50,533 bases of DNA from Armatimonadota bacterium (GTDB lineage Bacteria; Armatimonadota; DTGP01; JAHWJO01). Below are positions 1 to 50,533 of the stretch, piece by piece (within the stretch, counting starts at the first letter, position 1; every line of letters begins with the position of its first letter). The stretch covers positions 1 to 50,533 of the forward strand of contig JBBRGS010000003.1 in NCBI GenBank assembly GCA_038240635.1, written 5' to 3'. The position numbers and the translations under genes were made by a program. The notes under the pieces are model-generated. The model was given only the letters and a program-made list of their open reading frames with translations, was not told the origin of the DNA and did not search any database.

Positions 1-1
1 C

Positions 2-514
2 GCCATCACCCGCCTCATCACCTCGGCGTCGCAGGACGGCAAGCTCTACGTGTTCAACTCCGGAACCGGGATCAACATCGGGACTTACGACTCGAAAGCC
101 CCCATCCAGGCCGCCACTTATGTGGACTGGGCGGGCGGCACGAATCCGAACGTCGCCTACCTGGTGAACACTCTCGGCGAGCTGCACACCGTGGCCCTCC
201 AGAATGTGGACGTGACGACCGCCGGTCAAACGCTCGCCGGGCAGTCCATCGGGACAGGACCCGCCAACGCCAACACAGCGGTCATCCTCACCGGAACTCC
301 TCGGTTCGCCTACTTCTCCGCTCCGGGCGGGTTTGCGGGCCTGAAACTCGGCGATACCTTCAGCTCACCCACAACGGCCACCATCACGGTGGGAACGCCT
401 TACCCGGCGTACTCCCCGGCGGCGGCGGTCGGCGCGGACACGCTGGTAGTGACTCTCGCCAACGGCGCAACCCTCGCCCTGGGATTGCTGCCGGAGGGAA
501 CGGTCGGCCAGTAG
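2..514 (+). CDS. 3' part of a PQQ-like beta-propeller repeat protein (5' truncated by window edge)
   Basis: Frame is open from base 2 (…TSASQDGKLYVFNSGTG…) and has propeller-blade-like motifs (SxDGxLY, NTLGELHTV, LVVTLANG); TAG at 512-514. Confidence 0.6.
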   Translation, partial: AITRLITSASQDGKLYVFNSGTGINIGTYDSKAPIQAATYVDWAGGTNPNVAYLVNTLGELHTVALQNVDVTTAGQTLAGQSIGTGPANANTAVILTGTPRFAYFSAPGGFAGLKLGDTFSSPTTATITVGTPYPAYSPAAAVGADTLVVTLANGATLALGLLPEGTVGQ

Positions 515-541
515 GATAACTTCGAACCATCTGCGCCAATT

Positions 542-581
542 GCGAAAGGGGGAGGGGGCTTCGGCTCCTTCCCCTTTTCGC
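542..581 (+). terminator. 18-bp hairpin with cUUCGg tetraloop, probable terminator
   Basis: gcgaaagggggagggggc-TTCG-gctccttccccttttcgc, fully paired allowing G-U, 27 nt after a stop codon; no U-tract follows the stem. Confidence 0.6.
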
Positions 582-664
582 GTAAGTCATAGAGCGGTAC
601 ACTGGGCCAAATAACCCTATAGTTGGCCGAAGTGCGCCAGCCCCTTTGAACTCGTGAGGCGACC

Positions 665-1561
665 GTGCAGCGCATTGTCAGCGTGAAATTTCCATTCAGC
701 CCGAAGTCATGGCATTTTGACGCGCAGGAACTGACGCTCCACCGTGGCGTTAAAATTGTCGCCGAGTCACTACGTGGCGTGGAACTGGGTCAGGTTACGA
801 CTCCCCCGCGCGAGACGGGCGTGGAAGAGGTTCCCGGAACTCTGAAGCCAATCGTTCGTATCGCCACCGTGACCGACGTGTTGCGCGCCGATCAGAACGC
901 TGAACTGGAAGCCTCGGCGCACGACTACGCGCAGGAACGGATCCGCTTCCGCAACCTTCCCATGAAACTGGTCGGCGTCTTCTGTGGGCTGGACGACTCG
1001 CGGCCCGTCTTCTTCTTTACCGCCAACGGACGAGTGGACTTCCGCGACCTGGTGAAGGACCTGAACAGCCACCTCCATGCGCGCGTGCAACTACTTCAGA
1101 TCGGCGCAAGAGACGCCGCGCGACTCATTGGTGGCATCGGCCCATGCGGACAGGAACTCTGCTGTTCCCGATGGATCACCCACTTCGACGCCATCTCCAT
1201 GAAGATGGCCAAGGATCAGAATCTCTTTCTCAATCCGTCCAAGTTCTCCGGCGTCTGTGGCAAACTCATGTGCTGCCTCCGTTACGAACACGAGACCTAC
1301 CTGCTGACCCGCGCCGCCATGCCCTCCATTGGCGCGCCGTTCCACACTCCGCATGGACCGGGCAACGTCATCGAACATGACATTCCGCGTGAAAGCGTCT
1401 GGGTGGAGGTACCCGATTACGGCATCGTGACCGTTCGCACCCCTGTGACGGTGGCGCCCACGCAACCCCGTTGTCGCGGCGGAGGTGGCTGCTCGGCCAG
1501 CGAATGTGGCAATTGCGGCGCGGGAGATTGCGCGTCCTGCGGGACTCACGCCGTCGGGTGA
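665..1561 (+). CDS. ricT: PSP1-domain protein RicT/YaaT with Cys-rich C-terminal tail
   Basis: RVDFRDLVKDL, QIGARD, GGIGPCGQELCC, MAKDQNL, SGVCGKLMCCLRYE are PSP1/RicT motifs; GTG start. Confidence 0.9.
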   Translation: MQRIVSVKFPFSPKSWHFDAQELTLHRGVKIVAESLRGVELGQVTTPPRETGVEEVPGTLKPIVRIATVTDVLRADQNAELEASAHDYAQERIRFRNLPMKLVGVFCGLDDSRPVFFFTANGRVDFRDLVKDLNSHLHARVQLLQIGARDAARLIGGIGPCGQELCCSRWITHFDAISMKMAKDQNLFLNPSKFSGVCGKLMCCLRYEHETYLLTRAAMPSIGAPFHTPHGPGNVIEHDIPRESVWVEVPDYGIVTVRTPVTVAPTQPRCRGGGGCSASECGNCGAGDCASCGTHAVG

Positions 1562-1761
1562 GACCAGGATCAGGTGGACAAATACCCAGATGGATGATCG
1601 GCCTCATCCCGCTATGACGAAACTGTGTAGCGGAGAGCTTCATCTTCCTATGGAATAATGAGGAATAAGGCCGAAGGAGAGGGATAAGTCAGGGGGCTAC
1701 CTCTCAAATCCCCGTGAAGCAAACAGTGGAAGAAGGCGATACGTCGCCAGGAAGCGGACAC

Positions 1762-2337
1762 ATGAAAGCCGCCTGGGTCTTTGCGTTGGGGTTACTCCTG
1801 TGCGTGGTCGCCACGAATCTCTTCGTGCGCCCCCCTGCGACCGGCGGCGTCATGCAACTCCCTCGTCCAGCCGTGCGCGTTGGCGAAACAGGTCCCGGCG
1901 CGCTGCTGATCGGCTATCGCGCCACCTGGACGCCTCAACACGCCAATCAAACCTTTGGCGTCAGTCGCACGCTGCCCCTCTTCGAGCCACGTCTCCGTCG
2001 GTTTGCGGATTTTCCGGTCCTGATCCCCACAACACTCCCGCAGGGGTGCCGCCTGGGGGAAGCGGGGATTTACTGGGACCCTCAAACCGACCATCGCATG
2101 GTTCAAATTCCCCTGCAAGGCGCTCATTCGGGGATGATCACGGAGCGACGCCTGAAGCGGCTCGATCCGATGTTTCCGGCGGGAGCATGGCTCACCACGG
2201 AGCAACCGTCCCCCAACGCGGTGTATCGCCGCCTGCAAGCGAACGCGGGAGGGGTCGCCGTGACGATCCTCAGCGAGATGAGTCTCACCGATGAGGAATT
2301 GATCAGTATGTGGCGCTCGCTCAAGCCCCTTCGGTAA
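1762..2337 (+). CDS. Membrane-anchored/exported hypothetical protein (DUF4367-like)
   Basis: N-terminal hydrophobic helix (AAWVFALGLLLCVVA); FPVLIPTTLPQG motif and C-terminal 'LTDEELISMWRSL' helix resemble DUF4367; ATG 1762 chosen over GTG 1714. Confidence 0.5.
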   Translation: MKAAWVFALGLLLCVVATNLFVRPPATGGVMQLPRPAVRVGETGPGALLIGYRATWTPQHANQTFGVSRTLPLFEPRLRRFADFPVLIPTTLPQGCRLGEAGIYWDPQTDHRMVQIPLQGAHSGMITERRLKRLDPMFPAGAWLTTEQPSPNAVYRRLQANAGGVAVTILSEMSLTDEELISMWRSLKPLR

Positions 2338-2384
2338 TACCGGTCCAGCCTCGACCGCACATCAAACTTCCGGGCAGTCAGCGA

Positions 2385-3155
2385 TTAGCCAATAGTGGCG
2401 CGCAAAGTCTCCCGCGCGGCGGCGAGATGGGCGGCGTAGTATCCGGGGGGGCCATTCCACGGTTCCTGCACGACCGCCCAGCCGGAGAAACCGATCTCAT
2501 CGAGGACCGCAGACAGGGCTTGCCAGCAAAACGCCGGGGCGTCGGTTACGGAGGCGAAGGAAAGATAGTTCACCCGGCCGCCCCAGCGTTGCAGAAAGGT
2601 CGTCGCCGATTCGTGGGCCGACTGCCCGGAGGGACCCGCAAAATGAGGCGCCAAACCGAGAAGTTCCGCAGGAATCTCTTCAGCAAGACGCGCCAGATGA
2701 GCGTCATCCGCCAATAGATTGCGGGGATGAGGGCGGTACGTCGCCCGGATGCCTGTATCGGCGCACGCCTGCGCGACGCGATGAAGCATCTCCAGGGGTG
2801 CGGCGGGGGTTCCATACGCCACTCCTTCGGACGACTGAAGCAGGCCCGGCGACAGGACGAGAAACTCCGCGCCCAGCGAGTCGAGCGTGTGAACCAGCGT
2901 AAGGAGCGATTCTTCCAGAGCAGACCATCCCCCTTCGGAGGCTTCCAGCGCGGCGAGGGCGGACACCGGGGCAATCTGATGCTCGTAGCAGGCGGCGCGA
3001 ACCCCGGCGATGCCCGCTTCGGTCGCCAGTTCCACCGCAGCGAGTTCGATGCCGGAATAACCGGCTTCCGCGATGAGTTGAACCCGTCGGCTGAACCGGC
3101 GGAAGTCGCCTTCATGTTCGCCGGTCGTGGTCGCCGCTATTTGCATATCGTACAT
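2385..3155 (-). CDS. Sugar-phosphate isomerase/epimerase-like TIM barrel (AP_endonuc_2/IolE-like), apparently degenerate
   Basis: AEAGYSGIEL and LDEIGFSGWAVV motifs; GGAGG 6 nt upstream of ATG 3155. Confidence 0.65.
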   Translation of the reverse strand: MYDMQIAATTTGEHEGDFRRFSRRVQLIAEAGYSGIELAAVELATEAGIAGVRAACYEHQIAPVSALAALEASEGGWSALEESLLTLVHTLDSLGAEFLVLSPGLLQSSEGVAYGTPAAPLEMLHRVAQACADTGIRATYRPHPRNLLADDAHLARLAEEIPAELLGLAPHFAGPSGQSAHESATTFLQRWGGRVNYLSFASVTDAPAFCWQALSAVLDEIGFSGWAVVQEPWNGPPGYYAAHLAAARETLRATIG

Positions 3156-3429
3156 CCCGCACCTCCGATTTGGGTCGCCCCGCGCTTTCCGCTTCCTGGC
3201 CTCATCAGTTACCATGAAGGACGGTGTGGCGTCAGGTCAAGCGGAGGCGCCTCCCGCCGAGCCATTCACGAAGCGGTGCCCTGGGAATTGTCCTTGTCCG
3301 CCGTCCTCCGCGTTGTCCAGGCAACCGTCGCGGTTTCTGAATGGTCCCCAGAGGGACGCCCTCCGATGTGGACCATCTCCGAACCGGAAACGATTCCCGC
3401 GCCCCTTCAAAGCGCTGTTAAGGACCGAT

Positions 3430-4560
3430 ATGGAGAACTCCCAACCTGTGACCCCCCCCGTTTCCACCTCCGGCCATCCGTGGGCGATGAAAATCGCGAC
3501 GGTTGCGGGGATCCCGGTCTACCTGCACTTCACGTTTCTGCTGCTGCTGGTCTTTTTTGCGCTTGGTTCCCCGATGAATCTCGTGTTCATTGTGGCGCTG
3601 TTCGCGTGCGTGGTACTGCATGAACTCGGCCACTCCCTCATGGCGAAGCGGTATCAGATTCCCGTTTCCGACATCACGCTGTACCCGATTGGAGGAATCG
3701 CGCGGATTGAGAAGCAACCTGAACCCGCCGCCGAACTCTGGATCGCTCTTGCGGGACCCGCCGTCAATGTGGTGATCGCGCTCCTCCTGGGCGCAATCCT
3801 CGTGACGACGGGGAATTTCGTTTCCCCCACCTCCGCCGATCTGCAGGGCGCGCACGTGTGGCAGCGCATCCTGGGCGCGAACGTCTTCCTCGCCTTGTTC
3901 AACCTGATCCCCGCCTTCCCGATGGACGGGGGCCGGGTGCTGCGGGCGCTGCTGGCCCTGCGGATGCCGTTCGAGCGCGCGACGGGCGTGGCGGCGCAGG
4001 TGGGGCAGTCGCTCGCGCTGGTGGCGGGGCTGGCGGCCATTCTCACCGGCCAGTGGGGCCTCATGCTGATCGCCGTGTTTGTCTATCTCGGCGCCGGGCA
4101 GGAGGCGATGATCGCTCAGCGTGAGTCGCTCGTTCAGAATGTCAAGGTGCGCGAGGCGATGATTACCGACGTGCGAACGCTGCCCCATGGCGCCACTTTC
4201 CGCGAGGCCGCCGACCAACTCCTCGCCACCAGCCAGAAGGACTTTCCGGTCATGCTGGGGGACCAGGTGGTCGGCCTGCTGTCGCGGGACGCCCTCCTGC
4301 GAGGGCTGGCATCCGAAGGCGCCGACGCATACATCGCGCAAACCATGGAACGGGACTTCCCTCGCGCTCGGCCCGACGGCGATCTGGCGGACCTGCTGCC
4401 TCAGACGCAGACCGGCCTGGGCAGCGCGCTGGTCTTCGATGGCGAGACGTTCCTGGGGATGGTGACGCCGGAGAACGTCATGGAATTCCTCGTTATCCGT
4501 CAGATCACGCAGGCGGGTCGCCGCAAAGTCCAACCTCCGACGATCCAGGGAGAGCCGTGA
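3430..4560 (+). CDS. Site-2 protease (M50 family) with C-terminal CBS pair
   Basis: HELGH zinc motif, IALAGPAVN, FNLIPAFPMDGGR; CBS motifs VREAMIT…FPV…VGLLS. Confidence 0.93.
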   Translation: MENSQPVTPPVSTSGHPWAMKIATVAGIPVYLHFTFLLLLVFFALGSPMNLVFIVALFACVVLHELGHSLMAKRYQIPVSDITLYPIGGIARIEKQPEPAAELWIALAGPAVNVVIALLLGAILVTTGNFVSPTSADLQGAHVWQRILGANVFLALFNLIPAFPMDGGRVLRALLALRMPFERATGVAAQVGQSLALVAGLAAILTGQWGLMLIAVFVYLGAGQEAMIAQRESLVQNVKVREAMITDVRTLPHGATFREAADQLLATSQKDFPVMLGDQVVGLLSRDALLRGLASEGADAYIAQTMERDFPRARPDGDLADLLPQTQTGLGSALVFDGETFLGMVTPENVMEFLVIRQITQAGRRKVQPPTIQGEP

Positions 4561-4573
4561 ACGCGCTCCGCTA

Positions 4574-5680
4574 TCAGCGCGTGACGATCCCTCGCGCAAT
4601 CTGTAGCGCCAGATCGCGGGAGGAATCGACGATGACGACCCATTGCCGCCGCTCCGCAATCCACGAGACTGCCCACTGATGCGCCATCGCGCGCGCCGTT
4701 CCCGTCGTGTGGCCCAGATTCACCTTCTCCCCGTGCAGCGCCGGGGGCGGGCTGGAGAGCGGCAGACTGTATACCGATAACAGGTCCACGCCATCGGTGT
4801 AGGCGCACCGAATCCCTTCATAGGGGGCATCGCTGCACTTCTGCACCCGGTAGCCGGAGTGAAGCCGCGAGGGGGGAAAGGAGCGAGTGTTGTGATCACC
4901 TTCCCACCGTTCATCGCCTTCGGGTTCGGTGCGTCGGACCTGTTGGGCGGGGAAGCGCGGATGAAAGCGCGACGACGGGATCACCCCTCCGATTTTGATG
5001 TCATTGAACTGAGTGATGCTGGCGGGGGAGCCGTCCGCATGATACCGTTCATGCTTGAGCGTCACGGCGGTCGCGGCATCGAGCCAGAGGACGCGGTGTG
5101 GTTTTCCCCCATGGCGAGGTTGCAGCCGTAGAATCCGACACGAACGTTCCGCCGTCATGTGCGTTTTAGGATCCAGCACGACCTGATAATTCTGGAACAG
5201 CAGGGGCAGGTTCAGGGCGGACATCGTCCCCTGAGGGGAGATCACGAGGCGCTTCGTGCGAGGGTTATAAATCCGTACCTGTTTGCCGTCCGATAACCAG
5301 GTTCGACCCGCAAGCGTCTTCGGCGCGAGGTAATCGCGGCGCTCATGCATTCCATCGCGCGCTACGTTCGCCATAGCCGATTCGGTGTGGCCATCGGTCC
5401 ACGTGATGGTGAGTTCGCGGCCCTCCCAGGTGACGTGAGCCTGCGCCCATTGACTTCGGCGGAGGAGATTGGCGGCCTGATTGGCCTGCTTCGCGGTGAA
5501 AGCGGGCGCCCTGAGAGGAACCGCCCGCGCCGCTGGTGCGTGAGAAGAGGAGGTTGAGGAGCTTGAGGAGGAACGCGCAGGCGAGGCGGGCGGTCTCCTG
5601 GTCGCTCCACACCCCGTGGAGAGGACGGCCCCCAGGAGGAGAGAGAGGGCGAGTGTTTTCACGGAATGGATTGAAAGCAC
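4574..5680 (-). CDS. MucB/RseB-like (LolA-fold) lipoprotein
   Basis: Signal peptide with lipobox-like LSTGC; 'RVLWLDAATAVTLKHERY' and 'YTDGVDLLSVY' are typical of RseB/MucB; lies downstream of an anti-sigma gene. Confidence 0.75.
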   Translation of the reverse strand: MLSIHSVKTLALSLLLGAVLSTGCGATRRPPASPARSSSSSSTSSSHAPAARAVPLRAPAFTAKQANQAANLLRRSQWAQAHVTWEGRELTITWTDGHTESAMANVARDGMHERRDYLAPKTLAGRTWLSDGKQVRIYNPRTKRLVISPQGTMSALNLPLLFQNYQVVLDPKTHMTAERSCRILRLQPRHGGKPHRVLWLDAATAVTLKHERYHADGSPASITQFNDIKIGGVIPSSRFHPRFPAQQVRRTEPEGDERWEGDHNTRSFPPSRLHSGYRVQKCSDAPYEGIRCAYTDGVDLLSVYSLPLSSPPPALHGEKVNLGHTTGTARAMAHQWAVSWIAERRQWVVIVDSSRDLALQIARGIVTR

Positions 5681-5734
5681 GCGCCTCTCTCCTCGACAGG
5701 GGTATGAACTCTAAGGCCGGACGGAGCGATCCGC

Positions 5735-6208
5735 TCACTCGCCGGAACGGGCGTCCACCATGATCATCCGCACCGGCCCCTGATCCACCAGAGGCTGAGC
5801 CGCTCGCGCCCTCATATGCGCATCGATCAGCGCGTCCACATGATCCGGCCCATACAGCGCGGGTTGCGGCGCGGGATCAGGGATCGAGAGGAGGACCGCC
5901 GCCAGCATCGCGAGGACCGCCGGGGCGAGCACCAGGGCGGATCGCTGGGGCATGGAGAGACGTCGCCACCAGGGGAGCGGAATCGCCTCCTCGCGCTCCA
6001 GCCGGCGGTAGGCGGCCTCCCAAAAATTGGCGCGAGGGCGGGGCGGGGGCAGGTCGCGCAGCAGGGCGCGGGTTCGCTCCATGCGGCGCAGGTCGGCTTC
6101 ACAGGGTCGGCAGACTTCGAGGTGAGCGGCGACATGGCGCATCTCTTCCACGCCGAGGTCCTGATCCAGATAAGCGGAGTGAAGTGAGAGTGTGTGAGGT
6201 CCGCGCAT
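5735..6208 (-). CDS. Zinc-binding (zf-HC2/ZAS) transmembrane anti-sigma factor
   Basis: SAYLD…HLEVCRPC (HxxxCxxC), one TM helix, downstream of an ECF sigma. Confidence 0.88.
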   Translation of the reverse strand: MRGPHTLSLHSAYLDQDLGVEEMRHVAAHLEVCRPCEADLRRMERTRALLRDLPPPRPRANFWEAAYRRLEREEAIPLPWWRRLSMPQRSALVLAPAVLAMLAAVLLSIPDPAPQPALYGPDHVDALIDAHMRARAAQPLVDQGPVRMIMVDARSGE

Positions 6209-6328
6209 GATGAACTCCTTCCGGCGCCGATGTGAGCGCGTTATGCGCGCTTCTTCCTATGTCGGCGGTATTGCCCGCGTCCCCCCGAACGCATTTTGTG
6301 AAATAAGTCAGGAATCAACCGCGTATTG

Positions 6329-6354
6329 GACGGCTTTGTCAGGACAGAGGTTTC
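6329..6354 (-). promoter_or_regulatory. Putative ECF-type promoter for the anti-sigma/rseB genes
   Basis: Minus strand GAAACC-N16-CGTC matches the widespread ECF 'AAC…CGT' consensus. Confidence 0.45.
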
Positions 6355-6401
6355 TGTGGAGCGCCCTGCACTGGTTTCTGTGGATCGTCCAGGGCGTGAA
6401 T

Positions 6402-7052
6402 TTACAGAGTTTCCATATACGGCTGGAGTTTGCGCGCCAGGATCGCGCGGCCCCGATGGATGCGGGAGCGCACGGTGCCGACGGGGCGGCCTACCATGCG
6501 GGCGATCTCCTCGTAGCTGTACCCTTCGAGGTCGCACAGAACGACCGCCAGGCGAAAATCTTCGGGTAACTCCTGAAGGGCCGCCTGCACCTGCCGGTCG
6601 GTCTCCCCGGAGAGGGCTTTGGCTTCGGGAGTGGGCGCGGAATCGGCGATTTCCCGATAGAAGCCTTCGGACTCGCCCGTACCCATCGGTTGGTCCAGCG
6701 ATTCGTGCCGCGTGTTCGACTTGCGACGCAGGCGGTCAATGTAGGTGTGCGACATGATGCGGCAGACCCACCGATCAAAGTGAGTGCCCGGCTGAAACCG
6801 ACGGAACGACTGGAACGCCTCCAGCAGCGCTTCCTGCACCAGGTCCTCCGCGTCGTCCGGGTTGCTGGTCATCCGGTACGCCACGCGATACAGCTGGTCC
6901 TGGTGGCGCTCCATCAGCGTCTCGAACAGGCGCGCCTCTTCACGCAGCAGGGGCGCGTTTCTCTCCGATGCCACCGCATCTCCCTCTGATCGAACGCTCC
7001 CATGAGACGAAAAGACCTTCAGAGCCTGATCCACCGCCACCGCCATGCTCAT
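6402..7052 (-). CDS. ECF RNA polymerase sigma factor (RpoE-like)
   Basis: Region 2 DAEDLVQEA…FDRWVCRI and region 4 LPEDFRLAVVLCDLEGYSYEEIA…GTVRSRIHRGR. Confidence 0.95.
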   Translation of the reverse strand: MSMAVAVDQALKVFSSHGSVRSEGDAVASERNAPLLREEARLFETLMERHQDQLYRVAYRMTSNPDDAEDLVQEALLEAFQSFRRFQPGTHFDRWVCRIMSHTYIDRLRRKSNTRHESLDQPMGTGESEGFYREIADSAPTPEAKALSGETDRQVQAALQELPEDFRLAVVLCDLEGYSYEEIARMVGRPVGTVRSRIHRGRAILARKLQPYMETL

Positions 7053-7205
7053 GGTGTCCCTACTCCCGTGCTGCGTCCGTCGGCCTTTCGGCGCGTATCC
7101 TCCCTGGAGGTGTTCCTCAGAGAGATAAGCGCGAGAGAAAGGCAATAGTTCCCTGGACGCGAGATGAAGGCGTTCCCGACGCGCAGGGGGTTCACAAACG
7201 GACGA

Positions 7206-7232
7206 CGCCCCCTCTCCAGGCGAGAAGGGGCG
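7206..7232 (-). terminator. Hairpin downstream of sod
   Basis: cgccccctctc-caggc-gagaaggggcg inverted repeat about 40 nt after the sod stop. Confidence 0.4.
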
Positions 7233-7272
7233 ATTCAGGAGACGGGTTGCTCAGGGAGGAAGGCCCCCGCAA

Positions 7273-8061
7273 TTAGTGACGCATCAGCGCTTCGGCGCGC
7301 CGGGTGAGTTCGGCGACAGCGCCGGCCACCAGGTCGAACCGGGCTTCCACGCTGCGCCAGTTGACCACGCTCCACCAGGCGTCCACGTAGGCGGCGCGAT
7401 CATTTTGGTATTTGAGGTAGTAGGCGTGTTCCCACACGTCGAGCACGAGAAGCGGCAAGACTCCCCACTCGGTCAGGTTCTGATGCTTTTCGGCCTGAGA
7501 GATGAGGAGGCGGTTGGCGTTCGGTTCAAGGGCGAGTATCCCCCAGCCGCTCCCTTCCACGGATTTGGCCGCCGCGCTGAAGTGCGCCTTGAACTTATCG
7601 AAACTTCCGAAATCCCGGTTGATGGCGGAAGAGAGCGCACCGCGTGGAGTCCCCCCGGCGTTTGGCCCCATGTTTGTCCAGAAGATGGAATGAAGGAAAT
7701 GGCCCGAACCGTTAAAGGCGATCTCGCGCTCCCAATGCTTCACCATGGCGAACTCGCCGTTGTCGCGGGCGGCGGCGAGGGCGTCGAGGGCGGCGTTCAG
7801 CCCTTTGACGTATCCGGCGTGATGCTTGTCGTGATGGAGCGTCATCGTTTTGGCGTCAATCGCCGGTTCGAGCGCGTCCGGAGCGTAAGGCAGCGGGGGG
7901 AGAACATACTTCCCATCGGCGTGGATCAGGTACGGATTACCGTCGGGGGCGGCGGAAGCGGGGGTGGAGTCCGCCGCCATCGCCAGGCCGGAGAGTCCTC
8001 CCAGCAGGGGAGTGGCGGCGAGCGCGGCCAGCAGATCGCGGCGGGATACATTATCGGGCAT
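7273..8061 (-). CDS. sod: Fe/Mn superoxide dismutase with Tat signal peptide
   Basis: LPPLPYAPDALEP, HHDKHH, GHFLHSIFW, DVWEHAYY; N-terminal SRRDLL plus hydrophobic stretch and AMA. Confidence 0.95.
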   Translation of the reverse strand: MPDNVSRRDLLAALAATPLLGGLSGLAMAADSTPASAAPDGNPYLIHADGKYVLPPLPYAPDALEPAIDAKTMTLHHDKHHAGYVKGLNAALDALAAARDNGEFAMVKHWEREIAFNGSGHFLHSIFWTNMGPNAGGTPRGALSSAINRDFGSFDKFKAHFSAAAKSVEGSGWGILALEPNANRLLISQAEKHQNLTEWGVLPLLVLDVWEHAYYLKYQNDRAAYVDAWWSVVNWRSVEARFDLVAGAVAELTRRAEALMRH

Positions 8062-8379
8062 GGAGCGTCTCCCTTCGTATAAAGGAGTGAACCGCTTCCT
8101 CCGAGAAGCAAGCGGTACGAGCAGAGTTGTGAGAACGGAAGCGTTCTCCGGCCATTGTAGCAGGCGGCGCCGGAGGAACGCGCGAAGAAGCGTTCAGAGG
8201 TCCGCGCCATGACCGCTGTCGCCGGCCAGGCTGTCGGCGTTTTGACCGCGCCGAGTTCGGGGAAAACCTTCCGATGCGCCTCACGCGCCTCATGGGCGCC
8301 ACCAAACCGATCCACACGTCAGGGCGCCTCCCGCCGATCCTCTCCGGCGGAAGCGCATCCCCTCGAAAGGAGAACCGAT

Positions 8380-8625
8380 ATGCAGTGCGACTATTGTGGT
8401 CAGGAAATCCTCGGCCTGCCGCTGGAAGTGGACCTGTCGGAGGCCGAGTTCAGCCCGGAGAGCGACCTGCCACAGGGCCAGGCGGCCTTCTGCTCGGAAG
8501 CCTGTCTCAACCTGTACCTGGACGAGGCTGGCGTCTCTCTGGAGACAGACGTGGACCCCGAAGAGATGGAAGAGGACGCCCTGAGAGATGAAGATGAGGC
8601 GGGTTACCCTCTGGCTTTCGGCTGA
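8380..8625 (+). CDS. Small acidic protein with CxxC…FCSxxC (TRASH/YHS-like) metal-binding motif
   Basis: AAAGGAG RBS; MQCDYCG…FCSEAC; D/E-rich tail; 81 aa. Confidence 0.75.
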   Translation: MQCDYCGQEILGLPLEVDLSEAEFSPESDLPQGQAAFCSEACLNLYLDEAGVSLETDVDPEEMEEDALRDEDEAGYPLAFG

Positions 8626-8823
8626 GGCGTTCGCCGGATGGCGCCAGGGAACCTTGACGAGGCGGAGCGACAGGTCCCAGGCTTGCGGAAGCGCACCGAC
8701 TGGCGCCGTCCGGTGCATCCGCCTGAACAAGGATGTCATCGCATCGCGGCGAACCGTACCCCATCGCCCTTTGCGCGATCCCACACCGCTACCGCGCTTC
8801 CTTGACCGGGGAAGGACGCTCCC

Positions 8824-9939
8824 GTGCCAACTACATACCGACTTCGCCCCCTCGATTTCCGCGATCTGCTCGACGATACGTTCGATCTGTACAAAGACAA
8901 CTTTGTCCTCTTCGCCTCCATCGCCGCGGTCGCTTACCTGCCGGCGCAGTTCCTTCTCAATCTATCGCTGGCGCCTCTCACCGCCATGAGCGCTTACTCC
9001 AGGTACGGCGGTGGGCCGGGGTCGGTAAATCCCGCTTTGGCGTTAGGTTCTGTGGCGCTGACCGTCCCGTTCACCGTTTTGTTACTCTCCATCGCCGGGT
9101 ATTTGGCGGCCGGCGCGCTTACCCGCGCCGTCTCCGAGCGGTACCTGGGGCGCACGATCACCCTCGGCGAGGCGTACCGCGGCGTGTGGAACCGGTTTGG
9201 CGCCTTCCTGATGACGCTGTTTCTGACCTACCTCCTGATCGGGGTGGGCATTGGGTTGTGCATCGGCGTCCCGATTTTTTTGATCACGGTAGCCGCCATC
9301 GCCCTCCGTGCCGTCTTTGAATCGGTCCTGTTCGCCCTGGTCGGCGGCCTCATGATGGTTGTCATCATGGCGATGGCGCTGGTGGGCGCCCTCTGCGTCG
9401 CCTTTATGTTCTCATTCGTTATCCCCGTCTTTATCATCGAAGGCCGCTCAGGGCCGGACGCCATCAGCCGCAGCGTCATGCTGTTCCGCTATCAGTTCTC
9501 AAAGAACCTGGGGACCTTACTCCTCATCACGATACTGGTGACGATCCTCACCGGCATGGTGACATGGCCGGTCTCCATGATCGCCGCCGGAATGGGATCG
9601 GGGTTTCTCCAGGCGCCGATGCTGCTGATTCGTTCCTTCTGGGGCGGCGCCGCGCAGGCGGTCCTGCAGCCGATCTCCCTCTCCGTCATCACGCTGCTGT
9701 ACTACGATGTCCGCATCCGGCGCGAAGGATTTGACCTCGAAATCATGGCCAGCGAACTCGGCGGCGGCGCGCCCCACGCCGCTGACCCTTACGGAGCCGC
9801 CCAACCGTATGGCGCAGGGCCTTATGGCGCCGCGCCCCCGTCCGGAGCCGCCGACCCGTACGCCGCGCCCCCGTCTCCCGTCGCGCCGGATTCCGCCCCG
9901 CCCCTGAACCCGTATGATACACGGCCCCCCGCCGGATAG
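8824..9939 (+). CDS. Polytopic membrane protein (GDPD membrane-domain-like) with Pro-rich PYGAA-repeat tail
   Basis: LRPLDFRDLLDDTF start, several TM helices, LLYYDVRIRREGFDL motif. Confidence 0.7.
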   Translation: MPTTYRLRPLDFRDLLDDTFDLYKDNFVLFASIAAVAYLPAQFLLNLSLAPLTAMSAYSRYGGGPGSVNPALALGSVALTVPFTVLLLSIAGYLAAGALTRAVSERYLGRTITLGEAYRGVWNRFGAFLMTLFLTYLLIGVGIGLCIGVPIFLITVAAIALRAVFESVLFALVGGLMMVVIMAMALVGALCVAFMFSFVIPVFIIEGRSGPDAISRSVMLFRYQFSKNLGTLLLITILVTILTGMVTWPVSMIAAGMGSGFLQAPMLLIRSFWGGAAQAVLQPISLSVITLLYYDVRIRREGFDLEIMASELGGGAPHAADPYGAAQPYGAGPYGAAPPSGAADPYAAPPSPVAPDSAPPLNPYDTRPPAG

Positions 9940-9970
9940 CCCGCCTTACAACGTTCGCTGAATCGTGGAT

Positions 9971-11119
9971 TTAGCGGCTCTGACCGGAGTGTTGACGGAC
10001 GAGTTCGGCGAGCAGTTCCACCGTACGCCGCGCCTCCCTCCGAAGTCCCTCAACCGTCTCCGACGCCGACCGTTCGCTGCCGCCTGACGCGTGAGCTATC
10101 GCCGTCAGAGCCATCTCCGCCGCCTGGGACGGGTCCGCGTCCACTGGCAGCGAGCGTTCTTCCGCGTTCAACCGGGACATCAGGGCGTCCACCTTGGGGT
10201 CATAACTCCACGCCACCACGGGAACGCCCGCGTTCGCCGCCAGCAGGAGCGCGTGAAGCCGCATCCCGATCAGCGCATCGCAGCCCGCGATCCCCGCCAA
10301 AAGGTCCTCCAGTGATTTCGGCGGAGGTAGGAGGGAGAGCGGTGGCGCGTCGGGGAGGCGCTCGGCCACGGTTTGGAGGAGGCGTTCAGCGAGGTAACGG
10401 TCGCTCGGCTCATGCATTGGCAGGAGCAGCGGCGTGGCCCCTCGCCTCAGCAACGCTTCACACAGGGCGACGCCCCACCCGGCGGCGTCGCGTTCCGGCC
10501 AGTCGCGCAGGGCGAGCGCCACCGTCGGCCCTCCGCCTGGAGCCATCCGTTCCCTCGCGCGCTCCACCTCCCCGCTCGTCCACTCTTCGCCGAGGAGGAA
10601 GGCGGGATCGGCGGTGATCTGAATGGAGCGCGTCACGCCGCACTCCCGCAGGAGCTGGGCCGAAGCCGCGTCCCGCACCGCAAGGAGGTCCACGCGATTC
10701 AGGCTGGAGGCCACCCATTGACGGGAGCGAGGACGCAGGAGCGGACCCATGCCCTGAGCCGCCACCGCCACCGGCTTTCCGGCGAGTTTGGCCAATTGGA
10801 TGACGCCGAGGTAGTAGCGCAGCGACGCCACGCTCGTCACGTCCTGAAGGAGGCTGCCGCCGCCGCTCACGAGGATATCGCATCCCCAAATCGCCCGAAG
10901 CATCGCCGGTCGCATCCGAGGGACGGCGCGAACCCCGTGCCACGCTTCCGTCGCCGCCGGGTTCGCGGAGAGTACGGTGATGCGAGCCGCCAGTCCCTCC
11001 TCCCGCAGGCCCCGCAGCAGTCCGGCCAGCACGGCTTCATCGCCCGCGTTGCCCAGGCCGTAGTAGCCGGAGAAGAGGAGCCGGGGGGCCGCCCGGTCGC
11101 TCGTCGCGCGGGTTGACAT
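9971..11119 (-). CDS. csaB: Polysaccharide pyruvyl transferase CsaB
   Basis: SGYYGLGNAGDEA, GGGSLLQDVTS..SLRYY, AQGMGPL, VRD, GMRLHA, SYDPKV. Confidence 0.92.
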   Translation of the reverse strand: MSTRATSDRAAPRLLFSGYYGLGNAGDEAVLAGLLRGLREEGLAARITVLSANPAATEAWHGVRAVPRMRPAMLRAIWGCDILVSGGGSLLQDVTSVASLRYYLGVIQLAKLAGKPVAVAAQGMGPLLRPRSRQWVASSLNRVDLLAVRDAASAQLLRECGVTRSIQITADPAFLLGEEWTSGEVERARERMAPGGGPTVALALRDWPERDAAGWGVALCEALLRRGATPLLLPMHEPSDRYLAERLLQTVAERLPDAPPLSLLPPPKSLEDLLAGIAGCDALIGMRLHALLLAANAGVPVVAWSYDPKVDALMSRLNAEERSLPVDADPSQAAEMALTAIAHASGGSERSASETVEGLRREARRTVELLAELVRQHSGQSR

Positions 11120-13146
11120 CAGATGCCCGCGCCCATGGAGCGCGCCGTCTCCTCCTCAGACGCCGCAGGAGATGTTCCGCGCGGCAGAAGTCGGTAAAGC
11201 AGCAGACCGAGCAGCGCGCCGACCCACAGCCCATTGAACACGCGGACCACCGAGATATATAGCGGCGTGTGAATGTGGCTGAATGTGTTCACGAGCGACA
11301 CCTGGCCAATCCCGCCCACCAGCAGCAGAAGCGCCAGCCCCCCGCGCGCGAGTCTCCAGCGCACTCCCGACGCCTTCGCGCCCCGAACCTGAGCCGCCGC
11401 CCACATCAGGCCCAGCAGCATCGCCGGGTGCCCGATGAGAAACTCCTTGGTGCGAGGCCGGACGTACAGCGCCCGGTCCAGGAGAGACCGGAACCGCATC
11501 TCCAGGGGGGAGACGGCCACGCCGGGGTCATTGCCAGTGCGGAGCAGCAGCATCGCCACCGCCACCAGCGCGATCAGGCCCGCCACGAGTTGCCACACGA
11601 GCAGAGGCTGCGACACGACCCTGCGAACCCGCCTCCGGGCGTCCGCCATCATCTCATGGCGGGTCCGATAGTCCACCACGAAGTCGAGAGCGAGGACGAT
11701 GGCGAACAGAAGGAGCGGCAGGAGGTGAGCCACTTTGATCCCGGCGAATTGCTGCGCCTTCATCATGTATTCGCGGGAGGAGAGCAATCCGACTTCATAC
11801 ACTACGCCGAGGGCGCTCACCCCCGCGACCGCAAGATACGCCACGAGGGGCGAGAAGGCGCGATCCTCCTGCCAGCGGCGGCGCACAAAGGCGTAGACTC
11901 CGACCATCGCCAGCGATGGGAAGAGGATGGCCGCCTCCAGCGCCACGAGTTTGCGCCCCGCATTCAGGGTCAGGAACAGCAGGGCCACGTGAATGATGCC
12001 CCACCCGCCCAGCAGCGCGGAACAGACGCCTTCGCCGAGTGGAATCAGGAAGGTGAGCAGGAGGACCCCCGCCGCCGCCGCGCCCAGCCCCATAACCGCG
12101 CGCAGGATGCGGTACCGCCACAGGTCGGGCACGGGTTCGGGGTATGCATGCGCCAGCCCAGGGGTGAGGCCCACCTTCCGCAGGCCGGTCGTGAGGGCGT
12201 TGAGGAAGTCCCACTGGTCCTGCCAGCCGTTTTGTGTCACCCAGGGCAGCAGTCGGACGAACGCGACGCGGATGTTGCGCTCCTCGGCGGCGCGGACGTA
12301 CCGCTCCAGCATGTCGGCGGGCTGAATCTTGTTCATCTCGGTGGGCGTGATGCTATGCACCCGGAGGTAATCGCCCTGGAGAGCGAGGGTAATCTCCTCA
12401 TCGCCGCGCTGCTTGCTGAACTCCACGCTGCCGTAGGTGAGATGATGGCGCTGGAGCAGGGCGGCGGTCTCCTTCACCTGCGCCTTGTAGCCCAGCGTCT
12501 CCTCGCCTCCAAAGATCACTTTGTAAATGCCGAGCTCCGACAGGCTGTTGAGACTCCATTCAATGTTGGCGGGATTGGCCGCCTGATAATTGACAATGCG
12601 CGCCACCACATCAAACCCGGCCCCCTGAAGCCGTTTCACTTCGGCGGGCGGCAGGCCCACATTGAGGGTGCGTATCTGCTCGAAGCTGCCCGGCCAGATC
12701 AGCGCGGGCTGGCCCGATGGACTGGTAACGGTCGCCAAAGGCACCTTTAGGCTCAGTTTCGGCAGCAGATGCTGGCGCACCCGGTTCAGCAACGCGGGGT
12801 CAATGCTGGAGATGAGGGTGCGCGCGCCGCCGTTGGGAAGCGGGTCGGCTTCCACAATCAGATAGCCGTCGTCCCGCAGCCCCGCAATGGTGTCCTCCCC
12901 GACGGCCATCCCGTAGACGCCGTGCGCTTTGAGGTCCCGCAGCAGCGCGTCCAGGGGCACGTTGGAGAAGGTCGCCATGCTCTGAACCTGCCGCCAGTCC
13001 GCCACGAGTTCCACCTGGGTTTGCCGCGACTCCACGCTCCAGCGCGCGAGGGCGATGTAGAGTCCCGCGAGGGCGCCCAGGCCGATGAGCAGATGGAGAA
13101 CGAGGCGCAGCGAGTGATTCAGGGAACGACGAGGCGGACGTCTCAA
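11119..13146 (-). CDS. DUF5693-family membrane protein
   Basis: RAAEERNIR, FAGIK, RTGN, RPRTKEFLIGHP, NTFSHIHTP motifs; abuts csaB; start uncertain (TTG 13146 with AGAGG chosen, ORF open to 13395). Confidence 0.8.
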   Translation of the reverse strand: MRRPPRRSLNHSLRLVLHLLIGLGALAGLYIALARWSVESRQTQVELVADWRQVQSMATFSNVPLDALLRDLKAHGVYGMAVGEDTIAGLRDDGYLIVEADPLPNGGARTLISSIDPALLNRVRQHLLPKLSLKVPLATVTSPSGQPALIWPGSFEQIRTLNVGLPPAEVKRLQGAGFDVVARIVNYQAANPANIEWSLNSLSELGIYKVIFGGEETLGYKAQVKETAALLQRHHLTYGSVEFSKQRGDEEITLALQGDYLRVHSITPTEMNKIQPADMLERYVRAAEERNIRVAFVRLLPWVTQNGWQDQWDFLNALTTGLRKVGLTPGLAHAYPEPVPDLWRYRILRAVMGLGAAAAGVLLLTFLIPLGEGVCSALLGGWGIIHVALLFLTLNAGRKLVALEAAILFPSLAMVGVYAFVRRRWQEDRAFSPLVAYLAVAGVSALGVVYEVGLLSSREYMMKAQQFAGIKVAHLLPLLLFAIVLALDFVVDYRTRHEMMADARRRVRRVVSQPLLVWQLVAGLIALVAVAMLLLRTGNDPGVAVSPLEMRFRSLLDRALYVRPRTKEFLIGHPAMLLGLMWAAAQVRGAKASGVRWRLARGGLALLLLVGGIGQVSLVNTFSHIHTPLYISVVRVFNGLWVGALLGLLLYRLLPRGTSPAASEEETARSMGAGI

Positions 13147-13382
13147 GCGGGACCTCTGGGAAGGAGAGCGAGCGGGTTCAATCGTTCGGATGCGGGCGTG
13201 CGAAACGGTATCGCCAGGTTTTACAGCGGTGTTGCGGCGGCGTCGATATTGCCCCTCGTGGAGTGACGACCCCACGGGCGACTTAGCCAGGCGAGCATCG
13301 GCGCCAGATGTCGTTTCAGGATAGCATGACTCCGGGCGCGCCGCCGCCGCTACGCCCTCCGCCGAGGCGTAACCCGTCTTTT

Positions 13383-13412
13383 TTGCGGGAACCATGCCAC
13401 CAATGGTATAAT
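13383..13412 (+). promoter_or_regulatory. Sigma70-type promoter with extended -10
   Basis: TTGCGG-N18-TATAAT with TG at the extended -10 position (TGgTATAAT), about 180 nt before ATG 13593. Confidence 0.6.
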
Positions 13413-13592
13413 CGGCCTAATTGCCGCACGCGCGATTCACCATCCCAGGATGAACTCAGGAGGACGAAAGCATCGCCTTCGCCTTCCTGGGATTCATCCT
13501 TCTTCGTTTGCGGCATGGTCTCCCCCTCGTTAACCCCTGACAAACACTCGCCCGCCGGTCGCGCGAGACCTTACCCTTTGGAGGAAGTGTCC

Positions 13593-16500
13593 ATGCTGTT
13601 CCGCCGTCACCACGCGGTGGCCCCTTGCCCTGCGGAGGTCGGTCGCCTCGCCCTGGCCCTTGCGGTGTCGGGCGGCCTGTTCGTCTGCGGAACGGTAACC
13701 TCGCTGGCGGCGGGCCACCCCGCCCCCCGGCCCACCTCCTCCGCTAAAAAGACGGCCGCCCGCCCCAGCCCGAAATCGCCCCGCACGACGGCCCAGCCCC
13801 GCACGACGGCCCCGCCCCGCACGACGGCCCCGCCCCGCGTGGCGCAGCGCGAAGTGCCCATCAGCCCGCCTCCAACCACCCCTACCGCTCGATTGAAGCA
13901 GGCGACTCAGCACGCCGCCGTTCCCCCCTCCGAGTTCATCTCGGTGGACGAGATCAAGCCGGGGATGACGGGGTACGGCCTCACCGTCTTTCGTGGCAAC
14001 ACCATTGAGAAGTTCGGGATCACCGTCATTGACATCATGCGGAAGAACGCCTTCACCTTAGGCCGCGACCTCATCATGGTGCGCCTGAAGGGGCCGGTCT
14101 TTGAGAAGCGCAAGGCGAACGGCATCGCCGGGATGAGCGGCAGCCCTATCTACATCAACGGGCGCCTCGCCGGAGCCTACGCCTGGGGCGCCAGCAGCGC
14201 CATCGCGCCCAACGAGCCGGTCGGCTGGGTGACGCCCATCGCCTACATGCTCGAAGCGTGGAGCGACAAACTGCCGCAAAAGCCGCTGTATACCTCGCTG
14301 GACGGCGGCCTTAACGGCGCGGGCGATGCGGCGACCATGGCGGGGCTGCCGGGATTCTCACCCGCCGCCACGGGCGTGGACCCTCTCGTCTCCCAACTCG
14401 GCCTGGGCGCGGGTCTGGACGCCGGGGCGGATTCGGCGCCTCACACGCTGAACGTCGCCGGGATCAGCCCGATGGTCCTGCAACGACTCAATCGCAAGTA
14501 CACGACGATGGGCTTCCGGTTTCAGCAGGTCGTCAGCGGCGGCAAATCCACGATGGCGGATAAGGCGCCGCCGATTCAGGCGGGATCCGCGTTCGGCTTC
14601 GCGCTGGCGACCGGCGACGTGGAGTTCCAGGCGTCCGGCGGCACCGTCACGTATCGTAAGGGGAACCGGGTCCTCACGCTGGGCCACCCGGCCCTTTCCG
14701 ACGTGTCGCCACTGGTGCCGTACGGCCTTGGCCCCATCGAGGCGCCTCTCACCACTTCGTATGTGGTGGACATTCTGAGCGGCCTGCTCCTTTCCACCAA
14801 GTTGCAAAACAATGGCAGCGTCGTCGGCACGCTCACGCAGGACACCCTGTACGGCACGGCGGGCATCATCGGACGCAAGCCGAACCTCGTGCCGGTGACG
14901 GTGAACATCGTCAACCACACCACCGGCCAGCAGCGCACGGTTCGCTCGGAAGTCATGCGCCACCCGCTCCTGACCAGCGGCATCATTGAGGCGGTGGCCG
15001 ACGAAGCGATCCTCCGCACCCACACCTTCCCCGGCGACGCGATGGCCGAAGTGAAGACCACCGTCAACGCCGTGGGGATGAAGCCCATCGTTCACCGAAA
15101 CAGCTTCTACGCGCCGTACTTCATTGATGTCTTCGCGCTACAGGACCTGGACGACCTCCTTACCCTTCTCACCCGCAACGAGTTTGGGCCGGTGGACATT
15201 CAAAACGTCCGGCTCGATGTGGAGATTCGGCCAGGCCGCAAAACCGTCCGAATCGAACGCGCCTTCCTGGACCGCGACAAGGTGGAGCCGGGCGAAACCG
15301 TGCAGGTCGGCGTCGTGCTGCGGCCCTGGCGCAAGGACCCGTATGTGAAGACTATATCCATCAAGGTGCCGGAGTCGACCCCCAACGGCCGCACCCAGAT
15401 CGTCGTGACCAACGGCGCGACTCCCGTCAACATTGCGCCTACGCCGCCCCCCTCCACCACACCGACCTCGCCCTCAAGCGTGACGAGCGCCGCGTCGGTC
15501 GGCCCGATGTACAGCAATGTGCAGCAGATGATTGACCGGTATCTGGAGCTGGGCAGCAACACGGAACTCGTGACGCGGCTCTTCCTCACGCAAACCGGTG
15601 TCAATGTGCTCGGTGAGCGACTGTACGACGTGCCCGCGCCCATCGGCGAGGTGCTGCGCTCCGCCCGCGCTGTCGGCTATCGCCCCGAACGAGACGCGGT
15701 CAAGCAGGTGGATGATATGGGCGAGTACGTCATTGGGAGCGCCATCCTCCCCCTGACGATTGAGCGGAACAGCTACCAGGAGCAGGGGAAGACGACCGCC
15801 CGCCCGGCGCCAAAGGCCCCCACGGCTCCCGCTCTCTCCTCCACCACCGTCATCCCGCCCTCCAGCTCGCTCTCCTCCTCCGATATGAGCGAAGAGACGC
15901 CAGCCACTGAGCCGGTTTCCGCCACTCTCGCCGCTCCCACCGCCTTCAACCCGTCGGGCGTCAGCCCTCGCCTGCGCGCCCTGGGCATGATCGGCGGCGG
16001 CGTTCCACTGCGGCGAACCGGCGTCTGGACCCCGTGGCCCGCATCCGTGGCGCGGCCCGCTCAGGACGACTCGAACGTGGACGACCTCGCCGCCGATGAC
16101 CCCAAAGGCGTCGGCTCCGCGAAGGTCGCCGATGAGAAGACGGACGACAAAGCCGCCGCCGATAAATCAGATTCGGATAAAACTGACGCTAAAACCGATG
16201 ACAAGAGCGCAAAGAGCGACGATAAGTCGTCCGACAGCGCCTCCAGCGATAAATCGGATGACAAGACGAAAGGCCCCGGCCGCACGGCGACTCTCTGGAC
16301 CCAGAAGACGAAGGCCCAGTTTGAGCGCGGCGACGGCACGGGTGTCGGGGTGACAACCCTCGGCGACGTGCGGCTAGCCCTTACCCTGCGCCGCGTGCAG
16401 CGCCTCGACCAGGACGCGCAGGTCTGGTGTATGGCGGAGGACGGCAAGGGGGGCTTCTGGCTCGGAACGGGCAATTCCGGGCGCATTTATCCTCTCGGCG

Positions 16501-18440
16501 CGGACGAGAAACTCGGCGCGCCCATCCCGACGCAGGAGTTGACGATCAAGACGATGCTCCGCGCGCCGGACGGCCAGGTGTACGCCGCCGGGTGGCCCAC
16601 GGGGACGGTCTATCGCATTGAGGGCGACAAGGCGGTGGCGTTCGCCAAAACCGACGCTCGCTTCATCCTTGATATGAAGGCCGACGCCGCCGGAAACCTG
16701 TATCTCGCGGCGGGACCCGGCGGGCGCATCCTCAAAGTGACGCCCGCCGGAAAGGTGAGCGTCTTCTTCCAGTCGCCGCAGCCGCACGTCCTTGCGCTGG
16801 CGATGGACAAGGACGGCAACCTGATCGCGGGCACCTCGGACAGCGGCGCGCTTTACCGCATCGCCCCCAACGGGAAGGAAACCGTGCTGTTTGACCCGGC
16901 GGACAACGCCGTTTCGGCCCTTCTTGTGCGGAAGAACGGCGACCTGATCGCGGGGACCTCCCCCAAAGGCCGCATCCTCCGGGTCGTCCCCGGCGGCACC
17001 ACCCGCGTGGTGTATGAAGCGAACGCTCCCGTAATGGCCATGACTGAGGACCACGACGGCAACCTGTTCGCCGCCACAGGCAAGGACGTGGTGAAGATCG
17101 ATTCGGACGATACGGTGACGATCCTCGACACCAAGGACGTCAATCAGACGCTGGCGCTCGCGTGGCGTGACGGCTCCGGGTTGTGGGCGGCGAGCGGCAA
17201 TCTCGCGGCGGTGTACCACGCCGATCCTCAGAAGGAGACGGGCGAATACCTCTCCCCGGTCCATGATGCGCAGAATCCCGCCCAATGGGGCCGCGCGAGC
17301 TGGCAGGCGATCCAGCCGGACAAAACGCATGTGACGCTGCAAACGCGCACCGGCAACACCTCCGAACCCGATGAGTCCTGGAGCGCCTGGTCGTCGCCTT
17401 ATTCCAACAGCCAGGGAACGGTGATCCTTTCGCAGCCGGGCCGCTACATCCAGTTTCGGGCCACACTCACCTCCAGCGCCGGCGAGGTCAGCCCCGTTCT
17501 GAAGAGCGTGACACTCTCGTATCTCCCGGTTAACCGGCCTCCCACGGTCGCCTTCAGCGCGCCCACCGTCGCCGATCAACTGAACGGCAAGCAGACGCTG
17601 AAGTGGACCGCATCTGATCCCGATAAGGACACGCTCAGCTACGACCTGTTCTACTCCGAAGACGGCGGAAAAACGTGGAAGCCAATGAAGAAAGCCGAGA
17701 AATCGGATAAGTCCGAGAAAGCCGACGCCACCGCCGACACGAAGGAGAAGCCCAAAACCGATTCCCCGAAGAAGCCCACCGCGCCAAAACCTCCCGCGAC
17801 GGAGGAGAAACCCACCACCGCCGAAGCGCAGGACCTGATGAGCAAAATCACCGGGGAGCTGGATAAGGACACGACCCTCTCCGCCGAGGACCGCGCCCTC
17901 CTCGACGCCGTGCTCCCCAGCGTCGTTCGTGACGCCGCCAACCCGTCGCCGGAGAAGGAGATCAAGCCCGATCCGCCCACGCCCGGCTCCGATGTGGACA
18001 AGCCTCTCACCGAGACGAGCTTCTCGTGGGACACGACCGACGTGCCCGATGGCGACTACTTCCTGAAGATCGTGGCGACCGATAAACGCAGTAATCCCGG
18101 CGCTCCGCTTGAGGACGAGCAGGTTCTCGGTCCCGTGACGATAATCAACGTGAAGCCGAAAGCGGAACTGTTCGAGTCGGGGGCGGCGGTGAAGGATCGC
18201 GTTCTTACCGTGGAAGGCCGCGCCGACGGCGGTAAGGCGCCCATCGCCACCGTCTCGTATCGCGTGGACAAAGGCGACTGGTCGGCGGCGCTGGCTACGG
18301 ATGGCCTGTTCGACTCGCCGGTGGAGTCGTTCCGCGTGGAAACGGAGCCGATGACGCCGGGCGATCACACGGTGGAAGCGCGCGTCACGACGACGGGCGG
18401 GCTGAACGGCTCAGCGACGATGAAGATCACCGTGAAGTAG
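13593..18440 (+). CDS. Large secreted protein: SpoIVB/S55 serine peptidase domain + beta-propeller + Ig/FN3-like domains
   Basis: GGAGG RBS; signal peptide; AGMSGSPIYINGRLAGA (S55 catalytic Ser motif); repeated 'LAMDKDGNLIAGTS' blades; TRTGNT..PDESWSAWS; K/D-rich linkers. Confidence 0.85.
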   Translation: MLFRRHHAVAPCPAEVGRLALALAVSGGLFVCGTVTSLAAGHPAPRPTSSAKKTAARPSPKSPRTTAQPRTTAPPRTTAPPRVAQREVPISPPPTTPTARLKQATQHAAVPPSEFISVDEIKPGMTGYGLTVFRGNTIEKFGITVIDIMRKNAFTLGRDLIMVRLKGPVFEKRKANGIAGMSGSPIYINGRLAGAYAWGASSAIAPNEPVGWVTPIAYMLEAWSDKLPQKPLYTSLDGGLNGAGDAATMAGLPGFSPAATGVDPLVSQLGLGAGLDAGADSAPHTLNVAGISPMVLQRLNRKYTTMGFRFQQVVSGGKSTMADKAPPIQAGSAFGFALATGDVEFQASGGTVTYRKGNRVLTLGHPALSDVSPLVPYGLGPIEAPLTTSYVVDILSGLLLSTKLQNNGSVVGTLTQDTLYGTAGIIGRKPNLVPVTVNIVNHTTGQQRTVRSEVMRHPLLTSGIIEAVADEAILRTHTFPGDAMAEVKTTVNAVGMKPIVHRNSFYAPYFIDVFALQDLDDLLTLLTRNEFGPVDIQNVRLDVEIRPGRKTVRIERAFLDRDKVEPGETVQVGVVLRPWRKDPYVKTISIKVPESTPNGRTQIVVTNGATPVNIAPTPPPSTTPTSPSSVTSAASVGPMYSNVQQMIDRYLELGSNTELVTRLFLTQTGVNVLGERLYDVPAPIGEVLRSARAVGYRPERDAVKQVDDMGEYVIGSAILPLTIERNSYQEQGKTTARPAPKAPTAPALSSTTVIPPSSSLSSSDMSEETPATEPVSATLAAPTAFNPSGVSPRLRALGMIGGGVPLRRTGVWTPWPASVARPAQDDSNVDDLAADDPKGVGSAKVADEKTDDKAAADKSDSDKTDAKTDDKSAKSDDKSSDSASSDKSDDKTKGPGRTATLWTQKTKAQFERGDGTGVGVTTLGDVRLALTLRRVQRLDQDAQVWCMAEDGKGGFWLGTGNSGRIYPLGADEKLGAPIPTQELTIKTMLRAPDGQVYAAGWPTGTVYRIEGDKAVAFAKTDARFILDMKADAAGNLYLAAGPGGRILKVTPAGKVSVFFQSPQPHVLALAMDKDGNLIAGTSDSGALYRIAPNGKETVLFDPADNAVSALLVRKNGDLIAGTSPKGRILRVVPGGTTRVVYEANAPVMAMTEDHDGNLFAATGKDVVKIDSDDTVTILDTKDVNQTLALAWRDGSGLWAASGNLAAVYHADPQKETGEYLSPVHDAQNPAQWGRASWQAIQPDKTHVTLQTRTGNTSEPDESWSAWSSPYSNSQGTVILSQPGRYIQFRATLTSSAGEVSPVLKSVTLSYLPVNRPPTVAFSAPTVADQLNGKQTLKWTASDPDKDTLSYDLFYSEDGGKTWKPMKKAEKSDKSEKADATADTKEKPKTDSPKKPTAPKPPATEEKPTTAEAQDLMSKITGELDKDTTLSAEDRALLDAVLPSVVRDAANPSPEKEIKPDPPTPGSDVDKPLTETSFSWDTTDVPDGDYFLKIVATDKRSNPGAPLEDEQVLGPVTIINVKPKAELFESGAAVKDRVLTVEGRADGGKAPIATVSYRVDKGDWSAALATDGLFDSPVESFRVETEPMTPGDHTVEARVTTTGGLNGSATMKITVK
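13778..13838 (+). repeat. In-frame 18-bp tandem repeat (about 3.4 copies) encoding PRTTA(Q/P)
   Basis: gccccgcacgacggccc(a/c) at 13778, 13796 and 13814, plus a partial copy. Confidence 0.9.
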
Positions 18441-18890
18441 GGGCGTCGTCTCGGAGCGGCCTTCTCCGTAACCTGGGGGGAGGCTCGCTGGCGTCGCAGA
18501 CTTTCCATCCCAGCGCGTATTTGAATCAGTGAGGGATTACCGCGTGGTCCATTACTCAGCCTGCTTTAATGGATTGAACCGTACGGCGAGCTTGAATCGC
18601 TCCACATCGCGTTGACGGTGAGGGAATCGTCGAAGCGTGACCTCAGGCCGAACGATTTGGGCGGACGCCGCTTCCGGCGTTCGCCCTCCTCCGCTATTTC
18701 CTTCAGAATTTGTCTCCCGCGACCGTTCCGAGCGGTCTCTGACCGCTGTGGCAGAGCGCACCCGTTGTTATGGGGCGCCGGATTTCACCCCCTGGAGTGG
18801 ATCGGGACCTATACGTGACAGGCGGCGCCCCATGGAGGGGTTCGCTAAGGACAGGTCGGTTGCTCATTTCGGGCCAGCGCTGAATTCCTG

Positions 18891-18899
18891 TGGTATACT
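18891..18899 (+). promoter_or_regulatory. Extended -10 element
   Basis: TGgTATACT about 105 nt upstream of the FG-GAP gene. Confidence 0.45.
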
Positions 18900-19004
18900 G
18901 ATACACGCGGAGAGAATAGATTTCAGCCTCGCTTCGCCTGCCGCGCTTTCGCCGTCGTTATCACATCCGACTTCACCCGTCCGGTTGCTTTCAGAGATTT
19001 CCCC

Positions 19005-21380
19005 ATGCAGCCCATGAAATCTTCTCGCTTCAGCAAAACCTTTCATCCACGTGCCGTCGCCCTGAGTTTTCTGATGGGATTGCTGGCGCTTCTCTCTCCC
19101 CTGGCGCATGGCCAGCTGCTCTTCGCGCCCGGCAAGACCTTTTTTACCGGCGGCAGCCCACGCGGCATAGTCACCGCCGACGTCAACGGCGACGGTAAAC
19201 TCGATCTTCTGATCGCGGGCGGGCCGTCGGGGGGCATCATCCTGTTGACTGGAGATGGAAAAGGCGGATTTGGAACGGCGACTCCTCTCGCTTCCGGCAA
19301 TTCGGAAGCGCTGGCGGCGGGGGACTTCAATAAGGACAGGAAAGTGGATATTCTCTCCGTTGATGGGGCTGTCGGAACGGGTGGAATGGCGCTCCTTTCC
19401 GGCAACGGCGACGGGACGTTTCAGGTCATCACGGTCCTTCCCACTGGCTCCACCCCCATCGCGGTCGCCGCCGGGGATGTGACCGGCGAGGGCACACCGG
19501 ATTACTTCTCCGCTAACCTTCTGGGGAACAGTGTTACCGCCGTCCTGACGAGGACGACAAGCGTAACGTCCACCAACCTTCCCGTGAGCAGAGGTCCCGC
19601 GAACCTCCTGGTTGCGGATGTAAACGGCGACGGCAAAAACGATCTTCTCACAGCGTCTCAGAGCGAGGGCGTGGTCAGCGTCCGGCTGGGGAAGGGTGAC
19701 GGGACGTTCACTACCGCGCCCGATCTTCCGGCGGTTTCCGGCGCGACAGGACTGGCGCTCGGCGACTTCAACGGAGATGGGAAACCGGATATTGGGGTGG
19801 GCGGCGGTTCAACAATCGCGATCCTCCTGAACAAAGGCGGCGGCTCGTTCGACTCTCCGATCTCCACGGAAGCGGGTCGCAATATCCACGCGCTGGCGCC
19901 CGGCGACTTTAACGGCGACGGTAATCTGGATCTCGCGGTGGCGGATCAGGCCGACGGGTTTTTCGTCCTGCCGGGTACCGGCGGCGGCTCCTTTAATCCC
20001 CCCCTAAAAACTTACGCCGGGCGAACGCCTTATGGCCTGGCGGAGGGAGACTTTAATGGCGACGGCAAAACCGACCTCGCCATCACCGATAGCAGCGCTG
20101 CGAGCGTGACGGTACTGCTTCAGCAGACGCCAAATCTCAATGCCCCGGTCTTTTCCGCTCCCATCCCTTTGACCACCGGGGCGGGCGCCAGCGGGTTGGC
20201 GGTTGGAGAATTGAACGGCGATGGCAAAGTTGATCTGATGGTCGCCAACACGGGGGGGACCCAACAGGGCGGCAGCGTCAGCCTTCGATTGGGCAAGGGA
20301 GACGGGACGTTCGACTCCAGAGGGGACAGTCCCTTCAGCAGTCACCCTGATGCGGTAGCGTTCGGCGATTTCAACGGCGATGGGAAAGCCGATCTGGTCC
20401 TTGCGGTCATGGTGAACGGCGCGGGGAGCCTGCTTCTCGGTAAGGGCGATGGAACCTTTACCACTGCGACGGAGTTTACTTTGGGTTCCGGGCCGCATCA
20501 CCTTGCAGTCGGGGACTTCAACGGCGATGGGAAACTCGATCTCGCCTCCGCCAATAACGGGGCGAGCACGATTACGGCGCTGTTAGGAAACGGCGACGGC
20601 TCCCTGCGGCCGCCCCAAACATTTCCGGGCGGCGCTCTGCCGTATGGCCTCACGGCGGCGGATTTCAACGGCGACGGCAAAACCGATCTCGTCGCAATCG
20701 ATCACGCCGACAACGTTAAAAATGTGCTGATCCTCCTCGGCGGGAGCGACGGGATCGCCTCCGGTCTCTCCGTAGCGGGAGGTCGCAGCCTCTCAGGTCT
20801 CGCCGTCGGCGACTTCAACCGGGATGGCAAGCCCGATATCGCCACGCTGGACAGCTATTTCCGCACTCTGAGCATTCTGCTCGGCGCTGGAAACGGCCAG
20901 TTTCCCACCACAAAAACCTTTGGCGGCGCGGGGGATCGAGCGATGGTCGCGGGCGACTTCAACGGCGATGGCAATCCTGATCTCGCCATGACCGACTCCA
21001 AGGGCGTAGTGGATCTCTTCCAGGGGTCCGGTGAGGCGGGGTTACAGTTTGTCAACGCCTTTGCTGCGGGACAAGACCCCGACGCGCTGGCCACCGCCGA
21101 TTTCAACGGCGACGGAAAACCCGATCTGGCCGTCGTGGACAGGGCCGAAGGCGGCGTCCAAATCCTGCTCAATCAAACGCCCTCCTCCGGTGGAGGGCTG
21201 GCCGGGGACGCGAACGGCGACGGGAAAATCAGCGTGCAGGATGCCATCATCGCGCTACAGATCGTCGTCGGCATCATCCCTGGCAACGATCCCAGGGTTC
21301 CGAAGGCGGATGCGACCGGCGATGGGAAAGTCACCATTGCCGACGCCATTCTGATTCTGAGAAAAGCGGTCGGAATATAG
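19005..21380 (+). CDS. Secreted FG-GAP/VCBS repeat protein (14 repeats) with C-terminal dockerin-like domain
   Basis: 14 (G/A)DxNGDGxxDL-type repeats counted; C-terminal duplicated GDANGDGKISVQDA / ADATGDGKVTIADA; signal peptide ending AHG. Confidence 0.9.
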   Translation: MQPMKSSRFSKTFHPRAVALSFLMGLLALLSPLAHGQLLFAPGKTFFTGGSPRGIVTADVNGDGKLDLLIAGGPSGGIILLTGDGKGGFGTATPLASGNSEALAAGDFNKDRKVDILSVDGAVGTGGMALLSGNGDGTFQVITVLPTGSTPIAVAAGDVTGEGTPDYFSANLLGNSVTAVLTRTTSVTSTNLPVSRGPANLLVADVNGDGKNDLLTASQSEGVVSVRLGKGDGTFTTAPDLPAVSGATGLALGDFNGDGKPDIGVGGGSTIAILLNKGGGSFDSPISTEAGRNIHALAPGDFNGDGNLDLAVADQADGFFVLPGTGGGSFNPPLKTYAGRTPYGLAEGDFNGDGKTDLAITDSSAASVTVLLQQTPNLNAPVFSAPIPLTTGAGASGLAVGELNGDGKVDLMVANTGGTQQGGSVSLRLGKGDGTFDSRGDSPFSSHPDAVAFGDFNGDGKADLVLAVMVNGAGSLLLGKGDGTFTTATEFTLGSGPHHLAVGDFNGDGKLDLASANNGASTITALLGNGDGSLRPPQTFPGGALPYGLTAADFNGDGKTDLVAIDHADNVKNVLILLGGSDGIASGLSVAGGRSLSGLAVGDFNRDGKPDIATLDSYFRTLSILLGAGNGQFPTTKTFGGAGDRAMVAGDFNGDGNPDLAMTDSKGVVDLFQGSGEAGLQFVNAFAAGQDPDALATADFNGDGKPDLAVVDRAEGGVQILLNQTPSSGGGLAGDANGDGKISVQDAIIALQIVVGIIPGNDPRVPKADATGDGKVTIADAILILRKAVGI

Positions 21381-21442
21381 AATAGAGCGGAGGAACCGAG
21401 GCCGGGGGGCGGCGAACCCAATCAAAACGGTTCGTTCTCGTC

Positions 21443-21958
21443 TCATGGGGTTTGCGAGGCGGCCTGATAAGTGACAGCTAAGTTCCGGTCGTTGTGAGAC
21501 AGACGGGCGATGGCCTTCAGACGCTCAATCTCAGGGGGCATGTCAAGGACGCTGAGTTCCCGGTTGTCGAGGGCGTTGATCACCCGCTCGGCGAGGCGGA
21601 TGGCGGCGAGAACCAGCAGCTCGTTCTCATACTCCACGTAGACGTGAAAGCGGCCACGAGGGTCCACGCGCCAGTTCCACTGGGTTTCACCGGCCAGCCC
21701 GGCATGAGGCGACGCTTGCCCTTGCAACTCGATGATGAGATGTTCGAGAAGGTGGGGGATTTCGGTGGACTGGCACTCCTGGCGGAAGGTCCAGCCCTGG
21801 TGATTGTCGCACTCGTGGCTCTCCAGGTGTGGGAAGAGCCGGAACAGCCTGCGGGGGAGGTGGGGCGCCTTGTCCGTAGTGCAGCGGTCGGGATCGGGCA
21901 TCTCCACCGTTAATTTGACTATCTTCTTCTCAAGGAAGATGACTTCCAGCACCCGCAT
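21443..21958 (-). CDS. Stand-alone cyanophycin synthetase N-terminal-domain-like protein (putative Zn endopeptidase)
   Basis: FPHLESHEC…F…TEIPHLLEHLIIELQ…GET…GRFHVYVEYENE parallels CphA1 N-domain LPxLxxHxC…GF…HxxEHxxLELQ…G.Y.V..EY; RBS GAAAGGA. Confidence 0.7.
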   Translation of the reverse strand: MRVLEVIFLEKKIVKLTVEMPDPDRCTTDKAPHLPRRLFRLFPHLESHECDNHQGWTFRQECQSTEIPHLLEHLIIELQGQASPHAGLAGETQWNWRVDPRGRFHVYVEYENELLVLAAIRLAERVINALDNRELSVLDMPPEIERLKAIARLSHNDRNLAVTYQAASQTP

Positions 21959-22136
21959 GGGTTTATCCTTTCTCTCCAAAAGAGAAAAATGAATCGGGAT
22001 AATAGCCGCCAGGGCCGCCATGACGACGGAAAGGGCGCCGGGATGACCCAGGTGTGTGAAGGGTTGAGGCTGGCAGAGAAAGTCTCGTTAGCGAAGGCGC
22101 TACCACCCTATCAGAAACGGCGGCCTCTGGCAAGCC

Positions 22137-22154
22137 TGTGACAGTAGTGTCACA
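22137..22154. promoter_or_regulatory. Perfect 7-4-7 palindrome, candidate operator
   Basis: TGTGACA-gtag-TGTCACA; a minus-strand TTGACA lies at 22161-22166. Confidence 0.5.
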
Positions 22155-22254
22155 TCAGGGTGTCAAATTCAGGGAACCTATACGCCTTGAGAGCGAGGGG
22201 CGCCCGGAAGTCCTTCGGTAGAGCACGGCAGCGGCGTGGAACCGGCTGGCTGGA

Positions 22255-22617
22255 TCAGCGCCCGCCCTGCTCCATCGCTTTCAGGGCTTCCGTCTCGGTG
22301 TCGAACATGAGGAAGATCGTGTTGAGGCGCGTGATCTTCAGCATGCGGGCGATGACCTGATTGCACCCGATGAGGGCGAGAGCGCCGCCTTCGGGCCGCA
22401 GCCGTTTCTTCGCGCCGAGCAGCGCCCCGAAGCCGCTGGAGTCCATGTAGCCGACATTCTCCAGGTTGATGAGGAGTTGGGTGTGCCCCTCTTCGATCAC
22501 GGAGGCGAGCTGCTCCTTGAACTGGGGCACGGTGTACACGTCCACTTCGCCGCTGATGTCCAGGACGGGGATGTCGTGTTCCACGCGGCGGCTGATCTCC
22601 AATTTGGGGGGTTCCAT
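22255..22617 (-). CDS. STAS-domain anti-sigma factor antagonist (RsbV/SpoIIAA-like)
   Basis: ISGEVDVYT…INLENVGYMDSSGFGAL with phosphorylatable Ser; alternative starts at 22644/22659. Confidence 0.92.
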   Translation of the reverse strand: MEPPKLEISRRVEHDIPVLDISGEVDVYTVPQFKEQLASVIEEGHTQLLINLENVGYMDSSGFGALLGAKKRLRPEGGALALIGCNQVIARMLKITRLNTIFLMFDTETEALKAMEQGGR

Positions 22618-22723
22618 CAACGACGCTCCCTTTCTCGTATCCATAAACCCTCTTTCCATATTCTGGCGACACTTCGGATGGGTTAACTGAACTATCGGTT
22701 GGAAGATGTACGCTTGTTTACGT

Positions 22724-24559
22724 TCATGAAGCGAGAGGCAGAGGCATTCCGAACGCCTCCATCCAGCCGCGCAACAGCCGGATACGGGTTGCCTCCTCCG
22801 ACGACGGTGCGAGGGGACGCCCGCGACCGTCCAGCATCAGCCCCACGACTCCGCCCCTGACGGTCGCCCGCATGAGTTTGCCGCGCCCGGCCCCCACATC
22901 GAAGCCCCGCGCGGGCGTGAGTTCCACTTCGGCGGTCTCGCCCACGCCCAGCGGCATGACCTTCACCTCGCCAATGCGCAGAGTCTCCCGCCGACCGTTC
23001 ATGCTCACCGCGCAGACCTCCTCCCCCGCGCGGGCGGTCCCTACGGGAGCGATGCAATCGCCGAGGAGGATGAGGCAGTCGCGCTCGAAGACCTGGGACG
23101 CCGCTTCAGGCAGGACGGTGGAGAGCACGCCGAGCTGTGGCATCATGAAGATGGAGTCGACCGCGAGGGTGGTGACGCCTTCCGGCTCCCATGCGTCCAT
23201 CATCATAAGGGCGGCCTGCTGGCGGAGGGGCGCGTGGCTCAGGACGCCGCCGCTCCCCACAATCATATCGAGGGCCATCATCTTTACCAGCGTCTGCCCG
23301 GTGCCGCCCTGCGTGAGTGCTTCTCCAATAGTACGCGTCTGCTGCACGCCCTTCAAGCCCCTGGCCAAAGATTTGTGGTGTTCAAACGCCAATCGGAGGG
23401 CTTCGCGGGCGACCGCCTGTTCCACATATAAATCATCCAGCGTCTGCGGCACGGTGGTCGGGCGGATCATCTTGTTGCGAAGGCGGTTGCGAAGTTCCTC
23501 TTCGGTGATGGAGAAGGGAATCCAGCGCATAAGGTTCGGGATGCCCGCCTCGGTCATCACGTTGCAGATGGAGTACGACATCCCCAGGTTGGCGCTGACA
23601 GTGCGGTTGAAGACCTCGGAGAAGACGCTGAACACGTCGGTAGTGGCGCCGCCGATGTCCACCGCCAGCACGTCAATCCCCCGCTGCGCCGCGATGGTCC
23701 GAATAATCTCCCCGACGGCGTTGGGCGTCGCCATGATGCCGCGACTGGTCCACGTGAGGAGTTTGCTGTAGCCGGGGGCTTGCTGCATGACGTGGTGAAG
23801 AAACAGTTCGTGGATGGCTTCGCGGGCGGGAAGGAGGTTCTCTTTCTCCAGAGTGGGCCGCAGGTTGGGGACGATGTGGAGGTCCACGCGGTCATCCAGC
23901 GTCTTCGCCACAGCGTCCGCGGCGCCCTGATTGCCCGCGTAGATGACGGGGACTTTGGCCTCGCCACCCAGGCGCGGGCGGGGGTCGGCGGCGACGATCA
24001 TTTCGGCGATTTCGACCAGGTGGGAGACGGTGCCGCCGTCGGTGCCGCCGGAGACGAGCAGCATATCGGGGCGAACCTGCCGGATGCGCTCCACCTTCTG
24101 ATACTCGCGGCGACCGTCGTCCACCGCCACGGTGTCAATCACGATGGCCCCGGCGCCGAGGGCGGCCCGGTTCGCGCTCTCCGCCGACATCGCCTTGACG
24201 ACCCCGGCGACCATCATCTGAAGGCCGCCGCCCGCGCTGGACGTGGAGAGATAGAGGTCCACGCCGACCTGGGGGCCGGTGGAGGGGACGATGATGCCGC
24301 CATCGGGGTCGGGGGCGAGGAGGGTGAAGCCGGAGAGTTCCTCCAGTTCGCGGACGGCGTTGCGGACGCCGACGGTGACGTCGTCGAAGGGGGCTTCGAC
24401 GGTGGTGGGGGCCTCGCCGCGATGGGTGAGGCGATACTCGGCGCCGACGCGCTGGATGAGGATGGCTTTGGTGGTCGTGCTGCCGCAGTCGGTGGCGAGG
24501 ATGGAGTGAACGGCGTCCAGGGTGGCGTCCTTCCCGGGGAGTGTCGGCCCGCGCCTCAT
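22724..24559 (-). CDS. GlmL/MutL-family ASKHA ATPase (glutamate mutase L-like, putative B12-enzyme reactivase)
   Basis: [60 protein letters not shown]. Confidence 0.8.
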
Positions 24560-24815
24560 CTTATCACTTAAGGGGAAGGGCTTCAAGCGGAGGGGAGAGG
24601 GTTTTCAGGACCGTCCCCAACCCGCTACACTCCTGATAAGCCCGGTCTTCCTCTATGCAACGAATGAGAAGGGTAACGCTCCGAGAAATTCCGCATTGAA
24701 CGACACTTCACATAAGCGCGGGATGACGATTCGGAAGAGGAAGGGAACAACGCGCCGACTCATGGCGTCATGCGATTGCCGGGATCAGGCGGCCCATCGT
24801 CCAGGGAGCGGGAGC

Positions 24816-25601
24816 ATGAAGAGGACCCCACGAGGTTTCACGCTGATCGAGTTGCTGGTGGTGATCGCCATCATCGCCGTGCTGGCCGCCTTGCTGTTCC
24901 CCGTGTTCGCCCAAGCGCGCGAGAAGGCCCGGCAGGCGGCCTGCTCCAGCAACCTTCACCAACTTGGCATCGCGTTTCAACTCTACTGGCAGGATGAAGG
25001 TGAGGAGTTCAATTTTTATGGGGTGGGCGATCCCACTCGTGATGATTACGGAGTTTACGGCAAATGGCAGTGGGCGATTGATCCGTACCTGAAGAGTCAG
25101 GAGGTCTGGCGTTGTCCTTCCAATCCCAACTCGGACTGGAGCGCCAGAATCTACAAAGATCATCCCGAATACTTTGCTTACAACAAGCGGCCGCCCAAAC
25201 CGACCTCCTACGGGATTAACTCCTGGTTAATTTATGATGACGGCAGATGGGTCGCCAATGGCTTTTACTTTAACTACAGTCAACTACGTGACCCTTCGTT
25301 CAATATTTTAGTGGGGGAAATCTTGATATTTGATGTAATATTTCCTTCCGGGTACGGAGATCACCGAGATTTTGGGGATGCAGAACCTGACCCAGACTGC
25401 GGAATCATTCTACGTCACGGGGCTGTGACCAATTATCTTTTTTTTGATGGGCACGTCAAAGCCCTGCGTCCCGTCCAGACAGCCCTTCCCAGGCAGAGAT
25501 GGTTCCCCCCGGAACTCCACCTTGACAGAGGCTCGGATATTAAGGTTCAGCAATTGCTTGATTTTTATGTGAGTCATACTTGGTCCAAAGCCTGTCGCTA
25601 A
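24816..25601 (+). CDS. Prepilin-type N-terminal cleavage/methylation + H-X9-DG (DUF1559-like) protein, copy 1
   Basis: G|FTLIE class III signal, [41 protein letters not shown]. Confidence 0.92.
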
Positions 25602-25645
25602 CCTGACCAGCTTTCCTCCCCCCCACGGAGACCTTCCCTCCTCCT

Positions 25646-25674
25646 CCTTCTCATCGTTCCATTCGTATCAAGCC
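25646..25674 (+). repeat. Conserved intergenic motif, copy 1
   Basis: CCTTCTCATCGTTCCATTCGTATCAAGCC. Confidence 0.85.
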
Positions 25675-25716
25675 GGGAGCGCTCCAGGCTTCCTTCCAAA
25701 GAACCGAGAGACGGTC

Positions 25717-26481
25717 ATGAAGAGGACAAAACGAGGTTTCACACTGATTGAGCTGCTGGTGGTGATCGCCATCATCGCGGTCCTCGCCGCGCTGCTGTTC
25801 CCCGTGTTCGCTCAGGCGCGGGAGAAGGCGCGACAGGCCGCCTGTTCCAGCAACCTTCATCAACTCGGCATCGCGTTCCAGATGTACTGGCAGGACAATG
25901 ATGAACAGTTCGGTTTTTACCAAGGGGATGACCCCACGCGAGACGATTATGGTCTGTTTGGAAAATGGCAATGGGCAATTGATCCATACGTCAGGAGTCA
26001 GGAGGTCTGGCGGTGTCCTTCCAATAATTCGAGCGGTTGGTCACTCCAATCGCTCGAAATCCACCCCGAAGAGTTCGCTTACTCTCATCGGCCTCCTAAG
26101 CCGACGTCTTATGGATTGAGCGGTTTTTTGATAGCCGGCGGAAATTATGGGAAGGAAGCCCTTTCATTCAGTGACTTCTCAGACCTTAACTCCTACATCC
26201 TGGTGGGGGAAGTCTTATACGGAGATACCCTGTCTCCCCTTAATTTTGTGACGCGGCCAGTAGTTGAGGGGTTGGATCCAATCTGTGGCAGTGTCTTTCG
26301 GCATGGAGCCGCCTCCAACTACCTCTTCTTTGACGGCCACGTCAAGGCCCTTCGCCCGATCCAGACGATTCTCCCCCATCAATGCTATGTTCCGGAGGAA
26401 GCCTATAAGGGGTCCAACACGACAGCGCAAGAATACGCTGAGTATGTTGTGAAGTCTAAATGGTCCAAAGCCTGTCGCTAA
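25717..26481 (+). CDS. Prepilin-type H-X9-DG (DUF1559-like) protein, copy 2
   Basis: Same motifs; [12 protein letters not shown]. Confidence 0.92.
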
Positions 26482-26518
26482 CCCTCCACCCTTCTGCCCA
26501 CGGAGCCCCCCTCCTCCA

Positions 26519-26547
26519 CCTTCTCATGGTTCCATTCGTATCAAGCC
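26519..26547 (+). repeat. Conserved intergenic motif, copy 2
   Basis: CCTTCTCATGGTTCCATTCGTATCAAGCC (28/29 identical to copy 1). Confidence 0.85.
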
Positions 26548-26572
26548 TCCTCCAAAGAACCGAGATGGCGTC

Positions 26573-27355
26573 ATGAAGAGGACCCAACGAGGCTTCACAC
26601 TGATTGAGCTGCTGGTGGTGATCGCCATCATCGCCGTGCTCGCCGCCCTGCTGTTTCCCGTGTTCGCCCAGGCGCGCGAGAAGGCGCGGCAGGCCGCCTG
26701 TTCCAGCAACCTTCATCAACTCGGCATCGCGTTCCAACTCTACTGGCAGGACGAAGGCGAGGAGTTCAACTTCTATATAGTAGACGATCCCACTCGTGAT
26801 GATTACGGCGGATTCGGCAAATGGCAGTGGGCGATTGACCCGTATCTGAAGGGCCAGGAGGTCTGGCGCTGTCCCTCCAATCCCAACTCGGACTGGAGCG
26901 CCAACTACTATAAAGCGCATCCGGAGTATTTCGCTTATCATAAGCGGCTGCCAAAGCCGATATCTTACGGTATTAACTACTGGTTAGCTGATGATAACCC
27001 CAGTTGGTCAGTGAATGGTGGCCTTGACTATGGTCAGCTTCGCAACCCTTCATCCTATATTTTGGTAGGCGAAACCTTGTATGGCGATGGGATAGACCCT
27101 TATGCCTTTGGTGATGTTCGAAACTTCGAAGATTTAGAACGTGATCCGGTCTGCGGATACATTTTTCGGCACGGCACTGTGACCAACTACCTATTCTTTG
27201 ATGGACACGTCAAGGCTCTGCGTCCTGTCCAGACAATCCTTCCCAATCAGCGGTGGTGGCCCCCCGAACTTCGTCTCACTAGAGAATGGAGTAATAAAGA
27301 CTCTCAGAATGTTATGGTTGGTTTTATGAATCGCTGGCCGAAAGAATGCCGTTAA
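26573..27355 (+). CDS. Prepilin-type H-X9-DG (DUF1559-like) protein, copy 3
   Basis: Same motifs; [12 protein letters not shown]. Confidence 0.92.
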
Positions 27356-27394
27356 ACCTTTGCTATCCTCTCACCGGAGACCTCTGATGTCAAA

Positions 27395-27421
27395 CCTTCT
27401 CATCGTTCCGTTCGTATTGAG
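27395..27421 (+). repeat. Conserved intergenic motif, copy 3
   Basis: CCTTCTCATCGTTCCGTTCGTATTGAG. Confidence 0.8.
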
Positions 27422-27664
27422 TTTCCTCGCCGGGATCGCCAGGTCGGGCGCCGCCTGAGGCCTCTCCATGATCGGCGATGAGGCGGAGTCGCAGTGCCGC
27501 CCTCCCGCGTTGCCCCGCTTCCCGTTGAACCGCTATACTTTTCCGGGCGGCGCGCGAGGCGGAGCCTTTGGTTTGACTCGTCTCCCGGCTTTTCTCCGCT
27601 TCTCCTTTGTGATCCCACCTTCTTCCTTTTCCTATTCCTCCTTTGCGAGAGAGCGAGGCGACTC

Positions 27665-28606
27665 TTGAAAATCCTCATCACGGGCGGCGCCGGATTCATC
27701 GGCAGCAACGTCGCCGAGCGCATGCTGGCCGACGGGTACGAGGTCGTCGTGCTGGACAACCTCTCCACCGGCCTGCGCGAAAACCTCCTCGACGGCGTGA
27801 AGTTTTACGAAGTGGACCTGTGCGACGCCGCCGGGGTCCGCGCCGTCTTCGAGGCCGAGCGGCCCGACTACGTGGCGCACCACGGCGCCCAGATTGATGT
27901 CCGGCGCTCCACCCGCGAGCCGCAGTATGACGCGCAGGTGAACATCATCGGCGGGATCAACGTGCTGGAAGCGTGCCTCGCCTTCCCCGTGAAGAAACTC
28001 CTCTACGCCTCCACCGGCGGCGCCATCTACGGCGAACCCGAATACTTCCCCGCCGACGAACAGCACCCCATCCAGCCGATCAGCCAGTACGGCATCTCCA
28101 AGCACACCCTGGAGCATTACCTGTTCCTCTACGGCAAACTCCACGGCCTGAACTGGACCGTCCTGCGCTACGCCAACGTGTATGGCCCGCGCCAGACGCC
28201 CCACGGCGAGGCCGGAGTCGTCGCCATCTTCGCGGGCAAGCTGATCACCGGGCAGCAGCCGGTCATCTTCGGCTCCGGCGATATGACGCGCGATTACGTC
28301 TTCGTCGGCGACGTGGTGGAAGCCAACGTCCTCGCCCTCACGAAAGGCGACGGGGAGATTTACAACATCGGCACGGGAGTCGCCACCTCCGTCCAGGAGG
28401 TCTTCGACACGGTGCGGAACGCCGTGGGCGCGACCGCCATCGAGCCGACTTACGCCGAGGAACGCCTGGGCGAGGTGAAGCACATCACCCTGAACGCCTC
28501 CAAAGCGAAAGCGGGCCTCGGCTGGGAAGCGAAGTCCAATTTCAAGGAAGGCGTGGCCCGCTCGGTGAACTTCTACAAACAGTACTTCGGCGCACACGGG
28601 ATGTAA
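27665..28606 (+). CDS. NAD-dependent epimerase/dehydratase (UDP-glucose 4-epimerase-like)
   Basis: TTG start; ILITGGAGFIGS, STGGAIYG, YGISK, RYANVYGPRQ, TRDYVFVGDV. Confidence 0.92.
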   Translation: MKILITGGAGFIGSNVAERMLADGYEVVVLDNLSTGLRENLLDGVKFYEVDLCDAAGVRAVFEAERPDYVAHHGAQIDVRRSTREPQYDAQVNIIGGINVLEACLAFPVKKLLYASTGGAIYGEPEYFPADEQHPIQPISQYGISKHTLEHYLFLYGKLHGLNWTVLRYANVYGPRQTPHGEAGVVAIFAGKLITGQQPVIFGSGDMTRDYVFVGDVVEANVLALTKGDGEIYNIGTGVATSVQEVFDTVRNAVGATAIEPTYAEERLGEVKHITLNASKAKAGLGWEAKSNFKEGVARSVNFYKQYFGAHGM

Positions 28607-28717
28607 CACCGCCGCTGCGACCCTCGCCCGGAAGGAGGCGGTCGCCCGTTCGCCGAACACCGAGGTGGGCGTTCACCGCGCCAATCGGGCCGCAGCCTTC
28701 TTCAGGAACCCCGCCGC

Positions 28718-29464
28718 ATGACCGTTCCCAAAACTTCCTCCGACGCCGAAGCCTTCTGGAACCGGGTATACGCGGGCCGTACCATCGCCGTCACCGACGA
28801 TGATCGCCCCGTCATCGAGACGGCGCACGCGACCTTCGGCGACCTGAATGGCAGGCGCCTCCTCGATGTGGGGTGCGGCAACGGCAGCAGCTCCATCTTC
28901 TTTGCCGAGCGCGGCGCCTGCGTCACCGCCCTGGACACCAGCCAGACAGGCATCACCGCCCTCCGCCGCTACTGCGACGAACACGGCGTCACCGGCGTGG
29001 AACCCCTCTGCGCCTCCGCCTTCGACATCGCCGACCTCGGCCCGTTCGACTTCATCTACGGCGCGATGATCCTCCACCACCTGGAGCCGTTCCCCGACTT
29101 CGTGGAGGTCCTCCGCCGGGCGCTGAAGCCGGAAGGGAAAGCGTTCTTCTACGAGAACAGCGCCATGAGCGGCCTCCTCATCTGGTGCCGCGAGCGCCTG
29201 GTGGGACGCTTCGGCATCCCTAAGCACGGCGACGACGAAGAGACGCCTCTCACCCCCGGCGAGGTGAGCGCGCTGCGGAAACGGTTTCACGTCGAAGTCT
29301 TCTACCCGGAATTCTTCTTCGTGCGCCTCGTCTCTATGTACCTGCTCAAAGGCCGCTTCGACGCGCAGGTCCGGGCGTTGGATCGGGCGCTCTTCCGCGT
29401 GAAGCCGCTCCGGCGCTACTCCTACCGGCAATGCCTGAAACTCTCCGAGGGGCCGGGCGACTGA
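28718..29464 (+). CDS. Class I SAM-dependent methyltransferase
   Basis: LLDVGCGNG, FDFIYG..ILHH, LKPEG. Confidence 0.88.
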   Translation: MTVPKTSSDAEAFWNRVYAGRTIAVTDDDRPVIETAHATFGDLNGRRLLDVGCGNGSSSIFFAERGACVTALDTSQTGITALRRYCDEHGVTGVEPLCASAFDIADLGPFDFIYGAMILHHLEPFPDFVEVLRRALKPEGKAFFYENSAMSGLLIWCRERLVGRFGIPKHGDDEETPLTPGEVSALRKRFHVEVFYPEFFFVRLVSMYLLKGRFDAQVRALDRALFRVKPLRRYSYRQCLKLSEGPGD

Positions 29465-29627
29465 AGTCGCGGCAAGAAGGACGCTAAGTCGGCCTTCGCC
29501 GACTACCTTCCTGGCCAGGGGTACGGACTAAAACGACTCGAAAACCTACTTTCGTGGATCGGTTCTCACCGATGCTCCAGTCCGCGAAGGCGGACTACGT
29601 GCATTAGGTGCTGCGACTTCAGTCGCC
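29456..29627. repeat. REPIN/MITE-like element made of two inverted REP-like units
   Basis: ggcgactgaagtcgcggca (29456-74) is 18/19 inverted to 29609-27; inner hairpins agtcggc-cttc-gccgact (29487-504) and agtccgc-gaag-gcggact (29579-96). Confidence 0.8.
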
Positions 29628-29790
29628 GGGAGCTTGTAAAGTTCCGGGAGTGGGCAGGGTTCCGCTGGAGCCGCACGTCATGCTATCATGCCCGCGCGCC
29701 AGGACAGTGTCCGACCCGCCGCCTAACCGAGCGGAAAACTTACCGATACCGCGTCACTACGCTCCATTCGACTGAAGCCACCGAGGAGCC

Positions 29791-30387
29791 ATGCTCGACA
29801 CCGACCAGTATCTCCAGCTGCTGAACGACACCCTCGCCCGCGTGGACCGCGACGCCGTGTCCGCCACCGTCGCCGAACTGGAGCGCCTCTTCACCGAAGG
29901 CCGACGCCTCTTCGTGTGCGGCAACGGTGGCAGCGCCAGCACCTCCAGTCATCTCGTCTGTGACTTCCAGAAGTCGCTCATCGCCCCCAATGGGCGCTGC
30001 CTGAAGGCGTTCGCGCTCACAGACAGCCAGCCGCTCATCACCGCCTGGGCGAACGATTTCCATTACGATCAAATCTTCTCCGGGCAGCTGGGGGTCCTCG
30101 GAGAGGCGGGAGACACGCTGCTCGCGATCTCCGGCAGCGGCAACTCGCCCAACGTGCTGAACGCCGTACGCCGCGCACGCGAGATGGGGATGACCACCCT
30201 CGGCTGGAGCGGCTATCAGGGCGGCAAACTTGCCGGGATGGTGGACTTGAACGTGCTGGCTCCCGTTGAGAATATGCAGGTCGCGGAGGATGCGCACATG
30301 ATCATCGGGCACATCGTCTTCACCCGCCTGCTTCAGGCGTTGCCTCGGCTGGCGGGCCTCGACGTGGAGGAGAGCATCGCGGCCTGA
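29791..30387 (+). CDS. gmhA: SIS-domain phosphoheptose isomerase
   Basis: VCGNGGSASTSSH, TAWAND, ISGSGNSPNV, EDAH; GAGGAG RBS. Confidence 0.85.
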   Translation: MLDTDQYLQLLNDTLARVDRDAVSATVAELERLFTEGRRLFVCGNGGSASTSSHLVCDFQKSLIAPNGRCLKAFALTDSQPLITAWANDFHYDQIFSGQLGVLGEAGDTLLAISGSGNSPNVLNAVRRAREMGMTTLGWSGYQGGKLAGMVDLNVLAPVENMQVAEDAHMIIGHIVFTRLLQALPRLAGLDVEESIAA

Positions 30388-30415
30388 TCTCTTACCCTTA
30401 TGGGAAGAGGGATTC

Positions 30416-30453
30416 TTCCATCCGGGAGGAGAGGTTTTTCCATCCGGGAGGAG
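30416..30453 (+). repeat. 16-bp direct repeat, 22-bp period
   Basis: ttccatccgggaggag at 30416 and 30438. Confidence 0.75.
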
Positions 30454-30792
30454 GAACGCTTCCGCCGGGCGAAAAGGGGAGCAAGCTCGGTAAAGGGGTT
30501 TGTCACCCGTATGTCCAATAAAGTGACAGGACGCTTTACCACTCCCGGAGTGAGCGGCCTGAAAATCGGAAGCGCGGTTCCCGCGCAAGCCTGAGAAATC
30601 GTTGACAGTGCCATGACGAGTGTAAAATCGGCGCATTCCCCTGAGCGGTTAATGACAACGGACGGGCCTCAACGGCTCCGTTGGTGGCGAGCCACCCATT
30701 AATACAACGCGGCAATCGGCTCCCCGAAGGCGAGAGCGCCGCGCGGGACGTCCGCCGTTCCTTCAGACGATGTGCCCCGGAGGCGCCACTCG

Positions 30793-31524
30793 ATGATTCA
30801 GACGCGGTTACGCCAACGCTCCCCCCACGCTCTCGCGCCTTCCAGCGCAGCCGCAGCGCTCTCTCACCCTCCCCTGCAGGACGGAATCGTTCTCCCATAT
30901 ATTCCGCCCAAACTCCAAAACCGCTCGTTTCGCATCGCCAAGCGGACCTTCGATATTCTCTTCTCCGCGCTCGGCCTCCTCGTCCTCTCTCCCTTCTTCC
31001 TGCTGATGGCCGTCGCCATCAAACTGGACTCCAAAGGCTCCGTCTTCTTCCGACAATCACGAGTGGGGCTGAGCGGTCGAACCTTCAACTGCTACAAGTT
31101 CCGCTCCATGCGCACCGACGCCGAGAAACTCCAGGACGAACTCGCGCACCTCAACGAGCGGAACGGCCCCGTCTTCAAAATCACTCACGACCCGCGCGTC
31201 ACCCGCCTGGGCATCTTCATCCGCAAGTACAGCCTCGATGAGTTCCCCCAGCTGTACTGCGTGCTGCGGGGCGATATGTCGCTGGTGGGGCCGCGCCCGC
31301 CCCTCCCCAAAGAAGTCGCCGTCTACGAGCCGCACCACCTCCGCCGCCTCGAAGTCAAGCCGGGCCTCACCGGCCTCTGGCAGGTCAGTGGCCGCGACCT
31401 GAGCGATTTCGAGCAGTGGGTGCGCCTGGATGTCCATTACATTGACACTCTCAGCCTCTGGAACGAGCTGGTGATCCTCGCCCGAACGCCGCTCGCGGTC
31501 CTCTCCGGCAAAGGCGCCTGCTGA
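30793..31524 (+). CDS. Priming sugar (phosphoglycosyl) transferase, Bac_transf family
   Basis: [47 protein letters not shown]. Confidence 0.95.
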
Positions 31525-31701
31525 TCCCCGCCGAGTCCTTCGCTTCTCCGCGATGCGCGGCGCCGAGATCCATGCTGACCCCTGCCGTTCCAGCCGTGCC
31601 AGGGCTTTCCACCGCCGGAGCCATTCCCGGCTCCCCCTGAGGCGCCAACCTCTCCGCTTCCTCCGCCTCAACGCCCTCGGAACACCGCGCCACCCTCCTC
31701 C

Positions 31702-33720
31702 ATGACTTCTTCTTCTCCTCATCGCGCCGCCACACTCGCCTGCACTTTCGGCCTCGGTCTGCTTGCCGTCGTCGGTGCGGGCGCCGCTCAGGATTCGGTT
31801 CCGACGCCTGCGCCCGTCCCTGCACAAGGTCCCGCTCAGGAGGTCGCTCCTCCCGCTCCGGCGCCCCTCGCTCCTCCCGCCGCGCGTCCCCCAACTCCCT
31901 TGTCCGGGTATGTGCAGGAAGTCTCCGGCGCGACGGCGCGTCTGAGCCTGCGGGATGCCGATGGCGTGAAGCCCGGCGATGAATTCTCCGCCCTCCAATA
32001 TGGCTATGAGATCGCGCGCCTTCGGATCACCGCCGTTACGAAGACCGATTCCGTGGCGGATATCCTCCTGCAACAGCCCGGTGTCATCCTCCGCCGCCTG
32101 GACACCGTCGTCCCCACGACCGCCCTTCCCAAGCCGTCCACCACGCTGGAGCCGCTGCCGCCCCCGCTTCCCGGCCAGGAGGTGAAGCCCTCCCGCCGAA
32201 AGCGCCGCCGCGCTCGAAGCCGGGACGCCGAAGCGGGTACCCTCGTCTCGCGGGCGGATTGGACCTATCCAGCCCTCTCCTCCCTCGTGGAACGCGAACT
32301 CCTCTCCGGCGTGGCCGCGCGCGAGTTTCACGGCGACCAACAGCTCACACGAGGCGAAATCCGCGAACTCATCGCCGAAGCCCTCGAAACCGCCGCCGAA
32401 CGCCGCCAGGATGTGATCACTCCCCCGCAGTCCACCGCTCCCGCCGCCGACGGCTCCGTTTCGCCCTCCCCGGCAGCGGCGATGGAAGGAGCGCCCTCTT
32501 CCGGGTCTGAAGCGTCGGCGGGCAACGACGCTTCCCCCGCTCCCCGGTCTCCCTCCGTCGGGTCGGATCGCCTCCTGTACCACCTCGCCCAGGAGTATGG
32601 CCTCGACCCCGGTATGCCCGTCCCGAAGCGCGGCCCCGCCCTCACCTCCACGCATCGGTATCGTCTCGTCGCTGGGGAAAAGCCGCATTTCACCACGGGA
32701 ACCAATCAGGCGCTCATGAGCCTGGGCCGCGACCAGTACGCCGTCGTCTCTCTCTCCCGCGAGCGCCGCGAATGGTACGGCGACCACGATTACCCCTGGC
32801 TCAACGAGGCGTTCTATCATACTCACTGGCTCGGCGTGAACTGGGACGTGGGGCAGCGCGCGCTGCGTTGGGGGCCAGGCTACACCGGCTCCATGATCCT
32901 CGGTGATGTGGCGCCCTCGCTGCCAATGGTGAGAGGAACACGCGGTTTATCGCTGGGCCGGACCTTCGGCTACTGGAACGCCGAAGGGTTCGCCAGCCGC
33001 ACCACGGAGTCCGGCGGCGCGCGGTACCTGCTGGGGCATCGCCTCTCGCATGCCTTCAGTCCGAGCGTCTCCTTCGGCCTGTCGGAAACCTCCAAGGCGG
33101 CCAAAGCGCCCAACCCGCTCGCCCTCGTCCTGCCGTTCCAGCTCTATCAAAAGCTGTTCGAGAAGTCCACAAATGTGATCAACATCCAGGTCGGCCTTGA
33201 TCTCCGCGTCGCCGGTCGCCATCAGGAGGGTTACGGCGAACTCTTCATAGACGACATCACCGCGCCGAAGGGTCTGGGGCAGGCTCCTGTCCCCCGGAAG
33301 ATCGGCTTCCTCGCCGGCTACCGGTACGCCAACCTGTTCGGTGACGAAGGGACCGATGTGCGCGTGGAGTACGCTCAGACCGACTCGAACGCCTACCTCC
33401 ACCGTAACCCGACCATCTCCTATTTCAATCGGGGCATCCCGCTCGGCCACCCAATGGGTCCCAACTCAAAATCGTACATGGTGCGCGCCGACCGCCGCCT
33501 CACCCCCAAACTGGAGGTCACGGCGGCGGCGCAGGTCCTGCGGCCCAAAGGACCCATCACGCCCACCACCGCCAAAGGGACGGCGTTCACGCTGGCCGCC
33601 GCGTATGACCTGCGCAATGACCGCTCCCTCACCCTCAAATTGAGTCCCGGCAGCCGCGTGGATCGGTACACCGTCGAGCGGAAGAGCAGCCTGGAACTGA
33701 TCGCCGACTGGAATTTCTGA
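31702..33720 (+). CDS. wzi: Capsule assembly Wzi-family outer-membrane beta-barrel with SLH-like helical segment
   Basis: Signal peptide; DWTYPALSSL…LTRGE SLH-like segment; WGPGYTGSMIL, GHRL, YGELFIDD, LGHPMGPNS; terminal Phe. Confidence 0.7.
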   Translation: MTSSSPHRAATLACTFGLGLLAVVGAGAAQDSVPTPAPVPAQGPAQEVAPPAPAPLAPPAARPPTPLSGYVQEVSGATARLSLRDADGVKPGDEFSALQYGYEIARLRITAVTKTDSVADILLQQPGVILRRLDTVVPTTALPKPSTTLEPLPPPLPGQEVKPSRRKRRRARSRDAEAGTLVSRADWTYPALSSLVERELLSGVAAREFHGDQQLTRGEIRELIAEALETAAERRQDVITPPQSTAPAADGSVSPSPAAAMEGAPSSGSEASAGNDASPAPRSPSVGSDRLLYHLAQEYGLDPGMPVPKRGPALTSTHRYRLVAGEKPHFTTGTNQALMSLGRDQYAVVSLSRERREWYGDHDYPWLNEAFYHTHWLGVNWDVGQRALRWGPGYTGSMILGDVAPSLPMVRGTRGLSLGRTFGYWNAEGFASRTTESGGARYLLGHRLSHAFSPSVSFGLSETSKAAKAPNPLALVLPFQLYQKLFEKSTNVINIQVGLDLRVAGRHQEGYGELFIDDITAPKGLGQAPVPRKIGFLAGYRYANLFGDEGTDVRVEYAQTDSNAYLHRNPTISYFNRGIPLGHPMGPNSKSYMVRADRRLTPKLEVTAAAQVLRPKGPITPTTAKGTAFTLAAAYDLRNDRSLTLKLSPGSRVDRYTVERKSSLELIADWNF

Positions 33721-33762
33721 TCGCTCGTTCCCCGGCGGAGCTGCCGAAGAGCGCTCGGCGCC

Positions 33763-34539
33763 TCATCCTCCCTCGCGCCGCAGGAGCAGGGCGGCCATGC
33801 GCCCGGTCAGGCCGTCTCGGCGGTAACTGAAGAACCAATCACTCTGGCACGCCGTGCAGAGTCCCGACACCGCGATTCGATCCGGCGACACGCCCGCCTG
33901 AAGCAGCTGCGCGCGATTGACCGCCACCAGATCGGCGAAGGCGCGACCGCTTATGCGATGGATGGCTCCATCCCACCGCTTCAGCGCGACGGCGACTTCC
34001 GGGCCGACTTCGTAGCAGCACGGGCCGATGCATGGCCCCAGCGCCGCCCGCACCTCGCCGGGACGAGTTCCAAAGGTATCCGCCATCGCCCGAACCGTTT
34101 TCAGAGCGATCTCCGCCGCTGTCCCGCGCCAGCCCGCGTGCGCCAGTCCGATGGCATGGGTGCGCGTGTCCACCAGCGCCACCGAAGCGCAATCGGCGAA
34201 GAAGAGGACGAGCGGCGTCTCCCTCGCGTCGGTCACAAGGGCGTCCACACCGGAGAGTTTGCGGCCCGCGTCGGCTTCCGTCACCACGGCGACCGCGTTC
34301 CCGTGGACCTGTTCCGCCGTCACCCAACGATCTGGAGGGATGCCCAGCGCATCGGAGAACCGCGCTCGATTGGCCGTCACGCGCGCGGGATCATCTCCCA
34401 CGTGATCCCCCAGGTTGAAGGAGCGCCACGGCTCCAGGCTGACCCCGCCGCCGCGCGTGCTGTAACCGTGAACGATTCCTTCAGGCGAGTCGGGGAAGAG
34501 TGGCAGCGTCGTGAGAGAAGAGGAGGCGTTGGAGTTCAT
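33763..34539 (-). CDS. pgeF: Peptidoglycan editing factor PgeF/YfiH (DUF152)
   Basis: STRGGGVS, NLG, QVHG, FADC, HAGWRG, GPCIGPCCYEVG, FFSYRRDG.TGR. Confidence 0.93.
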   Translation of the reverse strand: MNSNASSSLTTLPLFPDSPEGIVHGYSTRGGGVSLEPWRSFNLGDHVGDDPARVTANRARFSDALGIPPDRWVTAEQVHGNAVAVVTEADAGRKLSGVDALVTDARETPLVLFFADCASVALVDTRTHAIGLAHAGWRGTAAEIALKTVRAMADTFGTRPGEVRAALGPCIGPCCYEVGPEVAVALKRWDGAIHRISGRAFADLVAVNRAQLLQAGVSPDRIAVSGLCTACQSDWFFSYRRDGLTGRMAALLLRREGG

Positions 34540-34565
34540 TCAGGGCATTCTCCGCTGAAGCGCCT

Positions 34566-35579
34566 TCAGGTGTGTTCACGGGCGTAGCGGACCAGCGCGT
34601 GGAAGTTGTCCGGCGGCGTGTCGCGCGTGACTTCGCAGCCCGCCCCCACGATGTAGCGGCGACCGGCCTGCCGATGACACTCCCCGACTGCCGCATATAC
34701 CGATTCAGGGGTTCCATCCTGCAGGACGCGCACGGGGTCCAGGTTGCCCAGCAGGGTCTGTTCCGGCCCCATGGCGGCGCGGCCTTCGGTCATCGGCGAG
34801 AGGAAGTCGAGGTCCACCAGTTCGCAGCCGAGGCGCCCCATCCCCTCGAGGATGCGGCGCGTGTCGCCACAGATGTGAAGCCGCGCGGGAACGCCCATCG
34901 CGTGGATGCCGTCCACCAGCCGCTGCTCGAACGGCCCGATGAGATTAGCCCAGGGGCGCGGCCCGGCGAGGGATGCGGCGGCGTCCCCGATGCCGATCTG
35001 CTCGGCGCCCGCGTCCACCTGCGCCTGAGCGAAGCGAAGTTCCATCTCCACGACGAACTCGAAGAGGCGCCGCACGAAGTCGGGCCGGTCGTGGAAGTCG
35101 GTCATGAGGGTGTTGATCCCGCGCAGGTCGGCGGCCTCGGCGGTGGGACCCTCCACCCAGCCTTCCACGAGTTTCGTCCCTCCCACGCGGCGCTGACTCA
35201 GGGCAATCGCATCAAGGCGATTCTTCATGCGGCTGCCTGGGCGGAGAGGATCAGGCAGCTCCAGTCGGTCGAGGGCCGCCGGATCGGCCAGCAGGGAGTT
35301 CGATTCGATCATGGAAGGCACGGCGTCGGGGTAGAAGACGACTTCGGCGCCGAGGTCCGCCGCCTCCACGCACGGGTCGGACATACTGTTCACGTAATCG
35401 AGATCAAATTCCTCGGCGACGCGGACCTGTCCCTCCACCAGCGTGCGGTAATCGGTGGCGTACTCCTGGTACGGCGCGCCGATTCGCGCCGCCGCAAATT
35501 GCATGGTGATGGCGAGGCACGGCAGGCTGTCCACGGGCCGCCCCGCCTCCATCGCCAACACGCGCTCCCTGCCGGTCAT
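34566..35579 (-). CDS. UroD/MtaA-family methyltransferase (MtaA/CmuA-like; paralogue 7)
   Basis: MTGRERV start; EAADLG, GP..EA..LRG, LHICG and GAGCEV (HxC…C Zn ligands), LGNLDP, TPPDN. Confidence 0.88.
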   Translation of the reverse strand: MTGRERVLAMEAGRPVDSLPCLAITMQFAAARIGAPYQEYATDYRTLVEGQVRVAEEFDLDYVNSMSDPCVEAADLGAEVVFYPDAVPSMIESNSLLADPAALDRLELPDPLRPGSRMKNRLDAIALSQRRVGGTKLVEGWVEGPTAEAADLRGINTLMTDFHDRPDFVRRLFEFVVEMELRFAQAQVDAGAEQIGIGDAAASLAGPRPWANLIGPFEQRLVDGIHAMGVPARLHICGDTRRILEGMGRLGCELVDLDFLSPMTEGRAAMGPEQTLLGNLDPVRVLQDGTPESVYAAVGECHRQAGRRYIVGAGCEVTRDTPPDNFHALVRYAREHT

Positions 35580-35622
35580 GACCGCCTCCTGTTTCCCATC
35601 GCCTGTGACGCCCCACTGATGC

Positions 35623-36693
35623 TCAGCGCCACGTCGCCACGCGCGCCACGAGGGCGTTGGCCTCTTCCGGCGAGTTCGCCCACGTCTGGAGCATGACGCC
35701 TTCGGGTCGCAGCGCCTCCATCATGGTGTCGAGTTCATCGGGGTCCACCACGATATGCATACCCTTTCGGGCGGCCTGAATCCTTTGAAAGACGGGAAGG
35801 TGGTCCGACGCCCGGCCTTTCCCCTCGCCCCAGACGAATTGGATGGCGTCGAGTTTGGGGATGTCCAGCAGCGCGTCGAGGTGCGGGAGAGCGCCCAAGC
35901 CATCGAGGTGGTAGATGGAGCGGTCCAGCCACTCCACTTCCTCGACGATCTCCGGGAGAAAGAATTCGCGGAACATCTTCGGGCTGACCATGATCGCCAC
36001 GTCGCACGAGGGGATATAGTAGCGCCCACGCGTGAAGAGCGGCAGCCAGCTGGTGGTGTGGAACTGCCCCGCCGCGTGTAGCAGCGCCTCCTGCGCCTCG
36101 TAGAAGGTGTAGAACGACGGCCGCAGCCGATCCATGAGCGCGTGAACCGCCTCCGGCTCGGTGATGAGGTCCATGCAGAGCAGTTGTGGCTCGCGCAGGG
36201 ACGCGGCGAGGTCTCCACCGGGGTGCAGGTCGGTGATGCCGACGAGGAATTTGCCCGCGCCGACCTCCAGCGCCAGCCGGGTCATCTCCAGCATCGTTTG
36301 AAAGTAGACGTTGTCGGGATGGAAGGCGACGGACGCGAGGTCAATGCCGTCGGCCATGGTCGGCTCGCTCCACGACGTGGTTTCGCCAAACTCCAGTTCC
36401 GCCCCGTACGCCGCCGAGAGGATTTCCGGTCCCAGGTTGGGATGGAAGTTGGGCAGCAGCTCACCCGCCCACCAGGTGTTCCGCGCCGCGATGTCCGCGC
36501 AGGCGACCTGAAACTCCACATCCATCCAGCGGTCGCGCAATGTGGCGTGTGATTTGACCGGGTAAGGCAGCGGATTTGGCCGTGGCGCGGCGACCTGGAG
36601 GCAGGGGCGGTCGAGTAATTCGCGGTTCCACCAGGCGTCGACGCGCGCGGCGGCGCGAGCGGCGTCCGGCTTGTATTCAAGGGTAAGGTCCAT
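35623..36693 (-). CDS. Divergent UroD-fold putative corrinoid methyltransferase (YHLDG type; paralogue 6)
   Basis: AWW…DRP, NLGP, D…MVSPKMFREFFLP, IYHLDG, LDAIQ. Confidence 0.7.
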   Translation of the reverse strand: MDLTLEYKPDAARAAARVDAWWNRELLDRPCLQVAAPRPNPLPYPVKSHATLRDRWMDVEFQVACADIAARNTWWAGELLPNFHPNLGPEILSAAYGAELEFGETTSWSEPTMADGIDLASVAFHPDNVYFQTMLEMTRLALEVGAGKFLVGITDLHPGGDLAASLREPQLLCMDLITEPEAVHALMDRLRPSFYTFYEAQEALLHAAGQFHTTSWLPLFTRGRYYIPSCDVAIMVSPKMFREFFLPEIVEEVEWLDRSIYHLDGLGALPHLDALLDIPKLDAIQFVWGEGKGRASDHLPVFQRIQAARKGMHIVVDPDELDTMMEALRPEGVMLQTWANSPEEANALVARVATWR

Positions 36694-37011
36694 TGCGTCT
36701 CCTGAGCGGCGGACTGCGGGTTAATGCGTTCAGGGTCAGCCGCTAATGCAGAGGAGACGAAGAGCGCAAAGGGCCGCAGAGAACTCCTTGAGGGAGGTCG
36801 GAGTGAGCTGAGAGAGTGTTCGCCGTAAGCGCCCTGGGGTGAGCCATGTGAGAGGAGGACAGGTATGCATCAGCGTGAGCCGTGGAATATTAGACGTAAA
36901 CACCCGTGGGACGAGCTGTGGGAATTGAGGCGAAAGCGCCTGCGTGGTCGTGCCGTGGCGCTGAACCCCACGGCTCTCCCCTGAGTCCCCTGTTGCCCCT
37001 CCCACATGGAA

Positions 37012-38082
37012 TCATTCGTAGCTCCCCAGCCGCTTCGCCAGCCCGACGATGTGCCGGAACCCTTCGAGGCTCACGCTCTCCGGCACCGAATGATCGGACG
37101 AGAAGATGTAGCCGCCCGACTCCTTCACCACCGGCAGGACCTTCCGCATCTCGGCTTCAATGGCGTCGAGGTCGTCCCACAGGACCGCGTTGATGCCCCC
37201 GTGAAGCACGAGGCGGTCGCCATAGGTTTGCTTCAGGGCGATGGGGTCCATCCCGGCCTTCACTTCGAGCGGGTTGAGGGCGTCCAGGCCGATTTCCACC
37301 AGTTCCGGCACGAACGGGTTCACATCGCCACACGAGTGGAGGTGCGCCTTGACCCCTTTGGCGTGCGCCCACTCAATCGCCCGTTGATGCACGGGCTTCA
37401 GGACCCGGCGATAAGTCCGCAGGGAGAAGAATTGCGAGTGCTTGTACCCCATATCGTCCGGCCAGAAGACGCTGTCGAAGGAGTATCCGGCGTCCCAGAC
37501 CCGATCCAGCAGGGCGAGATTCACATCGAGGAAGTGATTGAAGATGTCCGAGAGCCAGTCGGGGTCCTCCACCAGCGCGATCAGCACGGTTGTCGTGCCC
37601 ACCGTCCACGAATGGGTGATGTCGAAGCCGAACCAGAGTCCCGCCTGGAGCCAGCAGCCGTCGTCTCGCCATTTCGCGTAGTTCGCCTTCAGGTGGTCCC
37701 ACGGGATGCGGTCGTCGGAGGGGGTCATGCGGGCTTTGGCTTCAGCCCAGGTGTCGCGGTCGTGGATTTTGAAATCGAGGAATTCAGGGACGCCCCCGGT
37801 GTGCTTCCAGTCCTTCAGGGTGGCGCCGTACGCCGTGGTGTGGACACGGTATTCGTCGGTCTGTTCCAGCGTCTCCACCGGGTAGCGCGGGCTGATGTCC
37901 ACGCCGAGGTGCGCCACCTTGTCGAGATCGAAGTAGTCGCGGAAGTCCACGCCGTCGGGCATGCCTTCTCGGCGCCACCGTTCGAGGGTCGCGCCCCAGG
38001 GGTCATCAATGATCGGGATGCGGTCGGCGTCCCGGTGTTCAAACATCCGTTGAAAGCGTTCGCGAGAGGTCAGCGCCGTCAT
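37012..38082 (-). CDS. UroD-family putative corrinoid methyltransferase (paralogue 5)
   Basis: LTSRERF…DRIP, DDMG, LHSCG, LNPLE, LHGGI, GGYIFSSDHSV. Confidence 0.85.
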   Translation of the reverse strand: MTALTSRERFQRMFEHRDADRIPIIDDPWGATLERWRREGMPDGVDFRDYFDLDKVAHLGVDISPRYPVETLEQTDEYRVHTTAYGATLKDWKHTGGVPEFLDFKIHDRDTWAEAKARMTPSDDRIPWDHLKANYAKWRDDGCWLQAGLWFGFDITHSWTVGTTTVLIALVEDPDWLSDIFNHFLDVNLALLDRVWDAGYSFDSVFWPDDMGYKHSQFFSLRTYRRVLKPVHQRAIEWAHAKGVKAHLHSCGDVNPFVPELVEIGLDALNPLEVKAGMDPIALKQTYGDRLVLHGGINAVLWDDLDAIEAEMRKVLPVVKESGGYIFSSDHSVPESVSLEGFRHIVGLAKRLGSYE

Positions 38083-38143
38083 GAGAGGGTCTCCCGATGC
38101 GTGGGTCTGTCCCGTAATAGAGGGGGGGAAGGGGGATCGTGGG

Positions 38144-39247
38144 CTAAGCGTATCGGCCGTACTCGTGAACCGCTTCCACGAAGGCGACGATGTTCTCCCA
38201 GGGGACTTCCGGCTCCACGACGTGGGTCGGCGCGAGGAAGAGGCCGCCCCCCGCGCCCATCGTGGCGATGCGCTCCTTCACCACGGCGCGCACGTCGTTC
38301 GGAGTCCCAAACGGCAGCGTGGACTGCGTGCCCATCCCGCCCCAGAACGCGATGCGGTCGCCATAGCGGGCCTTCAGGGCGGCGCCGTCCATGCATTCGG
38401 GCTGAACGGGATTGAGGATGTCCACGCCGATCTCGATCAGGTCCTCCAGGAGGGGCGTCACGTCGCCGTCGCTGTGGTAGAAGATGAGGAGGTCGGGCTT
38501 CACGCGCTTCGCCGCCGCAATGACGCGCGCGAGCCGCCCCTTGAGCCACCGGCGCCACAGGGGGACGCGCATGAGCATCCCGCGCTGGCTCGCCACATCG
38601 TCGCCAAGGCGGATGATGTCGGCGCCCGCTTCGGCGTAGCGCGCGGCCTGGACCTCGCGCATGGCGGTGATGCGGTCGAGGAGCGTTTCGGCGAACTCGC
38701 TCCCTTCCAGGAAGTCCACCAGCAGCCGCTCCATGCTCCGCATATACCAGGCGATTTCAAAGATCGTGCATTCCAGCCCGGCGGTGGCGGCGAGTCCGGC
38801 GGCCTGGATGGCGGCGATCTGGCCGGGAAGATGCGCGTAGCGGTAATCGGCTTCGATGTCGGGCAGGGGGTAGTCGAGCGCGTCCTGACGGGTCTCCAGC
38901 CGCAGCATGGGATAGACGAAACCGGAGAGGTGAGAGTGCTGCGCGTCGCGGCTGTCCGTCGCCTGGTGGCCGATGCCCCATTCATCCACATGGGTGCGCG
39001 GCGGGAGATCAGGGTGATAGGCGGAAAAGTCGGTCGCCTGGCGCGTCCCGGCGATGTGGACCCCGCGCACGTCCACGCCGAAGTAGTCGTCGGGGCTGTC
39101 GGCGCCGGTGCGCTGGCGAAACTCCTCCAGCTTCGCCGGGGAGAAGCCCTGCGAGAAGTCGAACGGCACGCGATCCGGCGTCCGGCGTCGCATGGCGGTC
39201 ATGACCCGTTCCCTGCCGGACATTGTGGTGGAAGAGGCGGCGCTCAT
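38144..39247 (-). CDS. UroD-family putative corrinoid methyltransferase (paralogue 4)
   Basis: MSGRERV…PDRVP, DEWG, GDDVA, YHSDG, ILNPVQPECMD, FWGG, APTHVV.PEVPWEN. Confidence 0.88.
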   Translation of the reverse strand: MSAASSTTMSGRERVMTAMRRRTPDRVPFDFSQGFSPAKLEEFRQRTGADSPDDYFGVDVRGVHIAGTRQATDFSAYHPDLPPRTHVDEWGIGHQATDSRDAQHSHLSGFVYPMLRLETRQDALDYPLPDIEADYRYAHLPGQIAAIQAAGLAATAGLECTIFEIAWYMRSMERLLVDFLEGSEFAETLLDRITAMREVQAARYAEAGADIIRLGDDVASQRGMLMRVPLWRRWLKGRLARVIAAAKRVKPDLLIFYHSDGDVTPLLEDLIEIGVDILNPVQPECMDGAALKARYGDRIAFWGGMGTQSTLPFGTPNDVRAVVKERIATMGAGGGLFLAPTHVVEPEVPWENIVAFVEAVHEYGRYA

Positions 39248-40071
39248 GGATAGGCCCCCTTTCGGTTATCGAGATCGTCGTCAGACGGGAGAGAAGCATC
39301 GGGATTGGTGTCGCCGGAGGAGACGTCCGGCCTCGGTTCAAAAGCGATGATCGACTCGTTGAAGGTGGGGATAATGCGCCGCCCTGGAGGGATGACGAGG
39401 AATTCCTCTTCGGACCAGTCGCCGTTCACCAGGTGGTAGATGAGGCGCATGTCGCCCCGTTCCCTGCGGAAGGTCCAGCCGCGCGATTCGGCGTCCGCGC
39501 GGGCTTGGCGTTCATAGGCGTCGCTCGGCTCGATCCCCATTTCGATGAAAGTGAAGCCGGTGTAGTAGCGCGTCTGGTTGCACAGGGTTTCATACAGGAA
39601 GGCGGCGTTCTCCTCGCCGTACTTCGCCACCAGCGAGGCGTAGTCGCTGTCCATGCCGGTCGCCCTCTGGATGGAGAGCTGGCTCAGTTCGCCGAGGTCG
39701 TCGCCGCGCTCCATCCAGCCGGAAGTCTTGAAGTAGACGCCGGGGTTGTCATAGAAGTAGGTCTCGTATCGCTCCTTGCCGCCCAGGAACAGCGTGATGC
39801 AGTCGTGGGCGCGAGGCAGCACCAGCGGCGCCGACCCCGCCTGAATCCCCGCGAGGCCGTTGTTGCAAAGGCCATACCCCAGCAAAATCGCGTCGTAGTG
39901 GGTGCCCTCGTGGTCGTCCACCACATCCTGAATGCGGGAGCGCATCAGGTTCGCGCCCATATCGTGAAGGCCTTTGGGCAGGAATTCGACATCCACAATG
40001 TGCGGCGATTGCGAGACGGCATGACACATCTCACGGTAGAAGACTTCACAACTGATTAACTTGTAACGCAT
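39244..40071 (-). CDS. DUF1638-domain protein
   Basis: ISCEVF.RE, GLH, ILLGYGLCNNGL, PRAHDCITLFLG, YFKTSGW; 4-nt overlap with the next gene. Confidence 0.85.
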   Translation of the reverse strand: MRYKLISCEVFYREMCHAVSQSPHIVDVEFLPKGLHDMGANLMRSRIQDVVDDHEGTHYDAILLGYGLCNNGLAGIQAGSAPLVLPRAHDCITLFLGGKERYETYFYDNPGVYFKTSGWMERGDDLGELSQLSIQRATGMDSDYASLVAKYGEENAAFLYETLCNQTRYYTGFTFIEMGIEPSDAYERQARADAESRGWTFRRERGDMRLIYHLVNGDWSEEEFLVIPPGRRIIPTFNESIIAFEPRPDVSSGDTNPDASLPSDDDLDNRKGAYP

Positions 40072-40111
40072 TGAACTCTCGTTTCGTTGAAAAAGTAGAG
40101 TGGACACAGGC

Positions 40112-41134
40112 TTACGGCTTACGCCCTACGAAGGCGGCGGTGCGGCCCAGCAGGTCCATCTGGATGACGCCGGTGAAGCCCGCCCCCTTCATCCAGCCGA
40201 TGATCTCCCGGTCGGTCCAGGCCGATCCATGGTCGGTGTTGGCGAGCATATTCAGCGAGAAGAGGGCCGCGTGCAGCGGCGCCGTCCGGTCCTCCTCCAA
40301 CGCGAATTCGTGGATGACGAGGCGACCGCCGGGGGCGAGGGCGTCGAACGCCTTACGGATGAGCGCGGCGCACTCCTCCCGTGAATTGCTGTGCAGGACC
40401 TGCGACATGAGGGCCAGGTCGTACCCGGAGGGCAGGGGGTCGGCGTTGTAGTCGCCTGCCACGATGTCCACCCGGTCGCCGAGGCCGCGCGCGGCGATAA
40501 ACTCCCGCGCGATGGCCAGCGTGTCGGGCAGATCCAAGATCGTGGCGGAGAGCGACGGGTTGCGGTGAAGGGCGGCGTAGCAGTAGGTGCCTGGCCCGCC
40601 GCCGATGTCGAGGAAGCGGGAGACGCGGCTCACATCGATGCGGTCCATCAGCGTTTCGGCGATGGGGGTCGCGTTGTCGTGCATCCCCTCAATGAAGTGG
40701 CGCGTGCGGTCGGCGTCCGGGGACGGCTCGGCGCGAGGGCCTTCCCGACGGGGTTTGCCAGCGCGGAGGACGTGAGGCAGGTCGCCCCATGCGAGCCACA
40801 TCCCCTGACTGTGCCGCACGATGTTGCCCATGTAGCCCGGTCGGCCTGGGACGAGCGTCTCGGCGGAGAGGGGTGTGAGGCCGTAGCGGTGCGCGCGCTT
40901 CGTGAGGAGGCCCAGGGCGACTGCCGCATCAAGGAGCATGGCGGTGGCGCGCGGGTCGGTCCCCAGCAATTCCGTCACCTCCTCGGCGGTGTGATGGCCG
41001 TCCGCCAGCGCGGGAAAGACGCCGACATCGTTCGCGGTGAACAGCACGGCGGACTTCCAGAAGCCGTACATCAACTCGGAGAGGGCGGCCCGGGCGCGAC
41101 CGGCGTCTTCGGAAGGGTGAAGTTCGTTCGTCAC
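40112..41134 (-). CDS. SAM-dependent O-methyltransferase (Methyltransf_2 with N-terminal dimerisation domain)
   Basis: FLDIGGGPG, LDLP, AGDY, SQVLH, LAPGGRLVIHE; GGAGG RBS before GTG. Confidence 0.88.
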   Translation of the reverse strand: MTNELHPSEDAGRARAALSELMYGFWKSAVLFTANDVGVFPALADGHHTAEEVTELLGTDPRATAMLLDAAVALGLLTKRAHRYGLTPLSAETLVPGRPGYMGNIVRHSQGMWLAWGDLPHVLRAGKPRREGPRAEPSPDADRTRHFIEGMHDNATPIAETLMDRIDVSRVSRFLDIGGGPGTYCYAALHRNPSLSATILDLPDTLAIAREFIAARGLGDRVDIVAGDYNADPLPSGYDLALMSQVLHSNSREECAALIRKAFDALAPGGRLVIHEFALEEDRTAPLHAALFSLNMLANTDHGSAWTDREIIGWMKGAGFTGVIQMDLLGRTAAFVGRKP

Positions 41135-41176
41135 GGGTTCCTCCGTGGTATGGGGCGACAGGATGAAGGAAGATCA

Positions 41177-41330
41177 GTGATTACTCCCCTCGGTCTAAAG
41201 ACCGGGGGCTTCTACGGATTGGATACCGACAGAATCTAATCCGATTCTGAGTATGTTCAGAGCCGCGTTGTGGTCTCGATGGAGTTCAAGACCGCCACAG
41301 TCGCAGGAGCGCCACCGTTCCGAAAGGAGT
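41177..41330 (-). ncRNA. Predicted TnpB omega/reRNA scaffold overlapping the tnpB 3' end (5' boundary approximate)
   Basis: Established IS605 architecture; right-end hairpin ending in TCAC, with the guide read from the flank beyond 41177. Confidence 0.55.
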
Positions 41331-42313
41331 TTCTTCTTCCTGTGACCGCAACGCGAACAATCCTGCGAAGTGTAGGCGGGATTGACCGCTGTCATCGTCC
41401 TGCCAGCGTCTTCCGCTTTGTAGGTGAGGCAGACGAAGAACCCGCTCCATGCCGCGTCGTGGATGCTTTTAGAGAGGCAATGATTGTGAACCATCCGGTT
41501 GACACGAAGGTCTTCAACACAGATAGTTTGGTAGCGATTCACCACTTTGCGCGATTGCTGATGAATGAAGTCCCGGTGAAGGTTCGCGATGCGCTCGTGA
41601 ACCTTCGCCACTCGCCTGCGTTGTTTCGCTCGGTCTTTGGAACCCTTTTCGGCTTTGGAAAGACGACGCTGAACCTTCGCCAGAGCCTTCTCTTCCCTGC
41701 GGAAGAAGCGAGGGTTCTCAACCTGCGACCCGTCTGAAAACGTGGCGAACGATTCCAGCCCCACATCAATCCCAACGGCTTCATCAGACGGCGAAAGAGG
41801 GGTCGCTTCAGTCTCCACCGAGATGCCGGCGAACCACTTCCCAGTAGCGGTTCGCCGGATACCGCAGGTTTTGATCACGCCTTCGATGGGGCGGTGGAGC
41901 TTGATCCTGAAGTGGCCCAGCTTCGAGAGATACAGTTTGCCATCCTTGAAGCCGTAACCGCTTTGGGGGAAGCAGAAGGAGTCGTAGCGGTGGAACCCCC
42001 GGAAGCGTGGATAGCCCGGCTTCTCCCCCGCCTTTACCCTGCGAAAAAAGGCTTTGAAGGCAAGGTCAATCCGAACGGCGACATTCTGCAACACCTGAGA
42101 GTGAACGCTGGAGAGCGAAGGCCGCTCCGCTTTCAAGTCAGGCAATCGCTCGTGTCGTTCGTAGAGCGAGAGGGGCGCCCGTGTTTCTTCGTATCGGTTT
42201 TTTCGCTCTTCCAACAGGCGGTTGTAGAGCCATCGACATTCGTTCAGGGTTTCCTGAAGAAGTCGCGCCTGCTTCCTGGAGGGATAGAGCCGATACTGGA
42301 AGGCTTTACGCAT
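41195..42313 (-). CDS. tnpB: RNA-guided endonuclease TnpB
   Basis: KAFQYRLYP HTH start, KPGYPRFR, RuvC GIDVG / VEDL / RDHNAA, YTSQDCSRCG zinc ribbon. Confidence 0.96.
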   Translation of the reverse strand: MRKAFQYRLYPSRKQARLLQETLNECRWLYNRLLEERKNRYEETRAPLSLYERHERLPDLKAERPSLSSVHSQVLQNVAVRIDLAFKAFFRRVKAGEKPGYPRFRGFHRYDSFCFPQSGYGFKDGKLYLSKLGHFRIKLHRPIEGVIKTCGIRRTATGKWFAGISVETEATPLSPSDEAVGIDVGLESFATFSDGSQVENPRFFRREEKALAKVQRRLSKAEKGSKDRAKQRRRVAKVHERIANLHRDFIHQQSRKVVNRYQTICVEDLRVNRMVHNHCLSKSIHDAAWSGFFVCLTYKAEDAGRTMTAVNPAYTSQDCSRCGHRKKKLLSERWRSCDCGGLELHRDHNAALNILRIGLDSVGIQSVEAPGL

Positions 42314-42417
42314 ACTAACATCCTAGGGAAAATCTTTGGCTAAAGCCAGTAGTCGTTTCATCCACAGCCGTTAAAACGGCGTGGCTTTCACGGGCTAAAG
42401 CCCTTTTCTGTAAACGG

Positions 42418-43509
42418 TCAGGCTGCGTAGGTACACTCGCGGGCGGCGCGGCCGTATGCTTCGAGGTTCTCCGGCGGCACATGGAAGAAGTGGTCGCTGG
42501 GGGACATGATGTAGCCGCCTCCCGATCCGAACGCCTCGAACAGGTCGAAGACGTGCGCCCGAACCTCTTCCGGCGTGCCGACTTCCAGCGCCGAATTCTG
42601 GTCCAGCCCGCCAATGAGCGCCACTCGGTCGCCGATGCGCGCCTTCATCTCGGCGGGTCGGGCATCGCCCCCCATGCCTGGCGGGGTGAGGGTTTCGGAG
42701 GCGTCGCAGCCGTTCTCAACGATCAGGTCAAGGATCGGCATCATCCCCCCGCAGGTGTGATACACCGCTATGTGGCCTACGGCGTGGAGGGCGTCGTGCA
42801 TGTGGCGGTCGTAAGGCAGGCAGAACTCACGGTAGTACTTCGGGGAGATGACGGTGGAGGAGGCCGCCCCGCCGCCCGTCTCAATCAGGTCGTAGGGCGC
42901 GCCGTCCAGACTCTCCTCAATGAAGCGGGCCTTCTTCTCCCACAGCGCGCGGAGGAAGGCATGAACCCAGTCCGGGTGGTCGGCGGCCTCCATAATGAGT
43001 TCCTGCGTCCCAAAGAGGCATGTGGCGTGCTGCCAGCATCCAGCCTGGTCGCCCCACACGCCGCCGCGCAGGATTCCGTTTTCACCCAGAACCTCGCGGT
43101 CCCGGCGGATGGCATCGTGATCGAGGGCGGGGACGGGGAGGTACTTTTCAATCAGCTCCAGGTCTTCGTGCCGTTTCACCAGAGGGGTGATGTTCCAGGT
43201 GGTAACGGCGTTCTGGCCTACCATGTTCTCCAGCGTTCCGCCGGGGGTGGCCACGGTGACGTGAATCCTCCGCTCGCCTTCAGGGGTATCGAGGTTGCGG
43301 TATTCCACCCGCCAGTTCGGGTCGTTCACCGGCAGACCGTGGTAGCGGGTGATTGAAGCGTCCAGCCCGAAGCGCAGGAAAGCCTCGAGGTCGCTGATAC
43401 CGCCCAGGTGAGCGTTCAAATGGTAAGTCTGCCACTGGTGAACGGTGGCAGGGACGCGGTCGGGTGTTTCAAGGCGGAGGGCCGTCAGCAGGCGTTCGCG
43501 GGAAGTCAT
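42418..43509 (-). CDS. UroD-family putative corrinoid methyltransferase (paralogue 3)
   Basis: MTSRERLL…PDRVP, TPGG.L, ISPKYYREFCLPYD, YHTCG, ETLTPP.MGGD, LIGGLDQ, SPSDHFF. Confidence 0.88.
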   Translation of the reverse strand: MTSRERLLTALRLETPDRVPATVHQWQTYHLNAHLGGISDLEAFLRFGLDASITRYHGLPVNDPNWRVEYRNLDTPEGERRIHVTVATPGGTLENMVGQNAVTTWNITPLVKRHEDLELIEKYLPVPALDHDAIRRDREVLGENGILRGGVWGDQAGCWQHATCLFGTQELIMEAADHPDWVHAFLRALWEKKARFIEESLDGAPYDLIETGGGAASSTVISPKYYREFCLPYDRHMHDALHAVGHIAVYHTCGGMMPILDLIVENGCDASETLTPPGMGGDARPAEMKARIGDRVALIGGLDQNSALEVGTPEEVRAHVFDLFEAFGSGGGYIMSPSDHFFHVPPENLEAYGRAARECTYAA

Positions 43510-43544
43510 GGTAGGTGGGGGGAGGGCTGCGCCAGGTGGAAGAG

Positions 43545-43688
43545 GGATTCGACACGGAGAACACAGAGAGCCACGGAGAACACAGAGAGAAACCCGGAGA
43601 GACCCCGGTAAAACGAGGTGTCGAGCAAGGTCTTCAGGGAGTTCTCTGTGGCCCTCTGTGAATTCTCTGGGTCCTCCATGTCGAATCC
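43545..43688. repeat. Palindromic element built of CAC(A/G)GAG short tandem units
   Basis: Outer inverted repeat ggattcgacacggag / ctccatgtcgaatcc (14/15); direct repeat cacggagaacacagagag x2; complementary ctctgtg units on the right arm. Confidence 0.8.
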
Positions 43689-43714
43689 TCATTTGCCCTG
43701 GAACGGATGGTTGA

Positions 43715-44878
43715 TTATTTCGGGGCGGTGGGGCGGATGTTGGGCAGGCCCTTGCCCCAGACTCGCTTGATGCGGTCCAGGTAGAAGAGGTAGTTGTCGA
43801 GCGGGACGTCGGGCGGCACGCGGTGGTCGGGCGTGGGGATGAAACCGCCCTCCTCCACAAGGGGCGCGAGGCGATCCACTTCGCGGGCGATGTCGTCCTT
43901 CGACGCGGCGAGAGTCCGCTTGCTCACGCCACCGATCATCAGCAGGTCCCGGCCATACTGGCGGCGATAAGCGACCGGGTCGGCGCCCCACGTCCCCACC
44001 TCAATGGGGAACATGCAGTTGACGCCGGCCTTCAGCCACAGCGGCAGGAGCATCTTCATATCGCCGTCGCAGTCAATCACCACCACGTCCACGCCGTACC
44101 GCTTCAGCAGCGCCGTGATGCGCTCGTACTGCGGCACGAGGACCTGCTCGAAAATTTTTGGCGACAGCAGTGGCCCCGCCTTGTAGCACATGTCCTCCCA
44201 CATCGAGCAGTACTCGAATTCGATCCCGGATTCGAGCGCGGGAGTGATCGAGTCAATGATACAGGTCGCTACCGTCTCCACCATCTCCACGAAGAGCGGG
44301 CGGTCGTCAAAGAGGAGCATGGAGAGGTGTTCCACGCTCATCCAGTCCCGTATCCAGCCGTAGAGACTGCCGCCGTTGATGCTGAGGGGATAATCGCGGG
44401 CCGGGTCCTTCAGGCGGGCGACGTGGGCGTCCCAGTCTTTGGGGTAGCGGTTGGGGTCCCTGCCGTTGAGGCGCCATTTGAACTCGCGCTCCCAGCTGTC
44501 GCGGTCCTTCAGGGTGTGGTCGAGGTGCCGGGGAATGGAGCCGAGGAACTTCCCCTCCTCCTTCACGACGCCTTCGCTGTCCCGCACAATGCGCGTCTCG
44601 CCCTTGTCCTCCAGGACCTCGAAGGGAAAGCCGGGACAAAGGCCGACGTGGACCGGCGCGCCCGCCCATTGGGGGTCCATGCCGAAGAAGACGTCGGGAT
44701 TGGCGCCTTTGGGGTAGCCTTGCTCCTCCCACAGGACCAGTGTCTCTTCCCAGAAGCCGAAGTCCATGATGGGCGAGCGGTCGCGGGGCTGATAATGCAT
44801 GGTGGCGCGAAATCGTTCGCGGGCGTTCATGGACACAGGGACGCTACCGATCATCGGGTTGGGGACGGAGGAGGTCAT
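43715..44878 (-). CDS. UroD-family putative corrinoid methyltransferase (paralogue 2)
   Basis: MNARERF…DRSP, WEDMCYKAGPLLSP, IDCDG, MFPIE, IGGVSK, GGFIPTPDHRVPPDV. Confidence 0.85.
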   Translation of the reverse strand: MTSSVPNPMIGSVPVSMNARERFRATMHYQPRDRSPIMDFGFWEETLVLWEEQGYPKGANPDVFFGMDPQWAGAPVHVGLCPGFPFEVLEDKGETRIVRDSEGVVKEEGKFLGSIPRHLDHTLKDRDSWEREFKWRLNGRDPNRYPKDWDAHVARLKDPARDYPLSINGGSLYGWIRDWMSVEHLSMLLFDDRPLFVEMVETVATCIIDSITPALESGIEFEYCSMWEDMCYKAGPLLSPKIFEQVLVPQYERITALLKRYGVDVVVIDCDGDMKMLLPLWLKAGVNCMFPIEVGTWGADPVAYRRQYGRDLLMIGGVSKRTLAASKDDIAREVDRLAPLVEEGGFIPTPDHRVPPDVPLDNYLFYLDRIKRVWGKGLPNIRPTAPK

Positions 44879-45759
44879 GCCGCTCTCGCTTTCAGGGCTT
44901 CATTCAGGGAGCTGATGAATTCGGGGCCGCTGCCGCAACAGCCACCGATGAAGGTCGCGCCCGCGTCTACCAGTTCCAGCGCGGACTGCGCGAAGGCCTG
45001 GGGAGTGACGGTGTAGATGGCGGCGCCGTCCACGAGCTGGGGCAGCCCAGCGTTCGGCTTCACCCAGAGCGGCAGGGATGTCGCCTCGCGGAAGCGGCGC
45101 ACGAGCGGCGTCATCGTGTCCGGCCCAACGCCGCAGTTGAGGCCGACGGCGCTGGCTCCCGCGTCCGTGAGCGCTGTGGCGGCCTCCTCCACGCGAACGC
45201 CCATCATCGTGCGGTCTTTCTGGCGCCCCGCGTCAAAGACCATTGAGACGACGGCGGGCAGCCCGGCGTCCTGAGCGGCGCGGAGGGCGAGGGTCGCTTC
45301 CGCGAGGTCCGACATGGTTTCGATCACCACGGCGTCCACGCCACCTTCGGCGAGGCCGGCCATCTGGTCGAGGTAGGCGGTCAGCACGTCGTCCTCGGTG
45401 ACTTCCCCGGCGGCCAGCAGCTTGCCGGTCGGGCCGACGGAGGCGAAGACGGCCACCTCAGTTCCAGCGACGGCGTTGCGGGAAAGGGTCGCGCCGAGAC
45501 GGTTCACTTCGCGGGAGCGGTCGCCGAGGCCGTGGCGATCCAGCGTGATGCGACTGGCCCCGAAGGTATTGGTGAGGATCACGCGACTCCCGGCATCGAC
45601 ATACGCCCGCGCGACGGCTTCCACCTCGTCGGGATGGGTGAGGTTCCAGGCGTCGGGGCAGGCGCCGATAGGGAGGCCGCGCTGCTGGAGCTGAGTGCCC
45701 CACGCGCCATCGGTGAGGATGGGGGCCGCCGTCAGGAGGGCGTCAAACTTGTCAGGCAT
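44875..45759 (-). CDS. Stand-alone homocysteine S-methyltransferase domain (MetH Hcy-binding-like)
   Basis: LTDGAWGT, AGS..ILTNTFGA, SVGPTG, IETMSD, GLNC, PNAGLP, GGCCG (three Zn cysteines). Confidence 0.92.
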   Translation of the reverse strand: MPDKFDALLTAAPILTDGAWGTQLQQRGLPIGACPDAWNLTHPDEVEAVARAYVDAGSRVILTNTFGASRITLDRHGLGDRSREVNRLGATLSRNAVAGTEVAVFASVGPTGKLLAAGEVTEDDVLTAYLDQMAGLAEGGVDAVVIETMSDLAEATLALRAAQDAGLPAVVSMVFDAGRQKDRTMMGVRVEEAATALTDAGASAVGLNCGVGPDTMTPLVRRFREATSLPLWVKPNAGLPQLVDGAAIYTVTPQAFAQSALELVDAGATFIGGCCGSGPEFISSLNEALKARAA

Positions 45760-46988
45760 TCGGCTTCCTTCCGGATTTCAGGAGAGTAGTAGCGCCGGCA
45801 GGCGTGAAGCATCGCTTCGGTGTTCTCCAGCGGCGTGCCCGGAGCCAGGTTGTTGCCTTCGCGGAGGATAAAGCGGCCACTCTTCGCCACGCCGGTGTCC
45901 AGGATGCGGGTCACTTCGTCGGCCACCTGGGCGGGGCTGGCGGTGCGGAGCAGCTCGATATGGGGTCCGCCCTGGATCGTCACGTCCGGCCCCATGTTCT
46001 CGCGCAGGCGCCCGAAGTCCACCGGGAAGCCGGTGTCGAAGGTCTGGATGTTCAACTCATCGCGAAGGGTGGGGAAGTGGCGCGTAGCGTCGCCGCACAG
46101 GTGAATGGAGCGGGGGGCGTCGGTGGCGAAGGCGTCGTACAGGCGGCGGTGATGCGGCAGCACATGCTCGCGGTACATCGGGGTGGAGATGAGCGCGACG
46201 CTGTCGTCGGCCATGCCCCAGCCCTCCTGCGGCCAGGGGAGATGGAACCGGGTTCTCCACGCCTTCATGCGTTCAGTAGTGGCGGTGGTGATAAACTCGA
46301 ACAGGGTCGCCAGCCGTTCGGGTTCGGCGGCCATGGCGGCGCAGACGAACTCGGGGCCGAAGAGATTGCAGGCCACCGTCATGGGGCCGTCGGTCCCGAA
46401 GCCGCAACCGGGGGGATTCACATGAATGGGGCGGTCGAGGAACCGCGCGTCGTCGCTGAGTTCGAGGAATCGCTCGTGGAACTCCAGCGCCCTGGCCATG
46501 ACGGAGGCAAAGGGGTCCGGCGGGCCGTTTTCCATGACCCGCTCCGGGCAGTCGGAGAAGGCGGGGCGGGTATCGGGCACGTTGTCGGCGAGATACTCCA
46601 CCGGGCACCCGAACCACGCGGCCTCGTAATAGTTCTGGAAGTCCACGCTCGCTGTCCACCGGTCGGGCAGGCCGAGTTCGGCGTCCTGCAGCAGATTGAA
46701 GCGGCTCCAGCGCTGGAACCGGACCTGCGCCTCCAGCATCACTTCGGGGCGTTCGGAGTAGGTTTGGAAGTCCAGGCCGTTGGGATTCGCGGCGGGATTG
46801 AACATGAAGTAACGGGTGTTGACGCCCAGAATTACCGGCGGACGGAGCGGCGCGCCCTTGTGGAAGGCGTCCCAGACGGCCTGGTTTTCAGCGTTGTGAG
46901 CCACCAGGTCAGCCTCTGCGAGGCGATCCGGCGTCGGGGTCAGGGTGAGGAAAGGAGAGGCGCGAAAGAGGTCGCTGGAAGAGGGCAT
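45732..46988 (-). CDS. UroD-family putative corrinoid methyltransferase (paralogue 1)
   Basis: EAAWFG, TDGP.T.AC, ADDS.ALIS..MYRE.VLP, IHLCG, FDTGF, IQGGP, REGNNLAPGTPLEN; start uncertain (46988 or 47045). Confidence 0.8.
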   Translation of the reverse strand: MPSSSDLFRASPFLTLTPTPDRLAEADLVAHNAENQAVWDAFHKGAPLRPPVILGVNTRYFMFNPAANPNGLDFQTYSERPEVMLEAQVRFQRWSRFNLLQDAELGLPDRWTASVDFQNYYEAAWFGCPVEYLADNVPDTRPAFSDCPERVMENGPPDPFASVMARALEFHERFLELSDDARFLDRPIHVNPPGCGFGTDGPMTVACNLFGPEFVCAAMAAEPERLATLFEFITTATTERMKAWRTRFHLPWPQEGWGMADDSVALISTPMYREHVLPHHRRLYDAFATDAPRSIHLCGDATRHFPTLRDELNIQTFDTGFPVDFGRLRENMGPDVTIQGGPHIELLRTASPAQVADEVTRILDTGVAKSGRFILREGNNLAPGTPLENTEAMLHACRRYYSPEIRKEAECLTSLTPS

Positions 46989-47106
46989 GAGGAGTCTCTG
47001 GGACCCGGCGCGCTTTTCGCCGGGTTTCGCGGATGCGGAGCGCATGGGAGGACAACCGCGAAGGCGCCCTCCCCCTTCACGAACGGGGCAACACAGGCCC
47101 CCGCAG

Positions 47107-47739
47107 TTAACCCACCAACTCCCGCGCGGTGTGAACGGCGCCGCTGGCGTTGTCGCTGAAGCCATCGGCCCCGATCTCGTCAGCGTACCGCTGCGTGACG
47201 GGCGCGCCGCCGATCATCACCTTCACCTGATCGCGCAGGCCGGTTTCCTCCAGCAGATCAATCGTCTTCTTCATGCCCGGCATCGTGGTGGTGAGCAGGG
47301 CGCTGATGGCGATGACCTGCGCGCCTTTCTCCTTCACCGCCTGCACGAACTGCTCCGGACTCACGTCCACGCCGAGGTCAATCACCTCGAAGCCGCCGCC
47401 TTCGAGCATGGAAGCGACAAGGTTCTTGCCGATATCGTGAAGGTCCCCCTTGACGGTGCCGATGGCGACTTTGCCCGCCGGTTCCGCGCCACTCTCGACG
47501 AGGAGGGGACGGATCAGTTGCAGGGCGCCTTTCATGGCGCGGGCGGAGATCAGCAGCTCCGGCACGAAGTACTCGTTCGTCTCAAACAGTTTCCCGACCT
47601 CATCCATTGCGGGGATCATGGTATCGGTGAGGAGCGATTGCGGGTCCACGCCTTCCGCGAGGGCTTCCTGCGTGACGCGCTTCGCCGTGGGGGTGTCGCC
47701 TTCAAGAATGGCGGTGTAGAGGGATTTCAGGTCGGCCAT
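47107..47739 (-). CDS. Stand-alone corrinoid (B12-binding) protein
   Basis: Cap domain IPAMDEVG..F…YFVPELL; GTVKGDLHDIGKN (DxHxxG), SALLTTT, IGGAP. Confidence 0.95.
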   Translation of the reverse strand: MADLKSLYTAILEGDTPTAKRVTQEALAEGVDPQSLLTDTMIPAMDEVGKLFETNEYFVPELLISARAMKGALQLIRPLLVESGAEPAGKVAIGTVKGDLHDIGKNLVASMLEGGGFEVIDLGVDVSPEQFVQAVKEKGAQVIAISALLTTTMPGMKKTIDLLEETGLRDQVKVMIGGAPVTQRYADEIGADGFSDNASGAVHTARELVG

Positions 47740-48084
47740 GGTGAAAACCTTTCGGAGAAACCGGAACAAGCCCCCGGTTGCGAGGAAGGAGCATGCCCTG
47801 AACGGGTCCTCATGGAAGTTAGGCCCAAGCCGGACTCGCGCGCATGCTCACCAAACGATAGCGCGGTTGAACGGAAAACGGAATAGTTTTTTGATAACAA
47901 GGACGACATTGCGAGGAAGAATCTCCAGACGAGAGGTGAAAAAGGAAGCGGGTGGCCCATGGGGCCTGCTCACGCTGGCTGGCGCACGCCGATACTCGTC
48001 ATGACCCAGGACCCCTATCGCCGGGTTACGTCATGCTTTGACGAAGCGCTCTCACTTTGCATGAACGGTTAAGGAGGCCTCCAC

Positions 48085-49962
48085 ATGGCGCCGTCGCTCG
48101 AACCCACCGAACCCAGGGCGTTGTACCTCGAAGGAGGGGAGGTCCGCTTCCAGCCGTCCGGGCGTACCGTCCATTTCTCGAAGGGCGAGGACATGCTCAC
48201 TCTTGCTCGGCGTGCGCATGTTCGTTTGTATCAGACTTGCAATGGCGCGGGAACGTGCGGCAAGTGTGTCGTTACGGTGAACGATCCCGTCTCGCCCCTC
48301 ACGGAGGAGGAGCGCACAGCCCTCACGGAAGAGCAGCGGGCCGACGGCGCTCGGCTGGCGTGTCAGGTCGTACCCCTGGGCGCCGTGGTGGTCACCGTGC
48401 CGGAAACGGGGGACCTGGACATTCTCGCGGAGGGCCTCCACCTGAATATGGCTTTGAGGCCGCGCGTGACGAAGGAAGCCGTGGAGGTCCCGCCGCCATC
48501 GCTCCACCGTCCCGCCGCCGATCTGGCGCGATTGCAGGCCCGCCTCGGCGAGCGAACAATCCTCGCGCCCCATCCGGCGATGCTTCAGTCGCTGCCGCTC
48601 GCCCTTGAGCAGGGAAGCGGCCGGGTGACGGTGGTCAGGGCGGGTGGCGTGATCGTGGCGGTGGAACCCGGCGACACGCGCGACAGCATCTATGGGATGG
48701 CGTTTGACATCGGCACCACCACCGTCGTTGGCTACCTGCGGGACCTCAACACGGGCGAACTGGTGGAAGTCGCGGCGTCGGTCAACCCTCAAACGGCGTT
48801 TGGGGCGGACGTAATCGCCCGTATCGAGCACGCCTCGCGCACGCCGCAGGGCCTCTCGGAGTTGCGCCGGGCCATCATTCAATGTCTCAATCGGCTCATC
48901 GCCGAGGCGTGCGGCGCGGCGAAAATCTCCCCGCAGGCGGTGTATGATCTCACGCTGGCGGGCAACACCACCATGCTGCATCTGGCCCTGGGCGTTCCGG
49001 TGGACAGCATCGCGCGGGCGCCCTATGCCCCGGCGGTCCTCCAGGCGCTGGAGATGCCCGCCACCGATCTCTGGCTGAAGGCACACCCTAGGGCGCGCGT
49101 GAGCCTTCTGCCGCACGTCGCCGCCTACGTGGGCGCCGACATCGTGGCCGACCTGCTCTCCTCCAATCTCATGCGCCGTGATCGGATGACGCTGCTCCTC
49201 GATTTTGGCACCAACGCCGAGATCGTCCTGGGTAGCCGAAAGCGAACGGTCGCCTGCGCGGCGGCGGCGGGGCCATGCTTCGAGGGCGGCAATATCTCGT
49301 GCGGCATGAGGGCCGCACGCGGGGCGATCTACGGCGTCCGACTGGAAGACGACCTGTTGAAGTGGGACACCATCGGCGACGCCGCGCCCGCCGGGCTGTG
49401 CGGCACCGGCCTGATTGACCTTGTGGCCCTGCTGTGCGATCACGGCGTCATCGATGAAGCGGGCAAACTTCTGCCGCCGGAGCGCGCGCCCCACGCCCCG
49501 GCGGACCTGCGCGACCGCGTGGAGGGCGAAGGGCGCCAACTGCGCTTCCGGCTCGCGGCGGCGGAGGAGTCGGCGGTGGGAACGGCGCTTTACCTCACCC
49601 AGCGCGACATCCGCGAGTTGCAGGCCGCCAAAGCCGCCATCGCCGCCGGGGTGCGCCTGTTGTGCGAACGCCTTGGCATCGACCCCAACGCCATTAGCGA
49701 GACCCTCATGGCGGGCGCTTTCGGCAACTCCATTCGCACGGAGAGCGGGATACGGCTGGGGCTGCTGCCGCGCGGGCCACACACGCGCTACCGCTCCATC
49801 GGGAACGCGGCGGGTGTCGGCGCGCAGATGGCGCTGCTCTCCGGCGCGGCGCGGCGACGGGCGGAGCGGATCGCCGAGCGGGTGGAGTATGTCGAGCTGT
49901 CGAGTGAGAAAAGCTTCACCGACGTGTTCGCCGAGGAGATGTACTTCCCCCCGAACCGCTGA
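48085..49962 (+). CDS. RACo/RamA-type reductive activator of corrinoid proteins (2Fe-2S + ASKHA, DUF4445)
   Basis: CNGAGTCGKC…RLAC ferredoxin; DIGTTT, NPQ..FGADVIARI, GNTTMLH, DFGTNAE, AAGPCFEG, GLCGTG, TQRDIRELQAAKAAI, AGAFG. Confidence 0.93.
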   Translation: MAPSLEPTEPRALYLEGGEVRFQPSGRTVHFSKGEDMLTLARRAHVRLYQTCNGAGTCGKCVVTVNDPVSPLTEEERTALTEEQRADGARLACQVVPLGAVVVTVPETGDLDILAEGLHLNMALRPRVTKEAVEVPPPSLHRPAADLARLQARLGERTILAPHPAMLQSLPLALEQGSGRVTVVRAGGVIVAVEPGDTRDSIYGMAFDIGTTTVVGYLRDLNTGELVEVAASVNPQTAFGADVIARIEHASRTPQGLSELRRAIIQCLNRLIAEACGAAKISPQAVYDLTLAGNTTMLHLALGVPVDSIARAPYAPAVLQALEMPATDLWLKAHPRARVSLLPHVAAYVGADIVADLLSSNLMRRDRMTLLLDFGTNAEIVLGSRKRTVACAAAAGPCFEGGNISCGMRAARGAIYGVRLEDDLLKWDTIGDAAPAGLCGTGLIDLVALLCDHGVIDEAGKLLPPERAPHAPADLRDRVEGEGRQLRFRLAAAEESAVGTALYLTQRDIRELQAAKAAIAAGVRLLCERLGIDPNAISETLMAGAFGNSIRTESGIRLGLLPRGPHTRYRSIGNAAGVGAQMALLSGAARRRAERIAERVEYVELSSEKSFTDVFAEEMYFPPNR

Positions 49963-49982
49963 CGCTCCCTCCTGCCCCGATG

Positions 49983-50474
49983 TTACCCTTCGCGGGGATC
50001 GGGCTGCGCGAGGACGGCCTGGGTCTGCTGTTCCCGGAAGCGATGCAGCGCCTCCCGGATCGAGTCGTCGCTGAGGGCGAGGAGCGCGGCGGCGAAGAGC
50101 GCGGCGTTCACCGCTCCGGCGCGACCTACCGCGAACGTCGCCACGGGGATTCCGGCGGGCATCTGCACCATGGAGAGAAGCGAGTCCAGCCCGTTGAGCG
50201 ACTGCGACGGCATGGGCACGCCGAGGACCGGCAGCGCGGTTTTGGCCGCCGTCACGCCGGGCAGATGCGCTGCGCCGCCCGCCCCCGCGATGATCGCCTT
50301 CAGGCCGCGCGACTCGGCGGTGGAGGCGTACTCGAAGAGGGCGTCGGGCGCCCGGTGCGCCGAGATGACGCGAACTTCGTGGGGAATACGCAGGCTCTCC
50401 AGCGTCTTCACCGCGTGAGACATCAGTTCCCAGTCCGATTTTGATCCCATCAACACACCGACCAGCGGTTCCAT
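49983..50474 (-). CDS. purE: N5-CAIR mutase PurE
   Basis: MGSKSD, SAHR.P, AGAGGAAHLPG, GLDSLLS.VQMP.GIPVAT; GAAGGAG RBS. Confidence 0.97.
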   Translation of the reverse strand: MEPLVGVLMGSKSDWELMSHAVKTLESLRIPHEVRVISAHRAPDALFEYASTAESRGLKAIIAGAGGAAHLPGVTAAKTALPVLGVPMPSQSLNGLDSLLSMVQMPAGIPVATFAVGRAGAVNAALFAAALLALSDDSIREALHRFREQQTQAVLAQPDPREG

Positions 50475-50533
50475 CGTTCGCTCCTTCATACGTCAGAGGG
50501 GGATGAAGAGAGGCCAGCCCCGTCATACTGTAG

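Follow-up and report, generated by a model that had tools for sequence, protein, structure and literature searches.

A stand-alone homologue of the cyanophycin synthetase N domain with a putative metal site in an Armatimonadota bacterium

The window, that is, the whole stretch of DNA analysed here, comprises 50,533 nucleotides of an Armatimonadota contig (JBBRGS010000003.1). It contains a short gene on the minus strand, whose product is referred to below as P0001. The features of this gene and of the genes upstream of it are as follows.

21443..21958, minus strand: coding sequence of P0001, a stand-alone CphA1-N-domain-like protein of 171 aa (open reading frame list and translation, PF18921, AlphaFold model, fold matches)
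21740..21817, minus strand: codons H48 to H73 of the putative metal/catalytic site, with H48 (second shell), C50, H69, E72 and H73 (alignment to SuCphA1, codons checked)
21967..21977, minus strand: Shine-Dalgarno-like GGAGAGAAAGGA, 8 nt 5′ of the P0001 ATG (read from the sequence; resemblance to consensus only)
21999..22026, minus strand: sigma-70-like promoter match, TCGTCA, 16-nt spacer, TATTAT, 9/12 positions (consensus scan)
22255..22659, minus strand: STAS-domain gene (anti-sigma-factor antagonist family), upstream of P0001 (PF01740, E 1.2e-22; TIGR00377, 84.9 bits)
22724..24586, minus strand: GlmL-like gene (Pfam 'MutL', PF13941), 620 aa, upstream of P0001 (PF13941, E 4.5e-126)

The open reading frame list and the translation agree on a minus-strand frame that starts with an ATG at 21958 and ends with a stop codon at 21443-21445. 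The 171-aa frame reported in a preliminary description of this DNA, which left the strand unstated, is therefore real, and the motifs quoted there were all found in the translation: H48-E-C50, 18 further residues, H69-L-L-E72-H73, L-I-I, E77-L-Q79, and G102-RFHVYVEY110. The gene also has the stop codon and ribosome-binding site of its own that had been described, the latter in the form of an RBS-like GGAG/AAAGGA before the ATG. An alternative in-frame ATG at 22021, 5′ of the one at 21958, would yield a 192-aa form of P0001. The start at 21958 is favoured because the first residue of the homologues P0121, P0125, P0126, P0127 and P0130 aligns with the first residue of the query. The promoter-like match at 21999..22026 would in addition place the ATG at 22021 inside the promoter, but this is weak evidence: the consensus scan upstream of P0001 gave one site, compared with a mean of 0.4 in shuffled sequences. 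From the chosen start, P0001 would be a soluble cytoplasmic single-domain protein of ~19 kDa.

A gap of 296 nt lies between the STAS gene and the P0001 ATG, and on the downstream side a convergent FG-GAP/dockerin gene ends at 21380. The gap and the promoter-like site together suggest a separate transcript, and the P0001 gene is probably transcribed on its own. Pfam and NCBIfam matches confirmed that STAS and GlmL-like genes lie upstream on the same strand; the 620-aa GlmL-like protein scored 220 bits against the GlmL equivalog model, below the cut-off of 475. If this arrangement were functional, the three genes might form a module, in which P0001 could, for example, be a protease that either acts on a partner-switching STAS protein or is regulated by it. 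The same gene order (GlmL-like, STAS, N-like) is indeed kept on one strand in three relatives, one from the same family (L011) and two from the same taxonomic order (L012 and L031/L057). It was not seen, however, in the 1.5 kb flanking the gene in L033, a fourth relative from the order, nor in 18 loci of other classes holding an N-like gene. The GlmL-like gene is near-universal in the phylum (175 of 201 Armatimonadota genomes, at 59-81% identity), whereas the N-like gene was found in 43 of the 201. The two therefore do not co-vary, which rules out a common distribution. These observations, with the gap and the promoter-like site before the P0001 gene, make a functional module very improbable. 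The position of the STAS and GlmL-like genes thus stands as first described, but their arrangement with the N-like gene is not conserved beyond the taxonomic order and lends no functional support.

The wider neighbourhood was surveyed in 20 Armatimonadota loci of about 16 kb by clustering simple ORF calls, which are crude in GC-rich DNA; in one instance a wrong-frame ORF was taken over the STAS gene. Beyond close kin, no neighbour was common to the 20 loci. Those that recurred were unrelated to one another by Pfam: a Wza-like exporter, FtsE/FtsX/M23/STN, alcohol dehydrogenase, heparinase, sulfatase, MoeA and rhamnosidase. No gene neighbour conserved across lineages, of a kind that might hint at a substrate, was found in the loci compared. 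A defence or phage origin of P0001 was also considered and rejected, as neither PADLOC nor PHROGs gave a match.

A single Pfam family was recognised in P0001. PF18921 (Cyanophycin_syn, CphA-like N-terminal domain) matched residues 16-130 with an E-value of 1.4e-12 and 48 bits, passing the gathering threshold of 27 and covering model positions 2-113 of 115; no other Pfam family matched at E <= 0.1. The NCBIfam model of the entire cyanophycin synthetase, TIGR02068, gave 54.1 bits against a cut-off of 850, over profile positions 13-153 of 862. P0001 ends at 171 aa and so falls outside the three-domain definition of CphA1 (N, ATP-grasp (G) and Mur-ligase-like (M) domains, >850 bits). When P0001 was compared with PDB sequences by phmmer, CphA1 chains alone were recovered at E < 1 (7wac, 7lg5 and 7txv; E 2.9e-6 to 1.7e-4), and a profile of the P0001 family matched CphA1 with an E-value of 1.8e-17.

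An AlphaFold model of P0001, built on a 150-sequence alignment, had a mean pLDDT of 96.0 and a pTM of 0.89. In a Foldseek search of the PDB with this model, ranks 1-9 were all CphA1; TMq was 0.73-0.77 where the CphA1 carries the motif and 0.59-0.63 for the T. morbirosei CphA1, which lacks it. VIA, run with residues 1-171 of the model against 48,161 chains, gave Z-scores of 14.7 for CphA2 (7ta5) and 12.9 for CphA1 (7lgm), the next match scoring 7.2. Superposition on the CphA1 N domain, which had been set beforehand as a test of the homology, was thus obtained by both methods, and P0001, as modelled, shares the fold of the solved CphA N domains. The closest known counterpart is the CphA1 N domain (SuCphA1, 7LG5/7LGJ/7TXV; TeCphA1, 7WAC/7WAE), described in PMC9262961 as the 'cryptic third active site'; the likeness extends over the full length of the fold, and both have ~160-170 residues. 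Unlike CphA1, P0001 is free-standing, without ATP-grasp or Mur-ligase-like domains.

In the N domain of SuCphA1 (from Synechocystis), C59, H79 and H83 bind an ion, tentatively Zn2+, E82 is the general base, and H83 is oriented by H57 and E87; these metal-site residues are needed for activity (PMC9262961). In the phmmer alignment, residues H48, C50, H69, E72, H73 and E77 of P0001 are aligned with SuCphA1 H57, C59, H79, E82, H83 and E87 respectively. The 7txv chain is an E82Q mutant, and its glutamine is aligned with P0001 E72. Sequence alignment, PF18921 and the fold matches together therefore show that P0001 is homologous to the CphA1 N domain but stands alone, and that it has Cys, His, Glu and His at the aligned catalytic positions, as had been proposed. 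The cryptic Zn-peptidase motif that the protein was said to retain is present as Cys...HxxEH, but with the spacing C-x18-H rather than the C-x19-H of CphA1. The two proteins also have in common the second-shell His and Glu and a G-x-T strand.

Given the aligned positions and the match in fold, we infer that C50, H69 and H73 of P0001 converge on one metal site. By homology, these three residues would hold a single divalent metal ion, Zn2+ or another, E72 in the inverted HxxEH would serve as the general base that activates water, and H48 and E77 would form a second shell that orients H73 and sets its tautomer. As in the CphA1 N domain, the backbone of the substrate would be bound by the G90-x-T92-x-W94 strand, which may also line the substrate cleft together with the family-specific residues N52, E61, E66, W94 and W96.

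The arrangement of this putative site recalls the M16 'inverzincins' (pitrilysin, insulin-degrading enzyme), to which the CphA1 N domain has been likened on account of its inverted HxxEH and an active-site helix beside a β sheet (PMC9262961). P0001 shares the inverted HxxEH on a helix next to a β sheet. The third ligand of M16 enzymes is a Glu downstream of HxxEH, whereas the candidate in P0001 is the upstream C50, and P0001 has ~170 aa compared with up to ~1000 for M16 (PMC9262961). With this upstream third ligand, and with no Pfam match to Peptidase_M16 at E <= 0.1, P0001 is not placed in M16. No M16 chains stood among the listed fold matches from Foldseek and VIA, a finding to which we attach no weight.

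The motif is strongly conserved among the relatives of P0001. C-x18-HxxEH was found in all 119 close relatives among the matches listed, and C-x15-24-HxxEH in 136 of 151 sequences (the query and the best 150 of 631 representatives); the spacing was 18 in 245 of 254 motif-bearing sequences. Of the 15 sequences without the motif, 12 were short or aligned over part of the query and look like fragments for that reason. The other three were full-length: part of the interior is deleted in P0145, and the site is degenerate in P0154 and P0162. In an alignment of 150 rows (A1), C50, T65, H69, E72 and H73 were invariant, although the invariance of the Cys, His, Glu and His is partly by construction, because 109 distant rows were picked for carrying the motif. 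Residues P43, N52, F58, E61, E66, G90, T92 and W94 were at least 90% conserved in A1, and W96 was kept in 108 of the 150 rows. P0001 thus differs from CphA1 in the nearly invariant family-specific residues N52, E61, E66 and W94 and the well-conserved W96; for N52, W94 and W96, no counterparts were present in the aligned CphA1 sequences.

Loss of the motif from full-length P0154 and P0162 suggests that some family members act without catalysis. P0001 itself might then be a non-catalytic adaptor or regulator that binds a metal, polymer or peptide, a function that would go back to the way the N domain anchors its polymer. The CphA1 N domain does also anchor the nascent polymer, by means of a backing helix (PMC9262961), and the loci compared yielded no conserved enzymatic partner gene. 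The Glu and the three ligands are, however, kept in 119/119 listed close relatives and in 136/151 sequences overall, a stricter conservation than in CphA1s, 83% of which have the full motif (PMC9262961). Such conservation of a non-ligand Glu is typical of catalysis, and we regard a purely binding role for P0001 as unlikely.

The preliminary description proposed a link with cyanophycin, in which P0001 would be a free-standing endo-cyanophycinase, or would generate primers in trans, for a cyanophycin synthetase encoded elsewhere. Two points speak for such a role. Every catalytic residue of the N domain that cleaves cyanophycin is kept in P0001, and the N domain of SuCphA1 works in trans when isolated, priming a primer-dependent CphA1 and so conferring primer independence (PMC9262961); the fold can therefore be active alone. 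The gene content of the genome argues against it. The assembly containing P0001 (4.1 Mb in 400 contigs, 93% complete) has a single PF18921 match, which is P0001 itself. As described, P0001 carries no ATP-grasp or Mur-ligase domains and the window contains neither cphA nor cphB; the same proved true of the genome, in which, at 93% completeness, no cphA above the cut-off and no cyanophycinase were found. The other partial matches to cphA were Mur-ligase-like/ATP-grasp paralogues with at most 113 bits. A cphA lacking HxxEH, for which a check of the genome had been suggested, was not found, no cphA of any kind passing the cut-off. P0001 differs from the CphA1 N domain in this respect too, occurring in a genome without cphA.

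The same picture was obtained from related genomes. Matches to P0001 were present in 43 of 201 sampled Armatimonadota genomes and absent from 158, so that a gene of this type is dispensable for many relatives. In two of the 43 (G124 and G169) the match is part of a longer open frame (1016 and 899 aa). These two are also the only genomes of the 201 with a cphA above the cut-off, and both are without the short form; cphA therefore occurs in 0/41 short-form genomes, the P0001 genome included. In the class containing Eggerthellaceae, 138 of 151 sampled genomes had a single match, which passed the Pfam cut-off in 130 of them. Every match lay in an open frame of 136-389 aa, and cphA was found at E <= 1e-80 in none of the 151. 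As a positive control, the same cphA query found the two Armatimonadota cphA genes.

We also compared the residues of SuCphA1 that contact cyanophycin. The contacting side chains are those of S60, R70, E90 and Y110, with R100 nearby (PMC9262961). These contacts correspond in P0001 to D51, Q60 (E61 in the profile alignment), G80 and F104, and R100 is aligned with E91; the mapping comes from sequence alignments rather than a structural superposition, and the two alignments place the gap near R70 one residue apart. E61 is present in 135 of the 150 A1 rows and E91 in 81. With R70 and R100 aligned to E61 and E91, two arginines of the cyanophycin site appear to be replaced by conserved acidic residues. 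The contact side chains are thus not conserved, and with cphA missing from all 41 short-form Armatimonadota genomes and all 151 of the Eggerthellaceae-containing class, a role for P0001 in cyanophycin metabolism is not supported; we consider an endo-cyanophycinase or trans-acting primer generator extremely improbable.

What remained of the original proposal was its fallback, a peptidase for another substrate, and this is still the best reading. With moderate confidence we propose that P0001 is a small mononuclear metallohydrolase of the cytoplasm whose substrate is not cyanophycin. The homology, the fold, the conserved site, the stand-alone architecture, the distribution of the family and the lack of cyanophycin genes are shown by the results, whereas metal binding, hydrolysis and the kind of substrate are inferred: the bond cleaved would most likely be that of a peptide or amide, in a non-cyanophycin molecule of the cytoplasm.

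A different kind of substrate would follow if P0001 were a metal-dependent small-molecule enzyme (an amidase, a deformylase-like hydrolase or a LuxS-like lyase) acting on a derivative of an amino acid or cell-wall precursor. LuxS, a protein of roughly 160 aa, has a site made up of Cys, two His and Glu, and contains HxxEH. Peptide deformylase and LuxS both have the same set of Cys, two His and catalytic Glu as P0001, but differ from it in the order of these residues in the sequence and, it seems, in fold. The likeness to peptide deformylase, with its Cys + 2 His + Glu ligand set, extends to the geometry of the SuCphA1 site (PMC9262961). When the P0001 model was searched with Foldseek, the LuxS structures 1joe and 1jqw appeared as weak, insignificant matches (ranks 17-18, E 0.25-0.28, TM 0.22-0.25), a result that would still be compatible with a distant relationship, and LuxS (PF02664), like every Pfam family other than PF18921, gave no match at E <= 0.1. 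P0001 was also considered as a stand-in for a missing deformylase or LuxS. This was rejected: the genome has no LuxS, but encodes two deformylases and one SAH hydrolase, and so leaves no obvious gap for P0001 to fill.

Gene context provides some encouragement for a small-molecule substrate in the Eggerthellaceae-containing class. In 19 of 30 loci examined there, a PLP aminotransferase gene lies directly downstream of the N-like gene on the same strand; the aminotransferase received no equivalog assignment. Four Eggerthellaceae loci contain a tight row consisting of serS, a gene for an unknown protein of 420-490 aa, the N-like gene, the aminotransferase and a D-Ala-D-Ala-ligase-like (Ddl-like) gene. 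An Rfam search of four Coriobacteriia loci, which have a spacer of ~400 nt before the aminotransferase, gave no match. The pairing with aminotransferase and Ddl was absent from the 20 Armatimonadota loci and from the window, and it may be plain synteny, gene order being conserved in the class. The row is a lead towards amino-acid or cell-wall-precursor chemistry rather than evidence for it, and on balance a small-molecule enzyme seems rather unlikely, so that we retain the metallohydrolase acting on a non-cyanophycin peptide or amide as the preferred reading of P0001.

P0001 is one of a large family of stand-alone proteins, about 130-280 aa in length. When proteins of 94-300 aa were searched by a word index, 540 of 885 candidates matched. 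The 120 matches listed all contained PF18921, were 155-239 aa long and, apart from the query itself, were 57-78% identical to P0001; where the source names an organism, it was mostly one of the Armatimonadota. When longer proteins (301-2000 aa) were searched, there was one match, of 331 aa, with PF18921 as its sole domain. In an exhaustive search of 1.84 billion representatives there were 631 matches at E <= 1e-3, the best 150 of which were all of 77-278 aa. The family extends beyond Armatimonadota: one subgroup reaches Coriobacteriia, Eubacteriales and Gammaproteobacteria MAGs, and another Eggerthellaceae. For a further subgroup ('CFN...EYLC', represented by P0181), the locus search found no relatives.

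The hydrolytic site of the cyanophycin synthetase N domain was recognised in 2022, in a study whose authors concluded that three enzymes had become one by fusion in the course of evolution (PMC9262961). The N domain inside cyanophycin synthetase is the only version of the fold that has been studied: our literature searches found no paper on stand-alone, PF18921-only proteins, and the parts of PMC9262961 used here make no mention of free-living homologues. Free-living forms of the fold are nevertheless common; their site is conserved more strictly, and they occur in genomes without cyanophycin synthesis. This makes the short proteins a concrete candidate for the ancestral 'third enzyme' of cyanophycin synthetase. 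Tentatively, and at somewhat less than even likelihood, they may be an old and separate family of minimal Cys-His-His metallopeptidases or amidases (~150-200 aa), which would serve a housekeeping function that has nothing to do with cyanophycin. The family has one copy in nearly all sampled genomes of the Eggerthellaceae class (Coriobacteriia) and is patchy in Armatimonadota, and on this view it was a free-living enzyme of this kind that was captured as the 'third active site' of cyanophycin synthetase. Judged by its distribution, the protein would be an uncharacterised enzyme that apparently belongs to the core set of Coriobacteriia, a class with members in the human gut.

The interest of P0001 therefore lies at the level of its family, a conserved, probably catalytic and cyanophycin-independent relative of the CphA1 'third enzyme'. 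The CphA N domain and its catalytic site were already known, stand-alone proteins are present in databases under automatic names, and P0001 is an ordinary, typical member of the PF18921-only family, showing no difference from the set called 'cyanophycin synthetase family protein'. That automatic name is misleading for PF18921-only proteins. The listed relatives also appear as 'hypothetical protein' and 'cyanophycin synthase-like protein', and the clusters of the protein atlas carry the automatic name 'Cyanophycin synthase-like N-terminal domain-containing protein'.

Because the Cys and HxxEH residues, the putative metal or catalytic motif, are lost in P0154 and P0162, both full-length members of the stand-alone N-like family, this family is predicted to include inactive derivatives. 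Examples of the degenerate HxxEH site in these two proteins are PVILMF and PHVLQH. A distant N-like paralogue was found besides the orthologue in two genomes of the 201-genome phylum sample, G197 and G179. These extra paralogues show 28-30% identity, and their open frames are 191 and 193 aa long:

G197, contig C24, 4311-4724: second N-like paralogue
G179, contig C53, 8459-8839: second N-like paralogue

The following other genes of the window were identified from the ORF list or by Pfam:

13308-18440, plus strand: 1710-aa ORF (ORF list)
19005-21380, plus strand: FG-GAP/dockerin protein, 791 aa (Pfam)
22724-24586, minus strand: GlmL-like gene, 620 aa (Pfam 'MutL', PF13941)
24522-27355, plus strand: three adjacent paralogous genes, approximately 254-359 aa (ORF list)

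The GlmL-like gene, located upstream of the N-like gene beyond the STAS gene, is a near-universal and highly conserved core gene of the phylum, present in 175 of the 201 genomes with 59-81% identity among the matches listed. Its product does not reach the GlmL equivalog cut-off (220 versus 475 bits), and no glutamate mutase was in view beside the gene in the window. The 791-aa protein, whose gene is convergent with the N-like gene, contains 14 FG-GAP-like repeats and a dockerin domain at its C-terminal end according to Pfam. It is preceded by the 1710-aa ORF, which has long low-complexity linkers rich in Pro, Thr, Ser and Lys. The first of the three adjacent paralogues opens with a prepilin-type N-terminal segment, and together they appear to form a tandem family of pseudopilin-like proteins.

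Outside the phylum, the N-like gene of four Eggerthellaceae MAG loci (L068-L071) lies within a conserved, closely packed row (L069, 26-5560), in the order serS, an unknown protein of approximately 460 aa, N-like, PLP aminotransferase and D-Ala-D-Ala-ligase-like. The approximately 460-aa protein had no match in Pfam or NCBIfam, and the ligase-like gene, at 222 bits, fell short of the cut-off of 243. Each of four Coriobacteriia/actinobacterial MAG loci (L060, L061, L063 and L064) has an ORF of approximately 900-950 aa that shares the strand of the N-like gene and is located one to three genes upstream of it; in L060 and L064, the two loci scanned with Pfam, this ORF belongs to the UPF0182 membrane protein family.

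What the first reader, a model, noticed from the sequence alone, without database searches (positions are those of the whole stretch)
34566..49962. Multi-input cobalamin methyl-transfer system: seven UroD/MtaA-fold paralogues, one corrinoid protein and a stand-alone homocysteine methyltransferase
Seen: a co-oriented run of corrinoid protein, UroD1, Hcy-MT, UroD2, UroD3, (IS), SAM O-MT, DUF1638 and UroD4-7, several with overlapping start/stop codons, plus a divergent RACo activator. Established: corrinoid demethylases use a substrate-specific MT1, a corrinoid protein, an acceptor MT2 and an ATP-dependent activator, and MtaA/CmuA and some O-demethylase MT1s share the UroD fold. Inference: most paralogues are MT1s for different methylated substrates (for example O-methyl sugars or methoxy/methylamine compounds) sharing one B12 carrier, with homocysteine as acceptor. 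Automated annotation would probably call them 'uroporphyrinogen decarboxylase' and hide the system. The substrates cannot be read from sequence.
Basis: partly seen in the sequence, partly recalled or inferred. Interest (0 to 1): 0.85.

Follow-up and report, generated by a model that had tools for sequence, protein, structure and literature searches.

The report
Shared-B12 methyl-transfer hub feeding methionine
An aerobic Armatimonadota bacterium carries a conserved gene cluster in which seven different UroD-fold enzymes, one vitamin-B12 carrier protein, its ATP-driven re-activator and a stand-alone homocysteine methyltransferase probably strip methyl groups from several unknown compounds and pass them on to make methionine.

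Summary
On the minus strand of 34566-47739 lie a corrinoid protein, six Pfam URO-D proteins, a seventh protein with no Pfam family whose predicted structure matches MtaA/UroD best, a stand-alone homocysteine S-methyltransferase, DUF1638, a SAM O-methyltransferase and an IS605 TnpB. A RACo activator is divergent on the plus strand.

None of the seven is HemE. Their best hemE score is 64 bits against a cut-off of 303, and true HemE of relatives forms its own clade.

- The cluster recurs in Armatimonadota, Chloroflexota, Verrucomicrobiota and Planctomycetota.
- Some relatives add MtaB, or a pterin methyltransferase with MTHFR and FTHFS.
- Among 41 genomes of the phylum, UroD-like genes, RACo and a stand-alone corrinoid protein occur in the same 27 and in none of the other 14.
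- A complex model supports binding of paralogue U2 to the corrinoid protein (0.75 against 0.01 in controls).

The O-methyltransferase and TnpB are not conserved parts. Substrates and the direction of transfer remain inferred. The closest known systems are the roseobacter split methionine synthase (MtgBCDE, RamA, DUF1638) and the clostridial mlp clusters. This is a new variant of a known kind.

The parts
48085..49962 (+). RACo/RamA-type ATP-dependent reductive activator of corrinoid proteins, with an N-terminal 2Fe-2S ferredoxin domain. It is divergent from the operon.
   Evidence: Pfam RACo_C_ter 262.1, Raco_middle 197.7, RACo_linker 57.8 and Fer2 40.6 bits. NCBIfam AcsV-type 448.8 bits, below its cut-off of 800.
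47107..47739 (-). Corrinoid (B12) carrier protein, MtgC/MtaC-like. It is the only stand-alone one found in the genome.
   Evidence: B12-binding 107.5 and B12-binding_2 84.3 bits. TIGR02370 207.8 bits against a cut-off of 215.3, and MtgC models at 211 and 195 bits, below their cut-offs. The genome search found only this one and the MetH domain as strong matches.
45732..46988 (-). U1, UroD-fold methyltransferase-like paralogue (motif H-L-C ... N).
   Evidence: URO-D 95.5 bits. PRK06252 56.6 bits against hemE 19.5. No PDB sequence hit. Orthologues of 57-66% identity lie in clusters of relatives. It forms its own clade with 100* support.
44875..45759 (-). Stand-alone homocysteine S-methyltransferase (MtgE/BHMT-like): the proposed methyl exit to methionine.
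   Evidence: PF02574 240.2 bits. PRK08645 261.9, PRK07534 233.6, metH 171.1 and MmuM-type PRK09485 107.6 bits, all below their cut-offs. It sits next to U2 or RACo in many relatives.
43715..44878 (-). U2, UroD-fold paralogue (D-C-D ... D-H). It overlaps HcyMT by 4 nt.
   Evidence: URO-D 46.6 bits. Invariant W227 E228 D229, D269, D271, D351 and H352 in 33 orthologues. The complex model with the corrinoid protein scores 0.75 against 0.01.
42418..43515 (-). U3, UroD-fold paralogue (H-T-C ... D/H).
   Evidence: URO-D 83.0 bits. TIGR01463 84.8 bits against hemE 15.3. Orthologues of 65-75% identity follow U2 in L014, L058 and L059.
41195..42313 (-). TnpB of an IS200/IS605 element, with no TnpA. Probably a lineage-specific insertion.
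   Evidence: OrfB_IS605 97.9, Cas12f1-like_TNB 72.1 and HTH_OrfB_IS605 49.7 bits. GC3 is 0.66 against 0.81-0.88 in the neighbours. It is absent at this place in related clusters.
40112..41134 (-). SAM-dependent O-methyltransferase (PF00891 type). Not a conserved member of the system.
   Evidence: Methyltransf_2 112.3 and Dimerisation 57.9 bits. No homologue in any of the 57 loci. Homologues in 18 of 41 relatives lie on other contigs, and some are in genomes without the system.
39244..40107 (-). DUF1638 protein, an accessory of corrinoid methyltransferase systems. The likely start is the ATG at 40071.
   Evidence: PF07796 119.2 bits. Invariant C8, H36, C69, H89, D90 and C91 in 14 sequences. Found in 24 of the 27 system-positive genomes and in none of the 14 negative ones. 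Required for split-MetH function in Phaeobacter.
38144..39247 (-). U4, UroD-fold paralogue (H-S-D ... H).
   Evidence: URO-D 84.2 bits. TIGR01463 55.3 bits against hemE 16.7. Best PDB sequence hit is MtaA 4ay7 at 45.1 bits.
37012..38082 (-). U5, UroD-fold paralogue (H-S-C ... H).
   Evidence: URO-D 57.5 bits. PRK06252 30.4 bits with no hemE hit. 28% identical to U2. A 79% orthologue lies in L065.
35623..36693 (-). U6, member of a large family without a Pfam model that has the UroD/MtaA fold (invariant H262-L-D264).
   Evidence: URO-D only 16.6 bits. AF2 pLDDT 95.5. Foldseek best match MtaA 4ay8_A, E 1.1e-10. 2154 representative proteins at E<=0.001 and 422 at E<=1e-30.
34566..35579 (-). U7, the most MtaA-like paralogue, with the complete His-x-Cys...Cys zinc triad. 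A likely S-methyl or thiol methyltransferase.
   Evidence: URO-D 195.6 bits. TIGR01463 143.3 bits against hemE 64.1. Aligned to MtaA 4ay7, LHICG and GC match. H235, C237 and C315 are invariant in 22 orthologues.

Best explanation
The cluster encodes a corrinoid-dependent methyl-transfer hub. One B12 carrier protein is kept in the active Co(I) state by the divergent RACo activator, probably helped by DUF1638. The carrier is methylated by several substrate-specific UroD-fold methyltransferases (U1-U6, perhaps U7). It is demethylated by the stand-alone homocysteine S-methyltransferase, giving methionine.

Shown: the gene content, the fold and family of each part, the conserved linkage of the parts, and their joint presence or absence across genomes.

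Inferred:
- That the UroD-fold proteins act as methyl donors to the carrier (MT1).
- That most act on O-methyl rather than S-methyl groups, judged from zinc-site residues.
- That homocysteine is the main acceptor in this genome.

U7, with a His-Cys-Cys site, most likely handles a methyl-thiol compound, as donor or as a second acceptor. The organism is an aerobe that also has a complete MetH. The hub is therefore an extra route that harvests methyl groups from the environment. It is not the housekeeping methionine synthase.
For: 1. Parts. A corrinoid protein, RACo, HcyMT, DUF1638 and six URO-D proteins are identified by Pfam and NCBIfam. U6 is added by predicted fold.

2. Not HemE. The best hemE score is 64.1 bits against a cut-off of 302.95. 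True HemE of 9 of 41 relatives scores 395-429 bits and forms a separate clade with 100* support. Each of U1-U7 has its own clade with orthologues (quick tree).

3. Synteny.
- 14 of the 49 U2-anchored loci carry CoP, HcyMT, RACo or DUF1638.
- Near-complete clusters occur in L014, L058, L059 and L065. Shorter ones occur in Litorilinea (L016), Verrucomicrobiia (L028), Fimbriimonadaceae (L033) and Phycisphaeraceae (L041).

4. Relatives add known methyltransferases at the same carrier.
- MtaB, at 542.8 bits in L014, and also in L058, L060 and L061.
- A pterin methyltransferase with MTHFR and FTHFS in L011 and L062.

5. Phyletic pattern in 41 genomes of the phylum.
- U2-like matches occur in 27.
- RACo occurs in exactly the same 27.
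- A stand-alone corrinoid protein with E<=6e-53 occurs in the same 27, whereas the other 14 have only weaker matches (best E 9.6e-42 to 7.6e-6); those listed lie mostly in long MetH-size frames, and G009 has only a 155-aa fragment.
- DUF1638 occurs in 24 of the 27 and in none of the 14.
- Kin are not independent, so this is a pattern and not a statistic.

6. Complex model of U2 with the corrinoid protein.
- Score 0.75, best of 3 controls 0.01.
- The mark was reached by 58 of 80 solved complexes and 2 of 110 mismatched pairs. The counts hold only roughly because my own alignments were used.
- The runs agree in at least 86% of contacts, and the partner's pLDDT is at least 83.
- The interface includes the cap helix and the loop next to the Co-ligand His101 of the carrier.

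7. [quoted passage not shown]
- U7 has H-x-C...C.
- U2 has D-x-D...H, U4 H-x-D...H and U6 H-x-D.

8. In this genome no stand-alone pterin methyltransferase was found and no MtaB. HcyMT is the only evident exit.
Against: - No biochemical or expression data exist for any part.
- All seven score far below the curated cut-offs of the MtaA/CmuA models.
- At PDB sequence level the U2 profile hits only UroD, weakly (25.2 bits). U3 hits UroD (28.7) slightly better than MtaA (23.5). U1 and U5 hit nothing. Calling U1-U5 methyltransferases therefore rests on context.
- 35 of the 49 U2-orthologue loci show no corrinoid-system gene within the DNA held. Neighbours tallied for 27 of them are sugar-type ABC permeases, GH31, deacetylases and amidohydrolases. 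A corrinoid-independent activity is not excluded.
- In methanogens, UroD-family MtaA and MtbA are acceptors (MT2), not donors, so the direction is open.
- Stoichiometric catabolic demethylation into methionine would need a way to regenerate homocysteine. I did not look for one.
- CbiC and CobS were not found in the genome, which is 93% complete. The cell would depend on imported corrinoid.
- The MAG has 400 contigs, so absences are weak evidence.
Confidence: 0.6

Rival explanations
1. One-input, many-output system. The UroD-fold proteins are MT2-type enzymes, like MtaA and MtbA of methanogens. They take the methyl group from the methylated corrinoid protein and place it on different acceptors such as thiols, hydroxyls or metalloids. 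The carrier is loaded from methanol (MtaB in relatives), from methyl-THF, or from an MTTB-family enzyme.
For: - The characterised close structural relative, MtaA (4ay7/4ay8), is an MT2.
- U7 keeps the thiol-type His-Cys-Cys site.
- Relatives have MtaB, a dedicated donor, in the cluster.
- The genome has an MTTB-family gene on C234.
Against: - This genome has no MtaB and no stand-alone pterin methyltransferase.
- HcyMT and the pterin methyltransferases of relatives are the classical acceptor modules, and they are the conserved partners.
- Cells normally use SAM, not corrinoid proteins, to methylate many different acceptors (established knowledge).
- UroD-superfamily O-demethylases OdmB and VdmB, and CmuA, are donors (stated in the paper read).
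Confidence: 0.17
2. A split or alternative methionine synthase with unrelated neighbours. Only CoP, HcyMT, RACo and DUF1638 work together, as in Phaeobacter and Ruegeria. Most UroD-fold paralogues are corrinoid-independent enzymes of sugar or aromatic catabolism, for example decarboxylases, that merely sit nearby.
For: - CoP, an HcyMT-type subunit, a RamA-like protein and DUF1638 are the genetically defined set for split MetH function, together with a pterin subunit.
- 35 of 49 U2-orthologue loci lack corrinoid genes nearby. Those tallied lie among carbohydrate-type genes.
- U1-U5 are roughly equidistant from HemE and MtaA by sequence.
Against: - The split synthase needs a pterin-binding subunit, and none stands alone in this genome. 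A complete MetH with its own activation domain is present.
- UroD-like genes and RACo/CoP match exactly in presence and absence, 27 with and 14 without.
- Coding regions overlap by 4 nt.
- Gene order is conserved over four phyla.
- The complex model for U2 with CoP passes.
Confidence: 0.13
3. Methyl-sulfur or methyl-selenium salvage, as proposed for type 1 mlp gene clusters. All the paralogues would act on S- or Se-methyl compounds, recycling them into methionine.
For: - The architecture of several MtaA-like proteins, a corrinoid protein and a RACE-type activator without a folate methyltransferase matches the mlp clusters.
- U7 has the His-Cys-Cys site.
- HcyMT gives a direct link to methionine.
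Against: - Only 1 of the 7 has His-Cys-Cys. The others carry Asp, His or Asn at ligand positions.
- Type 1 clusters were reported only from obligate anaerobes, whereas this genome has a haem-copper oxidase.
- Selenium-related genes in the genome were not searched.
Confidence: 0.1

Closest known systems
Split methionine synthase / MtgBCDE system of roseobacters (Phaeobacter inhibens, Ruegeria pomeroyi) with RamA-like activator and DUF1638. Sources: Price et al., bioRxiv 10.1101/192971, passages read; Mausz et al. 2025, PMC12478193, abstract and first part of the Results read.
   Same: - The host is aerobic.
- One stand-alone corrinoid protein is shared by several methyltransferases.
- There is a stand-alone homocysteine-binding subunit (MtgE-type).
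- A RamA/RACo activator and a DUF1638 protein are present.
   Different: - Here there is no stand-alone pterin-binding MtgD in the cluster or genome.
- The donors in the cluster are seven UroD-fold proteins, not MttB-family MtgB.
- A complete MetH co-exists, so the system is not the essential methionine synthase.
Type 1 mlp gene clusters (Kountz & Balskus preprint, PMC10418091; outline, Results and Discussion read).
   Same: - Several MtaA-like UroD-superfamily proteins are clustered with one corrinoid protein and a RACE-type activator.
- There is no folate methyltransferase.
- Methionine was proposed as the fate of the methyl group.
   Different: - Those Mlps almost always have His-Cys-Cys and share more than 25% identity with CoM methyltransferases. 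They occur in obligate anaerobes, mostly Firmicutes.
- The passages I read mention no HcyMT or DUF1638 in those clusters. The words 'Chloroflexi', 'Armatimonadetes' and 'Planctomycetes' do not occur in the main text.
- Here 6 of 7 lack His-Cys-Cys, the host is an aerobe, and HcyMT and DUF1638 are conserved parts.
Methanol:CoM methyltransferase MtaABC of methanogens, and corrinoid O-demethylases of acetogens (MT1, corrinoid protein, MT2, activating enzyme).
   Same: - Four-component logic: a substrate methyltransferase, a corrinoid protein, an acceptor methyltransferase and an ATP-dependent activator.
- MtaA is the best structural or sequence match for U7, U4 and U6.
- MtaB occurs in related clusters.
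   Different: - The acceptor is homocysteine, not CoM or tetrahydrofolate.
- There are many paralogous UroD-fold enzymes per carrier.
- The host is aerobic.
- No paralogue reaches the MtaA/CmuA model cut-offs.

Membership tests
Uroporphyrinogen decarboxylase HemE (TIGR01464) | Score at or above the curated equivalog cut-off of 302.95 bits | tested here: not met
   The best of the seven is U7 at 64.1 bits. U1 scores 19.5, U4 16.7 and U3 15.3. U2, U5 and U6 have no hit. The genome-wide best is 63.7 bits. True HemE in relatives scores 395-429 bits.
Uroporphyrinogen decarboxylase HemE (TIGR01464) | Groups with bona fide HemE in a tree | tested here: not met
   Six HemE sequences form one clade with 100* support. 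None of U1-U7 falls inside it. This is the quick IQ-TREE of 72 rows with SH-aLRT support; the careful search was not finished.
MtaA/CmuA family methyltransferase (TIGR01463; PRK06252) | Score at or above the curated cut-off (235.4 and 244 bits) | tested here: not met
   U7 scores 143.3, U3 84.8, U1 56.6 (PRK06252), U4 55.3, U5 30.4 and U2 18.3 bits. U6 has no hit. They are superfamily relatives, not members by the curated threshold.
MtaA/CmuA family methyltransferase (TIGR01463; PRK06252) | His-x-Cys ... Cys zinc triad of the thiol methyltransferases | tested here: met
   Met for U7 only. LHICG and GC align with MtaA 4ay7, and H235, C237 and C315 are invariant in 22 orthologues. Not met for U1-U6, which have H-L-C..N, D-C-D..H, H-T-C..D/H, H-S-D..H, H-S-C..H and H-L-D. 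These rest on a MAFFT alignment of very divergent sequences, so the third ligand is uncertain.
UroD/MtaA (beta/alpha)8 fold | Pfam URO-D above the cut-off of 23.9 bits, or a structural match | tested here: met
   Six of the seven pass by Pfam, with 46.6-195.6 bits. U6 passes by AF2 model and Foldseek: MtaA E 1.1e-10, and UroD E 1e-9 to 8e-7.
Type 1 mlp gene cluster (Kountz & Balskus) | [quoted passage not shown] | tested here: inconclusive
   The corrinoid protein, the RACE-type activator and several UroD-family genes are present. Orthology to Mlp2 and Mlp3 could not be tested because no reference sequences were at hand. The His-Cys-Cys site that is near-universal in those Mlps is found only in U7.
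Type 1 mlp gene cluster (Kountz & Balskus) | Host is an obligate anaerobe (reported distribution) | tested here: not met
   The genome encodes haem-copper oxidase subunit I at 501.1 bits.
Split methionine synthase / MtgBCDE with RamA and DUF1638 | Stand-alone corrinoid protein, homocysteine-binding subunit, RamA-like activator and DUF1638 | tested here: met
   All four are in the cluster. The MtgC models score 211 and 195 bits, below their cut-offs of 370 and 310, so there is likeness but no equivalog call.
Split methionine synthase / MtgBCDE with RamA and DUF1638 | Stand-alone pterin-binding (methyl-THF) subunit MtgD | tested here: not met
   PF00809 matches in the genome are a 312-aa frame at 296 bits (probably dihydropteroate synthase, by my inference) and the MetH domain. 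The L011 pterin methyltransferase used as query finds only the MetH domain in G000. The genome is 93% complete.
RACo / RamA reductive activator | Ferredoxin domain plus linker, middle and ASKHA C-terminal domains | tested here: met
   All four Pfam domains are above their cut-offs.
Aromatic O-demethylase MT1 (OdmB/VdmB type) | Sequence grouping with characterised OdmB or VdmB | not testable with these tools

The most novel reading that the evidence does not exclude
Aerobic, carbohydrate-scavenging bacteria of Armatimonadota, and parts of Chloroflexota, Planctomycetota and Verrucomicrobiota, run a previously undescribed 'methyl-harvesting hub'. Large sets of deeply diverged UroD-fold corrinoid methyltransferases all load a single corrinoid protein. 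Up to 42 U2-like matches per genome were counted, including the Pfam-less U6 family. RACo and DUF1638 service the carrier, and the methyl groups go to homocysteine and, in some lineages, to tetrahydrofolate. The paralogues without His-Cys-Cys would be O-demethylases for methylated sugars or other methoxy compounds. That would be a B12-dependent, oxygen-independent route of carbohydrate demethylation alongside the known P450 route.
Probability: 0.35. Interest if true: 0.8.

Novelty: new variant of a known kind. Interest (0 to 1): 0.62.

Why it matters
If the reading is right, three things follow.

- A large share of genes annotated 'uroporphyrinogen decarboxylase family protein' or 'hypothetical protein' in four widespread heterotrophic phyla would be substrate-specific B12-dependent methyltransferases. 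That points to an unrecognised demand for corrinoids in aerobic soil and sediment bacteria. This genome shows no CbiC or CobS.
- It would also reveal a route by which methyl groups of methylated organic matter and methanol enter methionine directly.
- The cluster gives a compact, testable set: one carrier, one activator, one acceptor enzyme and seven candidate donors. It could be used to find new demethylase specificities and to learn what DUF1638 does.

Tried and rejected
HemE reading: rejected.

O-methyltransferase as a system part: rejected.
- No homologue occurs in 57 related loci.
- Homologues in 18 of 41 genomes lie on other contigs and also occur in genomes without the system. One lies next to a U2-like gene in G017:C208 and one near MetH in G001:C316.

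TnpB as cargo carrier for U3: not supported. U3 has native GC3 of 0.81 and syntenic orthologues.

DUF1638 function:
- The AF2 model has mean pLDDT 75.6.
- Foldseek against the PDB gave no match at E<=0.001.
- The pdb_via_wide library was not on the machine.
- Function stays unknown. Only the conserved Cys/His/Asp residues are noted.

Substrate hints:
- The cluster flanks in the window are PgeF, PurE and polysaccharide-synthesis genes. No transporter or hydrolase lies nearby.
- I tallied neighbours of U2 orthologues that lack corrinoid genes nearby. This covered 131 ORFs from 27 of the 35 such loci. L049 and L050 were dropped to fit the size limit. L024, L051, L052, L053, L054 and L055 were never included.
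- The tally gave BPD_transp_1 in 6 ORFs, Hist_deacetyl in 5, GH31 in 4, Amidohydro_1 in 4, AP_endonuc_2 in 4, and PhyH, SBP and AraC in 3 each. This is suggestive of carbohydrate-type substrates but heterogeneous.

Expression and reads:
- No RNA holder was listed for the stretch.
- Laying the two DNA runs' contigs on 39000-44500 showed only contig breaks inside TnpB and at a short high-depth piece at 43553-43589. No joint skipped the IS.

Repeat in the U2-U3 spacer: a blastn-short search of the genome found one partial 28-nt copy on C64.

Literature. Searches for this architecture were run. None returned a paper describing UroD-fold paralogue clusters with HcyMT in Armatimonadota, Chloroflexota, Planctomycetota or Verrucomicrobiota. 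The library lacks most subscription journals, and supplements were closed. The supplementary cluster lists of PMC10418091 may contain related clusters that I could not see.

The careful tree search did not finish in the time allowed, so only the quick tree is reported.

Full report
WHAT IS THERE

The window is contig C3 of a 4.1-Mb MAG with 400 contigs, 93.2% complete. The closest relatives of its proteins are Chthonomonadaceae, Chthonomonadales and Fimbriimonadales MAGs, so the phylum is Armatimonadota.

Thirteen genes lie between PgeF (33763-34539) and PurE (49983-50489). On the minus strand, in order of transcription:
- Corrinoid protein, 47107-47739.
- U1, 45732-46988.
- Homocysteine S-methyltransferase (HcyMT), 44875-45759.
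- U2, 43715-44878.
- U3, 42418-43515.
- IS605 TnpB, 41195-42313.
- A PF00891-type SAM O-methyltransferase, 40112-41134.
- DUF1638, 39244-40107.
- U4, 38144-39247.
- U5, 37012-38082.
- U6, 35623-36693.
- U7, 34566-35579.

A RACo activator with an N-terminal 2Fe-2S domain lies divergently on the plus strand at 48085-49962.

Six of the seven 'U' proteins pass Pfam URO-D, with 46.6 to 195.6 bits. U6 does not: it scores 16.6 bits with E 0.004. Its AlphaFold model is confident (pLDDT 95.5). The model's best PDB match is the methylcobalamin:CoM methyltransferase MtaA (4ay8_A, E 1.1e-10, TM 0.62-0.64), followed by uroporphyrinogen decarboxylases.

NOT HAEM BIOSYNTHESIS

- Every paralogue that hits anything in NCBIfam scores higher with MtaA/CmuA-type models than with hemE. 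U7 scores 143.3 against 64.1, U3 84.8 against 15.3, U1 56.6 against 19.5 and U4 55.3 against 16.7. U5 scores 30.4 and U2 18.3, both with no hemE hit.
- All of these are far below the curated cut-offs.
- In the whole genome nothing approaches the hemE cut-off: the best is 63.7 bits against 302.95.
- True HemE genes of 9 of 41 related genomes score 395-429 bits.
- In a quick maximum-likelihood tree of 72 UroD-fold sequences, those HemE form their own clade (100*). Each of U1-U7 sits in a separate, well-supported clade with orthologues from other genomes. The careful search did not finish.
- The seven are only 21-28% identical to each other where they align at all. Their orthologues in other genomes are 54-79% identical. 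They are old, distinct lineages, not recent duplicates.
- At PDB sequence level the picture is less tidy. U7 and U4 hit MtaA best. U3 hits UroD slightly better than MtaA. The U2 profile hits only UroD, weakly. U1 and U5 hit nothing.

THE PARTS BELONG TOGETHER

Synteny. I ran tblastn of the window's proteins against 57 loci.
- Near-complete versions of the cluster occur in a Chthonomonadaceae MAG (L014).
- Shorter versions occur in Litorilinea (L016), Verrucomicrobiia (L028, eight U genes with HcyMT and RACo), Fimbriimonadaceae (L033), a Verrucomicrobiota MAG (L040) and Phycisphaeraceae (L041).
- Regions fetched from unnamed relatives show the same. L065 has U7-U6-U5-U4-DUF1638-HcyMT...U1-CoP in the window's order. 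L058 and L059 have CoP...U1-U1-HcyMT-U2-U3...DUF1638.
- HcyMT lies next to U2 or next to RACo in many genomes.

Phyletic pattern in 41 genomes of the phylum.
- Matches to U2, which pick up the whole non-HemE UroD-like set, occur in 27 genomes.
- RACo_C_ter occurs in exactly those 27.
- A stand-alone corrinoid protein with E<=6e-53 occurs in those 27. The other 14 have only weaker matches (best E 9.6e-42 to 7.6e-6); the listed ones lie mostly in long, MetH-size frames, and one genome (G009) shows only a fragment.
- DUF1638 occurs in 24 of the 27 and in none of the 14.
- A stand-alone HcyMT with E<=1e-57 occurs in 26 of the 27, and in the 27th at 1e-46. Weaker HcyMT-like frames of various lengths (best E 1.8e-50 to 4.4e-25; only four of about 280-430 aa) exist in 13 of the 14 negatives; G009 has none.
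- These genomes are relatives, so this is a pattern and not a test.
- Some genomes show 26-42 U2-like matches but only one or two RACo genes and one to four corrinoid proteins. 'Many methyltransferases, one carrier' seems to be the rule in this group.

Complex model for U2 with the corrinoid protein.
- The score is 0.75 against 0.01 for the best of 3 controls.
- The mark was reached by 58 of 80 solved complexes and 2 of 110 mismatched pairs. The counts hold only roughly because my own alignments were used.
- The runs agree in at least 86% of contacts, and the partner's pLDDT is at least 83.
- The interface uses the cap helix (residues 55-67) and residues 103-106 next to the cobalt-ligand histidine of the carrier.
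- This supports binding but does not show it.

WHAT THE RELATIVES ADD

- In L014 the gene after the corrinoid protein is a bona fide MtaB (PF12176 542.8 bits; NCBIfam MtaB 409.5 bits). MtaB also sits in the clusters of L058, L060 and L061.
- In L011 the corrinoid protein is followed by an MTHFR-like gene, a pterin-binding methyltransferase and formate-THF ligase. HcyMT and the UroD-like genes come after them. L062 has the same trio.
- The same carrier therefore serves a known donor enzyme (methanol) and two known acceptor enzymes (THF and homocysteine) in close relatives. This is strong circumstantial evidence that the cluster is a corrinoid methyl-transfer system with several inputs.
- In the window's own genome neither MtaB nor a stand-alone pterin methyltransferase was found. 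HcyMT is the only evident exit.
- An MTTB-family gene lies on another contig. Six more UroD-fold genes lie elsewhere (C1, C2, C10, C23 and C136 by Pfam; a second U6-like gene on C329; the C2, C10, C23 and C329 genes also). They probably use the same carrier, because it is the only stand-alone one found.

PHYSIOLOGY

- The genome encodes a haem-copper oxidase.
- It also encodes a complete four-module MetH, including the SAM-dependent reactivation domain.
- The cluster is therefore an additional route in an aerobe, like the roseobacter MtgBCDE/RamA/DUF1638 system. It is not the essential methionine synthase.
- CbiC and CobS were not found, so the corrinoid is probably imported.

ACTIVE SITES

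Kountz and Balskus state that UroD-superfamily S-methyltransferases bind zinc through His-Cys-Cys, and that O-methyltransferases replace Cys by carboxylates or non-ligands.
- U7 aligns with MtaA over LHICG...GC. H235, C237 and C315 are invariant in 22 orthologues.
- U2 has D269-C-D271 and D351-H352, invariant in 33 orthologues.
- U6 has invariant H262-L-D264.
- U4 has H-S-D, U5 H-S-C, U3 H-T-C and U1 H-L-C, with His, Asp or Asn at the third position. That alignment is of very divergent sequences, so the third ligand is uncertain.
- This fits one thiol-directed enzyme and six directed at harder atoms, most simply oxygen.

SUBSTRATES

Substrates cannot be read from the sequence.
- The window's flanks give no hint.
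- U2 orthologues that lie away from corrinoid genes sit among sugar-type ABC permeases, GH31, deacetylases, amidohydrolases, sugar-isomerase-like TIM barrels and AraC regulators.
- This is compatible with carbohydrate-derived substrates, but it is heterogeneous.

NON-CONSERVED PARTS

- The O-methyltransferase and TnpB lie between U3 and DUF1638. Relatives have nothing there, or another UroD-like gene.
- TnpB has foreign codon-position GC.
- The O-methyltransferase has homologues elsewhere in 18 of 41 genomes, irrespective of the system.

COMPARISON AND NOVELTY

- The four-component logic is textbook.
- The set of CoP, HcyMT subunit, RamA and DUF1638 is the published split methionine synthase.
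- Clusters of several MtaA-like proteins with one carrier and a RACE protein are the published mlp clusters.
- New here are four things: these ideas combined, the non-thiol zinc sites, the aerobic Armatimonadota/Chloroflexota/Planctomycetota/Verrucomicrobiota hosts, and the size of the paralogue sets.
- Also new is the U6 family, which has no Pfam model although it has 2154 representative members at E<=0.001.
- My searches found no paper on this. Supplements were closed.
- I rate it a new variant of a known kind, with interest 0.62.

Noticed in passing
whole genome G000: The genome has a haem-copper oxidase subunit I (C20, 501 bits). No HemE was found in the 93%-complete MAG, and only 9 of 41 genomes of the phylum show a true HemE. 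How the others make or obtain haem was not examined.
   Followed up: partly
window 39244-40107 and alignment A6: DUF1638 proteins share invariant C8, H36, C69 and an R-A-H-D-C motif (H89, D90, C91). This suggests a metal or cluster site. The AF2 model found no PDB fold at E<=0.001.
   Followed up: partly
window 43516-43714: The U2-U3 spacer holds an imperfect inverted repeat. A 37-nt contig of higher depth (25.6 against about 9) maps at 43553-43589 in the source-like run. This looks like a short repeated element. Only one partial copy was found in the assembled genome.
   Followed up: partly
window 24522-27355: Three tandem genes for N-terminally methylated (type IV pilin-like) DUF1559 proteins lie in a lower-GC stretch (0.56-0.59).
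   Followed up: no
window 19005-21380: A 791-aa FG-GAP repeat protein carries a C-terminal dockerin type I domain.
   Followed up: no
G000:C263:4297-4767: A contig end carries a second RACo fragment, 94% identical over 157 aa to the window's RACo. It is probably strain heterogeneity or a collapsed duplicate in the MAG.
   Followed up: no
G000:C234:610-1398: An MTTB-family (trimethylamine or glycine-betaine type) methyltransferase gene scores 69.7 bits. It is another candidate user of the single corrinoid protein.
   Followed up: no
L011:92-1628 and 14303-15436: The related cluster in L011 is flanked by a response regulator, a sigma-54 activator and a GntR/periplasmic-binding-type regulator. 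An FMN reductase gene sits next to DUF1638.
   Followed up: no
G001:C316: In the family-level relative that lacks the system, a homologue of the window's O-methyltransferase (4184-5149) lies about 1.7 kb from MetH (7-2439).
   Followed up: no
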